Virus record (IMG/VR): IMGVR_UViG_3300042484_001840
Coordinates: 1-64,000 of that record
Reading direction: 5' to 3' (one strand)
Source: a virus
DNA: 64,000 nt
The notes below the pieces were generated by a model that had not been told where the DNA came from, searched no databases, and saw only the letters and a program-made list of their open reading frames with translations. Of the stretch, positions 1-64,000 are shown in pieces. How positions within the stretch are numbered: position 1 is the first letter of the stretch; the number at the start of each line of letters is the position of its first letter. The translations under genes and the position numbers were made by a program.

Positions 1-496
1 CTCCAGCGCCACCTCGTAAATATGTGGGTCCACCACTGGCAGTTATTGAAAAACCACGAACAGCCTGATGAGGTTGTTTATAGTAATTAGCGCCACCTAG
101 AGCACTCGTTGGTGGAGTTGTGGTTGCTACAACGCCGTTTCCACCAAGACTATGCGTAACAGATACCGTTGCTGCGCCACCCTGTTGGATTGTTCCTGCC
201 GTGGACCACCCCGTGCCATCAGCCCATCCAATACGCGATGCATTACCAAGGGTTAATAGGTTTTGAACAAATATACGATAACCGTTAGGTTGGATTCTTA
301 CACTGTCACCAACAGACATGTTGTAACAATAAATATCTCTAGTTAAAGAGTAGACACTAGAAGAAGGTGCAAGACCCAAGGCTGTTGAACTGCCGTCAAA
401 GACAACAGAACCGTCATCGCCAGTGCCATAAACAACATCTGGCGCGTCAAGGAATTGAGCCAATCCGTTTGAACCATATTTGACTACAGCGGGCAT
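1..496 (-). CDS. Gly-rich virion/tail fibre-associated protein (partial, runs off the window start)
   Basis: ATG at 496 overlaps the TGA of the upstream gene. Manual translation begins MPAVVKYGSNGLAQFLDAPDVVYGTGDDGSVVFDG and ends ...TYLRGGAG, open to base 1. Not in the ORF track. Confidence 0.7.
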   Translation of the reverse strand, partial: MPAVVKYGSNGLAQFLDAPDVVYGTGDDGSVVFDGSSTALGLAPSSSVYSLTRDIYCYNMSVGDSVRIQPNGYRIFVQNLLTLGNASRIGWADGTGWSTAGTIQQGGAATVSVTHSLGGNGVVATTTPPTSALGGANYYKQPHQAVRGFSITASGGPTYLRGGAG

Positions 497-855
497 CAGG
501 TCTCCTCAATACCGACCACTGTCATATTAACAGATGTTGCAGAAGAACATAATGCCGTCAATTGGTCACTGTTTGTAGCGTTTGCTGTAGAACCGTTGTT
601 TGTCATAACCAAGGAACAGTTAAAGGAAATTGTCTCATTAGCCGCAATTGTCATGGCACTTAAAATATCGTGCGTAGCGGCTTCCGTGACATTTAATGGC
701 TTGAGGCGAACTGTCACCGTCTTTGCTGCTGCCGTGGTATTTGTCAAAATAATTTGCTTGACGACTGTCGTTGTACTGATGGGGACAGTGTAGTACACGG
801 CAGTTGAAGCCGTAAGTTGCGATGGTCCGACAAGTCTTTTCTGTGTTAAGGGCAT
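496..855 (-). CDS. small beta-rich virion structural protein (fibre-associated)
   Basis: 119 aa. The YTVP..TTTVVKQI.LTN pattern is typical of small phage fibre-accessory proteins. Coupled to both neighbours. Confidence 0.65.
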   Translation of the reverse strand: MPLTQKRLVGPSQLTASTAVYYTVPISTTTVVKQIILTNTTAAAKTVTVRLKPLNVTEAATHDILSAMTIAANETISFNCSLVMTNNGSTANATNSDQLTALCSSATSVNMTVVGIEET

Positions 856-3800
856 TACATAACCTCCATTATAAATCTCATTTCAGCATCACGCACATTC
901 GTTGTCAAAGCAACAGTACCAGTAGCATTGGGTAAAGTAATTGTTCTATCGGCAGTTGGGTCAGTAACGCTTAGGGTTGTTTCGTAAGTATTCGCAGTTG
1001 CGCCTTCAAAAATAACTGAACCTGTTAAGGCAATATTGCCGTCAACATCTAGTTTTTCAGCAGGGTCGTATTTGCCAATACCCACACGATGGTTAGTAGC
1101 ATCAACTTTTAATGTTGTGGAACTTATCCCAGCCCCATCAACTCTTAGGTCTCCTTCTAATACAAGACCAGTTGAGGTGTCATATAAAAGGTTTGCACTG
1201 CCTGCGGGATTGTTTGAACTATCTTTGTAAACGACCTGATACGCATCACCAGCAACAGGACCTGTTGCACCTGAGGGTCCCTGCGCTCCAATTGCTCCCT
1301 GCGGACCCGTATCACCTTGAGGTCCAGTATTACCATTTGTGCCATTCATGCCAGGATAGCCCTCTGGACCTTGTGGTCCAGTTGCACCCGTTGGTCCTGC
1401 TGGGCCTTGCGCTCCCGTTGCTCCCTGAGGTCCAGTATCTCCCGTTGGACCAGCATCCCCCGTGGCACCTGTTGGTCCTACTGGACCCTGCGCTCCCGTT
1501 GCTCCCTGAGGTCCAGTATCTCCCGTAGCACCCGTAGGACCCGAAGGACCCTGCGCTCCCGTTGCCCCCTGAGGACCTTGCGCTCCAACATCGCCAGTAC
1601 GAGCAAAAGTAATAATGATGCTCTCACTATTACTAAACGCCGTAGCAGAACCTGAAACATACGAACAGTCAACATCAAAGAAGCCTGTTTCTTCCGTGAC
1701 AGCAGAAATGGTAAACAAAGCAAAATCTGATGAATCAGCCTTATTAGAAATACGGAAGTGACCCTTTATCGTACTTGTTGAGTCGTCAATAGTTCTTAGA
1801 TATGACTGAATGTCAGTTGCGTTGACATCAACATCGTCAATTTTTAGTTCTGAAGCAAGACTGATGTTTGCGTTGCTGAATTTAAGTTTTCCTGTACCAG
1901 GATCGGTATGTGCTGTATCGGTATCAAATACATATTCAAATGTGATTCCGCCAAAGTTGCCTTGGGCACCTTGTGGTCCTGTTGCGCCTTGGCTTCCTGT
2001 CGCGCCTTGAGCGCCCACATCACCTTGCGGACCCTGAGGACCCGTAGAACCTTGTGCGCCAGTGGCTCCTTGCGAGCCAGTTGCACCTTGGCTTCCAGTT
2101 GCGCCTTGCGGTCCGACATCACCTTGTGGACCAGTCGCGCCCTGAGCGCCTGTAGCACCTTGTGGTCCAGTCGCCCCCTGTGCGCCTTGAGGTCCAGCAT
2201 CACCTTGCGGTCCTGTCGCTCCCTGACTTCCAGTAGCACCCTGCGCTCCCGTAGCGCCCTGTGGACCTTGCACGCCCTGTGGACCCGTCGCCCCCTGAGC
2301 ACCAGTGGCTCCTTGCGAACCAGTCGCACCCTGAGGACCAGACTCCCCCTGAGGTCCTTGTGAGCCAGTTGCGCCCTGAGGTCCAGTTGAACCTTGCGCA
2401 CCTGTAGCCCCCTGAGCGCCAGTTGCACCCTGAGGTCCTTCAGGTCCCTGACTGCCAGTAGCGCCCTGTGCTCCAGTACTACCCTGAGGTCCTGTCGCTC
2501 CTTGGGCACCCTGACTACCCGTTGAACCCTGTGGTCCAGTACTGCCTTGCGGACCTTGGGCACCCTGTGCGCCCATTTCTGCAATAAGAGTCCAGAATGT
2601 TCCTTCTACGGGCGTATCGCCAGTGTTGCCCCCATTTGCATTAATGCGGTACCAAGTCTCGCCGTTATATGTGGCAACATCACCAATCGCATAAGAAGAT
2701 CCAATATTGTACGCACCAGTAAAATTCCATAAGGCGTTAGCCCCCTGTGGTCCCTGAGCGCCCTGCGGACCAGTACTGCCCTGTGGACCCGTACTTCCTT
2801 GAGGACCCTGCGAACCCGTAGCACCCTGACTACCAGTTACTCCTTGAGCGCCCGTACTACCCTGCGGACCAACATCACCTTGAGGACCAGTCGCACCCTG
2901 ACTACCCGTCGCACCTTGCGCTCCAGTTGCTCCCTGAGGACCTTGCGCTCCTTGAGCGCCTTGAGGACCGACAGCAGTGGTAGGAACAAACTTGGTGCCA
3001 TTAAAAACTAGGGCTTGAGCACTTGTTGCGCCAGTCGGGTCAATCTCAATACTGTCAACGGTCAAGGTACTTGAAGACAATGCTCCAGTAACTGTAAGTG
3101 ATGTTGCATTTCGTGAGCCGTCTGCAAGAAGGTACTGAGTATGGTCGTCGTCGCTAAGACCAGTGAGAGAACCGTGGTCAGATACTGGCTCTGTTGGTAC
3201 GCCACCACCAGAAACAATAGAGCGCACATCCGTTACAGCAACAAACGCTGCACTTGGCGTATTTTCAAATGAATTTTTACACTCATAAATAATTTTATAA
3301 AGAGGTCTAAATTCAACAATAGGGAACCCAGCCAAGTCTAGGTCACTATAAATAGCCGCTTCAGCAGCGCTCTTTTGACCATAACTATTTTGACCAAGAA
3401 TTGAAATTACTGGATAGTTAAGATTGTTAGTAGCAATGATGAATGACACACCAAAATAGTTGTTTTGAACATCAACGGTAGACCATGTACCAGCAGTATT
3501 TAAGTTATACCGAGGGCGAGATGTACCCTGCTTTAACGGGAATTGTGTTGGCGCATCATGTTTCCAATGCGCATTAGTGCGATAAAAAACAGGGATTTCA
3601 GCAATACCTTGAAGAACTTGTTCCCAAGTATTTGCTGTAGGTGTATTTGAATGTGTGATGTCAACTTGTAAATCTTCATCAAAGAAAGTTCCGTCAGCGA
3701 TATCTAGTTGAGCGTGAGAATCTAGCGAACCATTACCATCAAGAATATAGTTGTTCGCGCCAAATCCGTTGGCGATAGCCGCGCCACGAGTTCTGTGAAG

Positions 3801-4472
3801 ATACTCGTGTGTTTGCCAGTCAAGAACAATGCCGTGGCGTTCATCAGCAAAGAAGTATGCTTTGTTGTCTACTTCATTCCAGTAAATATATGCGGTAGGG
3901 GTGTCGTTTTCCCAATCAAAATATGATGTGCGATACGAAAGAACACCAGTATTGCTGTAATAAATATAGTAAAGACCACTCGTGTCAGGAATGTCAACAG
4001 TTTCCGTAGTTGTTTTCGTATATTTGACACCCTTGCACCAGACTTCAAATGATGCTGAAACTGGGGAGATTGAGAATCGTCGGTTGCCTTCATCAAAAGC
4101 AATAGTGCTTTGCGACTTATCAGTATGACCAATTGGTTCTCCACCAGGAAGATTGACTGGGGCAGTACCTGGAGCGAACTTAGTACCGTTATAAACAAGC
4201 GTGTTGCCTGTAGCCGCACCAGTTGTATCTACTTCAATACTGTCAACATAAAGCGTAGGAACTTTAAGGGTGTCGTCAGTCTTTAAAACATTGGCAGAGT
4301 CACGATAAATGTTGGTATCAACAGCATCAGTTCCATTACCCCACGAAATTTTTCCGCCAGCATCAATACTGAGGCGAGGATTAGCATCACCATTAACGCC
4401 AACATCTATGGCGGTGTCTGCTGCTGTACTAAAAAATCGTGCGCGGATAGCCGCGAAAAACTTGTTTGCCAT
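855..4472 (-). CDS. collagen-like tail fibre/spike protein
   Basis: 1205 aa. Three Gly-X-Y tracts ([12 protein letters not shown]), an [15 protein letters not shown] fibre motif and a C-terminal [18 protein letters not shown] fibre motif. Confidence 0.85.
1260..2970 (-). repeat. Gly-X-Y collagen coding repeats (about 1260-1595, 1960-2570, 2740-2970)
   Basis: Degenerate 9/18-bp tandem repeats such as ccctgaggacc and ccttgcgc encoding GPQ/GAT/GAQ. Confidence 0.9.
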
Positions 4473-4515
4473 TGAGCCTCAACTCAAAATAGGTGACCCC
4501 GCAAGGTCTATAATT

Positions 4516-5853
4516 TTAGCCTGTTACTACTACTCGGTAAGAAGAAGCACCAGGCGCGACACTGAAAGTAACTTGAACTCTGTTGACCGAGGACCGAACA
4601 ACATCTGTAAAAACAGTGTCGTACGAGGCTGAGTCAAAAACTTGAACTGTGACATCGCGCGTATTGAAGTTGTGGTCAATATCAAATGTTGTCGCAACGC
4701 CAGTTACTGTTTGCGAAGCAACACGAGCCAATGCTGGGGTGTTGGTTGTGCCTCCAGTGATGTCGCCAGCAAGGTTAGTTCGTGCGCCACCAGCAGTACC
4801 TGAGCCAGTACCACCATCTGCGACAGCAATATCAGTGCCGTTCCATGTACCAGTTGTGATGGTTCCAAGGGTTGTAATTGTTGCTTGACCAACATAGTTA
4901 GTTGAAATGTCAATTGCGTCAGACGAAACAGAAATACGGTTTTCTGTTCCGACGGCATCAATTTTGTTACCGTCTTTAGTTAAACCGTTTCCAGCAATAC
5001 TTTGACCAGCAGATGAGAACTGAACGAAAGTGAGGTTGGTCGTATTGAGGGTGATAGTGCCGTCTGTTGTAAGAACCCAACCCGAGTCAGACCATGCTGT
5101 TCCTTGCTCAATAAAAACAAACAAGCCCGGCGTAACTTCAGATGATGCGTTAGCGTCTGATGCTCGTGTTAAGACCCAAGGGTTTGAACCGTCACCAGCG
5201 TCAGTGACAGTGTAAATACCGTTATAGGGGGCATTGCTGGAAGTCTCATTTTTGACAAGGATACGAACACCCTCATCAACACCACGAGTCAATGTCGTTC
5301 CGTCAACAACTAGAGCGGCGTTTGCCGATGCTGTCAAAACATTAGATAAGAATGTGTATCCAGACAAAACAGCGTTAGTTGCCAATTTTGCTGATTGCTT
5401 GACATCTAGACCCGAGCGAGCAGCATCAACATATGCTTTGTTGGCTGCGTCAAGATCATTTTCTGGTGCCGTTACCTGTAGGCGACCATTAGCATCTCGC
5501 ACTGCCAAGGTTCCGTTTGTATTGGATGCTGTGGCATTATTTAATAGGGTGTAAAAAGCACTCGTTAAAAGACCAGCGTTGCTTCCGTCAGCAAGGTTGA
5601 GAGTGAGGGTGATTTCCCCCGCGTTGCTTTCGCCAACCGTCAGGGCGCTAGCGTAAGTTCCAGCGGATGTAACGCCATTGATAAGCGTTTCCCAAGCCGC
5701 ACCTGTGTAGTATTTTACAGCATCGTCGCCCGTATGGTAAAACATACGACCTTCAAATAGGTTGCTATCAGGATTAGCGCCAAGTTTTTCAAATGTACCA
5801 TTTAGAATCTGATTGCTATTCAGATCTAAATTTGTAAGAAATTTTGTTGCCAT
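4516..5853 (-). CDS. virion fibre/structural protein
   Basis: 445 aa. Motifs DAANKAYVD, NGIYTVT..W.LTRASDA, IAVADGGTG and C-terminal HNFNTRDVTVQV are common in phage fibre proteins. Confidence 0.75.
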   Translation of the reverse strand: MATKFLTNLDLNSNQILNGTFEKLGANPDSNLFEGRMFYHTGDDAVKYYTGAAWETLINGVTSAGTYASALTVGESNAGEITLTLNLADGSNAGLLTSAFYTLLNNATASNTNGTLAVRDANGRLQVTAPENDLDAANKAYVDAARSGLDVKQSAKLATNAVLSGYTFLSNVLTASANAALVVDGTTLTRGVDEGVRILVKNETSSNAPYNGIYTVTDAGDGSNPWVLTRASDANASSEVTPGLFVFIEQGTAWSDSGWVLTTDGTITLNTTNLTFVQFSSAGQSIAGNGLTKDGNKIDAVGTENRISVSSDAIDISTNYVGQATITTLGTITTGTWNGTDIAVADGGTGSGTAGGARTNLAGDITGGTTNTPALARVASQTVTGVATTFDIDHNFNTRDVTVQVFDSASYDTVFTDVVRSSVNRVQVTFSVAPGASSYRVVVTG

Positions 5854-5865
5854 TGAATTTATCCT

Positions 5866-6351
5866 TTAGGTCAAATACGCATAGCCCGAAAAAGGCGCAG
5901 TAAAAGATACACGCACCTGAGATGTACTTATATATGATACTTCCCCAATAACCGTTGTAGATGCAGTATCAACCACAGTTACGCTTGGATACCCACCTAG
6001 GGTGTGATTAATGGTCCATGTGGAAGATGCTGATGCCTGAGTATGAACATGACGAGTTGTTGCACCGGGGATAAAAAATGGAGATGCAGGCCATCCTGAC
6101 GATGTTTTTGGTCCCCATAATGAACTATTTGTAGTATTTACATATATTTCACCAACTCTGCCAATGTTGGAGGTCGGGTTTGTGGTTCCAGTGACAATTC
6201 CAAGACCCTTTGACCCCGAAATGCCAACTAACGAAACAAGGACATTAGTAGTTTCCTCATTTACGGAAACAAGGTTGCGTAACTGGTCGGGGGCATTCTC
6301 AATATTTAGTTTTGTTACTTCTTGGACTACCGAGACATTGACATCGGTCAT
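5866..6351 (-). CDS. virion structural protein
   Basis: 161 aa with HTQASASSTWTINHTLGGYPSVTVVD, a common fibre-accessory domain. Confidence 0.65.
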   Translation of the reverse strand: MTDVNVSVVQEVTKLNIENAPDQLRNLVSVNEETTNVLVSLVGISGSKGLGIVTGTTNPTSNIGRVGEIYVNTTNSSLWGPKTSSGWPASPFFIPGATTRHVHTQASASSTWTINHTLGGYPSVTVVDTASTTVIGEVSYISTSQVRVSFTAPFSGYAYLT

Positions 6352-6695
6352 CTAGTGACCTCTAATTCAAGTTTTATTTTACCTTTTAAGATGCGAAACA
6401 CTCTACTTTGTGCGTCAACGATCTCAATGTCGTACACGCCATCCGAAGTCATCAGGGCAGTATCCGCGGCAAGGATAACTAAAGTAACTGTACCTTCATC
6501 GCCACCGAGTGTAATTCCACCATTTGCGGTGGTTAGTGATTTGACGATAGTAGAAGAGTCAATTTCTGTTCTAATTTGCATACGAGCGGTAAAGCCCGTC
6601 AAATCATATATTGAATCATCGGAATTAGTTATAGTTACAACACGCTCAAAATGAGCGCCCTGGTCAATTGTAAAGTTATAATTGCCAGCAAGCAC
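6348..6695 (-). CDS. baseplate/fibre attachment protein (BppU/LtfC-like Ig fold)
   Basis: Pattern YNFTIDQGA.F...DLTGFTARMQIR...GVYDIEI...RILKGKI. Start moved to GTG 6695 behind a GGAGG RBS. Confidence 0.65.
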   Translation of the reverse strand: MLAGNYNFTIDQGAHFERVVTITNSDDSIYDLTGFTARMQIRTEIDSSTIVKSLTTANGGITLGGDEGTVTLVILAADTALMTSDGVYDIEIVDAQSRVFRILKGKIKLELEVTR

Positions 6696-6765
6696 ACTAA
6701 ACCTCCAAAACAATGGCTACAACTAATTCTAGCCCTAAATGTGACAGTTTTACAGCATATAAGCA

Positions 6766-6796
6766 AACGGAGCGGTCAGGAGGGTACCGCTCCGTT
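6766..6796 (-). terminator. stem-loop, probable terminator after the 88-aa gene
   Basis: Perfect 11-bp inverted repeat aacggagcggt/accgctccgtt with a 9-nt loop; weak U-tract on the minus strand. Confidence 0.5.
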
Positions 6797-6817
6797 GCTC
6801 TCCTTGTCGGGAGGACC

Positions 6818-7084
6818 TTATTCTTCGTCGGTATCTTCGTCTAGGTCATCATTATCGCTATAAAAGAATGATGCATCTAATTCTCTAGTCATCATAATTT
6901 CTCTGGCACAATCAAGCATTCCCGTACCAAGCCAAGTAGTCATCCCATCGGATGTCCCAAGGTGAAGGTCGCGAGAATCATTATCAAGTACTTCGGCAAT
7001 AATGATCCAGTTTGTGATCATTTGCTCTGGGAACGCCTCGGATATTAGACCCTGTAGATCTTTATCATCGTAAGGATTTCCCAT
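6818..7084 (-). CDS. small acidic hypothetical protein
   Basis: 88 aa. TGCTAAAAT lies 6 nt before the ATG, suggesting leaderless expression. Confidence 0.6.
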   Translation of the reverse strand: MGNPYDDKDLQGLISEAFPEQMITNWIIIAEVLDNDSRDLHLGTSDGMTTWLGTGMLDCAREIMMTRELDASFFYSDNDDLDEDTDEE

Positions 7085-7129
7085 TTATATATTTTAGCAG
7101 TCAAATGAGACTAAAGAATTAAACTAAAA

Positions 7130-9937
7130 TCATGCCTGTACAATGAAAATCTTTCCACCACTAGGTCCAGTATCCCCAACGGTGTATGACCGATAAGCCA
7201 AAAATGAGCGTACAGGGCGTACAAAAGCATTTGTTGTTTTTGTTTGACCATTTAGACTACCAGTATCTATTCTTTGCGTCCATGCCAAGGATGAACTGTT
7301 GAGGTACTCAGTTGAAGTCCAGTATGCGCCAGTCTGAAGGTCACCAATAGCCTCCCTCTGAATACGCAATTGAGCAAATTCATCCTTTGATGGCAAAAAC
7401 CAGTCAGAATAACCGCCATAAACTAAATCTGCACAATACGCAGAGGCGTTAGTTGACGCAACACCACCAGTATCAGCAATGATATCTATTGTATTTTGCG
7501 CTCCAGTACCAATAGCAACGCCATCAGCGGCAGTCAGTCCCCCAGTATTCGCAACAATAAATGCCTCATCTAATGAGCCATCACTATTTAGGCGAGCAAT
7601 AAAGTCAGTTATGGTAGTGCCAATTGTTACAAAAGTACCACCAATAATAATTTTTCCACTAGACTGAATTTCCACACCTTGGACACCCGCACTAGGAGTG
7701 CCATTGCCAATGAATGATGTGTCCAATGAGCCATTGCTATTCAGACGAACAAGATTGTTTGCTGTCGTGTCATTGAATGCAGTAAAATTTCCACCTACAA
7801 CTATTTTACCGTCAGACTGAATTCCCATATCATAAACACCAAGAGTTGCAGTAAATCCAGTACCAGCATTTGTAGTAAATGCGGTATCTAATGAGCCATC
7901 GCTATTCAGTCTTGCAATTCTATTTACGGTAGTCCCATTGAATGAAGTTATACCGCCACCTACTAATATTTTACCATCAGACTGAATTTGTATTACAAAA
8001 ACAGTGTTAATAAATCCAGTACCAGCAGCGGCAACGAAATCGGTGTCTAATGAACCACCACTATTTAGACGAGTTAAATACCTTGTAGTAGTTCCATCAA
8101 ATGTAGTAAAATATCCACCTACAACTATTTTACCGTCAGACTGAATTTTAATTGCTGAAACAATGTAATTAAATCCAGCACCAGTAGCAGTATCAAAATC
8201 AGTATCTAATGAACCATTACTATTTAGGCGAGTTAAATAATTTACGGTAGTTCCGTTGAATGTAGTAAATTGACCACCTACAACTATTTTGCCGTCAGAC
8301 TGAATTTCAATTGCTTCAACAACGCCATTAAATCCAGTACCAGTGTTAGTTGTAAAAGTTGTATCTAAAGTGCCATCAGAATTTAAGCGAACAATACGAC
8401 CTACGGTAGTTCCATTGAATGTCGTGAAAGAACCACCTACAAGTATTTTTCCGTCAGACTGAATTGCTATATAACTAACGGAGTGACTAAATCCAGTACC
8501 AGTAGTAAACGAGTTATCTAATGAGCCATCGCTATTCAGGCGAATTAAACAATTTACAATTATATTATTGAATGAAGTAAAACCACCACCAACAAGTATT
8601 CTTCCGTCAGACTGCGTTTTAGTTATATAAACGACCAGATTGGCACCCGCCTCAACCACACCAGAAGATGGTGCCCAAAGTCTAGTTACTTCTTGAGAGG
8701 CTGGCGCAACTTCAAAACATGTTATTGGAGTAAAAAATTCCTTACAGATGTGTTGAATCGTAAAACCCATTGGGCGTGATTTTTCTACAGCATTAATCAC
8801 TGTCTCGGAGTCTTCTAAGACAACCCCACCTGGAGTTTCCGATGTATATGTTTCAAGGGTAATAGTCCACGGGTTGACAATTGGATCTACTATATAATTT
8901 ACGGTTTTCGTGCCAGTAAGAACAGTTTGAGCAGATTCAATGATTGCAGTCTTTGTTCCAGCGTTGTGACCTATTCTTGCTGTCGTAATCTGATCTCGTC
9001 GCCCTTGGACAAAGTTGTTGTCAGAAGTATCGTATGACTCAATTTCATCCCAATCCGCCGTAGCGTTACCGTCAGCAGGATCGTCTATTAATGATACAAA
9101 AGAAGCCCATGTAGTTGGCAAGTTACCCCACGGAGTAGAGCCACCAGCAGATTGACTGAGTTTTGTGCCAACAATCTGGGCAAGCCAAGGAAGGAATTCC
9201 TTGTTCGCTACTTGTGGTTCAACTAAAGAACTTTTTGTTGAGTTGTCCGTTGCGTCATATCCGCCATCAATATCCAAATAGGGGAATGAGTCAAGTTCGT
9301 CAACTGCCTTACCTGCATAAGCCAAACCAACATCCATGAGCCTTAGCATGGGGAAATTGGGCGCTGTTTGCTCCGAGTCTTTTTCTATAAAAAATACTGG
9401 CATCCGTTCCATGCACATACGCAAAAAGAGGTTATTTCTAATTGCATAGGTGTTAGTCAAAACTGGGTGGGCTAAATAAATTGCTGAGTTATTGTGATTT
9501 ACAATTTGGATTGTTGTGGTGAAACCAGTATTTCCCTCAGTTGGGGGGACTACGATCTCTGGTCCACGAACAATTCCCCATGTGAGGGCGTTTAATACTG
9601 TTGTGACTGAACTGCTATCGCCATACGAAGAAGTGACAGTTACGGTTGCGGTTACTTTAGACTCACAATAGATGCGACCATAAAATGTAATGAAGTCATT
9701 CTTGTACGAAGATGGTAATTGAATCTGTTCGTGTTGTAATGTTACTTGACTAGAGGACGATGGGGTCACCTTTAGCGTATGGTATTGATTTTTAAATCTA
9801 AATGAAAAATCAACACTTGATGTTCCATTTGTGGTTTGCCAAGTTCCAGTAGATGTATTGAAATAAAAATCTTCTGGATCAAGTAAATTTCTACAACTAC
9901 CACTTAGGCTTTCCGCAGCATCAGAACTAGTAGCCAT
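7130..9937 (-). CDS. baseplate wedge/tail protein (P2 gpI-like) with 7 delta-60 repeats and an Lcl/DUF1566 C-type-lectin-like domain
   Basis: FLPWLAQIVG and AGTKTAI (gpI-like); seven QSDGKI(L/V)VGG-type repeats; GGYSDWFLPSKDE..YWTSTE..VRPVRSF. Confidence 0.75.
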   Translation of the reverse strand: MATSSDAAESLSGSCRNLLDPEDFYFNTSTGTWQTTNGTSSVDFSFRFKNQYHTLKVTPSSSSQVTLQHEQIQLPSSYKNDFITFYGRIYCESKVTATVTVTSSYGDSSSVTTVLNALTWGIVRGPEIVVPPTEGNTGFTTTIQIVNHNNSAIYLAHPVLTNTYAIRNNLFLRMCMERMPVFFIEKDSEQTAPNFPMLRLMDVGLAYAGKAVDELDSFPYLDIDGGYDATDNSTKSSLVEPQVANKEFLPWLAQIVGTKLSQSAGGSTPWGNLPTTWASFVSLIDDPADGNATADWDEIESYDTSDNNFVQGRRDQITTARIGHNAGTKTAIIESAQTVLTGTKTVNYIVDPIVNPWTITLETYTSETPGGVVLEDSETVINAVEKSRPMGFTIQHICKEFFTPITCFEVAPASQEVTRLWAPSSGVVEAGANLVVYITKTQSDGRILVGGGFTSFNNIIVNCLIRLNSDGSLDNSFTTGTGFSHSVSYIAIQSDGKILVGGSFTTFNGTTVGRIVRLNSDGTLDTTFTTNTGTGFNGVVEAIEIQSDGKIVVGGQFTTFNGTTVNYLTRLNSNGSLDTDFDTATGAGFNYIVSAIKIQSDGKIVVGGYFTTFDGTTTRYLTRLNSGGSLDTDFVAAAGTGFINTVFVIQIQSDGKILVGGGITSFNGTTVNRIARLNSDGSLDTAFTTNAGTGFTATLGVYDMGIQSDGKIVVGGNFTAFNDTTANNLVRLNSNGSLDTSFIGNGTPSAGVQGVEIQSSGKIIIGGTFVTIGTTITDFIARLNSDGSLDEAFIVANTGGLTAADGVAIGTGAQNTIDIIADTGGVASTNASAYCADLVYGGYSDWFLPSKDEFAQLRIQREAIGDLQTGAYWTSTEYLNSSSLAWTQRIDTGSLNGQTKTTNAFVRPVRSFLAYRSYTVGDTGPSGGKIFIVQA

Positions 9938-9938
9938 A

Positions 9939-11453
9939 TTAAATGCTTTCTGTGGTTACGGAAGAGACGGGGAGCGTGCCTTTGAAGTTGAAAACAACAT
10001 TGCCAGAAACATCTACTGATGCAAGTTCACTACTATTTGCATTGACACTCATTGTGAATGAGTCAACATAGTCAACGCCAGAAATTTGAGAAACATCGGC
10101 AATCATCTGATTTTTACGAATTTGTGTTGTAAAAGGATATTCAGATGGAGATAAATAATTAGTTAAATATGAATCTATTTCTGTTCTAACATCAAGTGAT
10201 GAATAGCCTTCAATGACGGCAACTGAAACCGTAACTGAAATGTAAGCAAGAATAACATCGGTAATAGACACATCAAGACCACCAATGCATCTTGAAGCGA
10301 TATCGTCAGCAATTACGCCCTTTTGTTCTGCCGTTAGACTAGCGCCAGTTGAATCTGATAAGAAAATTGTAATAGCGCCAGTCTGTTCAGCAGCATCAAA
10401 TCGTACTGTGTCCAAGATCTCCACCTGAGGTGACTGCCCACCTACGGTGGTTAGAACGGTAGTTGCCGCTCCAGTATAAGAATATTCAGCAACTACGCTT
10501 CCACTAGCAACTACACTTGCATTAGTGCCTGAGATGCCCCAAATGGTTTCATAATCATTAATCCCAGTATTTGTAACTCGGACCGTTGAGGCTGCGCTCA
10601 TAATGGGAAATGAGGCTGTTGGTAAGGTATAAAAACTTTCGCCAGTTGAAGTATATTTAATGGCATCATAGCCAGTTCCAGTATTGGCGAAGACTGCCCG
10701 TACTACGCCTGCCGAGTACCTACCAAGTGAATCTGCCTCTAATTTAACCAAACGAGTCAAGTCATATGTTTCTACACGGTAGGTGTCAGAGTAATTCGTC
10801 AAAATATAGTCTGTTGTCTGCGATGCCGTAGCCAATGAACGACTAAGACTTCCGAGGTATGTCCGTGTACGGCTAAAGAATTCAGCGTCTGTTTCCGTTG
10901 CCTCACCTTGAACTAAGGTTCCATCAAATTGTGCGTCAATTAATTTGACAATTGGACTCAAAATTGTCAAAACTGTTCCATCAGCAATAACTGGTTTTGC
11001 GCCAGAAGTAATTGCCTTTACCTGCGTTGAAGCCGACTCCGTATCCCCGCTGGCAATAGTTACTGATGCCGTGGTCTCAAAGATATGAAGGACCACTTGG
11101 TCGTCAGTAGTCTCGTAGTATCCAACTTGAGTTCCAGCAGGAATCGTCAAGCCAGAATCATCAATTGCCGAAAAGATAACAGCACCAGAAGCAAATGTTG
11201 ACTCAAGGCGATACATGCCCATGACGCGGAGCATTCCCTCAATGAGGCTATTTGGAAGCCTATTGATCGCCCCCGTGACGAGACCTGAGACATACGCCAT
11301 TGCCTGAAGCATGGCATCTTCCACGGTTCCTGTTCGTGGGTCAAACTCGGGGAGCGCGATAAGGGCGTATTCACGGGCAAGCGAATAAATATCTGATGGC
11401 TGTAAATCATTAACCGTAAGGTCAATGTATTCACTAAAATCTGGTGATGCCAT
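9939..11453 (-). CDS. baseplate J-like protein
   Basis: TIPAGTQV and GEATETDAEF motifs, with a C-terminal ISGVDYV; follows the gp25-like gene. Confidence 0.85.
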   Translation of the reverse strand: MASPDFSEYIDLTVNDLQPSDIYSLAREYALIALPEFDPRTGTVEDAMLQAMAYVSGLVTGAINRLPNSLIEGMLRVMGMYRLESTFASGAVIFSAIDDSGLTIPAGTQVGYYETTDDQVVLHIFETTASVTIASGDTESASTQVKAITSGAKPVIADGTVLTILSPIVKLIDAQFDGTLVQGEATETDAEFFSRTRTYLGSLSRSLATASQTTDYILTNYSDTYRVETYDLTRLVKLEADSLGRYSAGVVRAVFANTGTGYDAIKYTSTGESFYTLPTASFPIMSAASTVRVTNTGINDYETIWGISGTNASVVASGSVVAEYSYTGAATTVLTTVGGQSPQVEILDTVRFDAAEQTGAITIFLSDSTGASLTAEQKGVIADDIASRCIGGLDVSITDVILAYISVTVSVAVIEGYSSLDVRTEIDSYLTNYLSPSEYPFTTQIRKNQMIADVSQISGVDYVDSFTMSVNANSSELASVDVSGNVVFNFKGTLPVSSVTTESI

Positions 11454-11752
11454 TATGTATTCCTCTGCCTAAAGCCTAAACCGATTTCAACTAAGCCTGT
11501 TTCGGTTTCTGATATCTGAACATTGTCAATCATAATTTCTGGAATGAACGCTCCAGCGGTAAACGCCAAGTCTCGCGTTAATGCGGATTGAAATGTAGGG
11601 TCTTCAATTCCGTATGTAGGAGTTATTGGTAATTCACCAGGAATGATCTGGATTGATAGAGCAAGTAATTGCGCGTAATAGTCGTCTGAAGAATCTGTCA
11701 ATTTTTTGACAGCACCATTATAGAATTGAATCGGAAAACGCAGAGTATCCAT
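11453..11752 (-). CDS. baseplate wedge subunit, gp25/GpW-like
   Basis: PGELPITPTYG motif; typical position before baseplate J. Confidence 0.75.
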   Translation of the reverse strand: MDTLRFPIQFYNGAVKKLTDSSDDYYAQLLALSIQIIPGELPITPTYGIEDPTFQSALTRDLAFTAGAFIPEIMIDNVQISETETGLVEIGLGFRQRNT

Positions 11753-11779
11753 ACTACTATTTTGCCATCTTTTTGCTCA

Positions 11780-12082
11780 TCAGGCAGAACCACCATCAAG
11801 CGACTGAGGAGCGGTAGCGATGCCACTTAATGCAATTTTACCAATAACAACCAACTCGGATTTAGAATTGTTTAAAAAGGCGCAAATAACACTGTCATTG
11901 ACCGCTGGGATGGCTTCAACCCCAGAAACAACGCATGGACCAAAAGCGTAACCTGGTGCGACGGCACGAAGTTCAACATAGACCTGAGAGCCGACAACAC
12001 GCCTAACTATCCCATAGTGAATGCCACCCTGAAATGGGACGGAAACTGCCTTGTTTCTGGCTGTGAAATTAGGATTCTGCAT
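11780..12082 (-). CDS. baseplate central spike (OB-fold)
   Basis: 100 aa with PAVNDSVICAF...VVIG; lies between hub and gp25. Confidence 0.65.
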   Translation of the reverse strand: MQNPNFTARNKAVSVPFQGGIHYGIVRRVVGSQVYVELRAVAPGYAFGPCVVSGVEAIPAVNDSVICAFLNNSKSELVVIGKIALSGIATAPQSLDGGSA

Positions 12083-12093
12083 AATTTTTACTC

Positions 12094-13815
12094 CTAAACA
12101 AGACCAGGATAGTTTTGTTTAAATGATTTTTTTGAGTCATATGGAGTAATAAGAAGTTTAACGACACTTTCTTGGCGCACTGCTCTAAAAAATATTTGAT
12201 CATTGAATGCCATAAGTAAATTGTTAGCCTCATTATATTTTTGTATTTTTGCGTTTTTAGTAGGTAATCCATAAATTAATTTTGCCAGCCTCTTTGCACT
12301 AGATTTCATAGTCTCTTTTGATACCCCAGCCTGAGACTGCATATGTTGTCCATTTATGTATTTATCAATTAAAGTATTAACAGCCGCTGGATAAGTCTGT
12401 TGAGGAAGATTAAGTAAATCAATACCGCCACTTGCACCAGAAGAATCAGTTGCACCTTGCGCTGGGGTTACTGTTGTTGTGCCAGTAACTATAGTGGGAA
12501 TCCCTCCTTCTTCTATTGCGGCGAGTGCATCGGGAGATAAGCCCCCAGCAACTGCATATGTTTTTACTGGAATACCAAACATAAAACCCCATAAAATACT
12601 TTCAGCCAAAGCCTTATCTTTCGTTGAAAGTTTTGTAGAATTTTTAATAATAACTTTAGCACTTTCAACACTTCCTCCTCCTCTTAAGAAGTTGGCGGCT
12701 ATATTTACTAAATCTTTAATGAGGTTTCCATTAGAACCCGTATACCTAATATGTGCGAGATATTCTTCCGTATACTTCTTAGAGCCACCAAACTTTACTT
12801 TTGAAAAGTCAATAGCAAATTTGTTTTCTTCTTCAGTGTCGGGGTTACCAATTTCATTATCTTCAGGATTCCCGCCTGATTTTGTCGTGTCTTTTTTTGT
12901 TCCGTTAGTAGAAATGTTTTCTTTATTTGGGTCAACTGGCGTGCGGAACTGAACTCCAACGGGTTCAAAAGTTCCCTCACCGAACTGAACATCACTAATT
13001 AAATAAAAACCATCAAACCCATGCATTCCGCCAATAAGAATAGTCATACCAGGTCTGAGCGAAATGCCGTTTGCCCTATCCACGGTCATAGAACCAGAGG
13101 CAGCGCGAACATCGTCATCCGAGCGACGAATGGTAGGCATGTCTAGAAGAACATATTTATCTATTACTTCTGGAAAATAATCAACTGTCGGCTCTGGCCA
13201 GATAAAAGGAATAAACTTTATATCTCCATAAACAAATTTGGGATCTCCCCACTTGCCAAGAAGCCATTTTTCTGAAGCATAAAAAAGAGTATTGTCAGAT
13301 ACAAAACAAACAAACTCTTGCTCACCAGCAGCGCTTTGTAAAACACTCCAAACAGAGTCGTCAGTGGTACCACTATTAGACTTGACTGTAGCCTGCTTTT
13401 TGGCATCTTTTTGTCCAACAAAGTTCATGTTGTAGCGCAGTGCCATTCTTTGAGCAAGGTCATATCCTGAAATGCCGTTGAATGCCTCAGGGCGCTTATC
13501 TCTCTTCATCAACTGGATAGCCTTTGAACGACAATCAAGTTGATGCTTTGGATGTATTCCTTCACTCCGTGATGTTTCTATGGCTGCAATTTCAAAAAGC
13601 AATCCTTTATAAAAAGCATCTCGTCTAATTTGAAAATAGTTAGCCTTAGCCATTTTGAACTCTGGGTCAATAACGCTTACTGAGATTTCGGATGACCCAG
13701 AAATAGTCAAAGAGACACTTAGTTCTGTTATTGCTGCCGAAATATCCCTATTGGAAAAAGTTCCTAAGTCGCCAAGACTAAATAAATTTATGTCAATGTT
13801 GTCAAAGTATGCCAT
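12094..13815 (-). CDS. baseplate hub protein with C-terminal extension
   Basis: N-terminal ~295 aa is hub-like (DSVWSVLQSAA..FVCFVSDNTLFY; LRPGMTI.I.G..GFDG.YLISDV). The C-terminal half is unassigned. Confidence 0.65.
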   Translation of the reverse strand: MAYFDNIDINLFSLGDLGTFSNRDISAAITELSVSLTISGSSEISVSVIDPEFKMAKANYFQIRRDAFYKGLLFEIAAIETSRSEGIHPKHQLDCRSKAIQLMKRDKRPEAFNGISGYDLAQRMALRYNMNFVGQKDAKKQATVKSNSGTTDDSVWSVLQSAAGEQEFVCFVSDNTLFYASEKWLLGKWGDPKFVYGDIKFIPFIWPEPTVDYFPEVIDKYVLLDMPTIRRSDDDVRAASGSMTVDRANGISLRPGMTILIGGMHGFDGFYLISDVQFGEGTFEPVGVQFRTPVDPNKENISTNGTKKDTTKSGGNPEDNEIGNPDTEEENKFAIDFSKVKFGGSKKYTEEYLAHIRYTGSNGNLIKDLVNIAANFLRGGGSVESAKVIIKNSTKLSTKDKALAESILWGFMFGIPVKTYAVAGGLSPDALAAIEEGGIPTIVTGTTTVTPAQGATDSSGASGGIDLLNLPQQTYPAAVNTLIDKYINGQHMQSQAGVSKETMKSSAKRLAKLIYGLPTKNAKIQKYNEANNLLMAFNDQIFFRAVRQESVVKLLITPYDSKKSFKQNYPGLV

Positions 13816-14558
13816 TATCCTGTTGGTCCTATAATATTGCCACTATATTTATCTCTATCACGGACGGATGTATAACTAATAAACTCATCTTGAGGGTTTG
13901 GACCACCCTTTTTGGGAATGTCAACAGCCGTGTTATAGGTGATTTTAGGCAACTCTGCAATAACGACCCTTGGATTAACATTTTCAACCAATGTCATATT
14001 TGCCTCAGCGGCAGTGATCTGGTTTGAATCATTTCTACGCATAGAACTAAAATTCAAGTCTTGAATAGACCAGAAAATGTTTTTAGATGCGTCAGTCGTC
14101 CCTATTGGATTAGAAATTTGCTTATCCAGGTTTGTAAAAAATACAGGGCGGGCAATGTTTGCTATGTCAAACAATAATTCTAAATCATTATCAACAGATG
14201 TAAACAAACCATCTTTTGGAACTGCAACTAAAAACTTGATAGATAACTGTCTTGACCTAAATCTACTGAATGCAACAATTGGCATTTTGCCAGGACGAGA
14301 AATTTCTTGCAACTCTGGTCCCATATTGCCATACTGGATTTGCTGTGGGGTAAAAGGAAAAGTAAATGAAATTTGCGGCTGAGTTGCAATACTTCTTGTT
14401 ACATGCATTGTTACAGGAAGGGCATTTGCAGTGTTTGTATAGGCTGTTTTAGTTAATTCAACTGTATCAAGTGGATTGCGCTTAAACTTTGTAACAGTCG
14501 TTGAAATAAAGGTACGAGAACTTGGTTTGACAGAGCGCAGATCACTATTGGTTGCCAT
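13815..14558 (-). CDS. tail tube initiator/distal tail protein
   Basis: FTFPFTPQQIQY..EISRPGKMP motif; directly follows the tape measure gene. Confidence 0.6.
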   Translation of the reverse strand: MATNSDLRSVKPSSRTFISTTVTKFKRNPLDTVELTKTAYTNTANALPVTMHVTRSIATQPQISFTFPFTPQQIQYGNMGPELQEISRPGKMPIVAFSRFRSRQLSIKFLVAVPKDGLFTSVDNDLELLFDIANIARPVFFTNLDKQISNPIGTTDASKNIFWSIQDLNFSSMRRNDSNQITAAEANMTLVENVNPRVVIAELPKITYNTAVDIPKKGGPNPQDEFISYTSVRDRDKYSGNIIGPTG

Positions 14559-14560
14559 GA

Positions 14561-17500
14561 TTAGTACCTCTCATTGCGTGAGCGTTGTGCACGCTCAATC
14601 TGATACATGACTTCAGATGCCAGAGCATTGACATCCATATTTGGAGTGGCATTGATAACTAAATTAACATTTGAAGTACTACTTGATGACGGAGCCATGA
14701 TTGGAGCACCCATGTACGGAGTAGTCGTATCACCAACAGGACCATTGCTTGGTACGACATGAAGATGGCGAGCACTGCCATTGCCGTGGAATTCCGCAAA
14801 TCCGCCAGCCTTATTAATCGCCTGTCCGTAGAGTCCAAGGTTTTGACCAACGAGGTCATATGCGCGTCCAGCGGCGTGATCTGAAGACATAGAACCAAGA
14901 GCATTGGTTCTGAAGCCTGATGTCACTGTACGCTTGCCAGCAATCTGAGCATCAAATGCGGAATGCTTACCCATGGTATTCAACATATTTCGTCGGGGAC
15001 TTGCTGTATCTCCGCCAAGTTCGTCAATAATCATTTGAGCGGCTGTACCCAACTTGGTTACCGCAGTACCAAATGCATCCCCAGCATCAACCCACTCAAC
15101 CATTCCAAGAGAGAGGTCATCAACAGAAGCGCGCAAGAGTTCTTCATTTGTTTTCTGAAGTTTTATGTTGTTTGCAAAATCTTCGCCCAGAGCACCACTT
15201 AATTGAGAGTTTATATCGTCATTAATTGATACACCATGAGGAGTTTGTGTGTATTGTGGAGTTAGAAATTCCCCAGCGTTGATTTTGCCAACTATTCTTA
15301 GATACTCATCAATACCCTGCGTAGCAAGGACATTGTTCAGCATTCCAGTTATATCTGCGACACTACCACCCTCATAACCAACACCAGCAAGACCAGAAAC
15401 AAGGTTTTCGGCAGCGGAACCAGAAACAGCACCAGCAAATCCTTGAGCACCAAAAGCAGCCTCCATTATTTTTGCATTGTCACCATTAAACAATGCATCT
15501 GTAATCCGTGTTCCATTAGGATCAGTCAGAACGCCATAACCAATCTTGCCATTTTCATCATAACCGTAAGCATTATATTGTGAACCTTCTTTTGTTCCAA
15601 TATTTCTATACAAAGCCTCAAATGCCTTTACTGGGTCTCCACCAGAAGCAAGAAGTTGTTCTTGGAACATTCCCTCAAGGAATGCTGCTGTATCTTCTGG
15701 GGTTAGGGTGCCAGCAAGTGCTTTCTCGCGAGTTGTTTGAGCAAGTTCATTAGCAACTTTAGGGGCATTTAAGATATCCACTTGTTTTCTAATATTACTA
15801 ACTGCGGTCGCATAGGCATCTGTTAGGTAATTATTTAGGTCGTCACCAAAGCGCATTGTTGCAATACCAGTAGCGGCAAGAACATCTTGGAGTGTCATCA
15901 TGCCATTAGCCAACGAAAATTCTGCGGAGTTTGCTAATTTTGCAATTTCTTCACTAGTTAAGCCGCTCGCGGCGCTTAGATCCTCAAAACGAGACTCCAT
16001 TAATTTGATTCCACCCTCAAGTGATTCTTTTTGCACTTCCCACTGTTTATTTGCTTCGTCTAGTGCGGTTCCACTCTTGAGTTGACCATCTGCCATTATT
16101 TGTGCATATTTTCCAAATTCTTGCATTGCTAGTTTTGCTGATTCAAGGTCATTTTGACCTAAAGAATTATTTACAATGTCTGAATATCCATCAACAAACT
16201 TACCAGCGGCTTCCCTTGCCATTTTTTTGTATTTTCCATCTTGCATCCAGCCCTTAATACCACCGTAAATAGCACCAATAGTTCCTGCAACAATTGCTCC
16301 AACGGCAGGACCGACACCAGGAATAGGAATAACATTACCGACAATAGCGCCAGCACCAGCCCACGCTGCTCCAGTTGCTAAGGCTCCAGTTGCCGTTGAG
16401 GCGGCTCTACTTCCCCCAGTTTTACGGTAAGCCAAATCCGACAGTTGGTCACCAGCCTGATAACCAACTGTTCCGAGGGTAGTAACAGCAGCGCCTAGAC
16501 CACCACCAAGAAGAGGTATTTTATTTCCAACAACAGCACCAACGATAGCGGATGAAATTATGTCATTAATAATATCTGGACCAGGTAGCATCTGAGCAAA
16601 AGCAGCGGCACCTAAGGCTGCTGTAGTTCTATTATTATTGACCCAATTTGCACCCCTCTTACCCCTATCTACCATTCTGTCTTTAAATCCCCCAAATCCA
16701 CCCTCACCAGTCATTGCTTTCATTGCCATCATTGGTCCAACCATGCCAATAAAGGCACCAAGCGGACCCATCTTTGAAAAACTTCGGATAATGGAACTTA
16801 AACCACCAACCATTTTTCCAATAATTTCCGCAATTGTTGTAAGTGTTGGCAATGCTTTCATAAATGCTTCACGCATAGCACCAAATAAATCAAGTATTTT
16901 GGTAATTAAGTTTTCAATAGAGTCACCGAATTTTAAAAACTTATCTTCATTACCAACAACCATGTCACCAAAGTTTTCAAAGTTCTTTTTAAGTCCGCTA
17001 CCAAGCGCCTTGATAATTCCACCAAGGAACTTATTAATAATTTTGCTAGCAGCACTAAATCTTTGTAGATACGCAGTAAAAGAACCAAAGGCTGATTTGA
17101 CTTTTTCCCAAAATGATGCGAATGATTTAAAGAAACCTTCTTGTCTTGGGACATACTCTCGCATGAACTTCACTAAGAACTGCGAAATAACATCTATACC
17201 GTTAACAAATTTGTCTAAAAGTCCACCTTGGGCATAGTCAGCAACAAGTGGACTAATTGCAGTGAATGTCCGCACTACAATGCGTCGGATTTCTTCAAAC
17301 GCATACTGGACAGGCTCAATAAATTGAGCACCAAGGTCACCAAACATGACCTGCATTTGAGTAACAAAGGATTTAAACTGACCAAGTAAAGAGCCTTGCA
17401 CCGCTGCTGAAGCACCAGAAACTCCAGCCTTCTTTGCAAACTCGCCCGATGAGAACATCTTGATAATTTCTGCGCTAGTCATCTTTCCGCCAGCAATCAT

Positions 17501-18328
17501 TTCCTTGTAAGTTTTTTCAAACTCAGGACCGATTTCCTTGGCGGCACCAGTAACTTTTGAACTACTTAAGCCTTCACCTTTTTGAATAAGTGAGATGATG
17601 TTTGCTAGTGAACTTGCGCCTTTTTCAACATCCCCAGATGCGTAAGCAAAGTCAAGCAATCCAGCCAAAGCACCACTTGTTGCGCCAGTGACTTTTGAGT
17701 TCTTTGAAGCGGCTGCAAAAGCCTGTGTAAGACCCTTCATGCCAACAGTAGCAAGACGAGCATCTCCTGTCATCCCTCGTAGGGCGGCGCTAGATGCCTT
17801 ATAGTCCCCTCCGTAGCGACCTGTGGCTTGAGCGGCTACAAACTGACGCTGAGCGGCGGCTACCGTTGCTAGGGCAATAGCGGCAACTGCAGCGCCCTTG
17901 GCTAGGGCAGATAACGCAACTTGGTATGCCTTGGCGGCAAATTTACCAATTGCTAGCAAGCCGTTGACTGAAGACAACGCCAATGCCAAACCAGCAGTTT
18001 CAAGTCCTGCGCCAATCATGGCAAACTTGTAGGTAGTCTTTAGAAAGCCTGCTAGACCCTTTCCTGCCTTGCTTGCTTTTTTGAATCCCTTTCCAGCACC
18101 GTCTGCGTCTTTTCCTAATCTTTGAGTGCTTCTGCCTGCATTGCCAGCCGAGCCGTCAAGATCGTTTAAGGCATCTCCAAATTTTCCAGTACTGATGCCA
18201 GCATTATTTAATTGAGCGTTAGCGAGTTTTGCCTTGGCAACAAGTGCTTGAAGTTTGCGTTCTACCTTGTCAATGCCGCCTGTATTGGCATCGGTATCAA
18301 TTTTTATAGTGACTTGCTCGCGAGCCAT
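14561..18328 (-). CDS. tape measure protein with C-terminal M15-like peptidase domain
   Basis: 1255 aa, Ala/Gly-rich and helical with hydrophobic segments. SGFR...SDHAAGRAYDL...HLHV is a zinc-peptidase signature. Confidence 0.88.
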   Translation of the reverse strand: MAREQVTIKIDTDANTGGIDKVERKLQALVAKAKLANAQLNNAGISTGKFGDALNDLDGSAGNAGRSTQRLGKDADGAGKGFKKASKAGKGLAGFLKTTYKFAMIGAGLETAGLALALSSVNGLLAIGKFAAKAYQVALSALAKGAAVAAIALATVAAAQRQFVAAQATGRYGGDYKASSAALRGMTGDARLATVGMKGLTQAFAAASKNSKVTGATSGALAGLLDFAYASGDVEKGASSLANIISLIQKGEGLSSSKVTGAAKEIGPEFEKTYKEMIAGGKMTSAEIIKMFSSGEFAKKAGVSGASAAVQGSLLGQFKSFVTQMQVMFGDLGAQFIEPVQYAFEEIRRIVVRTFTAISPLVADYAQGGLLDKFVNGIDVISQFLVKFMREYVPRQEGFFKSFASFWEKVKSAFGSFTAYLQRFSAASKIINKFLGGIIKALGSGLKKNFENFGDMVVGNEDKFLKFGDSIENLITKILDLFGAMREAFMKALPTLTTIAEIIGKMVGGLSSIIRSFSKMGPLGAFIGMVGPMMAMKAMTGEGGFGGFKDRMVDRGKRGANWVNNNRTTAALGAAAFAQMLPGPDIINDIISSAIVGAVVGNKIPLLGGGLGAAVTTLGTVGYQAGDQLSDLAYRKTGGSRAASTATGALATGAAWAGAGAIVGNVIPIPGVGPAVGAIVAGTIGAIYGGIKGWMQDGKYKKMAREAAGKFVDGYSDIVNNSLGQNDLESAKLAMQEFGKYAQIMADGQLKSGTALDEANKQWEVQKESLEGGIKLMESRFEDLSAASGLTSEEIAKLANSAEFSLANGMMTLQDVLAATGIATMRFGDDLNNYLTDAYATAVSNIRKQVDILNAPKVANELAQTTREKALAGTLTPEDTAAFLEGMFQEQLLASGGDPVKAFEALYRNIGTKEGSQYNAYGYDENGKIGYGVLTDPNGTRITDALFNGDNAKIMEAAFGAQGFAGAVSGSAAENLVSGLAGVGYEGGSVADITGMLNNVLATQGIDEYLRIVGKINAGEFLTPQYTQTPHGVSINDDINSQLSGALGEDFANNIKLQKTNEELLRASVDDLSLGMVEWVDAGDAFGTAVTKLGTAAQMIIDELGGDTASPRRNMLNTMGKHSAFDAQIAGKRTVTSGFRTNALGSMSSDHAAGRAYDLVGQNLGLYGQAINKAGGFAEFHGNGSARHLHVVPSNGPVGDTTTPYMGAPIMAPSSSSTSNVNLVINATPNMDVNALASEVMYQIERAQRSRNERY

Positions 18329-18361
18329 TGGTACCTCAACTAAAGTTTGACGGCTAAAGAA

Positions 18362-18559
18362 CTATTTGTTCTTATTTATTTTACGCTCTTGTTCAGCCCT
18401 ATCAGCCTCAATAACTTTAGCACACGCATACCTAATAATCCATTCTTCATCAGAACAGTTAAGTAATTGTATAGGGTCAGTACCCCATAGTTCGCCAAGT
18501 CTAGCGGCTGCAACAATCCGCCCGTCCGAGACTAGAAAGTCTAGGACATCTTCGTAGGG
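18362..18559 (-). CDS. tail assembly chaperone, post-frameshift segment
   Basis: The -1 frame is open from CCC 18559 to TAG 18362: PYEDVLDFLVSDGRIVAAARLGELWGTDPIQLLNCSDEEWIIRYACAKVIEADRAEQERKINKNK. It has no own ATG. Confidence 0.7.
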   Translation of the reverse strand, partial: PYEDVLDFLVSDGRIVAAARLGELWGTDPIQLLNCSDEEWIIRYACAKVIEADRAEQERKINKNK

Positions 18560-19056
18560 TCCACCGTCTCAACGGTGTCTGAATACCCCGCCGCCTCTAG
18601 GATTGCTAGAGCCGCCCCTTCAACATGAGGATCAATGCCGAAGAAGGCACGGACGCAATCTGGCACTGGACGAGTTGTGTTGGTCATCTGGAGAATGGCT
18701 TCCGAGGCAAAAGTAAGACCAATGCCATCATCGTTGGTAACTTGCTCGCCATTAATGTAAATTCCTACACAAGTGTGACCCACTACAAAAGCAGCAAAGC
18801 GGGTGGCATCCATACCGCTCTTGCTGTCTTCGCCAGCATTTTTGCGCCAAGAACGAAGTTGATGCTGTGTAATATTTGGCGATACTTCAACTGTTACACC
18901 GGGTCGTTCTGGGACTTCAATAAATACTGATGCCCGTTCAACCTTTTTGGTAATTACTTCTTTCAGTTGTTCCAAAACGCTAGGAGGCTTAACATCCTTA
19001 GCGACCGTCTTTTTGGGGTTGTTATCTTCTGACATGGTGAAAATATCGTTGCTCAT
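18541..19056 (-). CDS. tail assembly chaperone
   Basis: Lies between tube and tape measure genes; ends VDPTKMS. Confidence 0.75.
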   Translation of the reverse strand: MSNDIFTMSEDNNPKKTVAKDVKPPSVLEQLKEVITKKVERASVFIEVPERPGVTVEVSPNITQHQLRSWRKNAGEDSKSGMDATRFAAFVVGHTCVGIYINGEQVTNDDGIGLTFASEAILQMTNTTRPVPDCVRAFFGIDPHVEGAALAILEAAGYSDTVETVDPTKMS

Positions 19057-19063
19057 GTTTTGA

Positions 19064-19093
19064 ACCCTAGCATGAAAGAAGGAGCACCTAGTG
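19064..19093 (-). promoter_or_regulatory. CACTAG-N18-TAGGGT candidate promoter (leaderless chaperone gene)
   Basis: The -10 box is 7 nt before ATG 19056; the motif is shared with other structural operons. Confidence 0.55.
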
Positions 19094-19103
19094 GTACTCC
19101 TTC
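19074..19103 (-). terminator. intrinsic terminator after the tail tube gene
   Basis: GAAGGAGTACC-ACTA-GGTGCTCCTTC-TTTC hairpin with one G-U pair on the minus strand. Confidence 0.65.
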
Positions 19104-19129
19104 AGTCAAACTATTACTAAATTTTTAAA

Positions 19130-19600
19130 TCAGGTTAATACTTCAGAAGTCACAGTCTGAATACTAAAGGTCAACGAATAAGTTGAAGGTGCACCGCTAG
19201 CGGCATCGCCATCAGGCTCAGTCAATCCAACAAGTAACGCTTGTGGATAATTACGCTGAAGTTCGGGGGTTGCAACATTGCAGTTCAATTCATCAATTTG
19301 AATGTCAAAATAAGCACGACCAACCATCTGACGAATACTACCAAGAAAGTCTCCGTCAGTGTCTGCGTCATAGTGACGAGTTAATGTGATGTCACCAATT
19401 TCCGCAGGAGCACAAAGCACTTCGGGGAATAACTTTCCACCAATGTAAATTTTTTCAACTGAAGCAGTGATTTCACCACCAGTTACCTGTGCGAAGTACG
19501 CAAGCGTGCCGTCCTTGCCAGGTTCAAGAGGCGTTTCAACATTGCCCTCATCCGACGCACTGATTGATGCGACAATTTGCCTCTGCGCGATTTTGCTCAT
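19130..19600 (-). CDS. tail tube protein
   Basis: 156 aa with GDITLTRHY; directly downstream of the sheath gene. Confidence 0.8.
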   Translation of the reverse strand: MSKIAQRQIVASISASDEGNVETPLEPGKDGTLAYFAQVTGGEITASVEKIYIGGKLFPEVLCAPAEIGDITLTRHYDADTDGDFLGSIRQMVGRAYFDIQIDELNCNVATPELQRNYPQALLVGLTEPDGDAASGAPSTYSLTFSIQTVTSEVLT

Positions 19601-19619
19601 AGTTGTTCCTTGCTCCTTA

Positions 19620-21080
19620 TCAGTTTACTGATGCTGTGAGATTTGACTTAGTGACATCAACTTGAATCTGGTCACCAATGCTAGAAATACGAACTCCGAC
19701 TTTAGCCTTAACCAAGCCACCAGCCAATTGAGAAAGCGGGTTGATTGCGTCATTGACGACAACCGTGTATCCGTAGTCAATGCGACGACCAGTTGCATCA
19801 AATGCTTCGTACAAGCCACCAGCAATGCGGATTGGCTCTAACATTGAAATGAGGCGACCCTTAACGCGGGTAAATAGCGCCGAACGACCATCAATTGGCG
19901 AGAACACCAAGTCTTCCAAAACTGCCTCACATTTAGCAACAACGAAGTTGAGCATTTCACGAGCGTTCAAGAAACGATAGTTGTCCTCATCGGATGAAAG
20001 CGAACGAGCACCATACACGCGAACGCGACCATTGATGATTCGCAAAGTATTAACTCGCGACTCGTCAAGGGTGTTACTGACGGTCTTGGTGACCGTATCA
20101 TTAAGACCAGTCAACCAGCGTGATTCCGTAACAACACCAGCGTACGCTGCCCATGAACCAGTGCGGTTATGAGCAATTGAACGCTTAGCGGCTACGAATC
20201 CTTCTGGCGAAATGACGATTGCAGTTCCGTCTTCCTTAGTCGCCTTAACCCAAGGCCAAAACAATCCGCCGTATTCTGAATAGTCTTCAGAACCAAGAGT
20301 TTCAGCGTGATCGGCGGCCTGAGTTGCGGTGTAGTCTGACGGCGTTGACAAAACGGCAATACGGTGATTCTCGTAGCAGTGGTCAAGAATTTCAGTATGA
20401 ACTGTTGTGATATTTCCGCTAGTCACCAAACCTGGCATTGAAACAGCACCAGGACCAAAGTCGTAGCCAAAATCATCCAAAGCAGTGAACCATGTTGCAT
20501 CAATAACACCATTACGGTTGTCGTCTCCAGCAGAGAAAGCCGTTGCACTAGTGATATTGTCAAAAGTACCCGTACCGATAGTTGCCGTAATGTACTTAGA
20601 TGCTACGGCAGAGCCAGTAATCTTATTTACAAGGGCAGTAGCGGTAGCAACTTCTCCCGAATTATACACAAGGTCGCCCGAAAGATACAACTTGAGAGTC
20701 TTACCAGAACCAAGCGCAGTAAGCGTTGTGGTCAGGTTTGACGACCAGTCTCCTTGACCAACCGCGGTCAGCGTAAGGGCGGTACCAGAGGCGGTATTAG
20801 GGACTTGCAAAACGCCAGCGGTGGCTGATGCTCCAACGACACGCGAAACATAAACTTGTGCTCCGCCTTCTTCAAAGAAAGTCTGCACCTGTTGGTGAAC
20901 TTCTCCATATGAAACATAATCACCGAAGACTGATTCATAATCAGAAATACTGGTCACTAGTTTCGCTTCGTTAGAAGGACCACGCTCCGTGAATCCGACA
21001 ACAAACCACGAGGCAGTTTGCGACTGGTTGATTGTGCTCGGTCCTGTTCGGACTGATGTGTTGACTACGATTCCGGGCAT
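19620..21080 (-). CDS. contractile tail sheath protein
   Basis: VGFTERGP, FFEEGG..VYVSRV, RVYGARSL and YRFLNAR motifs. Start reassigned to MPGIVV behind GGAAGG. Confidence 0.92.
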   Translation of the reverse strand: MPGIVVNTSVRTGPSTINQSQTASWFVVGFTERGPSNEAKLVTSISDYESVFGDYVSYGEVHQQVQTFFEEGGAQVYVSRVVGASATAGVLQVPNTASGTALTLTAVGQGDWSSNLTTTLTALGSGKTLKLYLSGDLVYNSGEVATATALVNKITGSAVASKYITATIGTGTFDNITSATAFSAGDDNRNGVIDATWFTALDDFGYDFGPGAVSMPGLVTSGNITTVHTEILDHCYENHRIAVLSTPSDYTATQAADHAETLGSEDYSEYGGLFWPWVKATKEDGTAIVISPEGFVAAKRSIAHNRTGSWAAYAGVVTESRWLTGLNDTVTKTVSNTLDESRVNTLRIINGRVRVYGARSLSSDEDNYRFLNAREMLNFVVAKCEAVLEDLVFSPIDGRSALFTRVKGRLISMLEPIRIAGGLYEAFDATGRRIDYGYTVVVNDAINPLSQLAGGLVKAKVGVRISSIGDQIQVDVTKSNLTASVN

Positions 21081-21183
21081 CGTGCCTTCCTCCGCTCCCA
21101 TAACTTGGGACTAAGTTCATGACTTTATGAAGTATACCTGGTCTAGTGCCTATATTTTGAACAGGTGAAACTTACCTGTAACT

Positions 21184-21213
21184 ATTGTGACCGATTATTG
21201 CTATCCTCTAGTG
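21184..21213 (-). promoter_or_regulatory. CACTAG-N18-CACAAT candidate promoter for the sheath operon
   Basis: Intergenic, with the same spacing as the copies at 35240, 56005 and 19093. Confidence 0.5.
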
Positions 21214-21222
21214 GAACAACTG

Positions 21223-21825
21223 TTATATATTGTCAAAAGTTTCTTCAATAGCGACATTTACTACTTCTGGCTCTATGCTTGTTGCGCTTGGTGCAATAAC
21301 TGGGACGCGACTAGTTTCCACAATTGTCACTGTGTATCCAAGATAAGCACCAGCCATAACCCGCTCGCCTTTTATGAGCGTCAGTTCAGAATATTCCTCA
21401 CGAATACTTGATTCGTCAATCATTACTTCTAAACCTTCTGTATCCCCACATTGGTTAAGTGATGGACCATCAAGGATGGCAGAGCGCAATACTGTTGTAA
21501 GTCGGTCTCTTTTTAGTGTGGCAAGGTCGCTTTGGTCATCTTTTACCCAGATATATGTGCGCATTGTGTAGTTAACACTAAATCTTGGATCAAATAGGCG
21601 CGTATAGTCGGTTCTTTCCAAGCCATCCATTGAAATCGCTACAGTAATCAAAGTTGGCCAAGCATCAATTGCTACGGGTTCATAGGCTAGATACTTTTTA
21701 GGCTCAGGAAGTTCCTCATCATCCAAGTTCCAAGCATTGCGATATTTAACAAGCCTGTCTGGTAGATCAGATTCTAGATATAAATTGACAAATTCTTTTG
21801 CCTTATGGGGTCCCTGCATTGTCAT
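21223..21825 (-). CDS. tail terminator/completion protein
   Basis: 200 aa, between neck and sheath genes. Confidence 0.55.
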   Translation of the reverse strand: MTMQGPHKAKEFVNLYLESDLPDRLVKYRNAWNLDDEELPEPKKYLAYEPVAIDAWPTLITVAISMDGLERTDYTRLFDPRFSVNYTMRTYIWVKDDQSDLATLKRDRLTTVLRSAILDGPSLNQCGDTEGLEVMIDESSIREEYSELTLIKGERVMAGAYLGYTVTIVETSRVPVIAPSATSIEPEVVNVAIEETFDNI

Positions 21826-22268
21826 TAGAGCGTCCCATTAACAATATAGTTAGCGGCTTTTCGTGATAAATCTTCGCTAAATCCTCGTGGTTCAAAGATA
21901 ATTTTTCGTGCTGGCATCTTTGTTGTCCCATATTGATGAAACTTTGCATATTCAACATTTGTACCAAAATTTGCAAATGTTGGGGTAATAACATTAGGAG
22001 GACCAAATAATGATGTCAAAGAACGCATCAATTTACCAGTAGGACCTGCTAATGGCGGGTGGGTATACGATTTATTATCACGACGCGGTGCCCAGCCACC
22101 CACTGGCAAACCGCCAGTGGCAAAGTTTTCCGCATTTGCTAATTCAAGCATTTTCCTTGCATACATGAAAAGGGGCGTAAAATTCTTTGAACGCAATTTC
22201 ATGGTATTGAGGCGCAAAAGTGCTTCCTTTATATCAACATCAATATCAATATCAACACCAAGGCTCAT
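21825..22268 (-). CDS. virion morphogenesis/neck protein (Mu gpG-like)
   Basis: TGKLMRSL...FGTNVEYAKFHQYGT..MPARKI motif; ATG 22268 forms an ATGA overlap. Confidence 0.85.
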   Translation of the reverse strand: MSLGVDIDIDVDIKEALLRLNTMKLRSKNFTPLFMYARKMLELANAENFATGGLPVGGWAPRRDNKSYTHPPLAGPTGKLMRSLTSLFGPPNVITPTFANFGTNVEYAKFHQYGTTKMPARKIIFEPRGFSEDLSRKAANYIVNGTL

Positions 22269-22894
22269 GATACGCGCACTCTCTTCCATTTCTTAACAGA
22301 ACGAAGTTCTTCCTCAGAAAAACCAGTAGTTAGAGGTGCGGTGTTTCTAGTCTCAAGATCCTTGATGCCAACAACATCATCGTGCATGTTTTGCATTTCA
22401 CGAGATGCTGCTCGTAAAATTAAGAGTCTAAAGATTTTAATTTCGGAACCTGCCAACCCAGCGGAATACTCAATTTCAATGGAATCGTTGGCGAAGGTTC
22501 GGTAAATATCTACGCCATATCGCCTTACGACATAATCAGTGCCTTCTACCAGAACCTCAGGGACACTCCCTGGTGTGGGCGATGTGACGGTAATTGTCTC
22601 AACAGAAGAGATTGGCGAATTCCGCACATAAAGGGTGTACGGGGGGTGAAACCATGTCATTGGGCGTTCGGTGGTGTCAAGGCTGACATCGTAAAAGAAA
22701 GACGATGTGGGTACGCCAACGCTATTTGACTCAACGACATATGTTTCCGTCAGCGTCAAAACCTCAATAGTACGGCGAAGCCATGCTTCTAATTCGCTTT
22801 GGAGACCTTCAAGGACATATTCGGCAGCGTGAAGTTGCCTGTTACTGAATTTAATGTCCATGTAACGCTCTAATTCAACAATACTGACAAGCAT
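22265..22894 (-). CDS. head-tail adaptor
   Basis: LVSIVELERYM start, PISSVETI and IEIEYSAG motifs; position fits. Confidence 0.75.
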   Translation of the reverse strand: MLVSIVELERYMDIKFSNRQLHAAEYVLEGLQSELEAWLRRTIEVLTLTETYVVESNSVGVPTSSFFYDVSLDTTERPMTWFHPPYTLYVRNSPISSVETITVTSPTPGSVPEVLVEGTDYVVRRYGVDIYRTFANDSIEIEYSAGLAGSEIKIFRLLILRAASREMQNMHDDVVGIKDLETRNTAPLTTGFSEEELRSVKKWKRVRVS

Positions 22895-22937
22895 TCTGCA
22901 CCTTCCTTACGGACAAGTTTACTATTTAATGCTCGGC

Positions 22938-24020
22938 TTAGAGGTATGACTCTAAAATGTCATCCCAATTTTTAGCCATAACTTTGACATTTAATGCCTC
23001 AACTAATTTTCTATTCTTTTTGGCTTCTTCAGCACGAGCGTTTAAGTTGCTCATTTCTGTCAGGTAATTAACCCAATCATCCTTACTAGAGGCAAGAAAT
23101 CCAATTCCGTACTCATCATGCAAACGGCGGTATTCGGAAAGGTCGGACATCACTACAGGGATATTTGACGCAGAGTATTCAATTGCTTTAATCCACGACT
23201 TGGCATGATTGAAGGGAACATCGTTGAGGGGAGCAATACCACAGTCAAAGTCAAAAGATAACCGAGCATAATTTTTAGGATGGTGCATCGGAGTCATAGT
23301 TACAAATTTACGATCAACCCCAACTTTATCTGCAAAATAGTCAACAGATGAATTATGCCCAGAGTGGTGCAATCTCCATAGTGGATTCTTTAGTACCCCG
23401 TCTAAAATCTCAAGGTCTCCAGAACGATGCGAAGTTGACCCAACCCATCCAACTTTCATTTTTTTGGGACGGTGATAACGCTGACGAAAATCCGTTATTG
23501 TCACGCAATTTTCAATAAGGTGCACATTTTCGCAACCAAATTCAGTTTTAACCTTTTCAGCAATATATGGCGTACTGACAGTTACGGCATTCCCCAGTTG
23601 AATAATTTGTTTGTAAAAGTCAATATTTTCTGTTTTATTGAAATCTGGATGAGTTAATTCATATGCCTGATTATTTTCGTGAAGTTCCCAATACCAGTCA
23701 TCAATGTCGTTAATAAAGATTTGATTTTTGTTTGGATTATTGGCGATTTTATCTGCAAGATTCTTAAACATGAGCCGTTGCAAGACGATGATTTCGCAAT
23801 CATAATGAGAGGTCCCACTCCAATCTCCAATGCCAAATCCTTTTTGCGGATGATGAACTAAAAGACCAGTAACTGACCTATATTTAAGGTGTTTTCGGTT
23901 TTGTTGAATCCGAACCCAATTTGCGCCACCAGGAACAGGATGACCAGCATCGTCATGCATTGAACGAGACCAATCGGTTGAAGCAAAACCAACCTTAATT
24001 ATTCTTTTAGTATGAGCCAT
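22938..24020 (-). CDS. GT-B glycosyltransferase
   Basis: IIVLQR, DIDD, AVTVST, VGWVGSTSH and GIAPL..FNHAKSWIKAIEYSA.IPVV.S motifs. Confidence 0.85.
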   Translation of the reverse strand: MAHTKRIIKVGFASTDWSRSMHDDAGHPVPGGANWVRIQQNRKHLKYRSVTGLLVHHPQKGFGIGDWSGTSHYDCEIIVLQRLMFKNLADKIANNPNKNQIFINDIDDWYWELHENNQAYELTHPDFNKTENIDFYKQIIQLGNAVTVSTPYIAEKVKTEFGCENVHLIENCVTITDFRQRYHRPKKMKVGWVGSTSHRSGDLEILDGVLKNPLWRLHHSGHNSSVDYFADKVGVDRKFVTMTPMHHPKNYARLSFDFDCGIAPLNDVPFNHAKSWIKAIEYSASNIPVVMSDLSEYRRLHDEYGIGFLASSKDDWVNYLTEMSNLNARAEEAKKNRKLVEALNVKVMAKNWDDILESYL

Positions 24021-24071
24021 TCTTCCCTCGTTTTATAATATAGGGGGAATCCTAGCACGCAATTTTATGGA

Positions 24072-24254
24072 TCAGCGTCCTCCGCGGAACCTATCTGGGA
24101 TTAAGTCTCGTCCAGCACCATCGGGGTTGCCAGCGCCGCCAAGACGACGATTTAAGCCTCTTAAAAGGAATGCAAGAGCACGCCGCCACCACGCAGGGCG
24201 ACGACCTTCGCGCTCGTCTGGTTCAGTATCTGGGGTACCACCGGGTATAGGCAT
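24072..24254 (-). CDS. small Arg-rich peptide
   Basis: 60 aa with an AGGAG RBS and an upstream CAGTAG-N18-TAAAAT. Confidence 0.55.
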   Translation of the reverse strand: MPIPGGTPDTEPDEREGRRPAWWRRALAFLLRGLNRRLGGAGNPDGAGRDLIPDRFRGGR

Positions 24255-24276
24255 ATTTTCTCCTAATCTCTAAAAG

Positions 24277-24306
24277 ATTTTAGCACAATATAATAACGCG
24301 CTACTG
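24277..24306 (-). promoter_or_regulatory. CAGTAG-N18-TAAAAT candidate promoter
   Basis: One-mismatch variant with identical spacing and an extended TG. Confidence 0.5.
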
Positions 24307-24307
24307 A

Positions 24308-24898
24308 TTACCCATCGGCGTTCGGCGGACGCTCAATAATAAGGGCATCGTCTTTTGCTGACGATGGGGCTTCAATTGGCACCCACGCTGACGAATACTT
24401 ATGGGCTGAGATATTTTTATCTTTTAACATGGTTCCGTCAACCATTAGGTCAATTTCGTCCATGTGCATGACCAACATACGCTTTATATCGTTTTCGCTA
24501 TATTTACGAGACCGTAGAACTTGCTGGATAATTCTTGATAATTTCTTTGCAACGACCTCACCTCTGCTTCGGTTGAGGCGTACATGAAGAATCATAGCCT
24601 CAATTTCATCACATTCAACAAAAATAACTGGGACAGTATTATCTGTAATTTTTAATAGTTTTTGTAAACTGCAACTAATTTGCCACCTGTGAGATCCATC
24701 AATAATCATATTGGTGTTTTTCTGCACAACAAGGGGCTGAAGCCATCCGTAGTCTTCTAAAGACCTAGCCAAGACCTGCAAATCTGGCTTCAAGATATAA
24801 GTGGTTCTCCATGAGGCAAGATTTAATGCAGAAGCATCAACCCATTCCATTTGCCCATTTCCTAGCATTCCAGATTTTCCTTTTCCAAAAATTCCCAT
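24308..24898 (-). CDS. ParB/Srx-like protein (IbrB-like)
   Basis: SLEDYGWLQPLVV..IIDGSHRW...LNRSRG motif. Confidence 0.85.
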   Translation of the reverse strand: MGIFGKGKSGMLGNGQMEWVDASALNLASWRTTYILKPDLQVLARSLEDYGWLQPLVVQKNTNMIIDGSHRWQISCSLQKLLKITDNTVPVIFVECDEIEAMILHVRLNRSRGEVVAKKLSRIIQQVLRSRKYSENDIKRMLVMHMDEIDLMVDGTMLKDKNISAHKYSSAWVPIEAPSSAKDDALIIERPPNADG

Positions 24899-24906
24899 GA
24901 TTTCCC

Positions 24907-26070
24907 CTATCGTGAATCGTCTTGATAATCAAGTGCGTCTAATTCAGCCATTTCCTGTGCCTCTGCCAATCGCATAGTATGCGCTCTGGTTTTTGGTCCA
25001 ATTGGATTTACTGAACTAATGTTAAATTCGTTAATTAATAAATTTCTAATCAACCAGTGAACTGGATATGAATAAGGGTCTTTGCGATGTTTTTTCCTAA
25101 ACTCGGATGCAAATGCCATTGCTCGCTGTTTTAACCCTGGTGTAATTATATTGTCATCAATGCACAATTGCACGCCTTTCCATCCTCTAAGGGCATACAT
25201 TTGAATCATGAGTTCAAGGTCAAACTGAGACCACAATCGTCTTTGTGCGTCAATGTGCGGAAAACACTCCACTAATCTGTCGTAAAATTCTGGCTCTGTT
25301 CTGACTACATCTTTAATACGGCGAATAGCAACTGAGTGCAATGGAATACCAATACGACTATTTGAGCCAGATAGAGCAGCGTGGTCATAGTATTCACAAT
25401 ACGAAGCGTTATGTTCTTCTGAAATAAATTTAAACACATCACTTGCTGTCCAGTCATAAATGACCTTAGCAAAACGCAAGGGGATTGATTTTTTCATTTT
25501 GAAAGGAATGTTGATGTAATTTTCGTTTAACTTCTGAACACACGCTCTATATCTGACCATTGACTCGTTGGCTCGTACGCCAGTCAAGAACGCAACACTT
25601 CCAGACTTTCCTTGCATTGTGTAATAGTCAATTGACTCTGGAAGGATTTGATCTCTCGTAAGTCCAAAATGCTCAGCAGTAATTGCCCATGGTGGGATAT
25701 CGCGGTAAAGGCGACCTTCTCGTTCCCGCTTAGCGGACCAAAGTAGGCAAAACTCTCGCCTGCCCAAAACCCAAACTTCTTGACCCATTGGCATGCAGTA
25801 CCACTCCATGTCAACCCAGTCATAGTTGCGTACTTCTTCAATGTATTTAATAGTAAGAGGAGAAACCATCTCTTCATCTCGGAAGATAACTTTTACTGGT
25901 CCAAGCCCGCGTTCTTCGTGGATTTCTTTAGCAAGATACAAAACAGCAGTTGAGTCTTTTCCTCCAGAGAATTGAACGCATACCGTGTCAAAAGTGTCGT
26001 AGACATGGCGAATTCTTTCGCGAGCAGCCTCAACACAATTAATATCTAAAAACATTCTTTGCCTAGTCAT
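24907..26070 (-). CDS. PAPS-reductase-like PP-loop protein (IbrA-like)
   Basis: EAARERI..FSGGKDST..FRDEE, GVRANES..R and IYDW motifs. Confidence 0.85.
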   Translation of the reverse strand: MTRQRMFLDINCVEAARERIRHVYDTFDTVCVQFSGGKDSTAVLYLAKEIHEERGLGPVKVIFRDEEMVSPLTIKYIEEVRNYDWVDMEWYCMPMGQEVWVLGRREFCLLWSAKREREGRLYRDIPPWAITAEHFGLTRDQILPESIDYYTMQGKSGSVAFLTGVRANESMVRYRACVQKLNENYINIPFKMKKSIPLRFAKVIYDWTASDVFKFISEEHNASYCEYYDHAALSGSNSRIGIPLHSVAIRRIKDVVRTEPEFYDRLVECFPHIDAQRRLWSQFDLELMIQMYALRGWKGVQLCIDDNIITPGLKQRAMAFASEFRKKHRKDPYSYPVHWLIRNLLINEFNISSVNPIGPKTRAHTMRLAEAQEMAELDALDYQDDSR

Positions 26071-26078
26071 AGTTTTCC

Positions 26079-26855
26079 TTAGCGATAGTCTGCGTGAGCG
26101 TCTAAAAAGTTAATTAATTTTTCAGCGATTGTGTCTCCGTCAGTGGAAACATCGCTTCTAAGCCACTTGACAAATGCATACCAGTGGCTTTGTTGTTCTG
26201 CGTTATCAAAAACAATCGTGTATTGAACTACTGCGTTTCTAGTACCTTGAGCACCAATACTCGTACTTCCAGAAGCGGCGACTTTCCTATTGTCAATTGC
26301 TTCCGATGGGACGAGTCTTGAACCTTCAGTAGTGTGTTCTACGCCGTACTTTGGTGAATTCTGTGATGGATCTATTAAAACTGGAGCGGTGTAACCAATA
26401 GTGCTTTCTTGAGTTCGCTCAATCCTATTAATTTGTTCATTGATTGATGCCATCTCAAACATATCCCAACCCAAATCCTCAAGTAGTTCAGGGTATGTGT
26501 CATCAATGTCCCCAAGTAATGACTTCAGGATAGATGGGTCCGTATATCCAAGTTCGTTTGTCCTGTTGTCCGCAAGAGCGAAAGCAATAGCACGAGTATC
26601 ATCTGCCTCGTATTGAACAGCGGCAATATGCGTCCAACCTAGTTTTTTGGCTGCTTGAAACTGGTGATTACCTGCGATAACAGTCATTGTGCCATCTTCA
26701 TTTGGGCGAACAACAATTGGTTTGAGTTGTCCAAATTCCTTATAGGAAGCAATGATTGCATCCAAGTTTCCCTTGCGAGGGTTATTTGGCAAGGGAATTA
26801 GTTTTTCTATGTCAACTAGCAAATTAGTTAGTGATGTATCAACTTGATAATCCAT
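26079..26855 (-). CDS. ParB-like N-terminal domain protein
   Basis: NNPRKG..FGQLKPIVV..IAGNH..ALADNRT motif. Confidence 0.85.
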   Translation of the reverse strand: MDYQVDTSLTNLLVDIEKLIPLPNNPRKGNLDAIIASYKEFGQLKPIVVRPNEDGTMTVIAGNHQFQAAKKLGWTHIAAVQYEADDTRAIAFALADNRTNELGYTDPSILKSLLGDIDDTYPELLEDLGWDMFEMASINEQINRIERTQESTIGYTAPVLIDPSQNSPKYGVEHTTEGSRLVPSEAIDNRKVAASGSTSIGAQGTRNAVVQYTIVFDNAEQQSHWYAFVKWLRSDVSTDGDTIAEKLINFLDAHADYR

Positions 26856-26869
26856 AATTTCTCCTTGGG

Positions 26870-27214
26870 TTACGGCATTGTTTGAGCGCGAACATTGGCA
26901 GCAAGCGTTCTTAGTGCGTCAATACTAGTACGAAGCGAATGAAGGCGTTCTCGTTTACTTTTGACCAATGCTTCACTAATTTTGTATTGCATTATTAAAT
27001 CCTGCAATTTATAATCAGCCCATGCTTCGCGCTCTTTAATTGACCCTTTTGCGCCAAGGTATTCCTTAGCCCATGAAGATTTCATATTTGCGTCTTTAAT
27101 GGCAGCGTCTTGAGCCAAGGTTTCAAAATTTTCTGTTTCATTTTCTAGTAAGCCAGTTAGCCGAAGAATTTCTTCTTCTACTTCAATCTGACTAATTGGT
27201 CGGTTTCTGTTCAA
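26870..27214 (-). CDS. coiled-coil protein, possibly a UvsY-like recombination mediator
   Basis: 114 aa, all-helical, with KEREAWA; next to the RuvC-like gene. Confidence 0.45.
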   Translation of the reverse strand: MNRNRPISQIEVEEEILRLTGLLENETENFETLAQDAAIKDANMKSSWAKEYLGAKGSIKEREAWADYKLQDLIMQYKISEALVKSKRERLHSLRTSIDALRTLAANVRAQTMP

Positions 27215-27731
27215 TTGTGCCTCCTATAGTAGACCAGTCAATTTTTTGTAGACTGTCAATATTTTCTTTTCCCCATTGGTATCTAGGCTTACCGAGGACA
27301 TATAAGCCCATTTCTTGCAAAATCCAAGCGTCACACATATCGTCTGACCCCTTACCAGCCCAAACAATTCCAGTCTTGGCGGATATTGATGAGACTACTT
27401 CATTTTTTGATGCATTACCACGCCCTGTAGCGAATTTTGCTCTACAAGTAGGGGGAACGACAGCAAAAGGTATTTGTAAATTATGTAGGCAAAGCCTAAT
27501 TACTCCACCTAGTTCTCCAATAGAAAACGCTTGCCCGCTACGGCTAGCAAAAGAGTATCCCTCAAGAACAACTACAGGGTTTTGTATTTCTTGTAGCAGT
27601 TTAGTGAATTCGTTTACTATATCAGCAAGGCGATCAGTATCTTTTGATTTGACTGAAATAGTTCCTTGATTATTGTCGTATGCCCACCCCGTAGATGTGA
27701 GTGACAAGTCCAACCCGACAACAGTTTTCAT
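27192..27731 (-). CDS. RuvC-like Holliday junction resolvase
   Basis: GLDLSLTSTG, VVLEGY, KFATGRGNASK and DDMCDA catalytic motifs. Confidence 0.88.
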   Translation of the reverse strand: MKTVVGLDLSLTSTGWAYDNNQGTISVKSKDTDRLADIVNEFTKLLQEIQNPVVVLEGYSFASRSGQAFSIGELGGVIRLCLHNLQIPFAVVPPTCRAKFATGRGNASKNEVVSSISAKTGIVWAGKGSDDMCDAWILQEMGLYVLGKPRYQWGKENIDSLQKIDWSTIGGTIEQKPTN

Positions 27732-27793
27732 ATTTTTACATTAGTCGGTTGTCATTTTTTTTAGGGGAGATAAACTGGCGACACGGAGGCATA

Positions 27794-28141
27794 ATGACAC
27801 TAAGTAACGAAGCAAGAAGAGAACGAAGCAAGCAGGCGCAAGCAAACCGCATGGGTTATAGAAACCTGCCAGTTATATATGGTTCAAAGACTCATACAGT
27901 TCTTGAATTTGCTAAATTTTTTAACCGACCTGTTACAAATAGGGAAATTTTTGATTTTTCTTCACGGTTCAAAGAAATTAGAGAAGTAACAGATGGATTT
28001 AACGACCTCAGAGTAAGAGGATTGGCAGTAAGAGTTGGGGACAAGCATCAAATCACAAAACTTGGTATTGATGTCTTATACCTATGCGCAAGAATACATG
28101 TAGAAAAATCATCCTCTTATACAAGAAGCGTCAAATACTAA
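27794..28141 (+). CDS. winged-helix DNA-binding protein
   Basis: ATG 27794 after GGAGG. LRVRGLAVR...HQITKLGIDVL is a wHTH wing pattern. Confidence 0.55.
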   Translation: MTLSNEARRERSKQAQANRMGYRNLPVIYGSKTHTVLEFAKFFNRPVTNREIFDFSSRFKEIREVTDGFNDLRVRGLAVRVGDKHQITKLGIDVLYLCARIHVEKSSSYTRSVKY

Positions 28142-28170
28142 CTAGAGGCTAAAAAACTATTTGCTATAAT
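28140..28170 (+). promoter_or_regulatory. AACTAG-N19-TATAAT candidate promoter
   Basis: Extended -10 (TGCTATAAT) upstream of the 116-aa gene. Confidence 0.5.
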
Positions 28171-28204
28171 TTACTTGTCCGTCTAACGCAACAAAGGAAA
28201 AAAA

Positions 28205-28555
28205 ATGGCAACAGGAGTTTTAGCCCCATCAACAATCACCATGACAATCCCGGGTAGCCTAACCACTTCAAGTATTGTTACAATGGCAATGCCTTTTAAT
28301 GGTCAAATTACTGGCGCTTATGTTGCAGTCACGACTGCACCCACCACTTCGGCGCTTACCGCTGACCTCAAGGTTGGTTCTGCCGTTGCCGCTGCTTTCT
28401 CAATTGCCGCTGCAGGAACTTCGGATGAAGGTACTTTGACTGCGGCAAATGTCAAGTTTGACAAGGGTGCCCTTATTAGCCTTGATGTTTCGGCAGTCGG
28501 TTCAGGTACCCCTGGCTCAAACATGACGGTTGCATTCACAGTTATTGAAGGCTGA
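28205..28555 (+). CDS. small beta-sandwich structural protein (possible capsid decoration)
   Basis: TAPT...D....G..ISLDVSAVGSGTPGSNMTV pattern; AAGGA RBS; codon style resembles the capsid gene. Confidence 0.55.
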   Translation: MATGVLAPSTITMTIPGSLTTSSIVTMAMPFNGQITGAYVAVTTAPTTSALTADLKVGSAVAAAFSIAAAGTSDEGTLTAANVKFDKGALISLDVSAVGSGTPGSNMTVAFTVIEG

Positions 28556-28559
28556 TAAA

Positions 28560-28877
28560 TCAGTCCCAAGAATGTTTGGCTAAACCGAGGTCAAATGCTA
28601 ATTGGGGATTATTCCCAATTCGTGTGTGACATTCACGGCATACTGCCATCAAATTGGATTCGTCAAGGATAGACCCACCTTGAGAGCGTCGGACTAGTTC
28701 GTGGATGTCTCTACTAGGGCGACGAATATAAACCATAAGATTGTCATGTTCTGCAAAGACTGGACATGCTTCACACCAACGCCGTTCCTCTAGTAATTTT
28801 TTTACTAGAGGAACTCGTTGTTTATATAGTTCTTCAGTTTTTTTAGAACGCTTTTTTATTGGCTTTCGGGGTTTCAT
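28560..28877 (-). CDS. HNH endonuclease
   Basis: CEAC...DIHE..RRSQGG....NLMAVCRECH motif. Confidence 0.8.
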   Translation of the reverse strand: MKPRKPIKKRSKKTEELYKQRVPLVKKLLEERRWCEACPVFAEHDNLMVYIRRPSRDIHELVRRSQGGSILDESNLMAVCRECHTRIGNNPQLAFDLGLAKHSWD

Positions 28878-28886
28878 GACTTAATT

Positions 28887-29396
28887 TTAGTCAGCAATAA
28901 CATCTTCAGCCCTGATTGTATTAAATGTCCAATTACCTTCAAGCGATGCCCATAAAGCCTCATCAATTGAAGTGGGTTCAATGTCGTATAATTCAATAAG
29001 TGCTTTGTGTTTTTTGATAGCGTTTTCATAAAGCATTACATTTTGACTGGGGTCGTTTTGAATTGTCCCAGTCTTAATCATTAATTCAACTTCATCAAGC
29101 CTTCGCTCAACATGAAATTTGAATCTTTCAATTCTGCTGGAGCGAGCAGAATAAGCAGACATTGCTTCTGCTAGTAATTTTGCACCATCAGCACCGAGTG
29201 CTTCGTATCTCTTTTTATCAGACTCAGAATCAAAATAAATCGTATCCAATTGTTCAGATAAACTGACACTCAAACTAATTAAAGAGCGTTTCCAACGATC
29301 CCAATTTTCTTTTTCTGTAAGAATGCCTCTTTGTGATTTAGAAACTTTATTTTTTACTTCTTCTGCCACAAGACGCGCAAATGCATCATCGTTCAT
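28887..29396 (-). CDS. hypothetical helical protein
   Basis: 169 aa with an RBS; in the operon. Confidence 0.6.
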   Translation of the reverse strand: MNDDAFARLVAEEVKNKVSKSQRGILTEKENWDRWKRSLISLSVSLSEQLDTIYFDSESDKKRYEALGADGAKLLAEAMSAYSARSSRIERFKFHVERRLDEVELMIKTGTIQNDPSQNVMLYENAIKKHKALIELYDIEPTSIDEALWASLEGNWTFNTIRAEDVIAD

Positions 29397-29408
29397 AACT
29401 TCCCTTAT

Positions 29409-30161
29409 CTATTTAGTCCAAGACGGACAGATTTTCTTAAAATTACACCAATTACAAAGAGGACCTGTTTTTGTTGGAAAATTTTCATCTTCGCAGTACT
29501 GGTCAATTAAGGACTTAGTTTTAACAATTTTATCAACTGTTGTTTTTACTATATCCTGAGTTACTGGCGTTGTCAGGACTTTTGGTCCAGTGAGATAGAT
29601 AAGAGAAACTGTCTCAGTCTCGCCAACGCCCAACTCCTGCAACATTGCCGCATATATGAAAAGTTGCAAGAACTTGTCATCCATATATCGTTTATCGGGG
29701 ATTTTCCCTGTTTTGTAATCCTCAATAATAAGTGACCCGTTGTCAGACTTCTTAAATCTGTCAATAAATCCTTTAACAGTTACACCCTCAATTGAACCAT
29801 AAACTTCGCGTTCAACATCTACAAGATTTGTTTCCTGTGGATCTTCAAGTTTCCACAGATTCTCTACGCACCACCATGCTTTCCAGCGGAACTCACGAGC
29901 ATCTAGTCTTAGTTTGCTAGTTTCATCCTTGTAATACTCTTCCCATTTTAATCGCGCTAATCCTTTTGCCATGTCAATTGTTCGTTCATCTGATGGCAAA
30001 AGGTATAACGCTTCAAGAATATCGTGGACAAAGTTTCCAAGAAGAGTGTGAACCGTGGGGGGTTCCATCATTCCGTCAATTTTATTGAATTTAAACTTCA
30101 ATGGGCATTGATGAAATGTATTAATTGATGATGGTGATAGATGCGGTGGCGCTACAAGCAT
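29409..30161 (-). CDS. Cas4/RecB-like PD-(D/E)XK exonuclease
   Basis: LSPSS..CP, GFIDR, IEDYKTG, QL..Y and CNWCNFKKIC; the four Cys are candidate Fe-S ligands. Confidence 0.88.
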   Translation of the reverse strand: MLVAPPHLSPSSINTFHQCPLKFKFNKIDGMMEPPTVHTLLGNFVHDILEALYLLPSDERTIDMAKGLARLKWEEYYKDETSKLRLDAREFRWKAWWCVENLWKLEDPQETNLVDVEREVYGSIEGVTVKGFIDRFKKSDNGSLIIEDYKTGKIPDKRYMDDKFLQLFIYAAMLQELGVGETETVSLIYLTGPKVLTTPVTQDIVKTTVDKIVKTKSLIDQYCEDENFPTKTGPLCNWCNFKKICPSWTK

Positions 30162-30832
30162 TATTCTGCGCTGTCAGCAAAATCTGGAGAAATAGTTCCC
30201 CCAAGATGAATGCGGAGAGCCTCCACCGTAAGAACTTCTAGTTCTTTAATGGTGAATTCGCTTGGCTTTGGAATTGCTCGTCCATCGCTCCATGTTGACC
30301 AGTAAGCGCGTAAGTCTTTAACTTGGTCCTCGGTGAGTAAGTCCCTGATTTCCTTGAAACGATTGTACTTATCAACAACTGGGTCAATTTGTACTTCTGC
30401 GTGAATTACTTCATCCATTTCAATTGCATCAGCATCACGAGCAAGGTATAGACCTACTCCAAGATGTTGGCATGCCTTTTTAAGTGCGTCAGAAACGGCA
30501 CCCTTAAATTCATCACCTAGGTCAAGAATATCGCCACTCTTAGTGCGCTTGATCTTGGTTCCACCAAATCCAGCATGGGAAGTATGGAACATAGATGTGG
30601 CACCTTCGTCATAAACATCAACACGAACATGTGCAATTACCCATTCAGGGTCATTCTTGTCTCGTTCGCAAGATACAACAGTATGCGACCATCCACATGG
30701 TCCAAATATCCTGTTCATTCGTGTAATAACTTCCGAAATAGGAATATAGGTAAGGCTTGCCCCACCTTTTTTGACTTGGCGTTCCATTTCTACTGGAAAT
30801 GGATCAGATAGTTTTTCGTATAGATTTTCCAT
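30161..30832 (-). CDS. Rad52/Rad22-family single-strand annealing protein (Sak-like)
   Basis: LTYI...VITRMNRIFG..GW and KGAVSDALKKACQHLGVGLYL motifs. Confidence 0.88.
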   Translation of the reverse strand: MENLYEKLSDPFPVEMERQVKKGGASLTYIPISEVITRMNRIFGPCGWSHTVVSCERDKNDPEWVIAHVRVDVYDEGATSMFHTSHAGFGGTKIKRTKSGDILDLGDEFKGAVSDALKKACQHLGVGLYLARDADAIEMDEVIHAEVQIDPVVDKYNRFKEIRDLLTEDQVKDLRAYWSTWSDGRAIPKPSEFTIKELEVLTVEALRIHLGGTISPDFADSAE

Positions 30833-30834
30833 GA

Positions 30835-31362
30835 TTATTTACCCTTCCTTAGTGAGATACTTGGTTCTGCTTCGCCTGACTGACAGTAGTCGTCGGCATT
30901 TACTCCAATATTTGACAATGCCGTAACTCGCCAATATGACGGCTGAACATAGTCAAGTAATGCAGTAATCATTTCTTTCGTTGAAAGTACACGCTCGCCA
31001 GTATCCATGTCAATAGCAAGCGACTCAATTTTTTCCGAAACTACATCTGCTAAATCTTTATGCTTCCATGCTTTTCGGTTTTTGTCCCATTTTTTTTCAA
31101 TGGTGTCACCTGATGAAAGGACTACCATTTCTGTTTCGGTCATTTCTTTGAGCACATGATGAGTTAAAGAATTGTAAATAATTGATAATTGAGTTTTGAA
31201 GTTTGAAATCTCAACGATCATTTCACACCAATTTTCTAGTGTGATTTGGCTATCTACTGGGTCTTTTTCTTTCAATGACTCAATGGAATCATCAAGAAGA
31301 AGAATTGCAGATTGAAAATCTGCAAAATGCAAAGCATTATTGCCCTCGTTAGTATCTTTCAT
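30835..31362 (-). CDS. hypothetical protein (recombination module)
   Basis: 175 aa with an AGGAG RBS. Confidence 0.6.
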   Translation of the reverse strand: MKDTNEGNNALHFADFQSAILLLDDSIESLKEKDPVDSQITLENWCEMIVEISNFKTQLSIIYNSLTHHVLKEMTETEMVVLSSGDTIEKKWDKNRKAWKHKDLADVVSEKIESLAIDMDTGERVLSTKEMITALLDYVQPSYWRVTALSNIGVNADDYCQSGEAEPSISLRKGK

Positions 31363-31387
31363 TTTTCTCCTAGTAAGTAGTTATGTG

Positions 31388-32692
31388 TTAGAGGATTATA
31401 GTTGCTCTACTCCTCTGAGGCAACCCCAAACCTGTTAAATGCGTAAATGCTCCTACGGCAGAGTCAACTTGGTCATCGTGGTTGCAAGCCTCGGGAAAAG
31501 ATGCAAATTCGTCTAACCAATCCGTAAGCCAAGCACCCCTAACTAGGCGAACATTCCCATTGGCTACAGCCGCCGCAAATGGACGGGCGCGGGTAACTTT
31601 ATCGCCAGTCGCCCTTATTCCCATAAAGTCATAGCCTGGTAGTACATATCGTGCATATTGGTCAATCAGTGCTTTTCCTGACGAACCAGGTTCTTGCTCC
31701 ATCCTGATCGTTACCGCATTTCCGTCTTCATAGGCTGTTTGTGCAATTAATTGTTCTACTTTTTCGCCCTTAACTCTGGCTTTCTTTACATCTAATATGT
31801 AACTTATACCCGAATCAAATAAAATTAATGTACCAACGGTCCAGTCGGGGTCTGGGTTGGTATGTGATGGTTCCGTAGCGGCGCAGTCCCAGAACCTAAC
31901 AGCGCGAGCATTAGAGGCAATCTGAGGCACTTCATGAGGGTCAATGATGACAAAGTTCTCTCGGTCAAACAATGTTCCGAGGGAGGTTGTAAACCAGTCG
32001 CCCTCTTCTAGTCTGCGACGCTCAATGGGGTCTAGGGCCTGCAATGCCTGCCGATATGACTCAGCGTCAATACCGGGGTTGTCGTGGAGTTTGGAAGGGA
32101 CGAAGATCCGTCCAGTTTGCATTCCCTCAACGATAAATCTTTGGCGAACCCAATTGGGGGCAGGGTTGGATGCGGATCTCATTCGCAGAGGAACCTGCGC
32201 TAGGGCACCTTTTGCTGGACGGCGGAGACGAGAGAACATATACCGATAGTCGGATTCTCGGATTTCGGTAACTTCATCCATGCCAATAAATTGGAATTCA
32301 GCACCCTTATAGCGAAGGTAGTCCTGCTGGTTATTTAGGTATCCAAATGAGATACGAGCGCCAGAAGGGAAAACAGCAGTATAGTTATTAGCGTTCCACC
32401 TAACATTGTCATAGTTTGCCACCCAAGACTGGAATCTATCCATGATTGCACCAGGGAGGGCAAGGTCGGCGTATGTTCTTCGGAAAAGAATGGCTGAATA
32501 ATTTGGGATATCAACATACTGTAGGGCAGACATTAATAGAGCCGAACTTTTACCTCCGCCAGCCGCTCCTCCAAAAAGTGCTTCTAGAGCGTAAGTCCGA
32601 AGAAAAACCTTCTGAGTCAAGGAAGGCTCCTCAGGGCAAAACTCAGACATTTTTGGTTCTAAATATTTTAGAATTGATTCCCAGTCAGTCAT
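31388..32692 (-). CDS. terL: terminase large subunit
   Basis: GGAAGGGKS Walker A, IGMDE Walker B, SASNP, and nuclease motifs RFWDCA and HDDQVDS. Start reassigned to MTDWE at 32692. Confidence 0.95.
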   Translation of the reverse strand: MTDWESILKYLEPKMSEFCPEEPSLTQKVFLRTYALEALFGGAAGGGKSSALLMSALQYVDIPNYSAILFRRTYADLALPGAIMDRFQSWVANYDNVRWNANNYTAVFPSGARISFGYLNNQQDYLRYKGAEFQFIGMDEVTEIRESDYRYMFSRLRRPAKGALAQVPLRMRSASNPAPNWVRQRFIVEGMQTGRIFVPSKLHDNPGIDAESYRQALQALDPIERRRLEEGDWFTTSLGTLFDRENFVIIDPHEVPQIASNARAVRFWDCAATEPSHTNPDPDWTVGTLILFDSGISYILDVKKARVKGEKVEQLIAQTAYEDGNAVTIRMEQEPGSSGKALIDQYARYVLPGYDFMGIRATGDKVTRARPFAAAVANGNVRLVRGAWLTDWLDEFASFPEACNHDDQVDSAVGAFTHLTGLGLPQRSRATIIL

Positions 32693-32750
32693 ACCGTTCC
32701 CTCGTAGATCATAAGATACATTAGTGTTGACCAAAGCCTCAGAGGTACAT

Positions 32751-32930
32751 GTGAAAAATTTTCTGTCAAAATTTAAAGGCAAACCATGGCGCACAATGGC
32801 TGCGGACACTTTAATGATAACATTTATAGTGCTTACAAGTATTGGAGCATACATGATAGCACCGCCAGTTGGACTAATTACTGGTGGGGTATGTTGTGGC
32901 TTATACGGCTTTCTTTTGGGGTCTGAATAA
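32751..32930 (+). CDS. small two-TM membrane protein upstream of portal
   Basis: GTG after GAGG; two hydrophobic helices. Confidence 0.65.
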   Translation: MKNFLSKFKGKPWRTMAADTLMITFIVLTSIGAYMIAPPVGLITGGVCCGLYGFLLGSE

Positions 32931-32932
32931 AT

Positions 32933-35203
32933 ATGGCTTGGAATTCACGAAACACCAAGGGACTAAATTCATCTGAATCAAAGGCTGCCTCGCTCGGCCC
33001 TGGCGCTCCTGTTGCACAAAACCCCTCAATGGCTGGTAGGGGTTATAAGGATTCTTGGGATATTGAGCGTGCGTACCGAGAGGGTATGCAGAAAGTAACT
33101 TGGGTTTCGCGTTGTATTGATGCAATCTCAGGTAACCAAGCACGGCTTCCAGTCATTCTGCGAAAAGACAATAGTCCTAGTGGTGAAATTTTTACAAAAA
33201 AACATGAAATTTTAACCCTTCTTAATACAAAAGCAAATATTGGCGAAAACTCATTTATTTTTAGGTATCGTTTATCTAGCCAACTTTTAATGTCAAGCCG
33301 TGGCGTTTTCATTGAAAAGATCCGCGGTCGCGATGGACGGTTAATCGCACTCAACTTACTCCCACCGCAACACACTTCCCCGATCCCAGACGCTAAGAAG
33401 TTTGTCTCTGGGTATGAAGTAATGATGCCAAATGGTGGAAAGATCATTATTCCTCCAGACGATGTGACATGGATTCGTCGCCCGCATCCTCTTGACCCTT
33501 ATTTGTCAATGACACCAATGGAATCCGCTGGTATCGCCATTGAAGTAGAAAACTTAGCAAAGTTATACAACCGAAACTTCCTGCTTAATGACGGTAGACC
33601 AGGTGGTCTTTTGGTTCTTCGTTCGGAAATTGACGATGACGACAAAGATGAATTGCGAAGTCGTTTTCGTGGAAATATTAACAAGACTGGTTCAATTACG
33701 GTCATCTCATCTGATGATGGCGCTGACTATATTGACACCTCGTCTAGCCCGCGTGATGCCAGTTACATTGAAATGCGCCAGATAACCAAGGAAGAAATTC
33801 TTGCCGCATTTGGTGTTCCAGAATCTGTTATTGGAAACGCCGCTGGACGAACTTTTAATAATGCCGCTGAGGAACTTCGCGTTTTCTGGATGGAAACAAT
33901 GATGCCTCACCTTGAGCAAATTGCTCGGGCATTAGATGAATTAGACGAAGAATACTATATTGACTTTGAAACTGGGAATATCCCAATTCTAATTATTGCT
34001 AAGCAAGAGCGTGAGCGATATAGCAAAGATGAATTCCAAACTGGTCTTATTAGTATTAATGAATATCGGACCGCCACTGGACGAAAGACCGTAGAGTCAG
34101 ATATTGCCGACAGTCTCCTCCTGTCTCCGAACCTTGCCCCAGTTGCAAATACAGAGAAGCCTTTTGATGCCGCTCAGGTTCAACCTGTTGATATGGCTGG
34201 TGGTCAACCTGGTGCCCAACCTGGTGCCCCTGCTGGTCCTCCAGGCTTACCTATGCTCGGTTCTGAGCCACCGCCAGAAGGAGAGCCAGCCGTGGGCGAG
34301 GCGACTCCAGTGGGCGAACCAGGTCCAACTGACCAGATTGCACCAGGTGCATCGCCGGGGCAAGAAATTGAAGGAATTGCACCTGTTGCCAACGCGGCAC
34401 CGGGTCAACTTTCCGCTCGTCATGGAAGATTTGAAGTCAAAACAGAGAATCAAGCACTTGATGCTTGGGATGTCAAGGCTGAGCAAACCACAGAACGATG
34501 GTCAGAAATTCTTGATCGTAACTTAGAGCGTTATTTTGAAAGACAACAAAGGGTTGTTCTAGAGAAGGCTCTTGGTGCAAAGGCGCGCAAGTTGATGAGT
34601 TCTCGTGAATTGAAGACAGAGGATGTTTTTGATACCCCTGTCTGGAATAGGCAAATTGCCGACGACCTTGGTCCTGTCTATTTGGCAATTCTCCAAGATG
34701 CTTCTGAAATTTCACTAGGCGACTCTCAAAGTAGTAAAGAATTAGATGAGCAACTGGTCAAAGAGTACATTGCACAGCAAGTTGAGCGAACACAAAAGGT
34801 CAACGACACGACCAAAGAGGAAATTGCGGCGGCTTTATTAGTTGCCATGGCAATTGCCAACGAGGACGAATCTGACAGAATGAGCCTATTACGGGCAGCC
34901 TTAGCCGCTATTTTCGCTAATTTACTTGGCAAGCGTCGTCGCGTCATTGCTGAGCATGAGGCTTCTTCGGCTTTTAACGCTGGTACTTACTTTGCTGGTA
35001 AGCAGTTGGGTAAGTCTTCAAAAACTTGGATTACTCGCCGTGACCAGAAGGTTAGGTCTGAGCACACAATTCTTCATGGCAAGAGTATTCCCCTTGGAGA
35101 AGGTTTCATGGAGGATGGCGCTTTATTGAGGTTCCCTGGTGACCCTACCGCTCCGCTTCATTTGACTATCAACTGCCGATGCAGACTGAAATTCAATAAC
35201 TGA
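32933..35203 (+). CDS. HK97-family portal protein fused to a MuF-like head morphogenesis domain
   Basis: Portal motifs (NDGRPGG, EILAAFGVP, INEYR), a Pro/Gly linker, then KTWITRRD.KVR.EH...PGDP...INCRC. Confidence 0.92.
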   Translation: MAWNSRNTKGLNSSESKAASLGPGAPVAQNPSMAGRGYKDSWDIERAYREGMQKVTWVSRCIDAISGNQARLPVILRKDNSPSGEIFTKKHEILTLLNTKANIGENSFIFRYRLSSQLLMSSRGVFIEKIRGRDGRLIALNLLPPQHTSPIPDAKKFVSGYEVMMPNGGKIIIPPDDVTWIRRPHPLDPYLSMTPMESAGIAIEVENLAKLYNRNFLLNDGRPGGLLVLRSEIDDDDKDELRSRFRGNINKTGSITVISSDDGADYIDTSSSPRDASYIEMRQITKEEILAAFGVPESVIGNAAGRTFNNAAEELRVFWMETMMPHLEQIARALDELDEEYYIDFETGNIPILIIAKQERERYSKDEFQTGLISINEYRTATGRKTVESDIADSLLLSPNLAPVANTEKPFDAAQVQPVDMAGGQPGAQPGAPAGPPGLPMLGSEPPPEGEPAVGEATPVGEPGPTDQIAPGASPGQEIEGIAPVANAAPGQLSARHGRFEVKTENQALDAWDVKAEQTTERWSEILDRNLERYFERQQRVVLEKALGAKARKLMSSRELKTEDVFDTPVWNRQIADDLGPVYLAILQDASEISLGDSQSSKELDEQLVKEYIAQQVERTQKVNDTTKEEIAAALLVAMAIANEDESDRMSLLRAALAAIFANLLGKRRRVIAEHEASSAFNAGTYFAGKQLGKSSKTWITRRDQKVRSEHTILHGKSIPLGEGFMEDGALLRFPGDPTAPLHLTINCRCRLKFNN

Positions 35204-35235
35204 CTTTACTGAAAGTCGTACTTTACTGAAAGTAC
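35202..35235 (+). repeat. tandem palindromic repeat (ACTTTACTGAAAGT x2)
   Basis: gacttt-actg-aaagtc followed directly by gtacttt-actg-aaagtac. Confidence 0.8.
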
Positions 35236-35239
35236 CTTC

Positions 35240-35269
35240 CACTAGCAGTACCCCTATTGCGTTTATGAT
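35240..35269 (+). promoter_or_regulatory. CACTAG-N18-TATGAT candidate promoter for the protease operon
   Basis: Intergenic, followed by a GAGGTG RBS. Confidence 0.55.
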
Positions 35270-35296
35270 TAGTGTGTTAGTTACATGAGGTGAAAA

Positions 35297-36982
35297 ATGC
35301 CTGTACAAGAAGCAATAGAATTCAAAGCAATGCCTGGTCAAATTGGTATTGACGAGGCTAAAGGCATCGTTGAATGCTTCGTTGCTGGTGTTGGCAACAA
35401 GGACAGCGTTGGCGATATTGTTCTTTCTGGTGCCTTTACTGAAAGTCTGAAGCGACGCAAGCCACGAGTCGTTTGGGGTCACGACTGGAATCACCCAATT
35501 GGCAAAGTTCTAGAAATTTACGAAGTACCTGCTAATGACCCTCGTTTGCCCGCAAAAATGAAGCGCGCTGGAATTGGTGGTCTTTATGCTCGCGTTCAGT
35601 TTAATTTAAAGGCAGATAAAGGTCGCGAGGCGTTTGCCAATGTCGCGTTCTATGGCGAGGACCAAGAATGGTCAATCGGCTACAAAACTTTAGATGCTAT
35701 TTACGATAATGGTCGCCAAGCAAATCTACTTCGTGAAGTAGAACTATATGAAGTAAGCCCTGTATTGCACGGAGCAAACCAACTGACGGGCACTATTTCT
35801 ATTAAAGCAGCAAAAAAAGACGAGCCAGTAAACTCTTTTGGAAAATCAAAATGGGTGATGTTTGATCGTGAATTTGCAAGTCGCCTGAAAAAGGATTATC
35901 CACAAATTTGGGCGCTTGGTGGAAACATCAAGGGCAATGATCAGTATCGCATATTGACACAGATTGCCGAAGCGGGTGGAGTTGCCAAAAATCAGGCACA
36001 GACAAATGCATTAGAATTGCGTGAAGCATGGGTGGCGCGTCATGCAGGAGATTTCCGACTACCTGGCGTAATTGCTCAAATCAAGTGGTTAGCAGTGGGT
36101 AGTCGCGGTGAAGACCACATGAAAAATGTAGTCCGTGAAGCGATGCAAAAGCAAGATGCCAAAATGAAGGAAAAGACATTCCCAGCAGGGGAAATGGACG
36201 AAGAAGAAATGCCAAAAGGCATGGTAGGTCGTCAAATGGGGATGGCTCGCGCTTTGGCGATGGAACTTGGGAATAGGTTTGGTGGTCCTGCTAAAATTCG
36301 CCATGCTGATTCAAATATGGTTGTTTTTGACCACATCATGAATGGCGTTCCAAGCACCATGCGTGTTGCTTTCCATTTTGACGGTGAACGGTTTATGTTC
36401 GGTAAACCAGACCGCGTAAAGCCTACTGTCGTGTATATGCCAGAAAACGAAGATGAGGAATACTCCAAGCCTTCAAAGCCAATGATGAAACCAACTAATG
36501 CTGGCAATGTTTACGACGATCAGTACGAAGATGAGGATAAGCCCGTCTGGATGAAGCCCAAGGCTTGCGGTTGTGGCGGGAAAACTAATGCGTCTTCAGA
36601 AATTGATGATGCATTTGACAGTTTCAAATCTCTTTTTTCTGAAGAGGTCAAGGCTGGTCGCGCTATCAGTTCTGGCAATCTTGAAAAATTGATGCAGGCT
36701 ATTGAATTGATTCGTGGTGTTGTAGCAGGTGGCGGGCGAGCCGAAATTGAAATGAAAGATCCAAGCGCCAACATCTCAACTAACATTGAAGACTTGTTTG
36801 GAGTTAAGCAATTACTTGACCCAGTTTTTGAATACCATAATTTAAAAACACTCGCAACCGAGACTGGTATTGAAATAAAGGGTATAGTTTCAAGTAGTGC
36901 AATGAGCGCCATCAACACGGCGCTTAGTGTTTCTGATTATGATGCTGAATTAGTAGTGGAAAATAATTACACCGATAACTGA
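35297..36982 (+). CDS. HK97-family prohead protease with C-terminal extra domains
   Basis: DSVGDIVLSGAF, WGHDW..PIG, WSIGY and LYEVSPVLHGAN; later KAGRAIS..N. Confidence 0.92.
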   Translation: MPVQEAIEFKAMPGQIGIDEAKGIVECFVAGVGNKDSVGDIVLSGAFTESLKRRKPRVVWGHDWNHPIGKVLEIYEVPANDPRLPAKMKRAGIGGLYARVQFNLKADKGREAFANVAFYGEDQEWSIGYKTLDAIYDNGRQANLLREVELYEVSPVLHGANQLTGTISIKAAKKDEPVNSFGKSKWVMFDREFASRLKKDYPQIWALGGNIKGNDQYRILTQIAEAGGVAKNQAQTNALELREAWVARHAGDFRLPGVIAQIKWLAVGSRGEDHMKNVVREAMQKQDAKMKEKTFPAGEMDEEEMPKGMVGRQMGMARALAMELGNRFGGPAKIRHADSNMVVFDHIMNGVPSTMRVAFHFDGERFMFGKPDRVKPTVVYMPENEDEEYSKPSKPMMKPTNAGNVYDDQYEDEDKPVWMKPKACGCGGKTNASSEIDDAFDSFKSLFSEEVKAGRAISSGNLEKLMQAIELIRGVVAGGGRAEIEMKDPSANISTNIEDLFGVKQLLDPVFEYHNLKTLATETGIEIKGIVSSSAMSAINTALSVSDYDAELVVENNYTDN

Positions 36983-36996
36983 TTCAGGAAAGTAAT

Positions 36997-38622
36997 ATGG
37001 ACACAGAAAAATCTTTAGTAAAAATAACAACCAAGTATCACTGCATGGTTTCTGGAAAGAAACAAATGGAACCATGCGACGGATGCACCAACCCACAAGG
37101 CTGTCTTTCAAAAGCCATGCAATACAAGGAGAATGAAGAAATGGACGAACTCAACGAAAAGGCTATCGTCAAACTAGATGCAGACGGTGCTGTCGTAAAG
37201 TGCGCCAAGGGTCTTGAGGCTGCTGAATGTGGCTATAAGGCTGGAGCAAAAGTTTGTGGTGCTTGTGGTGCAATGGCATCAATGACCAAGGCTGACATGA
37301 TGCCAGATGCCGAAGAAGACGAAGAAGAAGAAATGTCGGATGACGACACTTCAATGATGCCCGATAAGAAGAAAAAGGGTGGCATGGGTGGCTACGCAAT
37401 GGGCGAAGATGACGAGGAAGAAATGATTCCCGCAAAGAAGAAGGGCGGGATGGGCGAGTATTCCGAAGATGACGAAGAAGAAGTCATGCCCGCAAAGAAG
37501 CGCGGTATGCCGATGGTGGATGCGGAAATGGCTGACGACGAAGAAATGATGCCTACTCCGAAAAAGAAGAAGCCAATGATGATGGTTGAAGACGAAGAGG
37601 AAATGCCTGAAGACGAAGAAATGGGCAAGACTTGGATGATGAAGCCAAGCAAGCGTTCGCGCATGATGGCAATGAAGTCACTTGAAGTTAAGTCTGAAAA
37701 TGACGATGTTTACATGTGTCAGTTGGAACGCAAGTCATACCCGTCAGCAAGTCAGATTTGCGAGAACTGCCCTGGTGGATGCCAGACAGAAGGCGGCATG
37801 CCTGGTTTGTTGGATGTTGAAGGCGTTGGTCTTGGCATTATCGGCGGAAAAGTACTTGACTCTGGTTACTCGTTTGACGACGACCTTTTTGTTGTTCAAC
37901 TTCAGGCAAAAGATGGCAATACATGGGAAATGATTGCCGATGGTCAAAGTGGTGAAATGTTGCGCATGGAGCGCATTAAGACACCAGACTTTGGCATTGA
38001 AGGCAAGTCGGCATTTGATGAAGAAACTGCTTCAGACTTTGGAATCGTTTCAGCATCAGAAGCAGTTGAGATTGCATTGAAGTCGCTTGAAGCAGAATTT
38101 GATGTAGTTGGCGATGTCGTTTCAACTGACTCGGATGTATTCCTCGGTCATGATGTCTACTCAATTGAAGTGGATGCAATGAATGGCAAGTCATACGATG
38201 TCTATGTTTCGCTTGATGGACAGTTTGTTGGTCTTGACGAGTGGACTGCCGATGAAGCAGAAGAAATTGAAGCAGAGGCTGCTGAAATTGCACTGAAGCG
38301 TGCATACGACGAAGAGTCACGCACAGACATGGCTAAGGGCGGTATGGCAATGCCTGACGGCTCATACCCAATCAAGGATGTTGCTGACCTTCGTAATGCA
38401 ATTCAGGCATACGGACGAGCCAAGGACAAGGAAGCAACCAAGGCACACATCATTAAGCGTGCAATGGCTTTGGGTTCGGAAGATTTGATTCCTGAGAATT
38501 GGGTTCCGAAAGATGTTGCTGACAAGTTCTCTAGCGAAAAATCTGAAGACAATCAATTTATGGCATCTTTGATGGAATTTGAACTTCTCGCACAAGAAGA
38601 GAATCTTAAAGACATTCTCTAA
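36997..38622 (+). CDS. acidic multidomain head protein (Cys motifs, Met/Glu/Lys repeats, two PepSY-like domains)
   Basis: CDGC, CGAC and CENC motifs; SASEAVEIAL..GDVV..VYSIEV...GKSYDVYVSLDG (PepSY-like); C-terminal AMPDGSYPI..DLRNAIQAYGR. Confidence 0.7.
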   Translation: MDTEKSLVKITTKYHCMVSGKKQMEPCDGCTNPQGCLSKAMQYKENEEMDELNEKAIVKLDADGAVVKCAKGLEAAECGYKAGAKVCGACGAMASMTKADMMPDAEEDEEEEMSDDDTSMMPDKKKKGGMGGYAMGEDDEEEMIPAKKKGGMGEYSEDDEEEVMPAKKRGMPMVDAEMADDEEMMPTPKKKKPMMMVEDEEEMPEDEEMGKTWMMKPSKRSRMMAMKSLEVKSENDDVYMCQLERKSYPSASQICENCPGGCQTEGGMPGLLDVEGVGLGIIGGKVLDSGYSFDDDLFVVQLQAKDGNTWEMIADGQSGEMLRMERIKTPDFGIEGKSAFDEETASDFGIVSASEAVEIALKSLEAEFDVVGDVVSTDSDVFLGHDVYSIEVDAMNGKSYDVYVSLDGQFVGLDEWTADEAEEIEAEAAEIALKRAYDEESRTDMAKGGMAMPDGSYPIKDVADLRNAIQAYGRAKDKEATKAHIIKRAMALGSEDLIPENWVPKDVADKFSSEKSEDNQFMASLMEFELLAQEENLKDIL

Positions 38623-38652
38623 TTACGAATTCCAATTAAAAAGGAGTCATTC

Positions 38653-39276
38653 GTGTCGTTTGATTTTTCAAAAGTTAACGGTGTCCAAGTAAAATTAGCA
38701 GTATCTCCTGATGCTATTCCTCAAGAACGCATCACTGGGGATATTCTTAAAGGACGCGGACCCCGACGAGGAAACCTAGAACGCTTACTTCGTTATTGGC
38801 GACCCATTATGCGCAAGCCTGGTGGATTTCGCCGTTGTAAAGTCATTTTGGCAGACCATCCCGAATTATTCCCATTGAATAACATTTGCGCTTGGCTTCA
38901 TCATGAGACTACTGGCTTATGGCCAAACGAGGGATGCCATCACCCTGGTATGAAAAATTGCCGTAAGAAAATTCAAGGTGTCGTTAGAGGTTCAGTTATT
39001 AGCGATAATGAATTTGCTCAGCGTCTTTCACGGCTTCGTGGCGATGGAAAGTCTCTTGACTCCATGGATGGTTACGATTCTGAAGTTGTAACTGAATCAG
39101 ACTTTAATCACGCAAAAACTGTCCTTGATGATTTTATTGAAATGGAAAATAAATTCATTATTTTTATTAATGATGATAATAATTGGCTTCACGAAGGTCA
39201 AGACGAAGATGGAAATTGGTCTCCGCATGATTGGATGAAGCCAGAAGGTCACGAAAAAGACTGCGGATGCGGGTGA
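38653..39276 (+). CDS. head-associated protein with a Cys/His-containing domain
   Basis: GNLERLLRYW..PGGFRRC...CAWLHHETTGLWP; AAGGAG RBS. Confidence 0.65.
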   Translation: MSFDFSKVNGVQVKLAVSPDAIPQERITGDILKGRGPRRGNLERLLRYWRPIMRKPGGFRRCKVILADHPELFPLNNICAWLHHETTGLWPNEGCHHPGMKNCRKKIQGVVRGSVISDNEFAQRLSRLRGDGKSLDSMDGYDSEVVTESDFNHAKTVLDDFIEMENKFIIFINDDNNWLHEGQDEDGNWSPHDWMKPEGHEKDCGCG

Positions 39277-39281
39277 TTTAA

Positions 39282-41219
39282 TTGGAAGATAGTGACCGCA
39301 GGGAAAACCATCCTGACTGGGTTCAGGCACGGGTTAAATCATTTATTCAGGATACAAAAGTCGGCACTGTTCGTTCTGGTTCTGGCGTAGGGCAAGCACT
39401 ACAAGGCGCAGTTTCATATGTAACTCCTGGTGATGTTAGTGGTGTAACTAGCCCTGTTCGCTCTCGTCTTTACTCCGCCATTACTCCTGGTGGTCGTGGC
39501 TTGCGCCCTCGTGTCAATAGACCAAATGAGCGCGGATATCGTTGCCCTGAGGGATATCAGTTTGGTGGTCGCTTTACTGACTCCAAGTGGTCCACATGTG
39601 GACGACAGTTATTTGATATCCCATCACTATCACGAACTTTGCTTCAAATTGCCGATAACGCTATTCGTGTAGGGCGTGGTATTGGTTATCAAAATCCTGA
39701 CACAAACCCTCTTGGTGGTGCCGAAGTTACTGGCGGTTCATTGATTCAGAGCCGTATGGCAAATATTCCTCGTGTTAGTGCTTTTGACAAAAAGAAGCGT
39801 GATGATGGCTTAAAGGCGGCAATTGACGAGTTAGTCAATCCATTGGCTCCAGCGTCAATGATGATTCGGCGCGATGGTTTCCCAATGCAACCAGTCGTTT
39901 CTGCTGGAGAATTACGGAAAGTTCCAGACAATCGCAATATGGAAGGCGCAGTCTTTCTATTGTCTGCATCCAATATTGATTCTTTTGGTGGCGATGAATT
40001 GGGTTTATTGTCAAATACTGGCGTGAGCACTTTGATTTATGTTCTACCTAATGGTTCTACTGTTCGTATGGACAAAACCCGTGCGTTAACCGTAGGCGAA
40101 CGGCGCAAGTTGGGCAAGACTGTCAGTTCGGCATCCAAGATTGACAATAGTAATGATCCATTGGCTCGTCTAAAAATGGTCATTTCAGACTCTGGTGGCG
40201 GAATTTCTATCAACAAAGATTTTTCTAAAATTCGCAATGCTGAAGAAGTTGTTGATTCAGGCAAATTTAAAGGAAAGCCTCGCTGGGTTGCTGAAGCGTT
40301 TCGCAATAGTGGCAAAAAGCGTACTGTTTCTCCCCAGTCAATTGTTGATGATTCCAAGTTGGATTCCGAAACAGAAACTCAAGCAAGTAAAAATATTAAT
40401 GATATTGAAACTGCTATTGAACATATAAACAACGGTGGAAATCTTTCTGATATTAATCCCGCTATTTTGCCTCAGGCTATTCGTCGTGCAAAAGTTTATC
40501 GTCAAAAGAATATTGGATCTGGTCGTATTCTTTTTGAGCGTGCTGACGGCGGTGTTTCTTTTATAGAGGTTTCCAATGGAAAGCGCCTTGAGCATCTTGG
40601 TGCCCATTTTTCTGCCGCTATCGCTGAACATCTTGAATTACCTACTCCTAAAGTCCGCATCATGGGCGAAGGAGACAATCGCCCGTACCTCGTTCAAAAC
40701 ATTGATACTGTCGTGCCAAATGGCAAATTACAATCTATGAAGTTGACAGATATGCCCGCAAAAGACCTTGCTGGTATTTTTGTTTCTGATTACTTGACAG
40801 ATGTTCGCAAACGAAATCCTTCTACTGTTTCGGCTGTTTCTGCTGATGGTAAAGTTCGCGCAATTGCAACGATGAATACCCCCTCGTCGTTGGCTGGTTT
40901 ATCTGCTGAAGAAATGATCAAGCGTCGCTCCATTGTTATTGGCGATTGGGTAAAAGCAGATGGGAATAACATGATTAATGCCATCAAAAACCGCAATGAA
41001 GAAGTTCGTCGTCAAATTCTGGCTGTTTATGAAGATTTAATTCAACGAGCACGCGCTTTTAAATGGGATAGATACATTAAGCAACTACGGTTAGACGGTA
41101 AACTTTCTAGTGCAGAACAAAAGCATATGGATATTGTTAAATCTCTATATGACCAAAGACTAGACAATTTAGCCAAGTCTAAGGAATCTTTTGCTAATAT
41201 TTTGGAGTTAGGCAAATGA
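39282..41219 (+). CDS. RCP-motif protein with a C-terminal HipA/PI3K-like pseudokinase
   Basis: GYRCPEGYQFGGRFTD..CG; FVSDYLTDVRKRNPST sits at the DRHxxN position. Confidence 0.65.
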   Translation: MEDSDRRENHPDWVQARVKSFIQDTKVGTVRSGSGVGQALQGAVSYVTPGDVSGVTSPVRSRLYSAITPGGRGLRPRVNRPNERGYRCPEGYQFGGRFTDSKWSTCGRQLFDIPSLSRTLLQIADNAIRVGRGIGYQNPDTNPLGGAEVTGGSLIQSRMANIPRVSAFDKKKRDDGLKAAIDELVNPLAPASMMIRRDGFPMQPVVSAGELRKVPDNRNMEGAVFLLSASNIDSFGGDELGLLSNTGVSTLIYVLPNGSTVRMDKTRALTVGERRKLGKTVSSASKIDNSNDPLARLKMVISDSGGGISINKDFSKIRNAEEVVDSGKFKGKPRWVAEAFRNSGKKRTVSPQSIVDDSKLDSETETQASKNINDIETAIEHINNGGNLSDINPAILPQAIRRAKVYRQKNIGSGRILFERADGGVSFIEVSNGKRLEHLGAHFSAAIAEHLELPTPKVRIMGEGDNRPYLVQNIDTVVPNGKLQSMKLTDMPAKDLAGIFVSDYLTDVRKRNPSTVSAVSADGKVRAIATMNTPSSLAGLSAEEMIKRRSIVIGDWVKADGNNMINAIKNRNEEVRRQILAVYEDLIQRARAFKWDRYIKQLRLDGKLSSAEQKHMDIVKSLYDQRLDNLAKSKESFANILELGK

Positions 41220-44200
41220 GTAAAATAGTTCTTATTAAAGACGCAATCAAGGATGAGCCATACGCTCTTGTGTCTTACGACTTCATGGAAGTTAAGGCAT
41301 TTGCGTTAACGGACGATGCCGAAGAGTGGTCTGAGTGGGCTAATCAGTCATGTAAAACAATTGACGAGATTCGTGAAAGTCTTACCTATTCACTTCAGAC
41401 AGAACTTCCACGACCAGCAACTGAAATTGAATTAGATGGAATTAAGCAATTCACCACATCTGAGCGTTTTATTCAAATTAAGTCTGCAATTAGTGAATCA
41501 AAACTTGAAATGGTTGGCACATTCAGTCGTCAGAGTCGTCGCTTTGCCGTAAAGACATTGAAAGATTCGGAACTTCCAGAAAGTCCATCTTCATTGCCTT
41601 TGACTTCTTTTAGTGCTCAAAGTCGGCAGGCAATCATTGAGTATAAGGCCTTGTCTTACAGGGCTGACAATAAGTTCTCGGCTACAGCCTTTGAAGCAAA
41701 GGGTGCGCGAGCATTATGGGACCCCTCCCTTGGACCATCTGGCGGATGGCGATGCCCTACTGGTTCTCAGTTCGGTGGATACATCACTGACCGCTTTGGT
41801 CGTGGATGCGGTGGAGGGGTTCTCCGTCGTGTTGGGCGAGCATTAGTTGATGCAGGTCGTGGAATTGACAAATTGGGCGAGGCACGAGGCGCTCGTCGTC
41901 TTGGTCGTGCCGCTGACAAACTCAATAATAAGCCTGGTGGCGGACGCGCTCAGCGTGCCGTTGGTAATGCGGCTAATGCCCTTGAGCGTGGCGCACAGCG
42001 TTTGGTGGGAGACTTTAAGCCTGGTGATGGGCGTGCTCGTCGTCGTGGTATTTCAGCACCAGATATTGCTCCTGAGCGTAAAAAGGAAATTGATGACCGC
42101 TTGATGGCTATTCAGGCAGAACTTGATGATCTGGTTGATCAGCCTCCGACTGGCGATATTGAGAAGCGTATTACAGAACTTACCAATGAAAATAAGAAGT
42201 TGCGTCGCGAGCGAGATGGAGCAATGCCAAAGCGCATTTCTGCCGTTAAGCCTGCTCCATCAAAGCGTCGTGTTGTTAAGCCTGAGGCTGGACGCAACGA
42301 GCGAGTTCAAGGTGCACGCCCTGTAAAGAAGCCAGTTACGCAAGGTCGTCGTCAGGGCGTTCTAGATCGTGCCGCTCAACGACTCGTTGGAGAATATGAC
42401 CCATCAGAGTATAAGCCTGGTGACAAAAAGCGTATCAAAGATCGCGAAAATCGCTACGCAAAAGTTTCTGATGAAGCATTGATTAATGCGCTAAAGATGA
42501 ACTCGCCCAAGGCTGTTAAGCCGGGTCAGAATCGTGACATTGAGGCAAACAAGCGTCAAGAGCGACTTGAAGTTCTTCAGGAAATGCTCAATCGTGGCAT
42601 TGATGTCCCAGAACAATTCAAGAAGGAAGTCAAGCAGTATCGCTTAAAGCCCCAGCGTAAGAAGCGTGGCGCTAAGGCTGGTAGTCGTCGTAGTCGTGCC
42701 GCCAACGCCCTAGAGCGAGCCGCTCAGCGAGTTCTTGCAGGGGACAAGAATAAGAAGCGTCGTGACCGTAGTCGTCGCAAGCGTGCCGCCGATGCTCTTG
42801 AGCGTGGTGCAAAACGGATTCTTGATGGTAAGAAAAAGCCTAAAAAACAAGATAATCGCAAAAAGCCACAACCAAACGGTGGTCTTAACCTACCTGGCGG
42901 TGGTCGTGGGATTATTGAACCGCGAGATACTGAAGGTCTACCAAAACCAGGTATGGGGGGCATGCGAAAGCCTGGTGAAGGTCAACTCAGTCTTGAAGAA
43001 CTTCAAGATTTAATAGATAGTAATGCAGGAATTACTGGTCTTTCTGAATTACGCAAACAGTTTAAAGATTATGACGATGCCCAGATTGACGATTTTTTAA
43101 GTCGTTTTGTTAAAGCACGCGAAAAAATAGATAATGATGATCCAGAAAGATTAAAACTTGACAAGTGGATCATCAATCTTGAAATGGAAAAAACCGCTCG
43201 TGAACTTGATCGCCTAAAGAAGGGCAAGAAAGAACGAGATAATCAGCGTGCCCGTGCTCGTCGTGCCGTTACCGCTCAAAGCGCATTTACCCCCATTCGT
43301 CGTCCACGCCCAAAGAAAATGAAGGGCGACAAGATTGCTTGGGACGATATGGATGCCCAGCAAAAAGCACGCATGCGTAATCGTGCTATTGCCGAACTTG
43401 ATGATCTTGATGCAAGTTGGCGCAAGCGTCTTGGTTTAAAGAGCAATGAACCACTCACTGACAAGATGATTCGTGACTACATTAAAGAACGAGAGAACAA
43501 CAAGCCTGGTGCTTACATTGGCGTTCTTAAGGCTAACGCTAACGACTGGGGCGTTCTTAAGGATTACGCAAATGACCTTGAGAATGGGGATATTCTAAAT
43601 AATCTTGGTCCGAAGCGTCGCAAGACACTTGTTGACGACTTGAATAATGCTTCTGCACCTAAGCGTGTTAAGACACCAAGTTCACCCCGACCCAAGTCTG
43701 CCCCAAGTGCAAAAAAGCGTGATGGTCTAAACGATAATGAAAAGAACCGTCTCAAAGAACTTGACGGACCTGAGTTTGACAACCAAGTAGAAGCATTTGA
43801 CGAAGCAGAGCGTCTGGCTAAAGCAAATAATGAATCTATGGTTGCGTTTGAACAAGATGGAAAATTCCGTGTTGTCAAGGCTCAAGACTTTAACGATCTA
43901 CTAGATGGCATTGATGATGACAGTCGTATGCAAAATGCGATTGGTAGTGTTCGCCATTTTGATGCTAATGGTAACGAAAGCAAAATTGATGTTTCCGAGT
44001 CTGCTCGCGTTAAGCAATCAATTAAAGAATCACTTGGCATTGATGCTCCAGAATCGCTTGGTGGCTCAATACCCGATGATCGGTCACGACGAAATGTGCG
44101 TAATCGGTTCCCGAATAATGGACTCCCCGATAAGGCATTCTGGCGAGACAAGGACTGGAAGCCTCGTACTGGTGGAGATGATGCAGAAAAGCATGAGCGT

Positions 44201-47200
44201 AGGTTTGGTCGCTACTTTGATTCCGATGGCAATATTAATGCTCGTGGTCGCTTTGTTAACGCTCAGTTAGAACAAGAGCGAGCAGAAAAGGCAAAGCCTA
44301 GGTTTAGTAAGACACCAGAATCTGTAATTCCAGAATCTAGTCGTAGAAAAACATCTACTTTTAATTTTGGTAAAGTTGAAGTTTTTGGCGAGGATAATAA
44401 CGGAAGAGTTCTTTGGAAAGACAAAGATGGCTTTGTTATTCCTGACAACATCGTAAATGATGAAGCCGTACGACAACGCTACATGCGTTATGCAAAAGAG
44501 GGGCGAGATGCCTATCTAAATGGAACATTTGCGCAAAATCTTGGCAAAAAGATTGATGATCTTTTAGTCAATAACGACCCCGATAAGCGTCGTGATTTAA
44601 GAACTAATCTCCAAAATCTCATTGAAGATCGTCGTTTTTTAATTGCACGAGATAACCCCGTTGCGGAACGAGGCAAATGGGCTGGGGAATTAGTCGCATT
44701 CCAAAACATGCTTAACGAGTTGGATGCTCATCCAAACGCAGTAGACATTTCCCCAATGAAAAATGAAGGACTTGATTCCTTGCCCAAGGCTTCTATTAAG
44801 CGTCGCGATTTATCCCTTATCAAATTGCCTGAATTTAAAGAAGCAAAAGAAGTATTCGTTCAATATTATGACCTTCGTAATGACAGGTTCAAAGCACATC
44901 TTGAAAACGACAGGCTTGATGATGCAAATATCATGATTGAAGGACTTGCTAACGAAATTGATGGGCATAATAAGATGTTGGCTGACCCTGCAATGCCCGA
45001 AGAAGACAGAATTAAGATTTTAGCGCGCCGTTCAGCCGCTCTTGAAAAAGTAGGTAAGTTTAACCAAGATTTGCAACTTCGTATGGATGAAATCAATAAA
45101 CGAATTGGCGCAGAGAACGCTGCACGATTAGGAATTCCAAGACTAAGCGAAGGCAACATCCCAGATAGTGTTGACGCACGGCGGAGAGCAATCATTGGAA
45201 ACAATTATGAAATAAGGCTTTTGGACAATATCAACCTTGAAAGAGCAAAGGAACGCGCTGCGGAACTTGCAAAAGAAAAAAATGATGGCGAAGGCATCTA
45301 TGTTACACAGGATAAAAAGAGTGGCAAATTCTTCTTACTAACTCGGGCTAATTTTGAAGAAGCAGTTAAAAACGATGCTTTTTCTGAAAATTATGTCGTT
45401 GATGCTGTCGTCTATGCCGCAAAGACCCCAGCGCCACCAAAGCCTCCTAGCGTTGCAAGAATTCCTGATCTAAATGATCCGTTTGATGGATTTAAATTGT
45501 GGAACATGCCAATGAGTTTTGATGCGGACGATAAAGGTAATGCAATCAACGCAGCAAAAAGATATGCTGTTGAATTTGATAGCGATTTTGTAGTAGCACA
45601 ACGCATAAGTGATGGAAAGAAATTTGTTCTTGATGCTCGTGACTGGAATGACTTTGTAAACTCTCCAAAAGTAAATAGTGATGATTTCACTGGCGTGGCA
45701 ATTTTTGGCGGATATGGAAGAGATACCGACGGAATGCCTCGGCTAAACGCTGGCAAAAAACAACTTATTAATGAAATGCAAAGTAGAGATTTAGGTCGCG
45801 TTTTCCCTAAGGGTAATCGCATTTTTGGTAGTGGTGATAAGAAAGCAAAAGAACGCGCTCAAAAGTTTGCCAAAGAACAAGCAGATGCCGATGGTCGGAA
45901 TCGTTATGTTATTGACACTGGCAAAGAATATATGGTTGTCAATGAAAAAGAATATAAAGAACTGCTAGCAGAATTCAATAACAAGGAACAACGCCTAAAT
46001 GCAACGCTATCTCCAGAGAAGTTCATTAGAGAACGAAAAGGGAATAATGGAGTAGGTAGGGGCGCTCTTTCTGGTCCAAGGGAAATGGATATTGATTCCG
46101 ACGAATATAAAGACGCTGTTGTAGCAGTACATCAACAGAAGGGGTCAATTCAAGATATTCCAGACCCACTATTTGCTGCTGTTGTATTTGACGAAAACAT
46201 TACGGACGGTAAGGGCAATTCATTAGAAATGCCAGATGGAAGTGGCGTTGTTCAATTTGAGGACATTTTTTCTGGACGCTTTCAGCCAGATGAAAATTTT
46301 AGATTTGAAAATTTAAGATTTAAGTTTACGCAGAAAAAGCCAAATAATTACAGAGACCCAGACTATGGCGGGGTCTGGGCTGTTTATAAAGTTGAAGACA
46401 AGCAAACTGGCGAAACTTGGTGGATTAAATCTTCGGCATATGGAGTTCATGACGCACTACTTGAAGACATTGGCATGGAAGGTGCTGGTATCTTTAATTT
46501 TGCCGCTGCAAATAACGCAAAGAACATAAGAATTAGTGGTGAAATTCCGCTTGAGCAAAATGGTAGAAAAGTCAGATGGACTGCCATGCGTGATATTGAT
46601 GCATGGGAAGCCCCAGAGGGTCAAGAGCAACTCAGTTGGGTAGATGCCAATAATGGTGGCATTGACGGCAATAATGTCAGTCTAGAAGATATGGCTAATA
46701 TTTTTGTTATGGATTTTGTCTTGGATAATCAAGATAGGCATGGCGGAAACTTCAAAATTGCAACTGATAATAATGGTGTTCAGCGTCTAGGCATTATTGA
46801 TAATGGTTTAATGTTTGGTGGTCGCGGATATGACATTATTGGTATGAGCCGTGATAACCCATTATCAAAAGCAGACATTAATCAAATTGCTGCAGAACGA
46901 GAAGCGTTAGACATGAAGGGATATGCAGAGGGTGATGGAAATATTTTAATAAGAGGATACAGTCTTCCTTCTTCATTCAAGAATCGCCTAGCGTCAAGTC
47001 AATTTGCTAGAGATGAATTCAATCTTCAGGTTAAATACTCAATTGAAACAATGCGAGAAAATATTGACAGAATTCTTGATGAGCAAAGAATTAAAGGAAA
47101 AGGTATTAAACTTTCAGAAACAGAACTAGCACATCTAAAAGCAATGAAATTAGTTGCTGATGCTCGCTTGAAATATCTTGAAGCAAACCCAACTGCTGTG

Positions 47201-47341
47201 ACTGACTATTTGTTGAAAGACCTACAAGTTAATCAGTCTTCTTCAACTCCCAGTCCAATAAATGCCCCAATGTCTCCAATTCGTCGCCCAAGGGGATTAA
47301 CTGGTCGTCAGGTTGGCTCGCCTTTTGCTGGAGGATTGTAA
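41216..47341 (+). CDS. 2041-aa polyvalent protein with RCP motif and C-terminal HipA/PI3K-like kinase
   Basis: WWIKS...LLE...DFVLDNQDRHGGNF...IIDNGLMF. Confidence 0.8.
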   Translation: MSKIVLIKDAIKDEPYALVSYDFMEVKAFALTDDAEEWSEWANQSCKTIDEIRESLTYSLQTELPRPATEIELDGIKQFTTSERFIQIKSAISESKLEMVGTFSRQSRRFAVKTLKDSELPESPSSLPLTSFSAQSRQAIIEYKALSYRADNKFSATAFEAKGARALWDPSLGPSGGWRCPTGSQFGGYITDRFGRGCGGGVLRRVGRALVDAGRGIDKLGEARGARRLGRAADKLNNKPGGGRAQRAVGNAANALERGAQRLVGDFKPGDGRARRRGISAPDIAPERKKEIDDRLMAIQAELDDLVDQPPTGDIEKRITELTNENKKLRRERDGAMPKRISAVKPAPSKRRVVKPEAGRNERVQGARPVKKPVTQGRRQGVLDRAAQRLVGEYDPSEYKPGDKKRIKDRENRYAKVSDEALINALKMNSPKAVKPGQNRDIEANKRQERLEVLQEMLNRGIDVPEQFKKEVKQYRLKPQRKKRGAKAGSRRSRAANALERAAQRVLAGDKNKKRRDRSRRKRAADALERGAKRILDGKKKPKKQDNRKKPQPNGGLNLPGGGRGIIEPRDTEGLPKPGMGGMRKPGEGQLSLEELQDLIDSNAGITGLSELRKQFKDYDDAQIDDFLSRFVKAREKIDNDDPERLKLDKWIINLEMEKTARELDRLKKGKKERDNQRARARRAVTAQSAFTPIRRPRPKKMKGDKIAWDDMDAQQKARMRNRAIAELDDLDASWRKRLGLKSNEPLTDKMIRDYIKERENNKPGAYIGVLKANANDWGVLKDYANDLENGDILNNLGPKRRKTLVDDLNNASAPKRVKTPSSPRPKSAPSAKKRDGLNDNEKNRLKELDGPEFDNQVEAFDEAERLAKANNESMVAFEQDGKFRVVKAQDFNDLLDGIDDDSRMQNAIGSVRHFDANGNESKIDVSESARVKQSIKESLGIDAPESLGGSIPDDRSRRNVRNRFPNNGLPDKAFWRDKDWKPRTGGDDAEKHERRFGRYFDSDGNINARGRFVNAQLEQERAEKAKPRFSKTPESVIPESSRRKTSTFNFGKVEVFGEDNNGRVLWKDKDGFVIPDNIVNDEAVRQRYMRYAKEGRDAYLNGTFAQNLGKKIDDLLVNNDPDKRRDLRTNLQNLIEDRRFLIARDNPVAERGKWAGELVAFQNMLNELDAHPNAVDISPMKNEGLDSLPKASIKRRDLSLIKLPEFKEAKEVFVQYYDLRNDRFKAHLENDRLDDANIMIEGLANEIDGHNKMLADPAMPEEDRIKILARRSAALEKVGKFNQDLQLRMDEINKRIGAENAARLGIPRLSEGNIPDSVDARRRAIIGNNYEIRLLDNINLERAKERAAELAKEKNDGEGIYVTQDKKSGKFFLLTRANFEEAVKNDAFSENYVVDAVVYAAKTPAPPKPPSVARIPDLNDPFDGFKLWNMPMSFDADDKGNAINAAKRYAVEFDSDFVVAQRISDGKKFVLDARDWNDFVNSPKVNSDDFTGVAIFGGYGRDTDGMPRLNAGKKQLINEMQSRDLGRVFPKGNRIFGSGDKKAKERAQKFAKEQADADGRNRYVIDTGKEYMVVNEKEYKELLAEFNNKEQRLNATLSPEKFIRERKGNNGVGRGALSGPREMDIDSDEYKDAVVAVHQQKGSIQDIPDPLFAAVVFDENITDGKGNSLEMPDGSGVVQFEDIFSGRFQPDENFRFENLRFKFTQKKPNNYRDPDYGGVWAVYKVEDKQTGETWWIKSSAYGVHDALLEDIGMEGAGIFNFAAANNAKNIRISGEIPLEQNGRKVRWTAMRDIDAWEAPEGQEQLSWVDANNGGIDGNNVSLEDMANIFVMDFVLDNQDRHGGNFKIATDNNGVQRLGIIDNGLMFGGRGYDIIGMSRDNPLSKADINQIAAEREALDMKGYAEGDGNILIRGYSLPSSFKNRLASSQFARDEFNLQVKYSIETMRENIDRILDEQRIKGKGIKLSETELAHLKAMKLVADARLKYLEANPTAVTDYLLKDLQVNQSSSTPSPINAPMSPIRRPRGLTGRQVGSPFAGGL

Positions 47342-47342
47342 A

Positions 47343-47690
47343 ATGGAACAAGATATTGAAAGAACAGAAAAATCTTTAAAGGATTTAAAGAAAGAAATCA
47401 CATATCCTGCTGTTATTTATGTTGAGACAGAACAGGGAAATATTGCTCCAATTTTAGTTCTTGAACGAAAAGGTAGAATTACTTCTTATTTTTGGGGCGA
47501 TGTTAAACGCTATGATTCAAATGAGTATAATGTTGTTGGTGATACTGTAAGACTATCTATAGGTTCGCAGTCGTCAGCAAAACTATTTTTTATTGATAAT
47601 GCCACTCCTGTGGACATTGACAGACTTATAGATCAGGCTAAGAAAAATAAGATAGTCAAACCAGAACCTAAAGGCAAAACATCAAAATGA
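47343..47690 (+). CDS. small protein, putative partner/immunity of the upstream kinase
   Basis: ATG 2 nt after the upstream stop, with a GGAGG RBS; 115 aa. Confidence 0.65.
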   Translation: MEQDIERTEKSLKDLKKEITYPAVIYVETEQGNIAPILVLERKGRITSYFWGDVKRYDSNEYNVVGDTVRLSIGSQSSAKLFFIDNATPVDIDRLIDQAKKNKIVKPEPKGKTSK

Positions 47691-50600
47691 CTACCGATTG
47701 CGAAACTTGTCGTCCGCTTGTAAAAGTCATGAACCCCCAAATGTCTACGGACCGTAGGCGGTTTATGATTGAGAGCAAGGCTGCCGAATATCGCAAACAC
47801 ATGGGTCAGCCAAGCGGTTTATTGCAAAAGGGTGCTCGGGCAATATTTGACCCTAAACTTGGTCCGTCTGGTGGATATCGCTGTCCTGAGGGGAGTCAGT
47901 TTGGTGGTTACATTACCGACCGCTTTGGCAGAGGCTGTGGTGGGGGTATTATTCGCCGTGTCGGGCGAGCCTTTGGAAAACTAGGTCGTGGATTAGATAA
48001 CATTGCAGACAGGCGTGACCGTAGTCGTTTGGGTCGTGCCGTCAATCGCCGTAGTAAGCCTAATCGCGTTGCTCGTGCCGCTGGTGCGCTAGAGCGTGGA
48101 GCACAAAGACTTGTTGGCGAATACAAGCCCGGTGACTACAAACCAGGTGACGGTGGTCGTCGTAATAGGCGCAACCTACCTGGTGGACCCTCTTTGCGTC
48201 GTTCTGCTGTTCCACGCAAACCTAAGCGTGAACGCAAACTGCCCAAAGACGGGGACAAGAAGCCTCGCACCCAAGGGGCAACTCCCAAAAAGCGCCCCAT
48301 TATTGAGCGCGCTGCTGAAGGGCTAGAACGCGCTGCTCAGCGTGTTTTGGATGAAGATCGCAAGAAAAGAACACAAGGCGCTAAGCCTGCCAAGCCGAAG
48401 AAGCCTGTTGCTCCCAAGGTTCCTTCACTGAAGCCAAATGTTTCAGAAGATAAAAAACGAAACATCACCGACATTAATGATATTGACTGGGATAATTTAA
48501 CTCCCGAACAGCGTGACGAAATTCAAGGGATTCGTTGGGATGCCATTAGTGACCTTGAAGACAAAATGTCTAAGTATATTGGCGTTCCAAAAGAGCGCAT
48601 GGACCCTGTTCTATTTTTAGACAGAAATGAACGAAACAGAAATAATAAAAAATACCAAGCAGATGTGCTTAAGTGGAGACAATTACACAACAACTTTCAA
48701 GATATGCCAGCAGAAGCAATTAAAGAAATTGACTGGACCGATGGAGAACGCAAGAAGATTCTTGATGTTGTTAATGGGGATGTAAAGCCCGATCTTGCAA
48801 AAGACGGTGGAGAATTTGACTGGGATAATTTAACTCCAGAACAGCGTGGCAAAATCAAGGACATTGCAAACAATGCGCTAGAAGACGACAAAAAAGCACT
48901 TCTGAAACATTTTGGTGCTGCGAGTTGGAATAATGACAGAGTTAATCGTGCTATAGATTTAGCAGACAAAGGATTCATAAAGAAGGATAAAGCCAACGAA
49001 ATAGAAAAAATTGCATTGAGATGGAATCTGTTGCAAACCCAGTGGAATGACGAACCTAATCTTGCTATTAACGACATTAATTGGACAGACGACCAGCGTC
49101 AACAAATCCGTGATGCAATTGGCATAGAGGCTCCTAAGAAGCCCAAGACCCGTGGTGCTGACTTCTGGGAACGACGCAAGAATAACAAGCCGATCAAGCC
49201 TGAAGAATTAGATGTTGAGGATGCTCCAGAGATTTTCTCAAGCAAGCCAGACGGCACATCTGAAAGTAATCGTCTTGTCAAGGCTTGGGAACAAGCATAT
49301 GGAGACGAAATAGATAAATACTTTGCTGAGAAAAATGTAGATCGCCTTGAAAAATTAAAAAATTCAATAGATTTTATTCTCAATAAAAAAGAAATGAATC
49401 TATCTCCTGCTATGCGTCGGATGCTTCAAGAAAAAATTAATGACATAGACAAGAAGGTTGCTGCTCTCCGTGTGCGAAAAGCACGAGGTGCACGCACTGC
49501 CACACCAAAGCCAAAACTTCCCAGTCTTGTAGGTAAGCCAGTAAGCCGTCAATCAAAAATTACTCGTATTAAAGATAATGTCATTGATGCTTTGCGCATT
49601 AAAAACAGGCGTGAGAATGCTATGGGCGACTTTGCTCCAGACGCAATTGGTGATGGCGTACTTGCTTTCCCTGAAAACATTGTTAACGATGACATTAAAA
49701 ATGTGGCAGATGCAGTCAAGTGGCTTGATGACGGAAAATCATTATACGAAATTCCACAACATTATTGGCTAGAGGCAGTGACTGAGCATGTAGATAATGC
49801 AAGAAATCCACAATACAATAAAATTCCAATTAATAACCCTGGTGTTATTAAAAAGATTTTCATGTTTGAAAAATTAGACAAAGATGGAAAAGGCACTGGA
49901 ACTGGTGTCGTTTTTGCTCGTGCTCCAGGTAATGCAAGAGACGGCATGGGCGAGGTTATGGGTCAACAAGTCCTTAATGCTCTTGGTATGAATGTTGCTC
50001 CTGCGCGATTTGACGGAATTGTAAGAGACCCCGGCGGTGAAACTCCTGTTGCCGTAATGCCATTTGCTTGGAATAGGGCAGCACAAGGAGACATGCAACG
50101 ACCAGTAGCGATGAATTTTGACCGAAAGTTGTTTGATCAATTTGAAGATAAAGGATTCCCTGTACGACTAGGAAATTTATTAGGCAACTATTTCATGGGT
50201 GTTGGGGATAGGCACACAAATAACGCAATGATGGCAATTGTTGATGGTCAGCCTCATATTGTTCCTATTGACTTGGGCTGGAATGGTAACAGAAAAGATT
50301 TTTACCTTTATGCAAAGGGTGGATTTCAAGGTTTCTCAATGGACCCTGACTTATATGACAATATTGCAAATCACTTAGCCACACTTGATCCCGCAGAAGC
50401 AAAAAAACAACGCGATAAACTTGTTGAAGTTTTTGATGGAATGGTCTTGCGTGGTGATGCAATTGTTGCCCAAGGTAAAGATAAATTCATTAAAGATGCT
50501 GTAGCAATGATGCATCTTGGTGCTGATCCAGTTAAGAACGAGTCTTTTGTAGTAGAAATTGACAGAAAAGAACTTGAATCTACGATGGAGAAAAAAGCAT

Positions 50601-51937
50601 CGGATATATTTGATGCTTTAGAAGCAAATGTTGCGCAGGCGAAAAATGAAAGAGCGCGTTTATTTGATGCATGGGGAATGGAAGATGTTCCTTCATTGGG
50701 AGTACTTGAAGTAGTCCGCCCCACTAAGCCAAAGACACCAAAGGTATCTACACCCAAGGTATCCACACCTAAGGCACCTACCTCAAATGCATCCAAACCA
50801 AAAAGTGCTCTAGAAAGAATTATTGCACCACTTCGTATCAGTAATCCACAGAAAAGAAACCCACGAGTACCAATCTTGGCGGAAGTAAAATCTGGTGAAT
50901 TAATTGCTCGTCCAAAAATGATAGAAAATCCAAAAATTAAAAACCGCCAAAATGCCAAAGACTGGCTTGACAATGGTGGGCTAATTGAGGAAGTTCCGCA
51001 AAGATTTTGGGCACAAGCACTTTCTGACCATGTAAATGGTAACGCGGCAGTGAAACAGTATAAAGAAATTGACCCATCTGATGAAGTAGGTCAAGGTGCA
51101 GTTAAGACTACAAGAATTTACTTGGCACTTGATGAAAATGGTAAACCAACTGCCCAAGGGTTCCTCATTCAACGCGAAGGTGGAGTAGATAAACTCGGTG
51201 GGGCATTAGACAGAAATAATGTGGCAGAGTTGGTTGTAGCAAACATGCTCAATGCCTTTGGACTTAACTACGAACCAGCAAGACTAGATGGTCAACTTGA
51301 CGAAGATGGAAAAGAAGATTTAAATAAAGTTCCTGCTGTTGTTATTCCATTTGCATGGAATGGCGGACCAAACTATGTGAATGTTCAAAAGCCAAGTGGG
51401 TGGAATGCCGCCAACTTTGACAGGGATATTTTTGATGGTCTTGCTGATAAGGCATACCCACAGCGACTAGCAGCCTTTTTGGGAAATCTTGCTTTTGCCA
51501 TTCCTGATAGGCATGACCAAAATCAAATGGGTCAAATTATTGATGGTGTTCCTATGGTCGTTCCAATTGACTTTGGTTGGGCAGGCAAATACGGTCCAAT
51601 GGATTTCTATGATTATTTAGATGGCGAATTTGAAGAACTTGAACCTGACTTTTTTATGGACATGCAAAATCATTTGAATGGTTTAGACAAACAAACAAAA
51701 ATTGAACAAACACAAGCAATCAAACAAGTTTGGGACAATATTGAATCAAAACTAGAAGAAACATTTAATCGCGGGAAAGATCAATTTATTAACGATTTCC
51801 TTGATTTCTTAACACCAGAACAACGAGCAAACACAAGAGTGGTTGATCAGGCAACATATAAACTTAAGCAAATGTATGAACTTTTAGAAACACAATACAA
51901 TGAAATTCAAATTAATCGTCCTGAATTTCTTAAGTAA
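47687..51937 (+). CDS. 1416-aa polyvalent protein with RCP motif and two tandem HipA/PI3K-like kinase domains
   Basis: GDRHTNN..VPIDLGW (~50207) and PDRHDQN..VPIDFGW (~51506). Confidence 0.8.
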   Translation: MTTDCETCRPLVKVMNPQMSTDRRRFMIESKAAEYRKHMGQPSGLLQKGARAIFDPKLGPSGGYRCPEGSQFGGYITDRFGRGCGGGIIRRVGRAFGKLGRGLDNIADRRDRSRLGRAVNRRSKPNRVARAAGALERGAQRLVGEYKPGDYKPGDGGRRNRRNLPGGPSLRRSAVPRKPKRERKLPKDGDKKPRTQGATPKKRPIIERAAEGLERAAQRVLDEDRKKRTQGAKPAKPKKPVAPKVPSLKPNVSEDKKRNITDINDIDWDNLTPEQRDEIQGIRWDAISDLEDKMSKYIGVPKERMDPVLFLDRNERNRNNKKYQADVLKWRQLHNNFQDMPAEAIKEIDWTDGERKKILDVVNGDVKPDLAKDGGEFDWDNLTPEQRGKIKDIANNALEDDKKALLKHFGAASWNNDRVNRAIDLADKGFIKKDKANEIEKIALRWNLLQTQWNDEPNLAINDINWTDDQRQQIRDAIGIEAPKKPKTRGADFWERRKNNKPIKPEELDVEDAPEIFSSKPDGTSESNRLVKAWEQAYGDEIDKYFAEKNVDRLEKLKNSIDFILNKKEMNLSPAMRRMLQEKINDIDKKVAALRVRKARGARTATPKPKLPSLVGKPVSRQSKITRIKDNVIDALRIKNRRENAMGDFAPDAIGDGVLAFPENIVNDDIKNVADAVKWLDDGKSLYEIPQHYWLEAVTEHVDNARNPQYNKIPINNPGVIKKIFMFEKLDKDGKGTGTGVVFARAPGNARDGMGEVMGQQVLNALGMNVAPARFDGIVRDPGGETPVAVMPFAWNRAAQGDMQRPVAMNFDRKLFDQFEDKGFPVRLGNLLGNYFMGVGDRHTNNAMMAIVDGQPHIVPIDLGWNGNRKDFYLYAKGGFQGFSMDPDLYDNIANHLATLDPAEAKKQRDKLVEVFDGMVLRGDAIVAQGKDKFIKDAVAMMHLGADPVKNESFVVEIDRKELESTMEKKASDIFDALEANVAQAKNERARLFDAWGMEDVPSLGVLEVVRPTKPKTPKVSTPKVSTPKAPTSNASKPKSALERIIAPLRISNPQKRNPRVPILAEVKSGELIARPKMIENPKIKNRQNAKDWLDNGGLIEEVPQRFWAQALSDHVNGNAAVKQYKEIDPSDEVGQGAVKTTRIYLALDENGKPTAQGFLIQREGGVDKLGGALDRNNVAELVVANMLNAFGLNYEPARLDGQLDEDGKEDLNKVPAVVIPFAWNGGPNYVNVQKPSGWNAANFDRDIFDGLADKAYPQRLAAFLGNLAFAIPDRHDQNQMGQIIDGVPMVVPIDFGWAGKYGPMDFYDYLDGEFEELEPDFFMDMQNHLNGLDKQTKIEQTQAIKQVWDNIESKLEETFNRGKDQFINDFLDFLTPEQRANTRVVDQATYKLKQMYELLETQYNEIQINRPEFLK

Positions 51938-51954
51938 GGTAACAAGGAACTGAC

Positions 51955-52380
51955 ATGGCTCAATATTTAATAGTTTACTCAGCAATTAATCCTGACTATA
52001 AACGAGGCGCTCCGTCTGGTTCTATTAAGTTTGACGGAGTTTCTGCAACAATTGTTGGACCTGATAGATTTGTAAAAGATTGGTCAAAGAAATTATCTAT
52101 TTCCTCGGTCTTGGCTTCAAGCATTAATGACAACAAAGTGGATATTTCAAGTTTTGTTTCAACAAACACCTATGTTGACATGATCTTTTTTGATGACGAT
52201 AGCGCATCTAAGAGTGATGATGGAAAATTAAAAAAGTTATACGATTCCATTTCTGGAAGTAAAAGAAAAATCACCCTTGAACGACTTCCAACTTTTGATG
52301 ATCCAGACTTTACAATTGAAAAACGAAATGCTTTTTTCAAAAAGGCACGCAAAATCAAAGAACAAAGTAGAAAAAAATAA
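51955..52380 (+). CDS. putative kinase partner/immunity protein 1
   Basis: 141 aa with an AAGGA RBS; paralog of the next gene. Confidence 0.7.
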   Translation: MAQYLIVYSAINPDYKRGAPSGSIKFDGVSATIVGPDRFVKDWSKKLSISSVLASSINDNKVDISSFVSTNTYVDMIFFDDDSASKSDDGKLKKLYDSISGSKRKITLERLPTFDDPDFTIEKRNAFFKKARKIKEQSRKK

Positions 52381-52709
52381 TGGCTGAATATCTTATTTAT
52401 CATGGCGATTTTGGCTCCAGTATTGACGACCCCGGTCTGATGTCAATTAAGGCTGATGGGGTCAAATTAACTATTCGGACCTCTCGTGACATGATGGAAG
52501 AGTGGAAAGATCGCATTGAAAATTCTATGGTTTTGCAGGGTTCAATAAAAGATGGACAAGTAGACCTTGAAAGATATATTTTTGCTAATAAGTATTCCAC
52601 ATGGACATTCTTTACTCAAGAAGAATTTGATGACTATAAAAAAGTGTACAATTCTGTAAAGGGTTCATCAGTAGTTGTGACTATTAAGCCAGAGAAAAAG
52701 AGCAACTAA
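52380..52709 (+). CDS. putative kinase partner/immunity protein 2
   Basis: 109 aa. MAxYLI, SIKxDGV, W, VL..SI.D..VD and N.Y...FF are shared with the previous gene. Confidence 0.7.
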   Translation: MAEYLIYHGDFGSSIDDPGLMSIKADGVKLTIRTSRDMMEEWKDRIENSMVLQGSIKDGQVDLERYIFANKYSTWTFFTQEEFDDYKKVYNSVKGSSVVVTIKPEKKSN

Positions 52710-52710
52710 A

Positions 52711-55700
52711 ATGGCAAAGATGCGCGCGTCATCCAAAGAAGATGCAATGAAGATTGCACGCTATGTTGGCTGTTCTGGCGCACACCAAGATAAGAAGGGG
52801 AATTGGATACCTTGTGCCAATCCCGAAGATCTGGTGGAGATCCTAGATAAATCTGCAAGAAACTCTACTGAAAAGTTAACCAAGAAAAAGCGTCGTCGGT
52901 TTGTTAATGGTCAATGGGAAAGACTCGGAGAACGAGGTCCTATCAGTATTGACACAATTGACGGCGGTGGACTTGTGTCTGGTATGGGCAAGTCATTAAC
53001 TGAATGGTTCAAAGAGGAATGGGTTGATATTTCAAGACCCAAAAAGGGTGGCGGGTTTGAGGCGTGCGGACGAGATGACGCAGACAAGGGCAAATACCCT
53101 AAATGCGTACCAGCGTCACGAGCAAGCAATATGTCAGAGGAAGAAATTCGTTCTGCGGTTTCACGAAAAAGAAGAGCAGAATCTACACAAAGTAGAGATG
53201 GCAAAAAACCGATTTATGTTCCTACTGATAAAAAGAACGACCCATTTGTTTTGAACGAAAAATCAGCAATACCCACAAATCCAGAACTTTATGCACGGGT
53301 TAAGGCTGAAGCAAAAAAGAAGTTTGATGTTTATCCTTCTGCTTACGCAAACGCTTGGTTAGTAAGGGAATACAAAAAACGGGGTGGCGGATATCGTTCT
53401 GAAAAAGCAGACGATGGCGATTATGAAGACTTTGTTGAAGACCTCACAGAAATGCAACTATCCGATTTTATTGATTGGGTAGATCAAAAAGAAAAAGCAG
53501 AAAAGGTCTGCCCGCCAGCAACATCAGATATTGGCTTAAATATCAAGAATCGTCAGAATGCTATCAACACGGCTGGTTATGGTCCCCTAAACCCTAAAGA
53601 ACCCAATGTGGACTTTTGGGAAAAGAAGGCAAAACGCTGGTCTGTAACGATTGAAGAATCCAAGAAACAAAAGTGCGGAAACTGTGCTGTCTTTATTAAG
53701 ACTCCTCGGATTCTTGAATGCATTGAGTCGGGTCTTGGTAATGAGGCTGGAGACACTGCTTGGGATGCAATCAATGCTGGTGACCTTGGATACTGCGAGG
53801 CATTTGACTTCAAGTGTGCTTCTGCCCGTACCTGTGATGCATGGGTCGGTGGAGGTCCAGTAACTGTTGAAAAGGGTAAGCAAGAGGAAAAGGCTGATAC
53901 TTCCACGATTATTATTGGTCGTGCTAAGCCTCGCATTGGTGACCCCGATGTCTACACCGACCCCAACTCTGCTCGTCTGCGTTCTCGTAAACTTGGTTGC
54001 ATTGGTATCGCTCGTAGAGAAACGCCAGATGGAGAAGTTGTCTGGACACCCTGCACAAATATCTCAGATCAACGCAGATACCAAGGCGAAACACCCTTAG
54101 GTCAGCGAGATGAGGCTCGGCGTTTTGCTGACAGACTTGCTGAAGTTGGCGGTCCTGATCGTAAGCGCCGACGCATGCGTAAGTACAAGAGCCTTGAATA
54201 CACGACAGATATAAAGGCTTTTCGGACTTTGGGTTCAAGTATGGGCGGTCGCGGGATCAGTGGTAGTTGTCGTGAATTTACTGGAGTTGATGGCGATGGT
54301 GATGGATTCGTATGTAATCCCGCCTCTCGCGAGGACGACCTACCCCTTGCGGACACCCGAAAAATTTTTAAGCGTGGCGGTAAAATGCTGTCAAGACAAG
54401 AATTGGTAGAGCAAGATGAAACAATTCTTAATATGTTTGGCAAAGGTGAATCTTTATCAAAAATCGGTAAAGAAGTAGATCTTGACCCAAAAGAAGTTGA
54501 TTTTTTAATCAATGGTTTCCGCAAAAATAATCCAAAATCTGCATTCACATTATTCAATAATCGCAATATCAATATTCAAAAAAAGCGTGAAGAGCGCAGG
54601 AAATTAGTACTTGAGAATGTTAGAAAAGCCACAGATGCCAACCGCAAGTTAAATGCAAGAGGCGAAGACCCTACGCCAGAATCTGATGATGATCTTGATT
54701 TTACCCTTGATCCAGATAAGGTTCCTCAATATCTTAAAAAGAATTTTGCTAAATATATGCAACGCTTAAAAGACCCTGAATTTGCTGATGAAATAAAAAA
54801 AATTGCTGATGATTTGCGTGCTGGTCTTGGTTTGGCTGGAACGGCAAAAAAATACAAACGAGACTCAGCATTTATAGAAATTGTTCGTAGAAATGAAAAA
54901 ATTACAAAAACAAAAAAACTACAAAAAAACATTAGAGAATCAGAAGTTCCTGATTTTAATAATGATACTGATGACCCCGATTTTACTCTTGACCCAGAAA
55001 AAATTCCTCAATTTTTAAAAAGGGGTTTTGCTGGTAATGTTAGGCTAGCAAGAAGTCCTGAGTTTGCGGAAGAAAGAAAGAAAATTGCTGATGACTTGCT
55101 CCTTGGTCTTGGAATTAATGCCGTAAGATTAAAATATAATCGCGATACTTCATTGGTAGATGTAGTTCGCAGGCTTGAAAAAATTCCAAAATCAAAAGAA
55201 CTCAAAAAAGTTGATCCTAAAATTAGACAGGATGTTGTTGACCTTGTAGATAAATTGATTAAAGATGATAATCCATTCATGTCGGTTGCCGAAATCGCAA
55301 AAGAATTTAAAATTACTGGAATGGATGCGCGTCGGATTATTAATGCTGCAAAATTGGAAAAATATTTTGATTTGCACAATAAATATACAGACGCAAAAAG
55401 AAAAAAACTTTTTGCTGAAGTTGCTGAACTTCATAAACTTGATCTTACATATGAAGAAATAGGCAAACGCTTAGGAATTAGTGGTGATGCAGTAAATCAT
55501 ATTGTAAAAAAAATGAAACTACCCCTAAGACGACCTGGCGGGGGAGGTGGTCTTCCTGGAGTAATAAAAAGAGGTGGCGTAATGATTCCTCGTTCATTGG
55601 CAATGAAACAAAACAAGGAAATGCTTGACTTGTATCAGCGTGGCTATTCTCTTACAGATATTGCTAAAGAAATGGGAATCGGTGTTGCTACCGTTAGGGA

Positions 55701-55959
55701 AATTATTAAAAAATTTGCAGACAATGACAAAGTTCGTATTCGTGGAAATAATGTTACTGAAAAAGAAAATCAAATAAGAAAACTTTTGAAAGAAGGTTTG
55801 CACCCTCGTGAAATTATGCGAGACATTATAGGTAATGTTACATATAGTAGAATTTTAGAAATTGCAAAAGAAGAAGATATTAAAATTCCTCCTATGCGTA
55901 AATTTAAATCCGACAATCAAAACTTCAATTCATTTGAGAACAATGATTATTTTTACTAA
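52711..55959 (+). CDS. mosaic polyprotein: DUF3721-like x2, DUF5872-like, HiPIP-like Cys domain, DGDGDG, multi-HTH tail
   Basis: GCSGAH..WIPC; LTEWFKEEWVD; YPSAYANAWLVREYKKRGG; CGNC..GYC..C....CDAW; about seven HTH-like motifs. Confidence 0.7.
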   Translation: MAKMRASSKEDAMKIARYVGCSGAHQDKKGNWIPCANPEDLVEILDKSARNSTEKLTKKKRRRFVNGQWERLGERGPISIDTIDGGGLVSGMGKSLTEWFKEEWVDISRPKKGGGFEACGRDDADKGKYPKCVPASRASNMSEEEIRSAVSRKRRAESTQSRDGKKPIYVPTDKKNDPFVLNEKSAIPTNPELYARVKAEAKKKFDVYPSAYANAWLVREYKKRGGGYRSEKADDGDYEDFVEDLTEMQLSDFIDWVDQKEKAEKVCPPATSDIGLNIKNRQNAINTAGYGPLNPKEPNVDFWEKKAKRWSVTIEESKKQKCGNCAVFIKTPRILECIESGLGNEAGDTAWDAINAGDLGYCEAFDFKCASARTCDAWVGGGPVTVEKGKQEEKADTSTIIIGRAKPRIGDPDVYTDPNSARLRSRKLGCIGIARRETPDGEVVWTPCTNISDQRRYQGETPLGQRDEARRFADRLAEVGGPDRKRRRMRKYKSLEYTTDIKAFRTLGSSMGGRGISGSCREFTGVDGDGDGFVCNPASREDDLPLADTRKIFKRGGKMLSRQELVEQDETILNMFGKGESLSKIGKEVDLDPKEVDFLINGFRKNNPKSAFTLFNNRNINIQKKREERRKLVLENVRKATDANRKLNARGEDPTPESDDDLDFTLDPDKVPQYLKKNFAKYMQRLKDPEFADEIKKIADDLRAGLGLAGTAKKYKRDSAFIEIVRRNEKITKTKKLQKNIRESEVPDFNNDTDDPDFTLDPEKIPQFLKRGFAGNVRLARSPEFAEERKKIADDLLLGLGINAVRLKYNRDTSLVDVVRRLEKIPKSKELKKVDPKIRQDVVDLVDKLIKDDNPFMSVAEIAKEFKITGMDARRIINAAKLEKYFDLHNKYTDAKRKKLFAEVAELHKLDLTYEEIGKRLGISGDAVNHIVKKMKLPLRRPGGGGGLPGVIKRGGVMIPRSLAMKQNKEMLDLYQRGYSLTDIAKEMGIGVATVREIIKKFADNDKVRIRGNNVTEKENQIRKLLKEGLHPREIMRDIIGNVTYSRILEIAKEEDIKIPPMRKFKSDNQNFNSFENNDYFY

Positions 55960-56004
55960 TATTTAACAATTTTTGTAATATAACTGTCAAAAAGTGCGGT
56001 GTTA

Positions 56005-56034
56005 CACTAGAAGCACTTACATATCTGTTATTGT
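56005..56034 (+). promoter_or_regulatory. CACTAG-N18-TATTGT candidate promoter for the major capsid gene
   Basis: Intergenic, same spacing as the other copies. Confidence 0.55.
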
Positions 56035-56121
56035 AAATTGAGACGCGGTAACTGGGTGCTTACCTGAGCATTACTGGTCAGAACAACCAAACCAAATCAA
56101 CATTCTCAAGGAGAGAAAATT

Positions 56122-57420
56122 ATGTCAGTAGACGAAGGTCGCCTCACAGAATTGCAGTCTGCACTGCGTTCAAAAATGGCTGATAACAAGGCTATCGCTG
56201 ATTCGTTCAGCATTGAAGATGGCGTTGTACAGGTCACCACCCAGCAAAAGTCAGCGTTTGACAAGAACATGTCAGACATCAAGGAAATCAAGAGCCTCAT
56301 TGAGGGTCTTGAGTCCATGCGTCAGGTTGAGCAGTGGGGTTCCGCCCCTATCAGCGATTCAATCGCTGCTACTGCCGCTGCTGCAGGATTCCACATTCCC
56401 CGTGGCGCTAAGAGCCTCGGTGAATTGTTTATTGATTCGCCTGAATTCAAGTCGCTTGCTGGCGGTAAGAATGGCGCAAACATGCCCAGCCCGTTCCAGT
56501 TGAACGGTAGCGTTGCAGGACTCGGTTCATTCAGCCAGAAGGACTTGTACTCGTCATTGCCGAGCGGTACCCCTGGTTCGTTCGGTAGCATCCAACGCGA
56601 CCCGATTGTTGTGCCCCCCATGCGTACCAAGCGCGTTCGTGACTTGTTCCCAACCCGCACCACCACTGCCGCCGTTATTGAATACTTCCGTATGACTGGC
56701 TTCACCAACGCCGCTTCAACCGTTGCCGAGCGCAATGGTGGAAACACTGCATTCGGTGCAAAGCCACAGTCGGGCTTCACTTTCGCTGGCGCTCAAGCCC
56801 CCGTTCGTACCTTGGCTCACTGGGAAGCCGCTCACCGCAATGTTCTTGCCGATGAACCGCAATTGCGTTCAATCATTGACAACGAATTGATGTACGGTCT
56901 GCGTCTTGCCGAAGATGACCAAATCCTCAACGGTGACGGAACTGGCGAAAACCTTGAAGGTGTTCTCCAGACCTCGGGCATCCAGACATACGCAAAGGGC
57001 GACAGTGGCGTTGCTTCTGACAACTATGCTGACGCGATTCGTCGTGCGGCTACCTTGTCGTTCCTCGCTTACTACGAGCCAACGGGCGTTGTCATGCACC
57101 CGAATGACTGGGAGCAGATTGAATTGTCCAAGGACGACAATGGTCAGTACCTCGTTGCTGTCAGCGTCGCCCTCGGTGGCGAACCCCGCTTGTGGCGCAT
57201 CCCCGTTGTGGAAACTCCAGCAATTGCTGAAGGAACCGCTTTGGTTGGTGCCTTCGGTACGGGCGCACAGTTGTACGACCGTGAGCAGGCTTCAATTCGC
57301 ATCAGCGAACAGCATGCTGACTTCTTCGTGCGTAACGCCATCGTGATTCTTGCCGAACAGCGCCTTGCGCTCGCCGTCAAGCGTCCTGAGGCATTCGTTT
57401 CTGTGGACTTCACTTCCTGA
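56122..57420 (+). CDS. major capsid protein, HK97 fold with N-terminal delta domain
   Basis: VRTLAHW, EDDQILNGDGTG, VMHPNDW, LWRIPVVET and FVRNAIVILAEQRLALAVKRPEAF; AAGGAG RBS. Confidence 0.95.
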   Translation: MSVDEGRLTELQSALRSKMADNKAIADSFSIEDGVVQVTTQQKSAFDKNMSDIKEIKSLIEGLESMRQVEQWGSAPISDSIAATAAAAGFHIPRGAKSLGELFIDSPEFKSLAGGKNGANMPSPFQLNGSVAGLGSFSQKDLYSSLPSGTPGSFGSIQRDPIVVPPMRTKRVRDLFPTRTTTAAVIEYFRMTGFTNAASTVAERNGGNTAFGAKPQSGFTFAGAQAPVRTLAHWEAAHRNVLADEPQLRSIIDNELMYGLRLAEDDQILNGDGTGENLEGVLQTSGIQTYAKGDSGVASDNYADAIRRAATLSFLAYYEPTGVVMHPNDWEQIELSKDDNGQYLVAVSVALGGEPRLWRIPVVETPAIAEGTALVGAFGTGAQLYDREQASIRISEQHADFFVRNAIVILAEQRLALAVKRPEAFVSVDFTS

Positions 57421-57442
57421 TTCTAGAACGAATCAAGTGATT

Positions 57443-57467
57443 AGCCCCCCAGCAATGGGGGGCTTTT
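57443..57467 (+). terminator. intrinsic terminator after the capsid gene
   Basis: agcccccca-gcaa-tggggggct-ttt, with a GNRA loop. Confidence 0.85.
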
Positions 57468-57525
57468 CGCTGTTCTGGGGCAGGTTTAGGTTGTATAATT
57501 AGGTAGTCGTTTTAGGGAGAGTTTG

Positions 57526-58419
57526 ATGGCAGTTACTCAAAGTGCACGCTTACAGGTTTATAGGTGGACTGAAGATACCGATGAGTTCACTCGCGCCTAC
57601 ATGGACACCAGTCATGAAAATCTAGAATCTTATGCTGCCAAGTTAACAACTGGCATTAGTTTGCCCGCTGTTTCGTCTGCATATGCTCGTTCTTTCTTTT
57701 TTAACACCGCCACAGATAAACTTTATTTTTATGACACAGGTGACGCTTCTGGGGATTGGCGAGAAATCACCCTAGATCCGTCAGTTAATAAGTCAATCTT
57801 TACTGGCGCTGGTCAGATTCTTTATTCAACTGGTTCGGCTACCCCAGCGGTACTAGCCTCTGGGACTAGTGGGCAGTTTTTAACAACCAATGGCACTGCC
57901 CCAAGTTGGACTAGTGCTGTAGTTACTCCTACGGGCACTCAGACTCTTACTAACAAGACGCTGACATCACCAACGATCAATACCGCACCAATAAACCGTT
58001 CTGTATTGGGCGCTCCTTTTGAGAAGTGGGCAGTCTCTACTTCCGCAATTAGTACAAGTCTCAATACTGGCGTAAACCTATACATAGAAAACAACTCTGG
58101 CGCTTTTATGTATACGGGAAGCGCAACAAATACTTGGATTCCAAACATTAGTTATAGTGCTGCTCTAACGCTAAATAACAATATGGCAATTAATAACACT
58201 TTAACTGTCTCAGTTATTGCAAACATTGGCTCTACTGCCGCTTTTGCAAGTACTTTAAAGATTGATGATTCAACAGTGACGGTTCAATGGCAGGGAGGAC
58301 TCGTGCCCTCAACTGGCAACTCAAGTGCTTATGATGTTTATTCATACGCAATTGTTAAGACAGATACCTCTACTTACACTGTCTTTGGCTCAAGAACCAA
58401 ATTTGACACGGTTCCGTAA
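57526..58419 (+). CDS. virion fibre-like protein
   Basis: GTSGQFLTTNG.APSW and GTQTLTNKTLTSPTIN fibre motifs; C-terminal DVYSYAIVKT. Confidence 0.7.
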   Translation: MAVTQSARLQVYRWTEDTDEFTRAYMDTSHENLESYAAKLTTGISLPAVSSAYARSFFFNTATDKLYFYDTGDASGDWREITLDPSVNKSIFTGAGQILYSTGSATPAVLASGTSGQFLTTNGTAPSWTSAVVTPTGTQTLTNKTLTSPTINTAPINRSVLGAPFEKWAVSTSAISTSLNTGVNLYIENNSGAFMYTGSATNTWIPNISYSAALTLNNNMAINNTLTVSVIANIGSTAAFASTLKIDDSTVTVQWQGGLVPSTGNSSAYDVYSYAIVKTDTSTYTVFGSRTKFDTVP

Positions 58420-58421
58420 CT

Positions 58422-60143
58422 ATGCCTCTATTTTCTAGTTTTTCCGCGAGTTCTGCTCGCTCGTTAGGCTTGACGAGTGGAGCGCCTCCTGGTCCCCCAG
58501 TTATTACCAGTAATTCTTCAACCGCAACAACGCTTACTATTGGTATTACGCCAGTTCTTGGTTCTTTTGAAATTTCAAGATTTGAATACAGTCTCAATGG
58601 TGCGTCGTATACGGGTAATATTTCTGGCTCTGCTACCACATTTCAATTTACTGGACTAGTACCAAGTACTTCATACACAGTTCGTATTCGTGCCGTTGAT
58701 GCTTCTAGTCAGATTAGTGATGTGTCTAATCAGATAACACGAAGTACAACTGCCGAAATTCCACCTTCTGCTCCAAGCGTTAGCCTTACTCAAAGAGAGT
58801 CGGCTGTAGGTTCTGGTGGAACTGCAATTAATGCAACAAAACTTAATTTTTCGTATGGTGTCGCCACTGCTGGAACTTATCCAGTTACTTCCTATGAGTA
58901 CATTCTCTATCGGGGGGCAACGCTCATAACTGCGGCGGCGGTGCCGATGGCTCCGAATACAAATCACATCATTGAGGGCTTGACTCCAGGATCTTCGCAT
59001 ACTGTTTATGTCCGCGCTATTGCTACTGCGAATGGGACAACCCCTGGGGATTACGGTTCTGCAACTGCATCAACGGATACAGAAATTGCAAATAGCCCCC
59101 CTAGTCTAACTATCACGAGCCAAGATACAGTTAATGTCACATTTAGTGTTAGCGGCAGTACTGGCGGAACATACGGCGTAAGGGCATATCTTTGGCTTGT
59201 TGTCCGTAACTCCGATGGAGTGTGGGTTAATTCAGGTGAAACAACAAATACTTCAAACACAGTTAACGCTGGAACTCCACCTGATGGTAGTTTTACAATA
59301 TATGCAGCCGCAAAAAGTTTAGTAAGTAATCTACAAGGTAATAATTCATCTGTTGGCGGTCAGTTGAACCCACTAGTGCCAGCCCCCCCCATTATTTATT
59401 TCTCGTCTGAAAGTGCAAGCGAGCGAGGTACTGCCTATTTAGCATGGAATGCTGTTCCATACGCAACGCAATATCAGGTATTTAGAAATGGAGTTCATTA
59501 CGCCACAACTGGTTCAACATCGTACAATGTCCCAGTTTCTGCTGGCAGTAATTGGAACTTTTTTGTTAGGGCAGGCAATAGACTAGACCAGTTCTCTGGT
59601 AATTCCAATACCAAGTACATGACCACTGGCGCTACGGGTGTTCCGTGGTCCAGTACGGTTTCAACAGCAAGATACATTCAAAACTATGGTTCTTGCGTTC
59701 AGGGCGACTCAATTAGTAGTCTTGTTATCCAAGCACCAGCGTCTGCCAGTAATGAAAATGACGCTGGGCATTACTTTATTGAAAAAATCGGTTTTGAGGG
59801 TTTAAAAACTCCAGGTGGTTTTAATTTTATTCGCTCTTCAACCCGCCTTCTTTATATACAAAAAACATCAGGACCTTCACCAACCGTTCCTGAATGGTCG
59901 GCTGGGAAGCACACTATTAATAACTTTGCATTAAGTGAAACAACTGGGTTCATTTATGAATGGGGCGTTTATCAGGGTGGTGCAGACATTTCAAATGTGG
60001 TTTTTAAAGTGACTACAACACTGCAATACGGAGGCGGATGGGGTGCCTTTAATAGTGGTTGTTCACCACAAGCAGAATATTCTGTTATTGGTAGAAATAT
60101 AAAATTAACTGGAACTGTAGTAACAGCAACTACATATGGTTAA
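58422..60143 (+). CDS. fibronectin type III repeat virion protein
   Basis: TGLVPSTSYTVRIRAV, EGLTPGSSHTVYVRA and LAWNAV..ATQYQVFRNG. Confidence 0.8.
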   Translation: MPLFSSFSASSARSLGLTSGAPPGPPVITSNSSTATTLTIGITPVLGSFEISRFEYSLNGASYTGNISGSATTFQFTGLVPSTSYTVRIRAVDASSQISDVSNQITRSTTAEIPPSAPSVSLTQRESAVGSGGTAINATKLNFSYGVATAGTYPVTSYEYILYRGATLITAAAVPMAPNTNHIIEGLTPGSSHTVYVRAIATANGTTPGDYGSATASTDTEIANSPPSLTITSQDTVNVTFSVSGSTGGTYGVRAYLWLVVRNSDGVWVNSGETTNTSNTVNAGTPPDGSFTIYAAAKSLVSNLQGNNSSVGGQLNPLVPAPPIIYFSSESASERGTAYLAWNAVPYATQYQVFRNGVHYATTGSTSYNVPVSAGSNWNFFVRAGNRLDQFSGNSNTKYMTTGATGVPWSSTVSTARYIQNYGSCVQGDSISSLVIQAPASASNENDAGHYFIEKIGFEGLKTPGGFNFIRSSTRLLYIQKTSGPSPTVPEWSAGKHTINNFALSETTGFIYEWGVYQGGADISNVVFKVTTTLQYGGGWGAFNSGCSPQAEYSVIGRNIKLTGTVVTATTYG

Positions 60144-60184
60144 AACTATCACTATAAAGTAAATACCTATGTCATAATATAGGT

Positions 60185-60415
60185 GTGAAAACAATTCTTC
60201 TCCGCATCCTAGCAACATTCGCTGCTTCTGGTCTTGGCGTTATTGGAGCAGGCGCAATCGCTAATGTACCCATTTGGCAATCAATGCTTATGGCTGGAAT
60301 TGGTGGAGTTGCGCTAGTCGTAGAAGGTCTTTCACGGGCATATCTGGATGACGGCAAATTAACTAAAGATGAAATTAATGCCGTTTTCAGTAAGGTAGAC
60401 AAGAAGGCTAAGTGA
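60185..60415 (+). CDS. small membrane protein, holin-like
   Basis: Two TM helices and a charged tail (LDDGKLTKDEIN); near the endolysin. Confidence 0.55.
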   Translation: MKTILLRILATFAASGLGVIGAGAIANVPIWQSMLMAGIGGVALVVEGLSRAYLDDGKLTKDEINAVFSKVDKKAK

Positions 60416-60416
60416 C

Positions 60417-62447
60417 ATGACGGGCTTTTTTGACCGTCTGAAAAATATAGCAAAAACGCTATTTCGTCATGGTGGGCTTATTTATATACCAGTAGCAATC
60501 CTTGGCTTCTTTGCCCCTACTAACGCTAAAGCAGAAGTTCAATATGGCTTATCTGTGACTTTTTGGGATAACTACACGGGTCAAAATGGGCAGTTTAACA
60601 ATGCTCCGCCAATTCCTCCAACAACTCCCATCTGCTTAGAAACTACATACTTTTCCCTAGTTCATAACTTTAGTAACACCCCTGTCTGTGGAATTTATGA
60701 TGATTTTGTTATGCGTGCCGAAGGGTACATAACAGCACCCGTTAGCGGAACATACAGGCTATATCTGCACGGCGATGATGGTGTAAAACTTTACCTAGAT
60801 GATTCCATAATTATTGATGCTTGGTACGATTCTGGCAACGCTGGATACGCCGTAGATGTTGAGTTCACCGAAGGAGTCTCTAAGTCTTTGACGGCTTGGT
60901 ACTACGAAAATGGCGGCGGCGCACAAGTAAGGCTTGATTACCTAGTTGATGGTCAGTGGATTGCAGTCCCAGATTCTTGGTTTACTCAGAACATTCAAAC
61001 TCCCCCAACAACTACAACCACACTTCCCCCATACCTCAATCCAGTAACAAATTTAATTGCTGTTGCAAAACCAGATGGGAGCGTAGACCTAGGTTGGGAC
61101 GCACCAACATCAAGTAATGTTGATATCTACGCTTACTCAGTTAGTTTTTATGACCTTGACGAGATTGGTGGAACCACATCTGGTGGCTGGGGAGTTTGGA
61201 CTAATCAAGGAACAATTTATTCACTTGCTGAATATATGTTTTCTGGAAGTAATCCTGTCACGACTGGATACGGACCTGTACGCTTTGGTGTCAAAGCGGG
61301 AAATCAAAGTTGCTTTTCTAGTGAGGGCGTAGGTCCGTGTGTGTACGGTCCTGAATTAACTGTTGATGCGACTGTTTTTGACCCAACTCCACCCACAACA
61401 ACTACTCCAGAAATTCCAGAAACGACGACAACATGGGTTCCAGATACAACATCCACAATCCCTCCGATGACGAGTACTACTACTGTCCCCATAGAGACTG
61501 TCCCTGTAACGACGACAGAGCCGACGACAGAGCCACCTACAGAAACGACAGTGGCGGAAGAACCAGAGACCACACCGACAACTGAAGCGGAGGTTCCAGT
61601 TGAAACCAGTGCCCCAGAACCAGAACAAGAGGGACCCGACTCAACGCTACCTGAATCAACAGAACCACCCGAAACAACGCCAACGACGAGTGAAGCGCCG
61701 ATAGATGTCCCTGAGGATGTTCAAGATGCCGCTGAAGAGGCTGTTGATGAAATTCTAGCATCATCTGAAAATATTGAAGAACTATCTAATGCTGTTGATG
61801 AACTGGTTGCTGAGGCTGATACACCAGAAGAACTAGTAGCGGTTATTGACGCTCTTCTTGGGACTGACCTGACAGATGAGCAGTTTGACGCAGTTATTGA
61901 CTCTGTGTTCTCTGAGCCTTTGACGGATGAAAACTTCTCTGCTGCCCTTGACGCAGTATTTGAAGAACCTCTTTCTGATGAGCAGTTTGATTCTGTTATC
62001 ACTGCAATTTTAGACGAGCCATTATCTGACGAGCAATTTGAGGAACTTGTTAGCGTTCTTGAATCAGACTCCGTTACTGAAGAGCAGGTTTCATCTGCTG
62101 TTGATGAAATCATTGCTAATGAAATTTCAGAAGAGCAAGCAGTTGATCTTGCCACTAGTGCAAAAGTTTTGGAAAGCATTGATGGCGAGCAGGCAACAGA
62201 AATTTTTGATGCGGTTGAAATTTCTGCCGTGTCAGAAGAAGAAGCCGCCCAACTTGTAGAGGCTGTTCAAGATGCTCCAACTGAAGTAAAAGAAGCATTT
62301 GAAACTGAAATCAATATTTTCCAAGGCGCTATTGATATATATGTTCCGCTTGGCTCAAGTATTTCAGTTGGCGGACGGCGTGTAGTCGTTGCAGTCAGTA
62401 CCGTCATTGTTATTGCCCCTGCCCCAATTATATCTAGGAGACGCTAG
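60417..62447 (+). CDS. secreted/membrane protein: PA14 + FN3 + Thr/Pro linker + acidic repeats
   Basis: Signal peptide ending AKA; GDDGVKLYLD..YYENGGGA (PA14); EPLSDEQF repeats; hydrophobic C-terminus. Confidence 0.75.
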   Translation: MTGFFDRLKNIAKTLFRHGGLIYIPVAILGFFAPTNAKAEVQYGLSVTFWDNYTGQNGQFNNAPPIPPTTPICLETTYFSLVHNFSNTPVCGIYDDFVMRAEGYITAPVSGTYRLYLHGDDGVKLYLDDSIIIDAWYDSGNAGYAVDVEFTEGVSKSLTAWYYENGGGAQVRLDYLVDGQWIAVPDSWFTQNIQTPPTTTTTLPPYLNPVTNLIAVAKPDGSVDLGWDAPTSSNVDIYAYSVSFYDLDEIGGTTSGGWGVWTNQGTIYSLAEYMFSGSNPVTTGYGPVRFGVKAGNQSCFSSEGVGPCVYGPELTVDATVFDPTPPTTTTPEIPETTTTWVPDTTSTIPPMTSTTTVPIETVPVTTTEPTTEPPTETTVAEEPETTPTTEAEVPVETSAPEPEQEGPDSTLPESTEPPETTPTTSEAPIDVPEDVQDAAEEAVDEILASSENIEELSNAVDELVAEADTPEELVAVIDALLGTDLTDEQFDAVIDSVFSEPLTDENFSAALDAVFEEPLSDEQFDSVITAILDEPLSDEQFEELVSVLESDSVTEEQVSSAVDEIIANEISEEQAVDLATSAKVLESIDGEQATEIFDAVEISAVSEEEAAQLVEAVQDAPTEVKEAFETEINIFQGAIDIYVPLGSSISVGGRRVVVAVSTVIVIAPAPIISRRR

Positions 62448-63631
62448 TGAAAAAGTTTAAATATGTGTTTGTTTTAGTTGCTGTTGTTTTTGGATTGACT
62501 GCATCTCAATCTTTTGCAACAACAACTTCAATTGGCGATTCAGATTTTGAAAATGGCTCTTTGTCTGGATGGGAAAAAGGAACACAAACTGGTTCGCTTT
62601 CTAGCGGTCAAGTTAGCGGAAGCGGAAGTGGCGTTACATTAATCAATAGTTCTGTAACTTTTTCTGCTGGATCTAAGAATGCCGTTGGAAGCCCCACTAT
62701 TGGAGGTTTGCCCAACCCTTATTATGCTCCTGCCGTTGAGCCGACTACATGGACATTCTCCCCTTATGGGACATACGGGGTTGCGCTTCAGCCTAATGGT
62801 CAACAAACATTTGATAATGCAACATCAGCATTGGGATTGAGTTCATCTGAAAATACTGCTATTAAGTCAATGCTTTCAACGCAAGCATCACAATCAGGAA
62901 ATGGCAGTGGTGCGCCAACGGACGCTTCGTGGATTACAAAAGTAGTTACTCTTAATGCTGGAACGACATACACAATGTCATGGAACTACATTGGTACGGA
63001 CTATGTTCCATTCAATGATGGTTCTATTACTTCTCTTGTCTACCAAGGAAGTGGCACGCCTCCAGTAGTTACAGTCAATAACGGAGTATCAAAGTATGCC
63101 CTATTAGGTTTTACAAACCCAGGTACTGGAGATTACTCAACTGGAACCTTTGGTTCAACTGGGTGGCAAGTTTCAACATATCAAGTTTCTATTACGGGGA
63201 CTTACCTTTTAGGATTTGTTGTATTCAACCTAGATGACAATTCACTTTCTCCTGTTCTTTTGGTTGACAGTCAACCAGGTCTAACTTTAAAAAATGGTGA
63301 GAATTTTGGCGCAGTAACGCCAAATAATCCAGATGCACCTGTCGTCACGACATCCCCTCCAACAACTGTTCCCGCAGTAACAACTGCTCCGCCAACTACG
63401 GTTCCAGAAACCACGACCACAACACCGACTGTAACGATTGCTCCAGAAACAACAAGTCCTGAAGTTGTAGTTACCCCTGTAACGGAGCCAGTGGTAACCG
63501 TTCCTATTGAATCATTGCCAGTTACTGGAAATAGCGTCAATTTATTGTTTGTTTTTAGTTTGATATCAACCTTGATTGGACTCGGTTGTATTTGGATTCG
63601 CAAAGAAGGGATTAGTAAAGAAAATGTTTAA
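62447..63631 (+). CDS. LPxTG sortase-anchored surface protein
   Basis: Signal peptide, beta-rich domain, PTT linker, then LPVTG, a TM helix and RK. Confidence 0.8.
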   Translation: MKKFKYVFVLVAVVFGLTASQSFATTTSIGDSDFENGSLSGWEKGTQTGSLSSGQVSGSGSGVTLINSSVTFSAGSKNAVGSPTIGGLPNPYYAPAVEPTTWTFSPYGTYGVALQPNGQQTFDNATSALGLSSSENTAIKSMLSTQASQSGNGSGAPTDASWITKVVTLNAGTTYTMSWNYIGTDYVPFNDGSITSLVYQGSGTPPVVTVNNGVSKYALLGFTNPGTGDYSTGTFGSTGWQVSTYQVSITGTYLLGFVVFNLDDNSLSPVLLVDSQPGLTLKNGENFGAVTPNNPDAPVVTTSPPTTVPAVTTAPPTTVPETTTTTPTVTIAPETTSPEVVVTPVTEPVVTVPIESLPVTGNSVNLLFVFSLISTLIGLGCIWIRKEGISKENV

Positions 63632-63800
63632 AAAATTTCGTAGAGAGATTGCCGCACTTGCATGGACTCTTGGCGGAACCGCAATGGTTCTCATTACGCT
63701 GAGCGGTCAAACTTTGAATCAAGGTTTGTGGATTGTGCTTTTTTCATTTATTTTGCACATGATTGGCGTATTATTTACCAAAGATGATAACGATAAATAA
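63624..63800 (+). CDS. small two-TM membrane protein
   Basis: MFKKFRRE followed by two hydrophobic segments. Confidence 0.6.
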   Translation: MFKKFRREIAALAWTLGGTAMVLITLSGQTLNQGLWIVLFSFILHMIGVLFTKDDNDK

Positions 63801-63832
63801 TGTATAATATATAAAACACTTCTGGAGAAAAA

Positions 63833-64000
63833 ATGACACTTCCTTTCATTAAACTCGTCGTACCAACCGCTCTTAAGCAGTATAAGAATGGTCAGTTGGC
63901 AGAGAGTGTGCTTGCGCCAGTTAAAACAGGCGGAAAAATGTATGCACCTGTTGCTGCTGAATTCAACAAGATGTACGACGCGGCGCTTGCTGCTGGGTTC
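63833..64000 (+). CDS. probable endolysin, M15/VanY-like peptidase (partial)
   Basis: GGAG RBS; MTLPFIKLVVP..YKNGQL...AAEFNKMYDAALAAG resembles M15B N-termini. Catalytic residues lie outside the window. Confidence 0.5.
   Translation, partial: MTLPFIKLVVPTALKQYKNGQLAESVLAPVKTGGKMYAPVAAEFNKMYDAALAAGF

Follow-up and report, generated by a model that had tools for sequence, protein, structure and literature searches.

The head protease of phage T4, gp21 (family S77), cuts at (L/I)-x-Glu, and its cuts include those that remove the capsid-targeting leaders of internal proteins (for a review, see PMC9026906); the cleavage motif of phiKZ and SPN3US is Ala-x-Glu. For SPN3US, a phage of the phiKZ type, published accounts describe a prohead protease, gp245, that acts on head proteins as the head assembles, and the ejection of many head proteins into the cell (PMC10052503, PMC7411985, PMC5694885). 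The HK97 capsid protein gp5 is cut at K103/S104, after Lys and before Ser-Leu (PMC10275583), a precedent that an earlier reading of the present DNA (the original prediction) had correctly invoked. Finally, Iyer et al. (2017) treated phage polyvalent proteins, for which self-cutting by an embedded metallopeptidase domain was proposed (PMC5512222).

We analyzed the opening 64 kb (hereafter the window) of a 145-kb virus record from an uncultured phage of ~134 kb, whose lineage numbers 307 related contigs in IMG/VR. Its head module runs from a portal-MuF protein through an S78 prohead protease and nine cargo or unassigned proteins of 109 to 2041 aa to an HK97-fold capsid protein, with the protease gene placed between the portal and capsid genes (Table 1). 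For motif counts, the window ORFs were split into 12 head ORFs and 33 other ORFs; the comparison set consisted of ten IMG/VR relatives, labelled with G-numbers (including G002-G010), and of the cultured actinophages DalanDe and Cantare, distant relatives whose capsids are about 50% identical. The protease matches Pfam Peptidase_S78 (PF04586) over residues 24-167 (2.8e-11, 44.3 bits versus a cutoff of 21) and phrog_80, "head maturation protease" (5e-31); a search of its sequence against solved structures returned no match. The histidine of a VWGH motif and the serine of an EWSIGY motif are invariant in eight protease orthologues and in Cantare, and by the motifs of the family they are the putative equivalents of the HK97 catalytic residues. 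The module structure of the protease was read from the orthologue alignment.

Table 1. Head-module proteins of the window and candidate sites within them (in site strings, a slash follows the lysine)
Feature	Position	Strand	Evidence
Portal protein, 756 aa, with C-terminal Mu F-like domain	32933..35203	+	Pfam Phage_portal 2.5e-49, Phage_Mu_F 7.5e-07
Portal SESK17/AA, candidate N-terminal trimming site	32972..32989	+	K then A/S in 11/11 aligned portals
Portal WDVK515/AE, length-variable linker ahead of conserved helix	34466..34483	+	K in 7/10 orthologues, small P1' in 7/10
Prohead serine protease, 561 aa	35297..36982	+	S78 domain about 11-170, middle domain, CGCG motif, conserved C-terminal module from about 444
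Protease IEFK10/AM, candidate N-terminal propeptide cut	35315..35332	+	[E/N][F/Y]K then [A/S] in 8/8 aligned proteases
Protease ISIK170/AA, catalytic domain end	35795..35812	+	[I/L]SIK in 8/8 aligned proteases; divergence directly after
Protease FK444/SL and EEVK452/AG, start of conserved C-terminal module	36617..36658	+	BLAST matches to relatives start at 444-450
541-aa head protein	36997..38622	+	weak Pfam PepSY match; orthologues in 10/10 relatives
541-aa AMK227/SLEVK232/SE, between low-complexity stretch and conserved C-terminal part	37666..37698	+	MG.K/S in 9/10 orthologues
541-aa IEGK337/SA, gap-rich loop	37996..38013	+	K then S[L/A] in 8/11 sequences, mostly Glu at P3
207-aa head protein	38653..39276	+	homologue fused inside protease ORF in G008-G010
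207-aa VQVK14/LA, end of short variable leader	38683..38700	+	K/A after leader in 7/7 separate orthologues
207-aa GDGK133/SL, ahead of variable linker	39040..39057	+	K/SL in 5/8 sequences
645-aa cargo-type protein with shared N-terminal cassette	39282..41219	+	
2041-aa cargo protein	41216..47341	+	weak PI3/PI4-kinase-like match
2041-aa IEYK144/AL, end of ~140-aa leader, before RCP.G.QFGG motif	41636..41653	+	[F/Y]K then [A/V] in 13/15 orthologues and paralogues
1416-aa cargo protein	47687..51937	+	N-terminus paralogous to 2041-aa protein
1416-aa IESK31/AA	47768..47785	+	paralogous to 2041-aa K144
1082-aa modular protein	52711..55959	+	DUF3721, phrog_23735, DUF5872, conserved 399-491 module, C-terminal HTH repeats
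1082-aa GMGK94/SL, left edge of 300-aa inserted cassette	52981..52998	+	phrog_23735 begins at residue 96
1082-aa LNEK184/SA	53251..53268	+	Pfam DUF5872 starts at residue 188; Glu at P2, not P3
1082-aa QEEK394/AD, right edge of inserted cassette	53881..53898	+	cassette-removal alignment with G006
HK97-fold major capsid protein, 432 aa, with N-terminal scaffolding (delta) domain	56122..57420	+	Pfam Phage_capsid 1.6e-47
Capsid KEIK57/SL, inside delta-domain helix	56281..56298	+	K in 9/10 orthologues, S/G in 10/10
Capsid RGAK97/SL, directly after variable Ala-rich linker	56401..56418	+	conservation 0.24 upstream, 0.77 downstream
Capsid PEFK110/SL	56440..56457	+	E108, F109, K110 invariant in 30-sequence alignment; P1' S/A/T
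Capsid FSQK140/DL, lysine positionally nearest HK97 K103/S104	56530..56547	+	K140, D141 invariant

Our analysis demonstrates a motif, hydrophobic-Glu-x-Lys followed by Ser/Ala, that is in excess in head proteins only, is specific in its residues and is conserved in the unrelated families of the capsid, the protease, the 207-aa leader, the cargo leaders and the portal. The original prediction had listed 22 strings as copies of xExK[A/S/G] at domain starts or boundaries; all occur in the proteins named and at the correct coordinates, but only 10 fit the pattern, the other 12 departing from it through a Glu placed at P2, an Asp at P3, a T/R/D at P1' or the lack of any acidic residue, and 13 of the 23 strict E.K[ASG] matches were missing from the list. 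The enrichment of head over other ORFs, offered there as a check, is borne out: E.K[ASG] occurs 23 times in the 12 head ORFs versus 10.5 +/- 3.1 expected, a count reached by none of 500 shuffles, and twice in the 33 other ORFs of the window versus 6.3 expected. E.K[AS] behaves alike (16 versus 6.7 expected in head ORFs, 14 versus 14.4 in the remainder of the 145-kb genome), as does the sharper [ILVMF]E.K[AS] (8 versus 1.7, with 4 versus 4.0 in the remaining genome). Among all 8000 tripeptides, K-S-L ranks first in the head module in an unbiased scan (13 versus 2.5, P = 2.7e-6), and in the remaining genome it occurs 10 times versus 8.6 expected. The 13 KSL sites are encoded by 10 different 9-mers with codons that vary from site to site, which argues that the motif works at the protein rather than the DNA level.

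The excess might be an artefact of Lys/Glu-rich, repeat-containing head proteins combined with a motif chosen after the fact, and we are mindful that the original prediction defined the motif from these same sequences, that the sites of the 2041-aa and 1416-aa proteins are paralogous, and that several of the IMG/VR replicates share ancestry; since many of the surplus copies in the ten IMG/VR relatives are at homologous, inherited sites, these relatives do not count as independent replicates. However, KSL emerges unaided from the tripeptide scan, the signal persists under shuffling inside 15- or 30-residue blocks, and the control patterns are flat, with no excess for Arg at P1 (E.R[AS]), Asp at P3 (D.K[AS]), T/V/N at P1' (E.K[TVN]) or Glu at P4 (E..K[AS]). 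DalanDe and Cantare are too diverged to share most sites, yet both have an excess confined to head genes (z = 5.7 to 7.1): the DalanDe portal-to-capsid genes hold 18 copies versus 4.1 (z = 7.1) and its neck/tail genes 2 versus 1.9, and E.K[AS][LIVMA] in Cantare amounts to 6 versus 0.9 in head genes and 0 versus 0.7 elsewhere. Together, the scan, the controls, the block shuffles and the cultured relatives largely refute an artefact, which we regard as highly improbable.

Within the head module, the signal is located in the conserved assembly proteins and in N-terminal leaders, and the giant cargo proteins lack it in their variable bodies. The conserved assembly core holds 11 copies of E.K[AS] versus 3.2 expected and 10 of KSL versus 1.1, whereas the variable cargo bodies have no excess (5 versus 3.6 and 2 versus 1.3, respectively) and the non-homologous cargo of the ten relatives has none (E.K[AS], 30 versus 29.8). 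The proposal that proteins are diced into modules throughout the operon is thus only partly supported, with the 1082-aa protein as its best case, and the 2041-aa and 1416-aa proteins look like losers of an N-terminal leader rather than diced polyproteins. Similarly, the association with domain boundaries is good for capsid K97, portal K17 and K94, K184 and K394 of the 1082-aa protein, but not as a general property: when conservation upstream and downstream was compared for 14 motif sites and 176 other lysines, the linker-to-domain tendency was not significant (p = 0.57).

The capsid protein matches HK97 gp5 from residue 134 on (4.5e-55), and its predicted helices comprise residues 5-27 and 40-74 (pLDDT 72-88) and, with low confidence, 79-100. 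K97, K110 and K140 are candidate sites for removal of the delta domain after Lys. The position of K97 is Lys in most of 80 relatives, the others having R, Y, N, Q, G or M, and Cantare has MEAK/SLGE there. In HMMER alignments HK97 S104 falls at window capsid residues 141-145; the P1' residue of K140 is Asp, a mismatch to the motif. On the upstream side of portal K17 conservation is 0.43, and on the downstream side it is higher, at 0.68; the portal site at K515 has Asp, not Glu, at P3. As for the protease, Cantare has LQYK/G at the position of K10, the K170 site has no Glu at P3, and E.K/AGR at K452 is retained in 6/7 orthologues.

Several of these copies invite the alternative that the motif is not cut and serves in docking or assembly, either as a short linear motif that lets head proteins attach to the protease, the scaffolding domain or the inside of the capsid, or as the recurring helix start of scaffold-like coiled coils. 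Several copies fall in stretches that are conserved and probably form helices (capsid K57 and K110; protease K452, in E.K-AGR..S..N..KL; the PepSY-like helix of the 541-aa protein), 6 of the 13 KSL sites have Ser-x-x-Glu/Asp, a classic helix-capping pattern, and in separately encoded proteins the motif stands 4 to 10 residues from the start codon, which would suit either a cut site or a targeting tag. All proteins contain helix caps and coiled coils, but the excess does not extend to the remaining genome; moreover, Arg does not replace Lys, nor Asp Glu, a selectivity more in keeping with an enzyme pocket than with some general structural preference, and HK97 is cut at K/SL (PMC10275583). We consider docking unlikely, and a cut signal the preferred reading.

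The two proteins encoded after the protease also carry candidate sites. The N-terminus of the 541-aa protein is Cys-rich; a low-complexity stretch, acidic/basic in composition, precedes the conserved C-terminal part, which includes a PepSY-like repeat. One string of the original prediction, IALK-RA, and the related, unlisted K362 lie within the conserved PepSY-like helix, not at a border. The leader site of the 207-aa protein has Glu at P3 in 6/7 separate orthologues (SVK/A in G006), and homologues fused into the protease ORF keep the site (DMK/A in G008, EVK/A in G009); the homologues of G003 and G005 have a second K/SL at the far end of the linker. Among cargo proteins, the 2041-aa protein is conserved in relatives only over its first ~300 aa, and the leader ahead of the K144 column spans 10 to 140 aa across orthologues and paralogues; kinase-like matches in this and the 1416-aa protein are under the cutoff. 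Orthologues of the 645-aa protein have [F/Y]K then A/G/C before the RCP motif in 7/10 cases, four of them with Glu at P3, and the window protein has ARVK/SF ahead of this motif.

The best case of modules apparently joined at candidate K/ sites is the 1082-aa protein, whose 300-aa cassette is inserted exactly between two such sites. Without residues 95-394, the protein aligns colinearly with its G006 homologue, and in the G007 homologue this junction is occupied by another cassette, with VSGK/AD and QSEK/SF on its flanks. Relatives G002-G005 have phage-specific repeated linker motifs, ISGRMG (13 copies), GLAS (15) and GMRS/GLRS (12), and the giant ORFs of G004 contain RNase_T, NUDIX, DnaJ and Zeta_toxin domains. 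The linker motifs ISGRMG, GLAS and GMRS are absent from the G002-G005 capsids and hint that the lineage has a second processing activity, and the link between motif and S78 enzyme is a proposed one; the sites might thus be cut by another protease, a host enzyme or a cargo-borne peptidase. Staphylococcus phage 80alpha uses a host protease. Domain searches of the window head ORFs, however, found no peptidase domain besides S78, including no embedded self-processing MPTase or similar; phages with the motif span very different hosts and include both actinobacterial isolates and phages from aquatic metagenomes, which argues for a phage-encoded enzyme; and within the IMG/VR lineage the N-terminal S78 domain shares 47-79% identity. 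Another protease thus seems improbable.

We propose that the phage's S78 (HK97-type) prohead serine protease probably uses the motif as its preferred cut signal and, as in HK97, would cut after Lys. Processing by this enzyme, as originally predicted, is consistent with a Lys-ending motif common to capsid, protease, portal and other head proteins, with the head-only excess and with the S78 protease encoded there; we infer both the cutting at the motif and its attribution to the S78 enzyme. The candidate form of the cut is after Lys in hydrophobic-Glu-x-Lys before Ser/Ala, often Lys before Ser-Leu. The capsid protein, with its scaffolding domain, would assemble around the portal and enclose, along with the protease, the 541-aa and 207-aa proteins and those cargo proteins that have the N-terminal cassette in common. 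The protease would next cut after Lys, chopping the capsid scaffolding domain at K57, K97, K110 and perhaps K140, trimming itself at K10, K170 and K444/K452 and the portal N-terminus at K17, cutting the 541-aa and 207-aa proteins, taking the leaders off the 2041-aa and 1416-aa cargo proteins and probably off the 645-aa one, and separating from one another at least some of the modules that make up the 1082-aa protein. Counting against a cut signal are the copies in conserved helices (K57 of the capsid delta domain and the PepSY-like helix), which could be structural, the Asp after K140, the non-Lys residues at K97, the cargo bodies without excess and the boundary comparison above.

If the motif is the protease signal, sequence could serve to predict the mature proteins in the virions of a large lineage that is mostly uncultured, the leader cassette would flag packaged giant proteins among those without assigned function, and S78-type head proteases would gain a consensus like those so far known for T4- and phiKZ-type enzymes. 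Given the same excess in cultured Cantare and DalanDe, the prediction is directly testable at the bench. More speculatively, and with considerable doubt, we consider a two-layer processing code, in which the shared motif would serve the S78 enzyme in capsid, protease and portal maturation and cargo leader removal, and phage-specific linker signals would separate the giant polyvalent cargo enzymes (ISGRMG, GLAS and GMRS/GLRS in relatives; in the window, the K/S or K/A junctions flanking swappable cassettes of the 1082-aa protein). In that case each cassette would bring along a cut site of its own, and the contents of the mature head would be predictable from the genome.

Like HK97 with gp4 and gp5, the window pairs an S78 protease gene with a gene for an HK97-fold capsid protein with an N-terminal helical scaffolding domain, and, like the HK97 K/SL cut, its capsid protein has three K/SL sites in the N-terminal 110 residues. 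Unlike gp4, the window protease has 561 aa, with extra middle and C-terminal modules, and ~19 kb of extra genes lie between it and the capsid gene; unlike in HK97, P3 of the motif is Glu and P4 is hydrophobic, copies recur in about six more head proteins besides the portal and the protease, and the lysine aligned nearest K103, K140, precedes Asp. As with T4 gp21, a consensus of three residues would direct a single head protease to the capsid, the scaffold and the internal proteins, and the 207-aa, 2041-aa and 1416-aa proteins share the layout of a short N-terminal cargo leader and a site, but the protease is S78 not S77, P1 is Lys not Glu, and leaders have 4 to 140 residues. As in phiKZ and SPN3US, many head or ejection proteins would be processed at a consensus readable in the sequence; there the cuts were shown by mass spectrometry, here they are predicted from sequence, and the protease type and the motif differ. 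By the yardstick of T4- and phiKZ-type systems, we find a short motif over-represented in head proteins only; by that of polyvalent proteins, at least two unrelated effector-type domains, the 1082-aa protein has DUF3721, phrog_23735, DUF5872 and HTH repeats, its packaging being only predicted. Like polyvalent proteins (PMC5512222), the window has large multi-domain proteins adjoining virion genes, MuF on the portal and swappable modules, with virion packaging here predicted; unlike for those, no embedded metallopeptidase was found in its head ORFs, and the candidate enzyme is the prohead protease.

Sequences that place lysine before serine or alanine are in marked excess in the head module of this phage. 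The original prediction described a recurring xExK motif before Ala, Ser or Gly at domain boundaries, and took it to reflect operon-wide polyprotein processing by the prohead protease. All 22 of the strings listed for it are found in the window's proteins. Both the motif and its over-representation are genuine; the set of strings is loose, with xExK[A/S/G] fitting 10 of the 22. Relative to per-protein shuffles, the 12 head ORFs (portal to capsid) contain 23 matches to E.K[ASG] versus 10.5 expected (z = 4.0; reached in 0 of 500 shuffles), whereas the 33 other window ORFs contain 2 versus 6.3 expected, bearing out the enrichment of head over other proteins. When all 8000 tripeptides are ranked without bias, K-S-L comes first in the head ORFs (13 observed, 2.5 expected, P = 2.7e-6); the genome's other 146 genes have 10 versus 8.6 expected. 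The excess persists when shuffling is confined to blocks of 15 or 30 residues and, together with the flat control patterns, this rules out a composition artefact; we regard an artefact of any kind as very improbable. The 13 KSL sites comprise 10 different 9-mers and represent both Ser codon families, indicating that the signal acts at the protein level, and codons that vary from site to site rule out a DNA-level motif. For Glu at P2 (EK[AS]), the window has no significant excess (10 versus 6.9 expected), but the pooled relatives do (87 versus 56.5 expected). The pattern [ILVM][SGA]G[RK], tried because of ISGRMG in one related contig (G004) and GGLVSGK in homologues of the 1082-aa protein, shows no enrichment there (4 versus 4.5 expected in the window).

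Motif and control patterns in head ORFs and the rest of the genome (observed / expected)
Pattern	Head ORFs	Rest of genome
E.K[AS]	16 / 6.7	14 / 14.4
[ILVMF]E.K[AS]	8 / 1.7	4 / 4.0
E.R[AS] (control)	3 / 5.6	11 / 13.6
D.K[AS] (control)	8 / 7.5	12 / 14.3
E.K[TVN] (control)	2 / 6.7	19 / 18.5
E..K[AS] (control)	2 / 6.8	14 / 14.5

The IMG/VR record is 145,042 bp long, with the window covering bases 1-64000. A copy of its first 11,341 bases, with 42 mismatches, stands at the far end; this implies a unit genome of ~133.7 kb and represents a long terminal repeat or else a concatemer/variant assembly. This repeat encodes a 1205-aa collagen-repeat protein and a 935-aa beta-propeller protein, both likely fibres. 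For the capsid protein, identity is 47-50% with Brevibacterium phage Cantare and with Gordonia phages DalanDe, ChisanaKitsune, and GMA6, and 72-99% with the capsids encoded by the best 80 among 307 related contigs in IMG/VR.

Features of the window (window coordinates unless stated)
Feature	Coordinates	Strand	Description
Terminal recurrence	1-11341; genome 133702-145042
Large terminase gene	31388-32854	minus	faces plus-strand head module
Head module gene 1		plus	portal with C-terminal Mu F-like domain
Head module gene 2		plus	561-aa protein (gene at 35297-36982), N-terminus a Peptidase_S78 prohead protease
Genes after the protease, in order		plus	541, 207, 645, 2041, 125, 1416, 141, 109, 1082 aa
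Low-complexity stretch, 541-aa protein	37290-37640		residues 100-215
207-aa protein	38653-39276		own gene
Cargo-type N-terminal cassettes	41216-42100; 47687-48300; 39282-39700		paralogous
Head module last gene	56122-57420	plus	HK97-fold capsid protein, 432 aa

The lineage-conserved parts of the window hold the excess (E.K[AS], 11 versus 3.2 expected; KSL, 10 versus 1.1). Below, K-numbers denote the lysine at P1 and a hyphen the putative cut. At portal K17, lysine is followed by Ala or Ser in 11 of 11 aligned sequences, and all 8 aligned proteases have [E/N][F/Y]K and then [A/S] at protease K10. Protease K170, in [I/L]SIK, ends the catalytic domain, with sequence divergence beyond, and K452 (E.K-AGR) stands at the start of a C-terminal module conserved in the orthologue alignment. 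In the 207-aa protein, K14 forms K-A after a leader of ~4-30 residues in all seven separate orthologues, six of which have Glu at P3; the same K-A motif lies ahead of this domain in two contigs (G008 and G009) whose protease ORF contains it as an internal fusion. The fused homologue, present also in G010, is located between the protease middle domain and C-terminal module, and the protease forms the N-terminal part of an ORF of 1652-2089 aa in G002, G003, and G005. The separate and fused forms indicate that splitting or fusion of the gene has taken place at junctions that carry the motif. A CGCG(CG) motif, which may bind metal, occurs at module ends (ACGCGG near protease residue 425, DCGCG at the 207-aa C-terminus immediately before the stop, and equivalents in relatives), and the tripeptides CGC and GCG rank near the top in G001, G006, G008, and G009.

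Capsid residues K57, K97, and K110 are conserved in orthologue alignments, with E108-F109-K110 invariant. An Ala-rich linker of variable length precedes K97; conservation rises from 0.24 ahead of this site to 0.77 after it, and its Cantare counterpart reads MEAK-SLGE. HK97 S104 aligns by HMMER to capsid residues 141-145; the closest lysine to these, the invariant K140, has Asp behind it. Given an alignment of 30 sequences, AlphaFold2 produced a poor capsid model (mean pLDDT 44), on which the beginning of the N-arm is not placeable. Sequence searches of solved structures yielded no relative of the protease and, for capsid 9lbm, no useful view of residues upstream of the conserved SIGQQF.

In the 541-aa protein, K232 lies in MG.K-S in 9 of 10 orthologues and K337 in K-S[L/A] in 8 of 11 sequences, while K362 and K434 fall within a conserved repeat helix. 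The main rival to cleavage is an uncut docking or helix-start motif; we consider it unlikely, though less so than an artefact. The low-complexity stretch of the 541-aa protein alternates acidic EEEM(M)P with basic KKKK units and separates a Cys-rich N-terminus from the conserved C-terminal part.

The variable cargo bodies of the window have no excess (E.K[AS], 5 versus 3.6 expected; KSL, 2 versus 1.3). A head-protease signal is likely, but on this evidence the two largest proteins are not cut up into modules, and operon-wide processing stands only in part. Of 15 sequences in the 2041-aa/1416-aa family, 13 have [F/Y]K and then [A/V] behind a leader 10 to 140 residues long, and across the 2041-, 1416-, and 645-aa families this site precedes a shared RCP.G.QFGG motif. 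The three window proteins share a paralogous cassette consisting of the leader, [F/Y]K-A, and RCP.G.QFGG..TD...C, followed in the 2041- and 1416-aa proteins by five to six ALERGAQRLVG-type helix copies in basic, Pro-rich sequence.

Placement at domain borders holds for some motif sites only: 14 testable sites compared with 176 other lysines exhibit no general variable-to-conserved shift (p = 0.57). The best case of modules joined at such lysines is the 1082-aa protein, in which the standalone family phrog_23735 begins at residue 96, directly after K94, and DUF5872 at 188, soon after K184. Residues 95-394 form a cassette without which the protein aligns colinearly with its G006 homologue across one K-S junction; the G007 homologue carries another cassette at the same junction, between VSGK-AD and QSEK-SF. 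At the corresponding place in G004, directly before the capsid gene, a 3462-aa ORF (L090:7208-17596) unites NUDIX, HTH, DnaJ, and Zeta-toxin domains and clearly encodes a polyvalent protein.

We retrieved the head modules of ten related contigs for comparison. Among 8000 tripeptides, KSL ranks 1, 1, 2, 4, 5, and 10 in six contigs and between 210 and 831 in the remaining four, and E.K[AS] exceeds expectation in all ten. In the parts of these contigs without BLAST similarity to the window, KS[LIVM] is still enriched (59 versus 36.3 expected), but E.K[AS] is not (30 versus 29.8), which rules the contigs out as independent replicates: they mostly show sites inherited and kept. The far more diverged cultured actinophages are a cleaner replicate. 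DalanDe has 18 E.K[AS] matches in its portal-to-capsid genes versus 4.1 expected (z = 7.1) and 2 versus 1.9 in its neck and tail genes; Cantare has 6 matches to E.K[AS][LIVMA] in head genes versus 0.9 expected and 0 versus 0.7 in other genes; control patterns are flat in both. In the region of DalanDe genes 19-27 (L002), a 1633-aa 'capsid maturation protease' with several E-x-K-S/A sites is encoded; the genes separating it from the portal gene carry RNA ligase, minor tail protein, and lysin B annotations, which may need review if the products are head-internal.

In G002-G005 (L085-L092), giant portal-to-capsid ORFs have basic stretches resembling linkers, in which short motifs particular to each phage far exceed expectation: ISGRM(G) in G004 (13 copies versus 0.008 expected), [S/G]GLAS[T/R] in G002 (15 versus 0.3), GMRS in G003 (8 copies), and GMRS and GLRS in G005 (6 each). 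ISGRM(G) copies at 781 and 1065 flank the G004 RNase_T domain (829-1009). None of these motifs occurs in the capsids of G002-G005, and the window and G001 lack over-represented motifs of this type. They may constitute a second, private processing code.

Based on these sequence patterns, we posit that the S78 protease probably cuts after lysine in hydrophobic-Glu-x-Lys before Ser/Ala and in Lys before Ser-Leu. It would break down the scaffolding domain of the capsid, process both the portal and its own chain, take leaders off cargo proteins, and cut some multi-module proteins. Cleavage of the same sites by another protease is improbable, more so than the docking or helix-start motif. Literature searches found no stated cleavage consensus for an S78 enzyme, and nothing usable on T5 pb11 sites or GMA6-type phage proteomics; the predicted hydrophobic-Glu-x-Lys consensus did not turn up in the literature searched. 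In T4, one head protease cuts many head proteins at a short consensus, and gp21 strips targeting leaders from internal proteins, an action that the proposed removal of cargo leaders resembles. HK97 gp4 cuts after lysine, at K103/S104 (PMC10275583), and in phiKZ/SPN3US many head proteins are cut by one head protease at a short consensus (PMC10052503, PMC7411985). The phage studied here would be of the same kind as T4 and phiKZ/SPN3US, with many head proteins cut at a short, here predicted, consensus, combined with an HK97-like cut after lysine.

Follow-up and report, generated by a model that had tools for sequence, protein, structure and literature searches.

Kinase-fold modules and their small partner genes in the head operon of an apparently lytic actinobacterial myovirus

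What are kinase-like domains doing in the head operon of a phage? The window, by which we mean the whole stretch of 64,000 nucleotides that was analysed, appears to come from an uncultured, lytic myovirus of freshwater-type Actinobacteria, and its capsid protein shares ~50% identity with the capsids of actinobacterial myoviruses. In the interval between the genes for an S78 prohead protease and an HK97-type capsid protein, three genes (645, 2041 and 1416 aa), all on the + strand, were found together with three further genes (541, 207 and 1082 aa). The features discussed here are as follows.

32933..35203, + strand: 756-aa portal protein whose C-terminus carries a MuF domain; the head operon starts here
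35297..36982, + strand: S78 prohead serine protease, 561 aa, with a C-terminal extension of ~400 aa
36997..38622, + strand: conserved 541-aa protein, Met-rich and very acidic (net charge -62)
38653..39276, + strand: conserved 207-aa core protein, 52-67% identity in the related loci L016, L019, L020, L022 and L023
39282..41219, + strand: g645, 645 aa, with pseudokinase module K1
41216..47341, + strand: g2041, 2041 aa, with kinase module K2
47343..47690, + strand: partner A, 115 aa
47687..51937, + strand: g1416, 1416 aa, with kinase modules K3 and K4
51955..52380, + strand: additional, divergent copy of partner B, 141 aa
52380..52709, + strand: partner B, conserved copy, 109 aa
52711..55959, + strand: g1082, with DUF3721, DUF5872 and several HTH / sigma-70 region 4-like domains (Pfam)
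56122..57420, + strand: HK97-type major capsid protein (Pfam Phage_capsid, E 1.6e-47); end of the interval

Pfam matches identified the portal (Phage_portal, E 2.5e-49; Phage_Mu_F, E 7.5e-7, at residues 667-752) and the protease (Peptidase_S78, E 2.8e-11, residues 24-167), and the latter is 62% identical to the copy in L016. The 541-aa protein is conserved in L016, L021 and L022, gave a PepSY match below the Pfam threshold, and is a candidate for a scaffold-like or counter-ion role. Genes of the 645-aa family are always preceded by the 207-aa core gene. Directly upstream of the capsid gene lies g1082, in a position that DUF3721 proteins also occupy in relatives, and it is possibly further head cargo. 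Start and stop codons are tightly coupled. The explanation that we favour for this arrangement, and that seems to us evenly poised between right and wrong, is a polymorphic, late-expressed kinase-effector system with inhibitory partners, which would be packaged and then injected.

The sequence-only reading had placed four homologous modules, each opening with a shared helical pre-domain, in three co-oriented genes between protease and capsid. These positions were confirmed, all four of the quoted pre-domain peptides are present, and profile-profile comparison (hhalign) joins the four modules. K3 and K4 are 36% identical (E 2e-56), the g645 family matches both the K3 family (E 3.5e-10, 268 columns) and the K2 family (E 3e-8), and K2 is colinear with the K3 family (E 7e-4). 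The quoted DRHxxN..D(x)G signature occurs in three of the four. The exception is K1 (~40380-41216, C-terminal in g645), which reads DVRKRN and, according to the family alignment, has lost both DRH and the Mg-binding Asp. Homologues of g645 with 31-38% identity occur in 13 or more viral loci, and no small gene lies behind it. Judged by its sequence, K1 is a catalytically dead pseudokinase within a conserved core protein of the head operon, and not the variable effector for which it had been taken.

The K2 module (~46046-47230 in g2041) carries K1738, D1840-R-H..N1845 and D1862 (DRHGGN..IIDNG), and HMM coverage shows that the C-terminal ~600 aa of g2041 make up one complete stand-alone K2-type kinase. 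Across the K2 family (16 sequences) K128, E140, D230, R231, H232, N235 and D252 are invariant, and K2 has the catalytic set of ATP-binding Lys, helix-C Glu, DRHxxN catalytic loop and Mg-binding DxG. K3 (~49652-50716) and K4 (~50912-51934) are tandem K3-type modules of g1416, with the motifs DRHTNN..IDLG and DRHDQN..IDFG. Their family has 102 representatives, mostly C-terminal in proteins of 700-3000 aa, in which D-R..N..D is invariant across very divergent members. Both modules retain DRHxxN, Asp and Glu; their activity is uncertain because the canonical beta3 Lys is absent, a conserved Arg standing one residue later.

A structure model (AF2) was made for the K2 module (pLDDT 84.3, pTM 0.85), to which K1, K3 and K4 are joined by hhalign only. 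In comparisons with VIA-align the model matched CotH 5jda (Z 15.1, rmsd 4.0, 277 aligned), CtkA (Z 13.2 over 223 residues), PI4KIIIb (Z 12.7), HipA (Z 12.6) and HipT (Z 10.9). Every Foldseek match at E up to 1e-3 was a kinase; Fam20C-type secretory-pathway kinases were also matched, and the lipid kinases PI4K and MavQ were among the top fold matches. The assignment to the HipA/CtkA/PI3-4K-like group, first proposed from the letters alone, is upheld by this model, which presents K2 as a two-lobed protein-kinase-like domain of the atypical branch (CotH/CtkA/PI3-PI4K/HipA/actin-fragmin kinase). In Pfam, PF00454 (PI3_PI4_kinase) was the only match at E up to 0.1, covering just the catalytic loop and missing its gathering cut-off of 27.1 bits (20.0 for g2041, 22.5 for g1416); HipA_C, Couple_hipA, HipA_2 and CotH were not matched. 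The K3 profile likewise matched PI4KIIIb chains over the catalytic loop (E 0.003, ~65 residues), and language-model neighbours include clusters of LepB_N, PI3_PI4_kinase and HipA_2, the last of these as a lead. Within the CotH/CtkA/PI4K/HipA fold group, the kinase domains form a family not previously described.

Could the modules instead be degenerate or structural, or act as lipid or small-molecule kinases of the PI4K/LepB/MavQ type, with the small genes as unrelated fillers? The clearly dead K1 and the missing Lys of K3 and K4 would fit the former, while the PI4K and MavQ fold matches and the LepB_N neighbours would fit the latter; phosphoinositides occur in Actinobacteria, so that a role as lipid kinase is conceivable. 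We nevertheless think this reading improbable, since the K2 family keeps the full catalytic set without exception and D-R..N..D persists over the divergent K3 family, and since the small genes do not behave as fillers: the adjacency of partner type and kinase type is conserved, and an interface is predicted between them (see below).

The giants share an N-terminal motif, here called the handle, with the consensus RCPxGxQFGGxITDRFGRxCG. It lies at residue 179 in g2041 and residue 65 in g1416, the N-terminal half of g645 has RCPEGxQFGGRFTD..C at residue 87, and roughly half of the long proteins in the K3 family carry the motif almost unchanged. According to the charge profile, residues ~100-700 of g2041 are strongly basic, as is the N-terminal region of g1416. 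The portal, protease, 541, 207, 645 and capsid genes recur in relatives, but the giants are alike only in the first ~200 residues. The conserved head genes occur without any kinase in L022 and with other C-terminal domains in L019, L020, L023 and L031. These observations support a polymorphic-effector organisation of the giants, in which a conserved N-terminal handle precedes variable bodies. Homologues were not found in cultured phages (50,697 phage records) or in bacterial genomes, and all relatives are uncultured.

This variation also bears on the idea that the kinases are CotH-like assembly enzymes that phosphorylate phage head proteins during morphogenesis, with the acidic protein of 541 aa or the basic stretches of the giants as possible targets in place of host proteins. 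The idea draws on CotH as the best structural match, on the Fam20C-type matches, and on the position of the genes in the head operon, where a conserved acidic protein and very basic segments are their neighbours. However, the kinase-less L022 and the four loci with other domains indicate that the kinase is dispensable for assembly, a paralogous kinase lies in the replication region, and the rank order of CotH, CtkA, PI4K and HipA in a fold comparison is not informative on substrate. We therefore regard an assembly role as unlikely.

The small downstream genes belong to two unrelated families (partner A versus partner B, no homology found, hhalign E 0.3), each behind one kinase type only. For partner A, the ATG at 47343 behind GGAGG is most likely the start, in preference to the TTG at 47313. 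The protein is small and of alpha/beta type, S75 and S77 are invariant, its family comprises 18 clusters with lengths always of 105-116 aa, and its model found no fold match among PDB chains (best Z 4.9). All K2-type kinases that were examined, two in this genome and others on unrelated metagenome contigs, have partner A directly downstream. The two small genes after the 1416-aa two-kinase gene had been described as paralogous, and they are (E 5e-10); the divergent copy matches the partner-B HMM at E 6e-44, and the conserved copy is 41% identical to the sole partner after the two-kinase protein of L049. Partner B stands behind K3-type kinases in L011, L040, L035, L039 and L049, and kinase-less giants have other small genes downstream. 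One partner per kinase, as originally claimed, holds here by count but not in L049, where two modules have one partner. Across divergent phages the type of partner changes with the type of kinase, which supports the view that the partners are cognate to their kinases.

A complex of the K2 module with partner A was predicted with an ipSAE of 0.83, against 0.00 for the best of three controls. This value is the model's own confidence, computed from alignments made for this analysis and for the K2 and partner A pair only; of 80 solved complexes 58 attained the same mark, as did 2 of 110 mismatched pairs. Runs agreed in at least 70% of contacts, with a partner pLDDT of at least 74. The predicted interface comprises K128, D230, H232-N235 and D252 of the kinase and loop 69-81 of the partner, including S75 and S77, and contacts reach the ATP-binding Lys128 and the N-lobe beta1-beta3 strands. 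In the model, the Ser-containing loop sits in the catalytic cleft, in keeping with the cognate small partners that had been proposed. With its predicted binding site spanning the cleft for ATP and catalysis, partner A is most likely an immunity-like inhibitor in the producing cell.

The same geometry can be read differently. Partners may be substrates, adaptors or regulatory subunits, the kinase phosphorylating the invariant Ser loop or the partner selecting targets, and the pair would then act in the infected cell without necessarily being packaged. The two invariant serines in a loop that is modelled as entering the cleft speak for this, as does the single partner B for two modules in L049. 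The genome encodes a fifth kinase with a type-A partner outside the window, at 106905-109276; this pair belongs to the replication region and has primase-helicase and WhiB genes close by. It follows that a kinase and its partner are not confined to the head operon and work outside it, where a permanent, co-expressed inhibitor is hard to explain and a pure one would make little sense. On the other side, the predicted contacts look like occlusion of the nucleotide site and not like a peptide substrate on the C-lobe, and partner families change along with effector types, as they do in toxin-immunity pairs. We consider a substrate or adaptor role rather unlikely, though still a serious contender.

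Under the explanation that we favour, the giants would be loaded into the procapsid by way of the handle, leaving their partners behind, and would exit the head together with the DNA. Early in the infection that follows, the freed kinases may phosphorylate proteins of the host, whereas in the producing cell partner A would keep its kinase inactive. This account builds on homology, fold, conserved catalytic residues, gene order and the co-variation of partner with kinase type, and on a binding predicted in silico; from these we infer inhibition, packaging, injection and the substrate, packaging because of gene position and the shared handle. A bolder version, which we offer as a tentative and somewhat doubtful possibility, is that freshwater actinophages have an unrecognised class of virion-delivered kinase effectors, in which interchangeable kinases are loaded by the handle and inhibitors of new fold plug the active sites until packaging separates kinase from partner. 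A host rich in Ser/Thr phosphorylation could then be rewired within seconds.

If true, phages whose hosts are among the most abundant freshwater bacteria would deliver ready-made kinases with their DNA, and phosphorylation would join the known injected activities (ADP-ribosylation, RNA polymerase, anti-restriction). The analysis defines a kinase family of ~100 clusters at 50% identity, two small partner families, one of them without a detectable structural relative, and a 25-residue N-terminal motif whose conservation far exceeds that of the proteins bearing it, all without a cultured or solved representative. The handle is a directly testable candidate for a cargo-loading tag, and the kinase-partner pairs are simple, separable units.

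Head-packaged proteins that are ejected with the DNA and act at once include T4 Alt and the internal proteins, P1 Dar, the N4 virion RNA polymerase and the ejection proteins of giant phages such as SPN3US. Like the giants, these are large or enzymatic; they are experimentally supported and none of them is known to be a kinase that has its own cognate partner, whereas packaging here is proposed from gene position and the shared handle. HipA/HipB and HipT/HipS share the fold group and a neighbour-encoded protein of ~100 aa that is a proposed neutraliser, and HipS has been proposed to neutralise HipT by binding near the active site. In contrast, the kinases described here have no sequence membership in those families, are encoded by a phage as parts of giant proteins of the head operon, and have their partner downstream, not upstream, and without a matched solved chain. 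Two atypical protein kinases, CotH of the spore coat and CtkA of Helicobacter pylori, follow the same logic in their catalytic loop, but sequence identity is 8-15% and the biological context differs; we know of no dedicated small partner for either.

The sequence-only reading had likened the locus to the MuF polymorphic toxins, and the analogy is a loose one. As presented in the sections of Jamet et al. (2017, PMC5576092) drawn on here, those toxins of temperate phages resemble our genes in lying in the head module, in joining a conserved N-terminus to a variable C-terminal effector, in having a cognate small gene directly downstream and in their presumed delivery with the virion. Here, however, MuF is found only on the portal and not in the kinase proteins, whose handle is the undescribed RCPxGxQFGG motif; a kinase was not seen among the MuF toxin domains described in those sections; and the phage is apparently lytic and uncultured, with no copies found in bacterial genomes. 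Polyvalent proteins are huge multidomain proteins of phages and conjugative elements that are predicted to be injected with DNA, some with kinase domains thought to modify host proteins like the T7 kinase (Iyer et al. 2017, PMC5512222). They too are very large, multidomain and encoded near virion genes, but their kinase is a Ser/Thr/Tyr-kinase derivative without the C-terminal subdomain from phages of Verrucomicrobia and Bacteroidetes (PMC5512222), whereas the kinases described here are full two-lobed DRHxxN domains of actinophages with dedicated partners.

The kinase-module genes between the prohead protease and the capsid, with the small genes that follow them, are best read as a polymorphic set of effectors encoded in the head operon and accompanied by immunity-like partners. 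The layout, in window coordinates and with all genes on the plus strand, is as follows.

32933-35203, plus: portal protein with a C-terminal MuF domain
35297-36982, plus: S78 prohead protease with a long C-terminal extension
36997-38622, plus: very acidic 541-aa protein, conserved among relatives
between the 541-aa gene and g645, plus: 207-aa protein
39282-41219, plus: g645, with kinase module K1
41216-47341, plus: g2041, with module K2, directly before the partner-A gene
ATG at 47343 onward, between g2041 and g1416, plus: partner-A gene
47687-51937, plus: g1416, with tandem modules K3 and K4
49900-49925 and 51180-51205: beta3 strands of K3 and K4
between g1416 and the 1082-aa gene, plus: two partner-B genes (141 aa, then 109 aa)
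52711-55959, plus: 1082-aa DUF3721/DUF5872/multi-HTH protein, immediately before the capsid gene
56122-57420, plus: HK97-type capsid gene

The sequence-only reading had proposed four homologous HipA/PI3K-like kinase modules, each opening with a helical pre-domain, and all the pre-domain peptides and motifs that it quoted were found in the sequence. Homology of the four modules was borne out by direct identity between K3 and K4 (36%, E 2e-56) and by hhalign links among the family profiles. Between the g645 and K3 families the match spans 268 columns (E 3.5e-10, probability 96.7%), and between the g645 and K2 families it lies in the C-lobe (E 3e-8); the K2 and K3 families aligned colinearly (E 7e-4). 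The pre-domain falls within the same family alignment and within the folded module. A structure of the K2 module, predicted with 16 homologues, reached pLDDT 84.3 and pTM 0.85, and every significant Foldseek match to it was a kinase, in agreement with the proposed fold. By exhaustive structural comparison the best match was CotH (Z 15.1, rmsd 4.0, 277 aligned residues); the model also matched CtkA (Z 13.2), PI4KIIIb (Z 12.7), HipA (Z 12.6), PI4KIIa (Z 11.5), MavQ (Z 11.4) and HipT (Z 10.9). A CotH-like role in assembly is nevertheless unlikely, since relatives with the same head genes have no kinases.

The K3 family profile matched PI4KIIIb across the catalytic loop (E 0.003), and lipid-kinase activity is possible. 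Language-model neighbours of K3, which serve as leads only, include LepB_N, PI3_PI4_kinase, HipA_2 and Fam20C clusters. Pfam PF00454 matched below its cut-off, and the HipA and CotH Pfam models gave no match to the kinase proteins. Nothing meaningful was found among PDB chains with the K2 and K3 module sequences or with the K2-family profile; PHROGs returned a single weak match to a family of unknown function, none of 50,697 cultured phage records matched the K2 or K4 module by tblastn, and no description of the family was found in the literature searched. The modules are a new family inside this fold group, outside every curated family.

Of the four modules, K2, K3 and K4 carry the catalytic DRHxxN motif, but K1 has DVRKRN at this position and lacks the Mg-binding Asp. 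Some of the nine g645 family members retain D-R-N-P-S-N and one retains A-D-N, but none retains both, which makes K1 a pseudokinase. Across the K2 family the Lys, Glu, D-R-H-x-x-N and D-N-G residues are invariant, and D-R..N..D is invariant in the K3 family even among very divergent members. In K3, K4 and two relatives (P0039 and P0045) the beta3 column is without Lys, and a conserved Arg stands one residue later. Judging from sequence, this Arg may be a variant way to hold ATP, and kinase activity of K3 and K4 is plausible, if less certain.

The partner-A gene most likely starts at the ATG at 47343, which is preceded by GGAGG and lies two bases past the g2041 stop. Its family comprises 18 clusters, every one of 105-116 aa and with zero Pfam matches. 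In unrelated metagenome contigs, too, partner A directly follows K2-type kinases encoded as stand-alone proteins. The entire stand-alone protein aligns with the last ~600 residues of g2041, so that g2041 amounts to a whole kinase cassette with a fused extension of 1400 residues. Outside the window, the genome encodes a fifth kinase (679 aa, 43% identical to K2; record positions 107237-109276, minus strand), followed by a 110-aa partner-A homologue with overlapping stop and start codons (pair at 106905-109276, locus L004). A repeat unit, 'A..A....V.....GKF.V......F..L', occurs in about four copies in mid-g2041 (residues ~850-1600, window ~43760-46000) and once in the 679-aa kinase (residues ~190-230). 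Alone, partner A has a confident predicted fold (pLDDT 84), for which solved structures offered no convincing match (best VIA Z 4.9, best Foldseek E 0.05). These matches are too weak to support a HipS-like, HipB-like or STAS-like assignment, and equally do not demonstrate a new fold.

Modelled as a complex, the K2 module and partner A scored 0.83, while the best of three controls scored 0.00. The same mark was attained in 58 of 80 solved complexes and in 2 of 110 mismatched pairs, counts that are rough since our own alignments were used. The runs share at least 70% of contacts, with partner pLDDT of at least 74. The confident interface involves K128, strands beta1-beta3, D230, H232-N235 and D252 of the kinase, and loop 69-81 of the partner with its invariant S75 and S77. 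The model supports, but does not prove, binding of partner A by K2, and it fits a partner that plugs the nucleotide and catalytic cleft. Substrate-like docking is also possible in the same model, and a live alternative is that the partner is a substrate or regulatory subunit of the kinase. The serine loop of partner A favours that alternative, as does the fifth kinase-partner pair, which sits among replication and regulatory genes and not in the head operon. So does a locus with two kinase modules for one partner (L049).

Downstream of g1416, the two small genes are paralogues of one another and belong to a second family, partner B. No homology between partners A and B was detectable (hhalign E 0.3), and a common partner family was dropped on that basis; the language-model atlas returned no usable match to partner B. 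Partner-B genes follow K3-type kinases in L011, L040, L035, L039 and L049, while other small genes lie downstream of kinase-free giants (large head-operon proteins with a conserved N-terminal handle). With partner A after K2-type kinases, partner type thus tracks kinase type. A strict rule of one partner per kinase, as first proposed, is ruled out: the L049 protein has two K3 modules and one partner B, 41% identical to the 109-aa copy here, and the surroundings of P0022-P0024 look similar in gene lists, which come without DNA to type the small genes.

The giants have a polymorphic organisation. About 30 related viral loci conserve the portal-MuF, protease, 541, 207, 645 and capsid genes. Their giants are alike only in the first ~200 residues, and bodies and C-termini differ. 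Among the long K3-family proteins in a library of 1.8 billion proteins, about half carry the handle G[WYF]RCPxGxx[FY]GGxITDRFGRxCG in almost invariant form, and a variant is present in the conserved N-terminal half of g645. In some phages that half is fused straight to a giant ending in a seemingly active K3 kinase. A second N-terminal handle, MxxxLRxEPYDPDAIDADGDGIVQEGTAWERP (core DPDAIDADGDGIVQEGTxWERP), marks stand-alone K2-type and many K3-type proteins (P0061, P0069, P0073, P0081, P0084, P0087, P0093, P0094, P0101, P0111, P0112 and P0115), and in P0081 one chain combines a complete K2-type kinase with one of K3 type. Regions past the handle are strongly basic (+56 across g2041 residues 100-700).

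The 541-aa protein has a net charge of -62, Cys-rich ends and acidic, Met-rich repeats (EEEM..P.KKKGGMG), and it matches PepSY weakly. A role as scaffold, or as counter-ion to the basic giants, is possible. The 1082-aa protein contains DUF3721 twice, DUF5872 and at least four HTH or sigma-70 region 4-like domains, and is a candidate for a transcription factor packaged in the head. In relatives, the same pre-capsid position is taken by DUF3721 proteins of 850-1500 aa whose C-terminal parts vary.

The source record, of which the window is the first 64 kb, is 145,042 bp long (CheckV completeness 98%; G+C ~43%). An 11.3-kb direct repeat at its ends (window 1-11341 and record 133702-145042, 99.63% identity) implies a unique genome of ~133.7 kb and reflects either a long terminal repeat or two strain variants joined by assembly wrap-around; IMG/VR labels the record as linear, without end repeats. 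The host is almost certainly actinobacterial, given three WhiB genes (record 69597-69782, 101851-102054 and 114118-114318), and the G+C content points to a probable low-GC aquatic lineage of Actinobacteria. Among freshwater Actinobacteria, 'Ca. Nanopelagicales' already have isolated phages (PMC10202952). The handle motif had no encoded relative in one genome per species from 185,579 prokaryote species, and thus pointed to neither a prophage nor a host. By megablast, the head region matched none of the 50,697 cultured phage records. Actinobacterial myoviruses (Cantarevirus, Bendigovirus) have capsid proteins ~50% identical to this one, and they likewise have large unannotated genes between portal and capsid.

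Based on the head-operon position, the shared handle and the basic regions, we predict that the giants would be packaged in the head and then injected with the DNA. This prediction also draws on analogy with MuF toxins, polyvalent proteins and known encapsidated effectors. The kinase described in polyvalent proteins in 2017 (PMC5512222) is of a different, truncated type from the kinases reported here.

Follow-up and report, generated by a model that had tools for sequence, protein, structure and literature searches.

A near-invariant two-cysteine motif in large head-module proteins of uncultured actinobacterial phages is a candidate docking module

We identified a short motif with two cysteines, R-C-P-x-G-x3-G-G-x2-T-[D/N]-x5-C-G, in three proteins (A, B and C) encoded among the head genes of an uncultured actinobacterial phage, and found it again in related viral contigs by the hundreds. 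The window, that is, the whole stretch of DNA analyzed, comprises 64,000 nucleotides (IMG/VR record IMGVR_UViG_3300042484_001840, positions 1 to 64,000). We assign a probability of roughly 0.45 to the motif being the core of a small, cysteine-clamped docking module of multi-enzyme proteins that are packaged into the head and injected. This reading is based on the position of the genes between an S78 protease gene and the capsid gene in judgeable loci; on a phage-only family with an invariant motif, fixed cysteine spacing and varied cargo behind the motif; on the loss of cysteines elsewhere in the proteins and a basic segment after the motif; and on a flexible setting in AF2 models, the fusion of the 207-aa protein g207, A and B in other phages, and precedents in T4, P1 and polyvalent proteins. 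The module would sit in the flexible, basic N-terminal part of large head-module proteins, would bring them into the prohead and would keep them attached to one another or to a conserved part of the head until they exit with the DNA. The motif proteins would then be part of the virion, with the module mediating their presence there.

A six-frame search of the 145-kb genome returned exactly three motif places (E = 7e-45, 2e-30 and 1e-5), the same three that the original prediction had located. The A-type copy (39534–39602, + strand) covers residues 85–107 of the 645-aa protein A (39282–41219, + strand), beginning with GYRCPEG at nt 39534 (residue 85) and including Cys88 and Cys106. The B-type copy in the 2041-aa protein B (41216–47341, + strand) runs from K162 to G201 (41699–41818, + strand) with the core R179-C180...C198-G199, and a second B-type copy (47828–47947, + strand) runs from K48 to G87 of the 1416-aa protein C (47687–51937, + strand), with Cys66 and Cys84. 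Both B-type copies open with a K-G-A-R-A stretch, at nt 41699 (K162) and nt 47828 (K48), and the first cysteine lies at residue 88 in A, 180 in B and 66 in C. Proteins B and C matched by BLASTP across their N-terminal ~270 residues (4e-32), in agreement with the claim that their middle regions diverge, while pairwise BLASTP of the A-type copy with the two large proteins gave 1e-5 and 3e-5. The likeness of the three is far above chance, with motif-profile scores of 58–97 bits (E = 1e-11 to 1e-23, 1.84 billion proteins searched). The copy in protein C was 100% identical in several metagenome proteins.

Across 1.84 billion representatives, the motif profile matched 360 protein clusters, 201 of them at E ≤ 1e-10, and the motif was the best-conserved part of proteins that are otherwise strongly divergent. 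The original view of a conserved domain defining a polymorphic family thus held for its conservation, the motif being the most conserved element of a large and divergent family, whereas its trafficking role is a proposal. Among 41 A-type sequences, R84, R87, C88, G91, Q93, G95, G96, R97, F98, T99, D100, C106 and G107 were invariant, as were K162, R165, D169, R179, C180, P181, G188, G195, C198, R204 and R205 among 25 B-type sequences.

The family is confined to phages. In IMG/VR, 111 and 447 confirmed stretches carry it, and a search of 185,579 species genomes with the A-family alignment gave only two cellular matches; both are short MAG contigs, so neither a prophage nor a host could be identified from them. 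The motif had no counterpart in Pfam, PHROG or NCBIfam, its profile matched no PDB sequence even at E ≤ 10, and the ESM Atlas gave no usable match. Among cultured phages, none of 50,697 records matched C, A or g207 by tblastn, and blastn of the head region returned a single match of 146 bp. Gordonia phage ChisanaKitsune has a capsid protein with 49% identity, and its head region was also free of the motif. Since cultured actinophages with capsid proteins about 50% identical are without the motif, this capsid type does not require it.

AF2 placed the A-type motif within a disordered region (residues 1–161) at pLDDT <50 and modeled the B motif, with low to moderate confidence (pLDDT 63–86), as short strands between a helix at residues 137–162 and another at 200–237. 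This flexible setting would suit a module that folds on a partner. With the model of the B N-terminus, a BFVD fold search returned only uncharacterized proteins of uncultured Caudovirales, and VIA-align gave only an uninformative match of the long helix 199–241 to coiled coils (Z about 5). We take R-C-P-x-G and T-C-G to resemble the two half-knuckles of a zinc ribbon or rubredoxin-type site (C-P-x-C-G) flanking a G-G-turn hairpin. A zinc ribbon, however, has four Cys/His ligands in two knuckles, whereas the motif has only two cysteines and showed no conserved histidine in 342 distinct instances; it thus fits neither a zinc ribbon nor a zinc knuckle, and a four-ligand site is impossible for the motif alone. 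The cysteine pair may form a disulfide or be part of a metal site.

Judged from sequence, the two motif cysteines clearly matter, because their C-x17-C spacing is fixed and they are nearly the sole cysteines of these proteins. The spacing was kept in 337 of 342 distinct instances. Outside the motif, cysteine made up 0.088% of residues (369 proteins), with 153 of the 369 having none there, and in protein A the motif pair are the only cysteines. For comparison, the cysteine content was similarly low in the capsid protein (0.04%) and 0.3–1.2% in the terminase, portal, protease and g541, an acidic head-region protein. Fixed spacing, two cysteines per module (too few for a zinc site of its own) and the loss of stray cysteines elsewhere would also be expected if two or more modules (of A with B/C), or a module and the g207 domain, clasped one another through a shared metal or intermolecular disulfides, building one internal complex that could open in the reducing host cytoplasm. 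The copy number speaks for such pairing, as two or more copies are usual (of 156 loci, 91 had two, 15 had three and two had four) and A-type and B-type copies share one chain in a sister clade. Cysteine-rich head proteins are encoded nearby: g207 has C-x17-C-x3-H-H and a C-G-C-G end, and the C-terminal extension of the protease contains C-G-C-G-G. However, 48 loci had a single copy, some of them on contigs that are cut, and the AF2 geometry of the motif is not confident. We consider this pairing conceivable but unlikely, and it would be compatible with docking rather than exclusive of it.

Behind the motif, B and C continue with a strongly basic segment (pI up to 11.9), and two relatives have histone-H1-like Pfam matches, which together would fit proteins lying against packaged DNA. 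Both this basic segment and the loss of cysteines bear on the docking reading indirectly. Protein B consists of a folded N-domain (residues 1–93), a helix, the motif, very basic repeats (about 200–700, pI 10–11.6), a variable middle and a kinase-like domain (1641–2010). Protein C, whose homologs begin at residue 27, has the motif near its N-terminus, a basic region and two kinase-like domains (641–1000 and 1056–1416). In protein A, the disordered N-terminus with the motif is followed by a folded domain (162–345) and a C-terminal kinase-fold domain (370–645), the latter modeled at pLDDT about 90 against a mean of 75.7 for the whole protein.

All three proteins share a C-terminal kinase-fold domain, degenerate in A, which the original prediction had missed. 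These cargo kinases are atypical and PI3K/HipA/CotH-like. Using VIA-align, residues 391–645 of A matched the folds of CotH (5jda, Z 14.3), CtkA (3akj, Z 14.1), PI4KII-alpha (4hnd, Z 13.0) and HipA (4pu3, Z 12.3), and Foldseek matched A to PI3K, CtkA and HipA (PI3K-alpha, E = 7e-05). The likeness to HipA, CtkA, CotH, PI4KII-alpha and Fam20 concerns the cargo domain and not the motif, at an identity of about 10%. B and both C domains keep D-R-H-x-x-N and I-D-x-G (I-D-N-G in B), whereas A lacks the catalytic Asp, its catalytic-loop position reading V-R-K-R-N versus Q-D-R-H-G-G-N in B. Protein B matched PF00454 at residues 1824–1868; the kinase Pfam scores, 20–22.8 bits, lie under the gathering threshold of 27.1.

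Kinase-like domains were detected in 236 of 424 motif proteins, the remainder having HTH/sigma-r4, RNase T or histone-like domains or nothing recognizable. Cargo in relatives included kinases, HTH/sigma-r4 arrays, an RNase T-type exonuclease and a PolyA_pol head domain, and the motif was N-terminal to it throughout, an order unbroken in all 236 kinase-like proteins. C has two kinase-like domains, but most long middle regions are without a recognizable domain. Pfam found no domains in six kinase-negative B-type giants, a 2097-aa B-type protein and a 4629-aa relative.

The frequency of kinase-like domains, the commonest partner of the motif, bears on a role after injection or within the cell, in which the module would bind DNA or a host target or would regulate the kinases through its conserved Thr as a phosphorylation site or pseudosubstrate. 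That Thr/Ser is kept in 335 of 342 instances beside an acidic or amide residue, and an Arg-rich helix follows the B-type motif. On the other hand, the motif is equally conserved in proteins without a detectable kinase and in A with its missing catalytic Asp; a surface aimed at the host should differ between hosts, yet the motif hardly varies over hundreds of contigs, and the strict head-module location is left unexplained. Such a role is improbable. As paralogs that also share the kinase fold, A, B and C owe some of their similarity to ancestry, and they could be ordinary late cytoplasmic enzymes in a head operon with the motif as a structural leftover of common descent. We regard this as very improbable, as it does not account for a near-invariant motif in proteins whose remainder diverged past BLAST recognition, for duplication of the motif within chains or for the loss of cysteines elsewhere.

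Directly ahead of the A gene lies the gene for g207, a Cys/His-rich protein of 207 aa (38653–39276, + strand), a synteny conserved in the first locus set. Residues 20–109 of g207 matched residues 9–99 of fused giant proteins (E = 1e-28 to 1e-45), and C54, C72, H76 and H77 were invariant in the alignment of the fused forms. A sister clade has the g207 domain joined to the N-terminal half of A and to a B-type protein in a single giant chain with 2–3 motif copies, the motifs in fused relatives lying at about 240 and about 600. The 207-aa, 645-aa and giant proteins are thus parts of a single polypeptide, either ancestral or alternative, and the fusion in other phages suggests that the split proteins act together. 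Protein A is the universal member of the family: among the 156 motif-bearing loci, every contig that reaches that position had either an A-type protein or the corresponding segment of a fused giant. We also considered whether the small ORFs after B and C (47313–47690 and 51955–52380) recur in fused form as the N-terminal domain of B and rejected this, as BLASTP against that domain found no similarity (E = 1.7 and 3.0).

The genes upstream encode a portal protein that carries a fused MuF domain at its C-terminus (32933–35203, + strand; PF04860 2.5e-49, PF04233 7.5e-07 at residues 667–752), a prohead serine protease of the S78, HK97 type that is extended C-terminally by ~320 aa (35297–36982, + strand; PF04586 2.8e-11, phrog_80) and g541, a very acidic (pI 4.3), Cys-rich protein with Met/Asp/Glu repeats (36997–38622, + strand). 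The gene for the major capsid protein, which has an HK97 fold (PF05065 1.6e-47, from residue 160) and an N-terminal delta domain, forms the downstream end of the block that contains the motif genes (56122–57420, + strand). Internal head proteins are often encoded between the prohead protease and the capsid gene. Head genes (portal, protease, g541 or g207) lay upstream of the motif genes in 117 of 117 judgeable loci and the capsid gene lay downstream in 46 of 53. Homologs never lay outside head modules in these 117 loci, and the cargo was varied rather than uniform in the 424 motif proteins, so that neither outcome named by the original prediction as refuting it was observed. The portal-MuF, which is two separate genes in the sister clade, is a candidate docking partner of the motif proteins, and g541, conserved upstream of the motif genes, is a candidate scaffold-like partner.

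The protease gene, three genes upstream, could also act on the motif itself: the S78 protease may recognize the module and cut after the Lys that precedes the B/C-type motif, taking off an N-terminal leader or splitting a fused giant into pieces. The Lys directly ahead of the motif in the two large proteins had been noticed originally, and K162 proved invariant in the 25 B-type sequences. Domain borders of the fused proteins lie near the motifs, and the capsid proteins of the family keep K-S-x-G-E-x-F (residues 96–102) at the end of the delta domain, which we take to resemble the HK97 cleavage site between Lys103 and S-L-G-S. The A-type copy, however, has no equivalent Lys, the nearest being a K-P seven residues ahead of the first Cys, and cleavage would need neither ~25 invariant residues nor a downstream cysteine pair. 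We consider a maturation site quite unlikely.

The original prediction compared the motif with the T4 capsid-targeting sequence, which lies at the extreme N-terminus, is about 10 residues long and is removed by a gp21-type prohead protease. The analogy proved weak. Across the family the motif lies inside the chain, 30 to about 640 residues from the N-terminus; it occurs 2–3 times within single fused polypeptides, including A-type and B-type copies together, and is far better conserved than a T4 or P1 signal. The protease here is a Peptidase_S78 of the HK97 type, not gp21. We therefore rejected a T4-type capsid-targeting sequence. Like the T4 and P1 signals, the motif is short and lies toward the N-terminus of proteins that presumably enter the prohead and are injected. 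T4 IPIII and P1 DarB have N-terminal packaging signals and are head-packaged, injected proteins (for T4, Mullaney and Black, as cited in PMC9024508). DarB is a 250 kDa multi-enzyme giant with an N-terminal 30-residue packaging signal, its gene adjoins the portal and prohead protease genes (ORFs 10–12), and the packaging signals of the P1 Dar proteins are without a common consensus (PMC9024508). The motif proteins are likewise large, putatively multi-enzyme proteins encoded near portal and prohead protease genes. In contrast to the T4 and P1 signals, which are single, at the extreme N-terminus and poorly conserved, the motif is internal, present 2–3 times per chain and nearly invariant, and so would suit a structural or chemical role equally well as an address.

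Polyvalent proteins, as described in PMC5512222, are large, multi-domain proteins whose genes adjoin those of the portal and head; their enzymatic domains, kinases among them, are swappable, and the proteins are predicted to be packaged and injected. The motif proteins resemble this description in size, head-gene neighbors and varied enzymatic domains, and their genes adjoin virion genes, with terminase, portal-MuF and protease upstream and the capsid gene downstream. The same paper (Iyer et al. 2017, PMC5512222) describes fusions of effectors to MuF, a head component; unlike such effectors, A, B and C have no PF04233 match, and the MuF domain here is fused to the portal. The kinases also differ, being of the PI3K/PI4K/HipA/CtkA/CotH kind versus the C-lobe-less Ser/Thr/Tyr kinase clade described there, and a term search of Iyer et al. 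2017 (PMC5512222) did not find the two-cysteine module.

If docking applies, the module would be a compact candidate for a portable packaging tag, and the motif a search key for injected-effector candidates in lake and soil viromes, since such candidates are marked by one sharply defined signature in several hundred contigs of uncultured viruses. Phage proteins that are loaded into the head and injected can affect the host ahead of any phage gene expression. To our knowledge, cargo selection is understood for only a few model phages, whose signals are short and idiosyncratic. The cysteine pair in otherwise cysteine-free proteins offers a clear chemical hypothesis. As a speculative and improbable extension, C-x17-C could be a redox- or metal-gated latch that cross-links the giant effectors to one another or to a Cys-rich head component outside the cell, with the reducing host cytoplasm opening the link and thereby releasing and activating the injected kinases and other enzymes. 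If true, the capsids of a large uncultured actinophage lineage would retain cargo by a chemical switch that a single sequence signature makes recognizable. The Cys-rich head partners proposed for such a latch are the g207 domain, the protease extension or g541.

The motif is real, sharply defined and previously uncatalogued, and it is the hallmark of a large family of giant proteins encoded in head modules. All three noted copies of this two-cysteine element were confirmed (39534 in the 645-aa protein A, 41699 in the 2,041-aa protein B and 47828 in the 1,416-aa protein C), and no others were present in the 145-kb genome, of which the window is the first 64 kb and which CheckV estimates to be 98% complete. 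The first ~270 residues of B and C can be aligned with each other (E = 4e-32), and the similarity of A to B and C is limited to the motif core (E = 1e-5 and 3e-5). Based on 508 instances from 424 proteins (342 distinct strings), we defined the core as R-C-P-x-G-x3-G-G-x2-T-[D/N]-x5-C-G. The spacing between cysteines was 17 residues in 337 of the 342 strings, with Arg before the first Cys in 333, Pro after it in 338, G-G in 319, Thr in 311 and Asp or Asn in 337. Three flavours were distinguished: an A-type, followed by Q-L-F-D-I-P; a B-type, which comes after a helix and after an invariant K-x-x-R-A-x-[W/F]-D, with R-R-[IVL]-G and then a long, basic helix behind it; and a third located close to the N-terminus in certain giant proteins.

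Using a 40-position HMMER profile of the motif, we searched 1.84 billion representative proteins and obtained matches to 360 clusters with E ≤ 1e-3, of which 201 reached E ≤ 1e-10; two scans of IMG/VR yielded 111 and 447 confirmed stretches, from which 158 loci were examined. The motif was not found in the cultured phages searched, no entry in Pfam, PHROGs, NCBIfam or PDB sequences contained it, and among 185,579 species genomes it occurred on only two short MAG contigs. Because of this distribution, the motif is, by these searches, an uncharacterised and phage-only module.

In the window, the terminase large subunit (31388–32854) is on the minus strand, and the plus strand carries a portal with a fused MuF domain (32933–35203), a prohead protease of the S78 (HK97) type that carries a long C-terminal extension (35297–36982), the very acidic 541-aa protein g541 (36997–38622), the Cys/His-rich 207-aa protein g207 (38653–39276), A (39282–41219), B (41216–47341), C (47687–51937) and the HK97-fold major capsid protein (56122–57420). 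The original prediction of a capsid-loading tag implied that homologs would keep to head modules and carry varied cargo. Consistent with the first point, the portal, protease, g541 or g207 was directly upstream of the motif genes in all 117 loci with enough upstream sequence to judge, and in 46 of 53 a capsid gene lay downstream within the flanking sequence retrieved. Loci carried one (n = 48), two (n = 91), three (n = 15) or four (n = 2) motif copies. Within the window's clade, the A-type 645-aa protein is universal and many phages have A alone, the giant B/C-type genes being optional extras.

Cargo was likewise found to differ. A kinase-like domain was present in 236 of 424 motif proteins, in none of them ahead of the motif, and Pfam searches of 26 kinase-negative relatives identified sigma-70 region 4/HTH modules in three and, in one relative each, an RNase T exonuclease (8e-22), a histone-H1-like region and, weakly, a PolyA_pol head domain; many kinase-negative motif proteins had no domain recognisable by Pfam. 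The C-terminal domain of A (residues 370–645; AF2 pLDDT about 90) adopts an atypical kinase fold in the model, matching CotH (Z = 14.3), CtkA (14.1), PI4KII-alpha (13.0) and HipA (12.3), with PI3K, CtkA and HipA among Foldseek matches, and lacks the catalytic Asp. B has one kinase-like domain and C has two, with D-R-H-x-x-N and I-D-x-G intact. The 2,419-aa B-type protein of a related 137-kb phage likewise gave a kinase signal.

The best-supported reading, to which we assign a probability of roughly 0.45, is that the module is a docking or retention element of head-packaged, injected multi-enzyme proteins: it would dock or retain these proteins in the head, and they would then be injected. Such a function is plausible. 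A role for the module after injection partly overlaps this reading, and we hold it to be unlikely. The module does not belong to the T4 capsid-targeting type, to which it was originally likened: it lies inside the chain, is repeated and is strongly conserved, and the protease comes from another family; at most, it may work in an analogous way. The closest concepts are the packaging signal of P1 DarB (PMC9024508) and, among effectors, the polyvalent and MuF-fused proteins (PMC5512222); the passages of these papers that were consulted contain no two-cysteine module.

In phages of a larger sister clade, one giant protein, as long as about 3,600 aa in some cases, combines these parts. Its residues ~9–99 match g207 (E = 1e-28 to 1e-45), residues ~175–512 match A 26–347 (E about 1e-20), including the A-type motif and the first folded domain of A, and residues ~545–650 correspond to the N-terminus of B/C, B-type motif included (E = 1.6e-9); a long variable stretch comes next, and the protein often ends in a kinase-like domain. 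Because this protein matches all three in one chain, g207, A and B of the window are, by homology, split parts of what is elsewhere one polypeptide, and their fusion suggests that they act jointly. The module might be a clasp between proteins, a reading that overlaps in part with docking and that we consider unlikely, albeit the most probable of the alternatives.

Structures were modelled with AF2, using a 41-sequence alignment for A. Residues 1–161 of A, including the motif, had pLDDT < 50, and the two domains that follow were confident. B was predicted to have a confident N-domain (1–93), a helix (137–162), short strands at the motif (pLDDT 63–86) and then a long helix (200–237). Because the models give disorder in A and short strands between helices in B, the module is predicted to be a small element within flexible, basic surroundings and no part of a large fold. 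Its two cysteines are the only ones in A, and B has three in 2,041 residues. In the 369 family members that are 600 aa or longer, Cys content outside the motif was 0.088%, with none in 153, compared with 0.3–1.2% in the terminase, portal, protease and g541 and 0.04% in the capsid protein. An invariant pair in proteins that have otherwise lost their Cys suggests that its role is chemical, either as a disulfide that closes a loop or as a contribution to a metal site. We infer that capsid-like Cys poverty fits proteins that reside in the extracellular particle and have to thread the tail.

The module could also be the platform by which the S78 protease recognises these proteins, cleavage then taking place after the invariant Lys. 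This reading, which again partly overlaps docking, draws support from the capsid proteins, which keep K-S-x-G-E-x-F at residues 96–102, at the end of the delta domain; we nonetheless hold it to be quite unlikely. The capsid element, which we take to resemble the HK97 cut site, is by that analogy probably a maturation cut. The delta domain itself is a conserved coiled coil (about residues 1–70).

Several other features of these proteins were observed. After the basic helix, B (residues ~250–540) and C (~130–225) carry three and about two copies, respectively, of a second short repeat, A-L-E-R-[GA]-A-[QK]-R-[LVI]-[LV]-x-G, often extended by [DE]-[YF]-K-P-G-D (relatives keep L-V-G-D-Y-x-P), which may serve as a protease site or as a repeated binding element. 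The g541 protein (pI 4.3; 123 Asp + Glu) has Met-rich repeats of the E-E-E-M-x-P-x-K-K-K type and 12 Cys in C-x-x-C-like pairs, and a second copy is directly upstream of the capsid gene in the sister clade; it is a possible partner of B and C, both of them very basic, in a scaffold-like role or as counter-ion. The g207 domain has an invariant C-x17-C-x3-H-H, in which the cysteines are spaced as in the motif, and D-C-G-C-G forms its end; the protease extension contains A-C-G-C-G-G. Sites built on Cys seem to recur among the non-shell head proteins here. Just upstream of the capsid gene, a motif-free, HTH-rich 1,082-aa protein (52711–55959) combines N-terminal DUF3721 and DUF5872, Cys-rich segments and a C-terminal sigma-70 region 4/HTH array, with similar HTH modules present in three motif-bearing relatives; it may be another packaged protein. 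Small basic ORFs of 125 aa (47313–47690) and 141 aa (51955–52380) follow the kinase-ending genes B and C, respectively, and no similarity to the B N-terminal domain was found in either. Portal and MuF, a single gene in the window, are two adjacent genes in most sister-clade loci.

Elsewhere in the window are a 1,205-aa collagen-like tail fibre protein with many repeat matches (855–4472) and, in the tail/structural region (22938–26070), a glycosyltransferase (phrog_7162) and a PAPS-reductase-like protein (phrog_2302) that may be linked to DNA or virion modification. Among cultured phages, the capsid protein is closest, at ~50% identity, to those of the actinophage Cantare of Brevibacterium and of several Gordonia phages, in keeping with an actinobacterial host. 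In one cultured relative, Gordonia phage ChisanaKitsune, the portal-to-capsid interval (10744–23944) is annotated with an RNA ligase, a VIP2-like ADP-ribosyltransferase, a 970-aa 'HNH endonuclease', two protease genes and lysis genes, and this interval seems to be a general accessory-protein hot spot in this capsid lineage.
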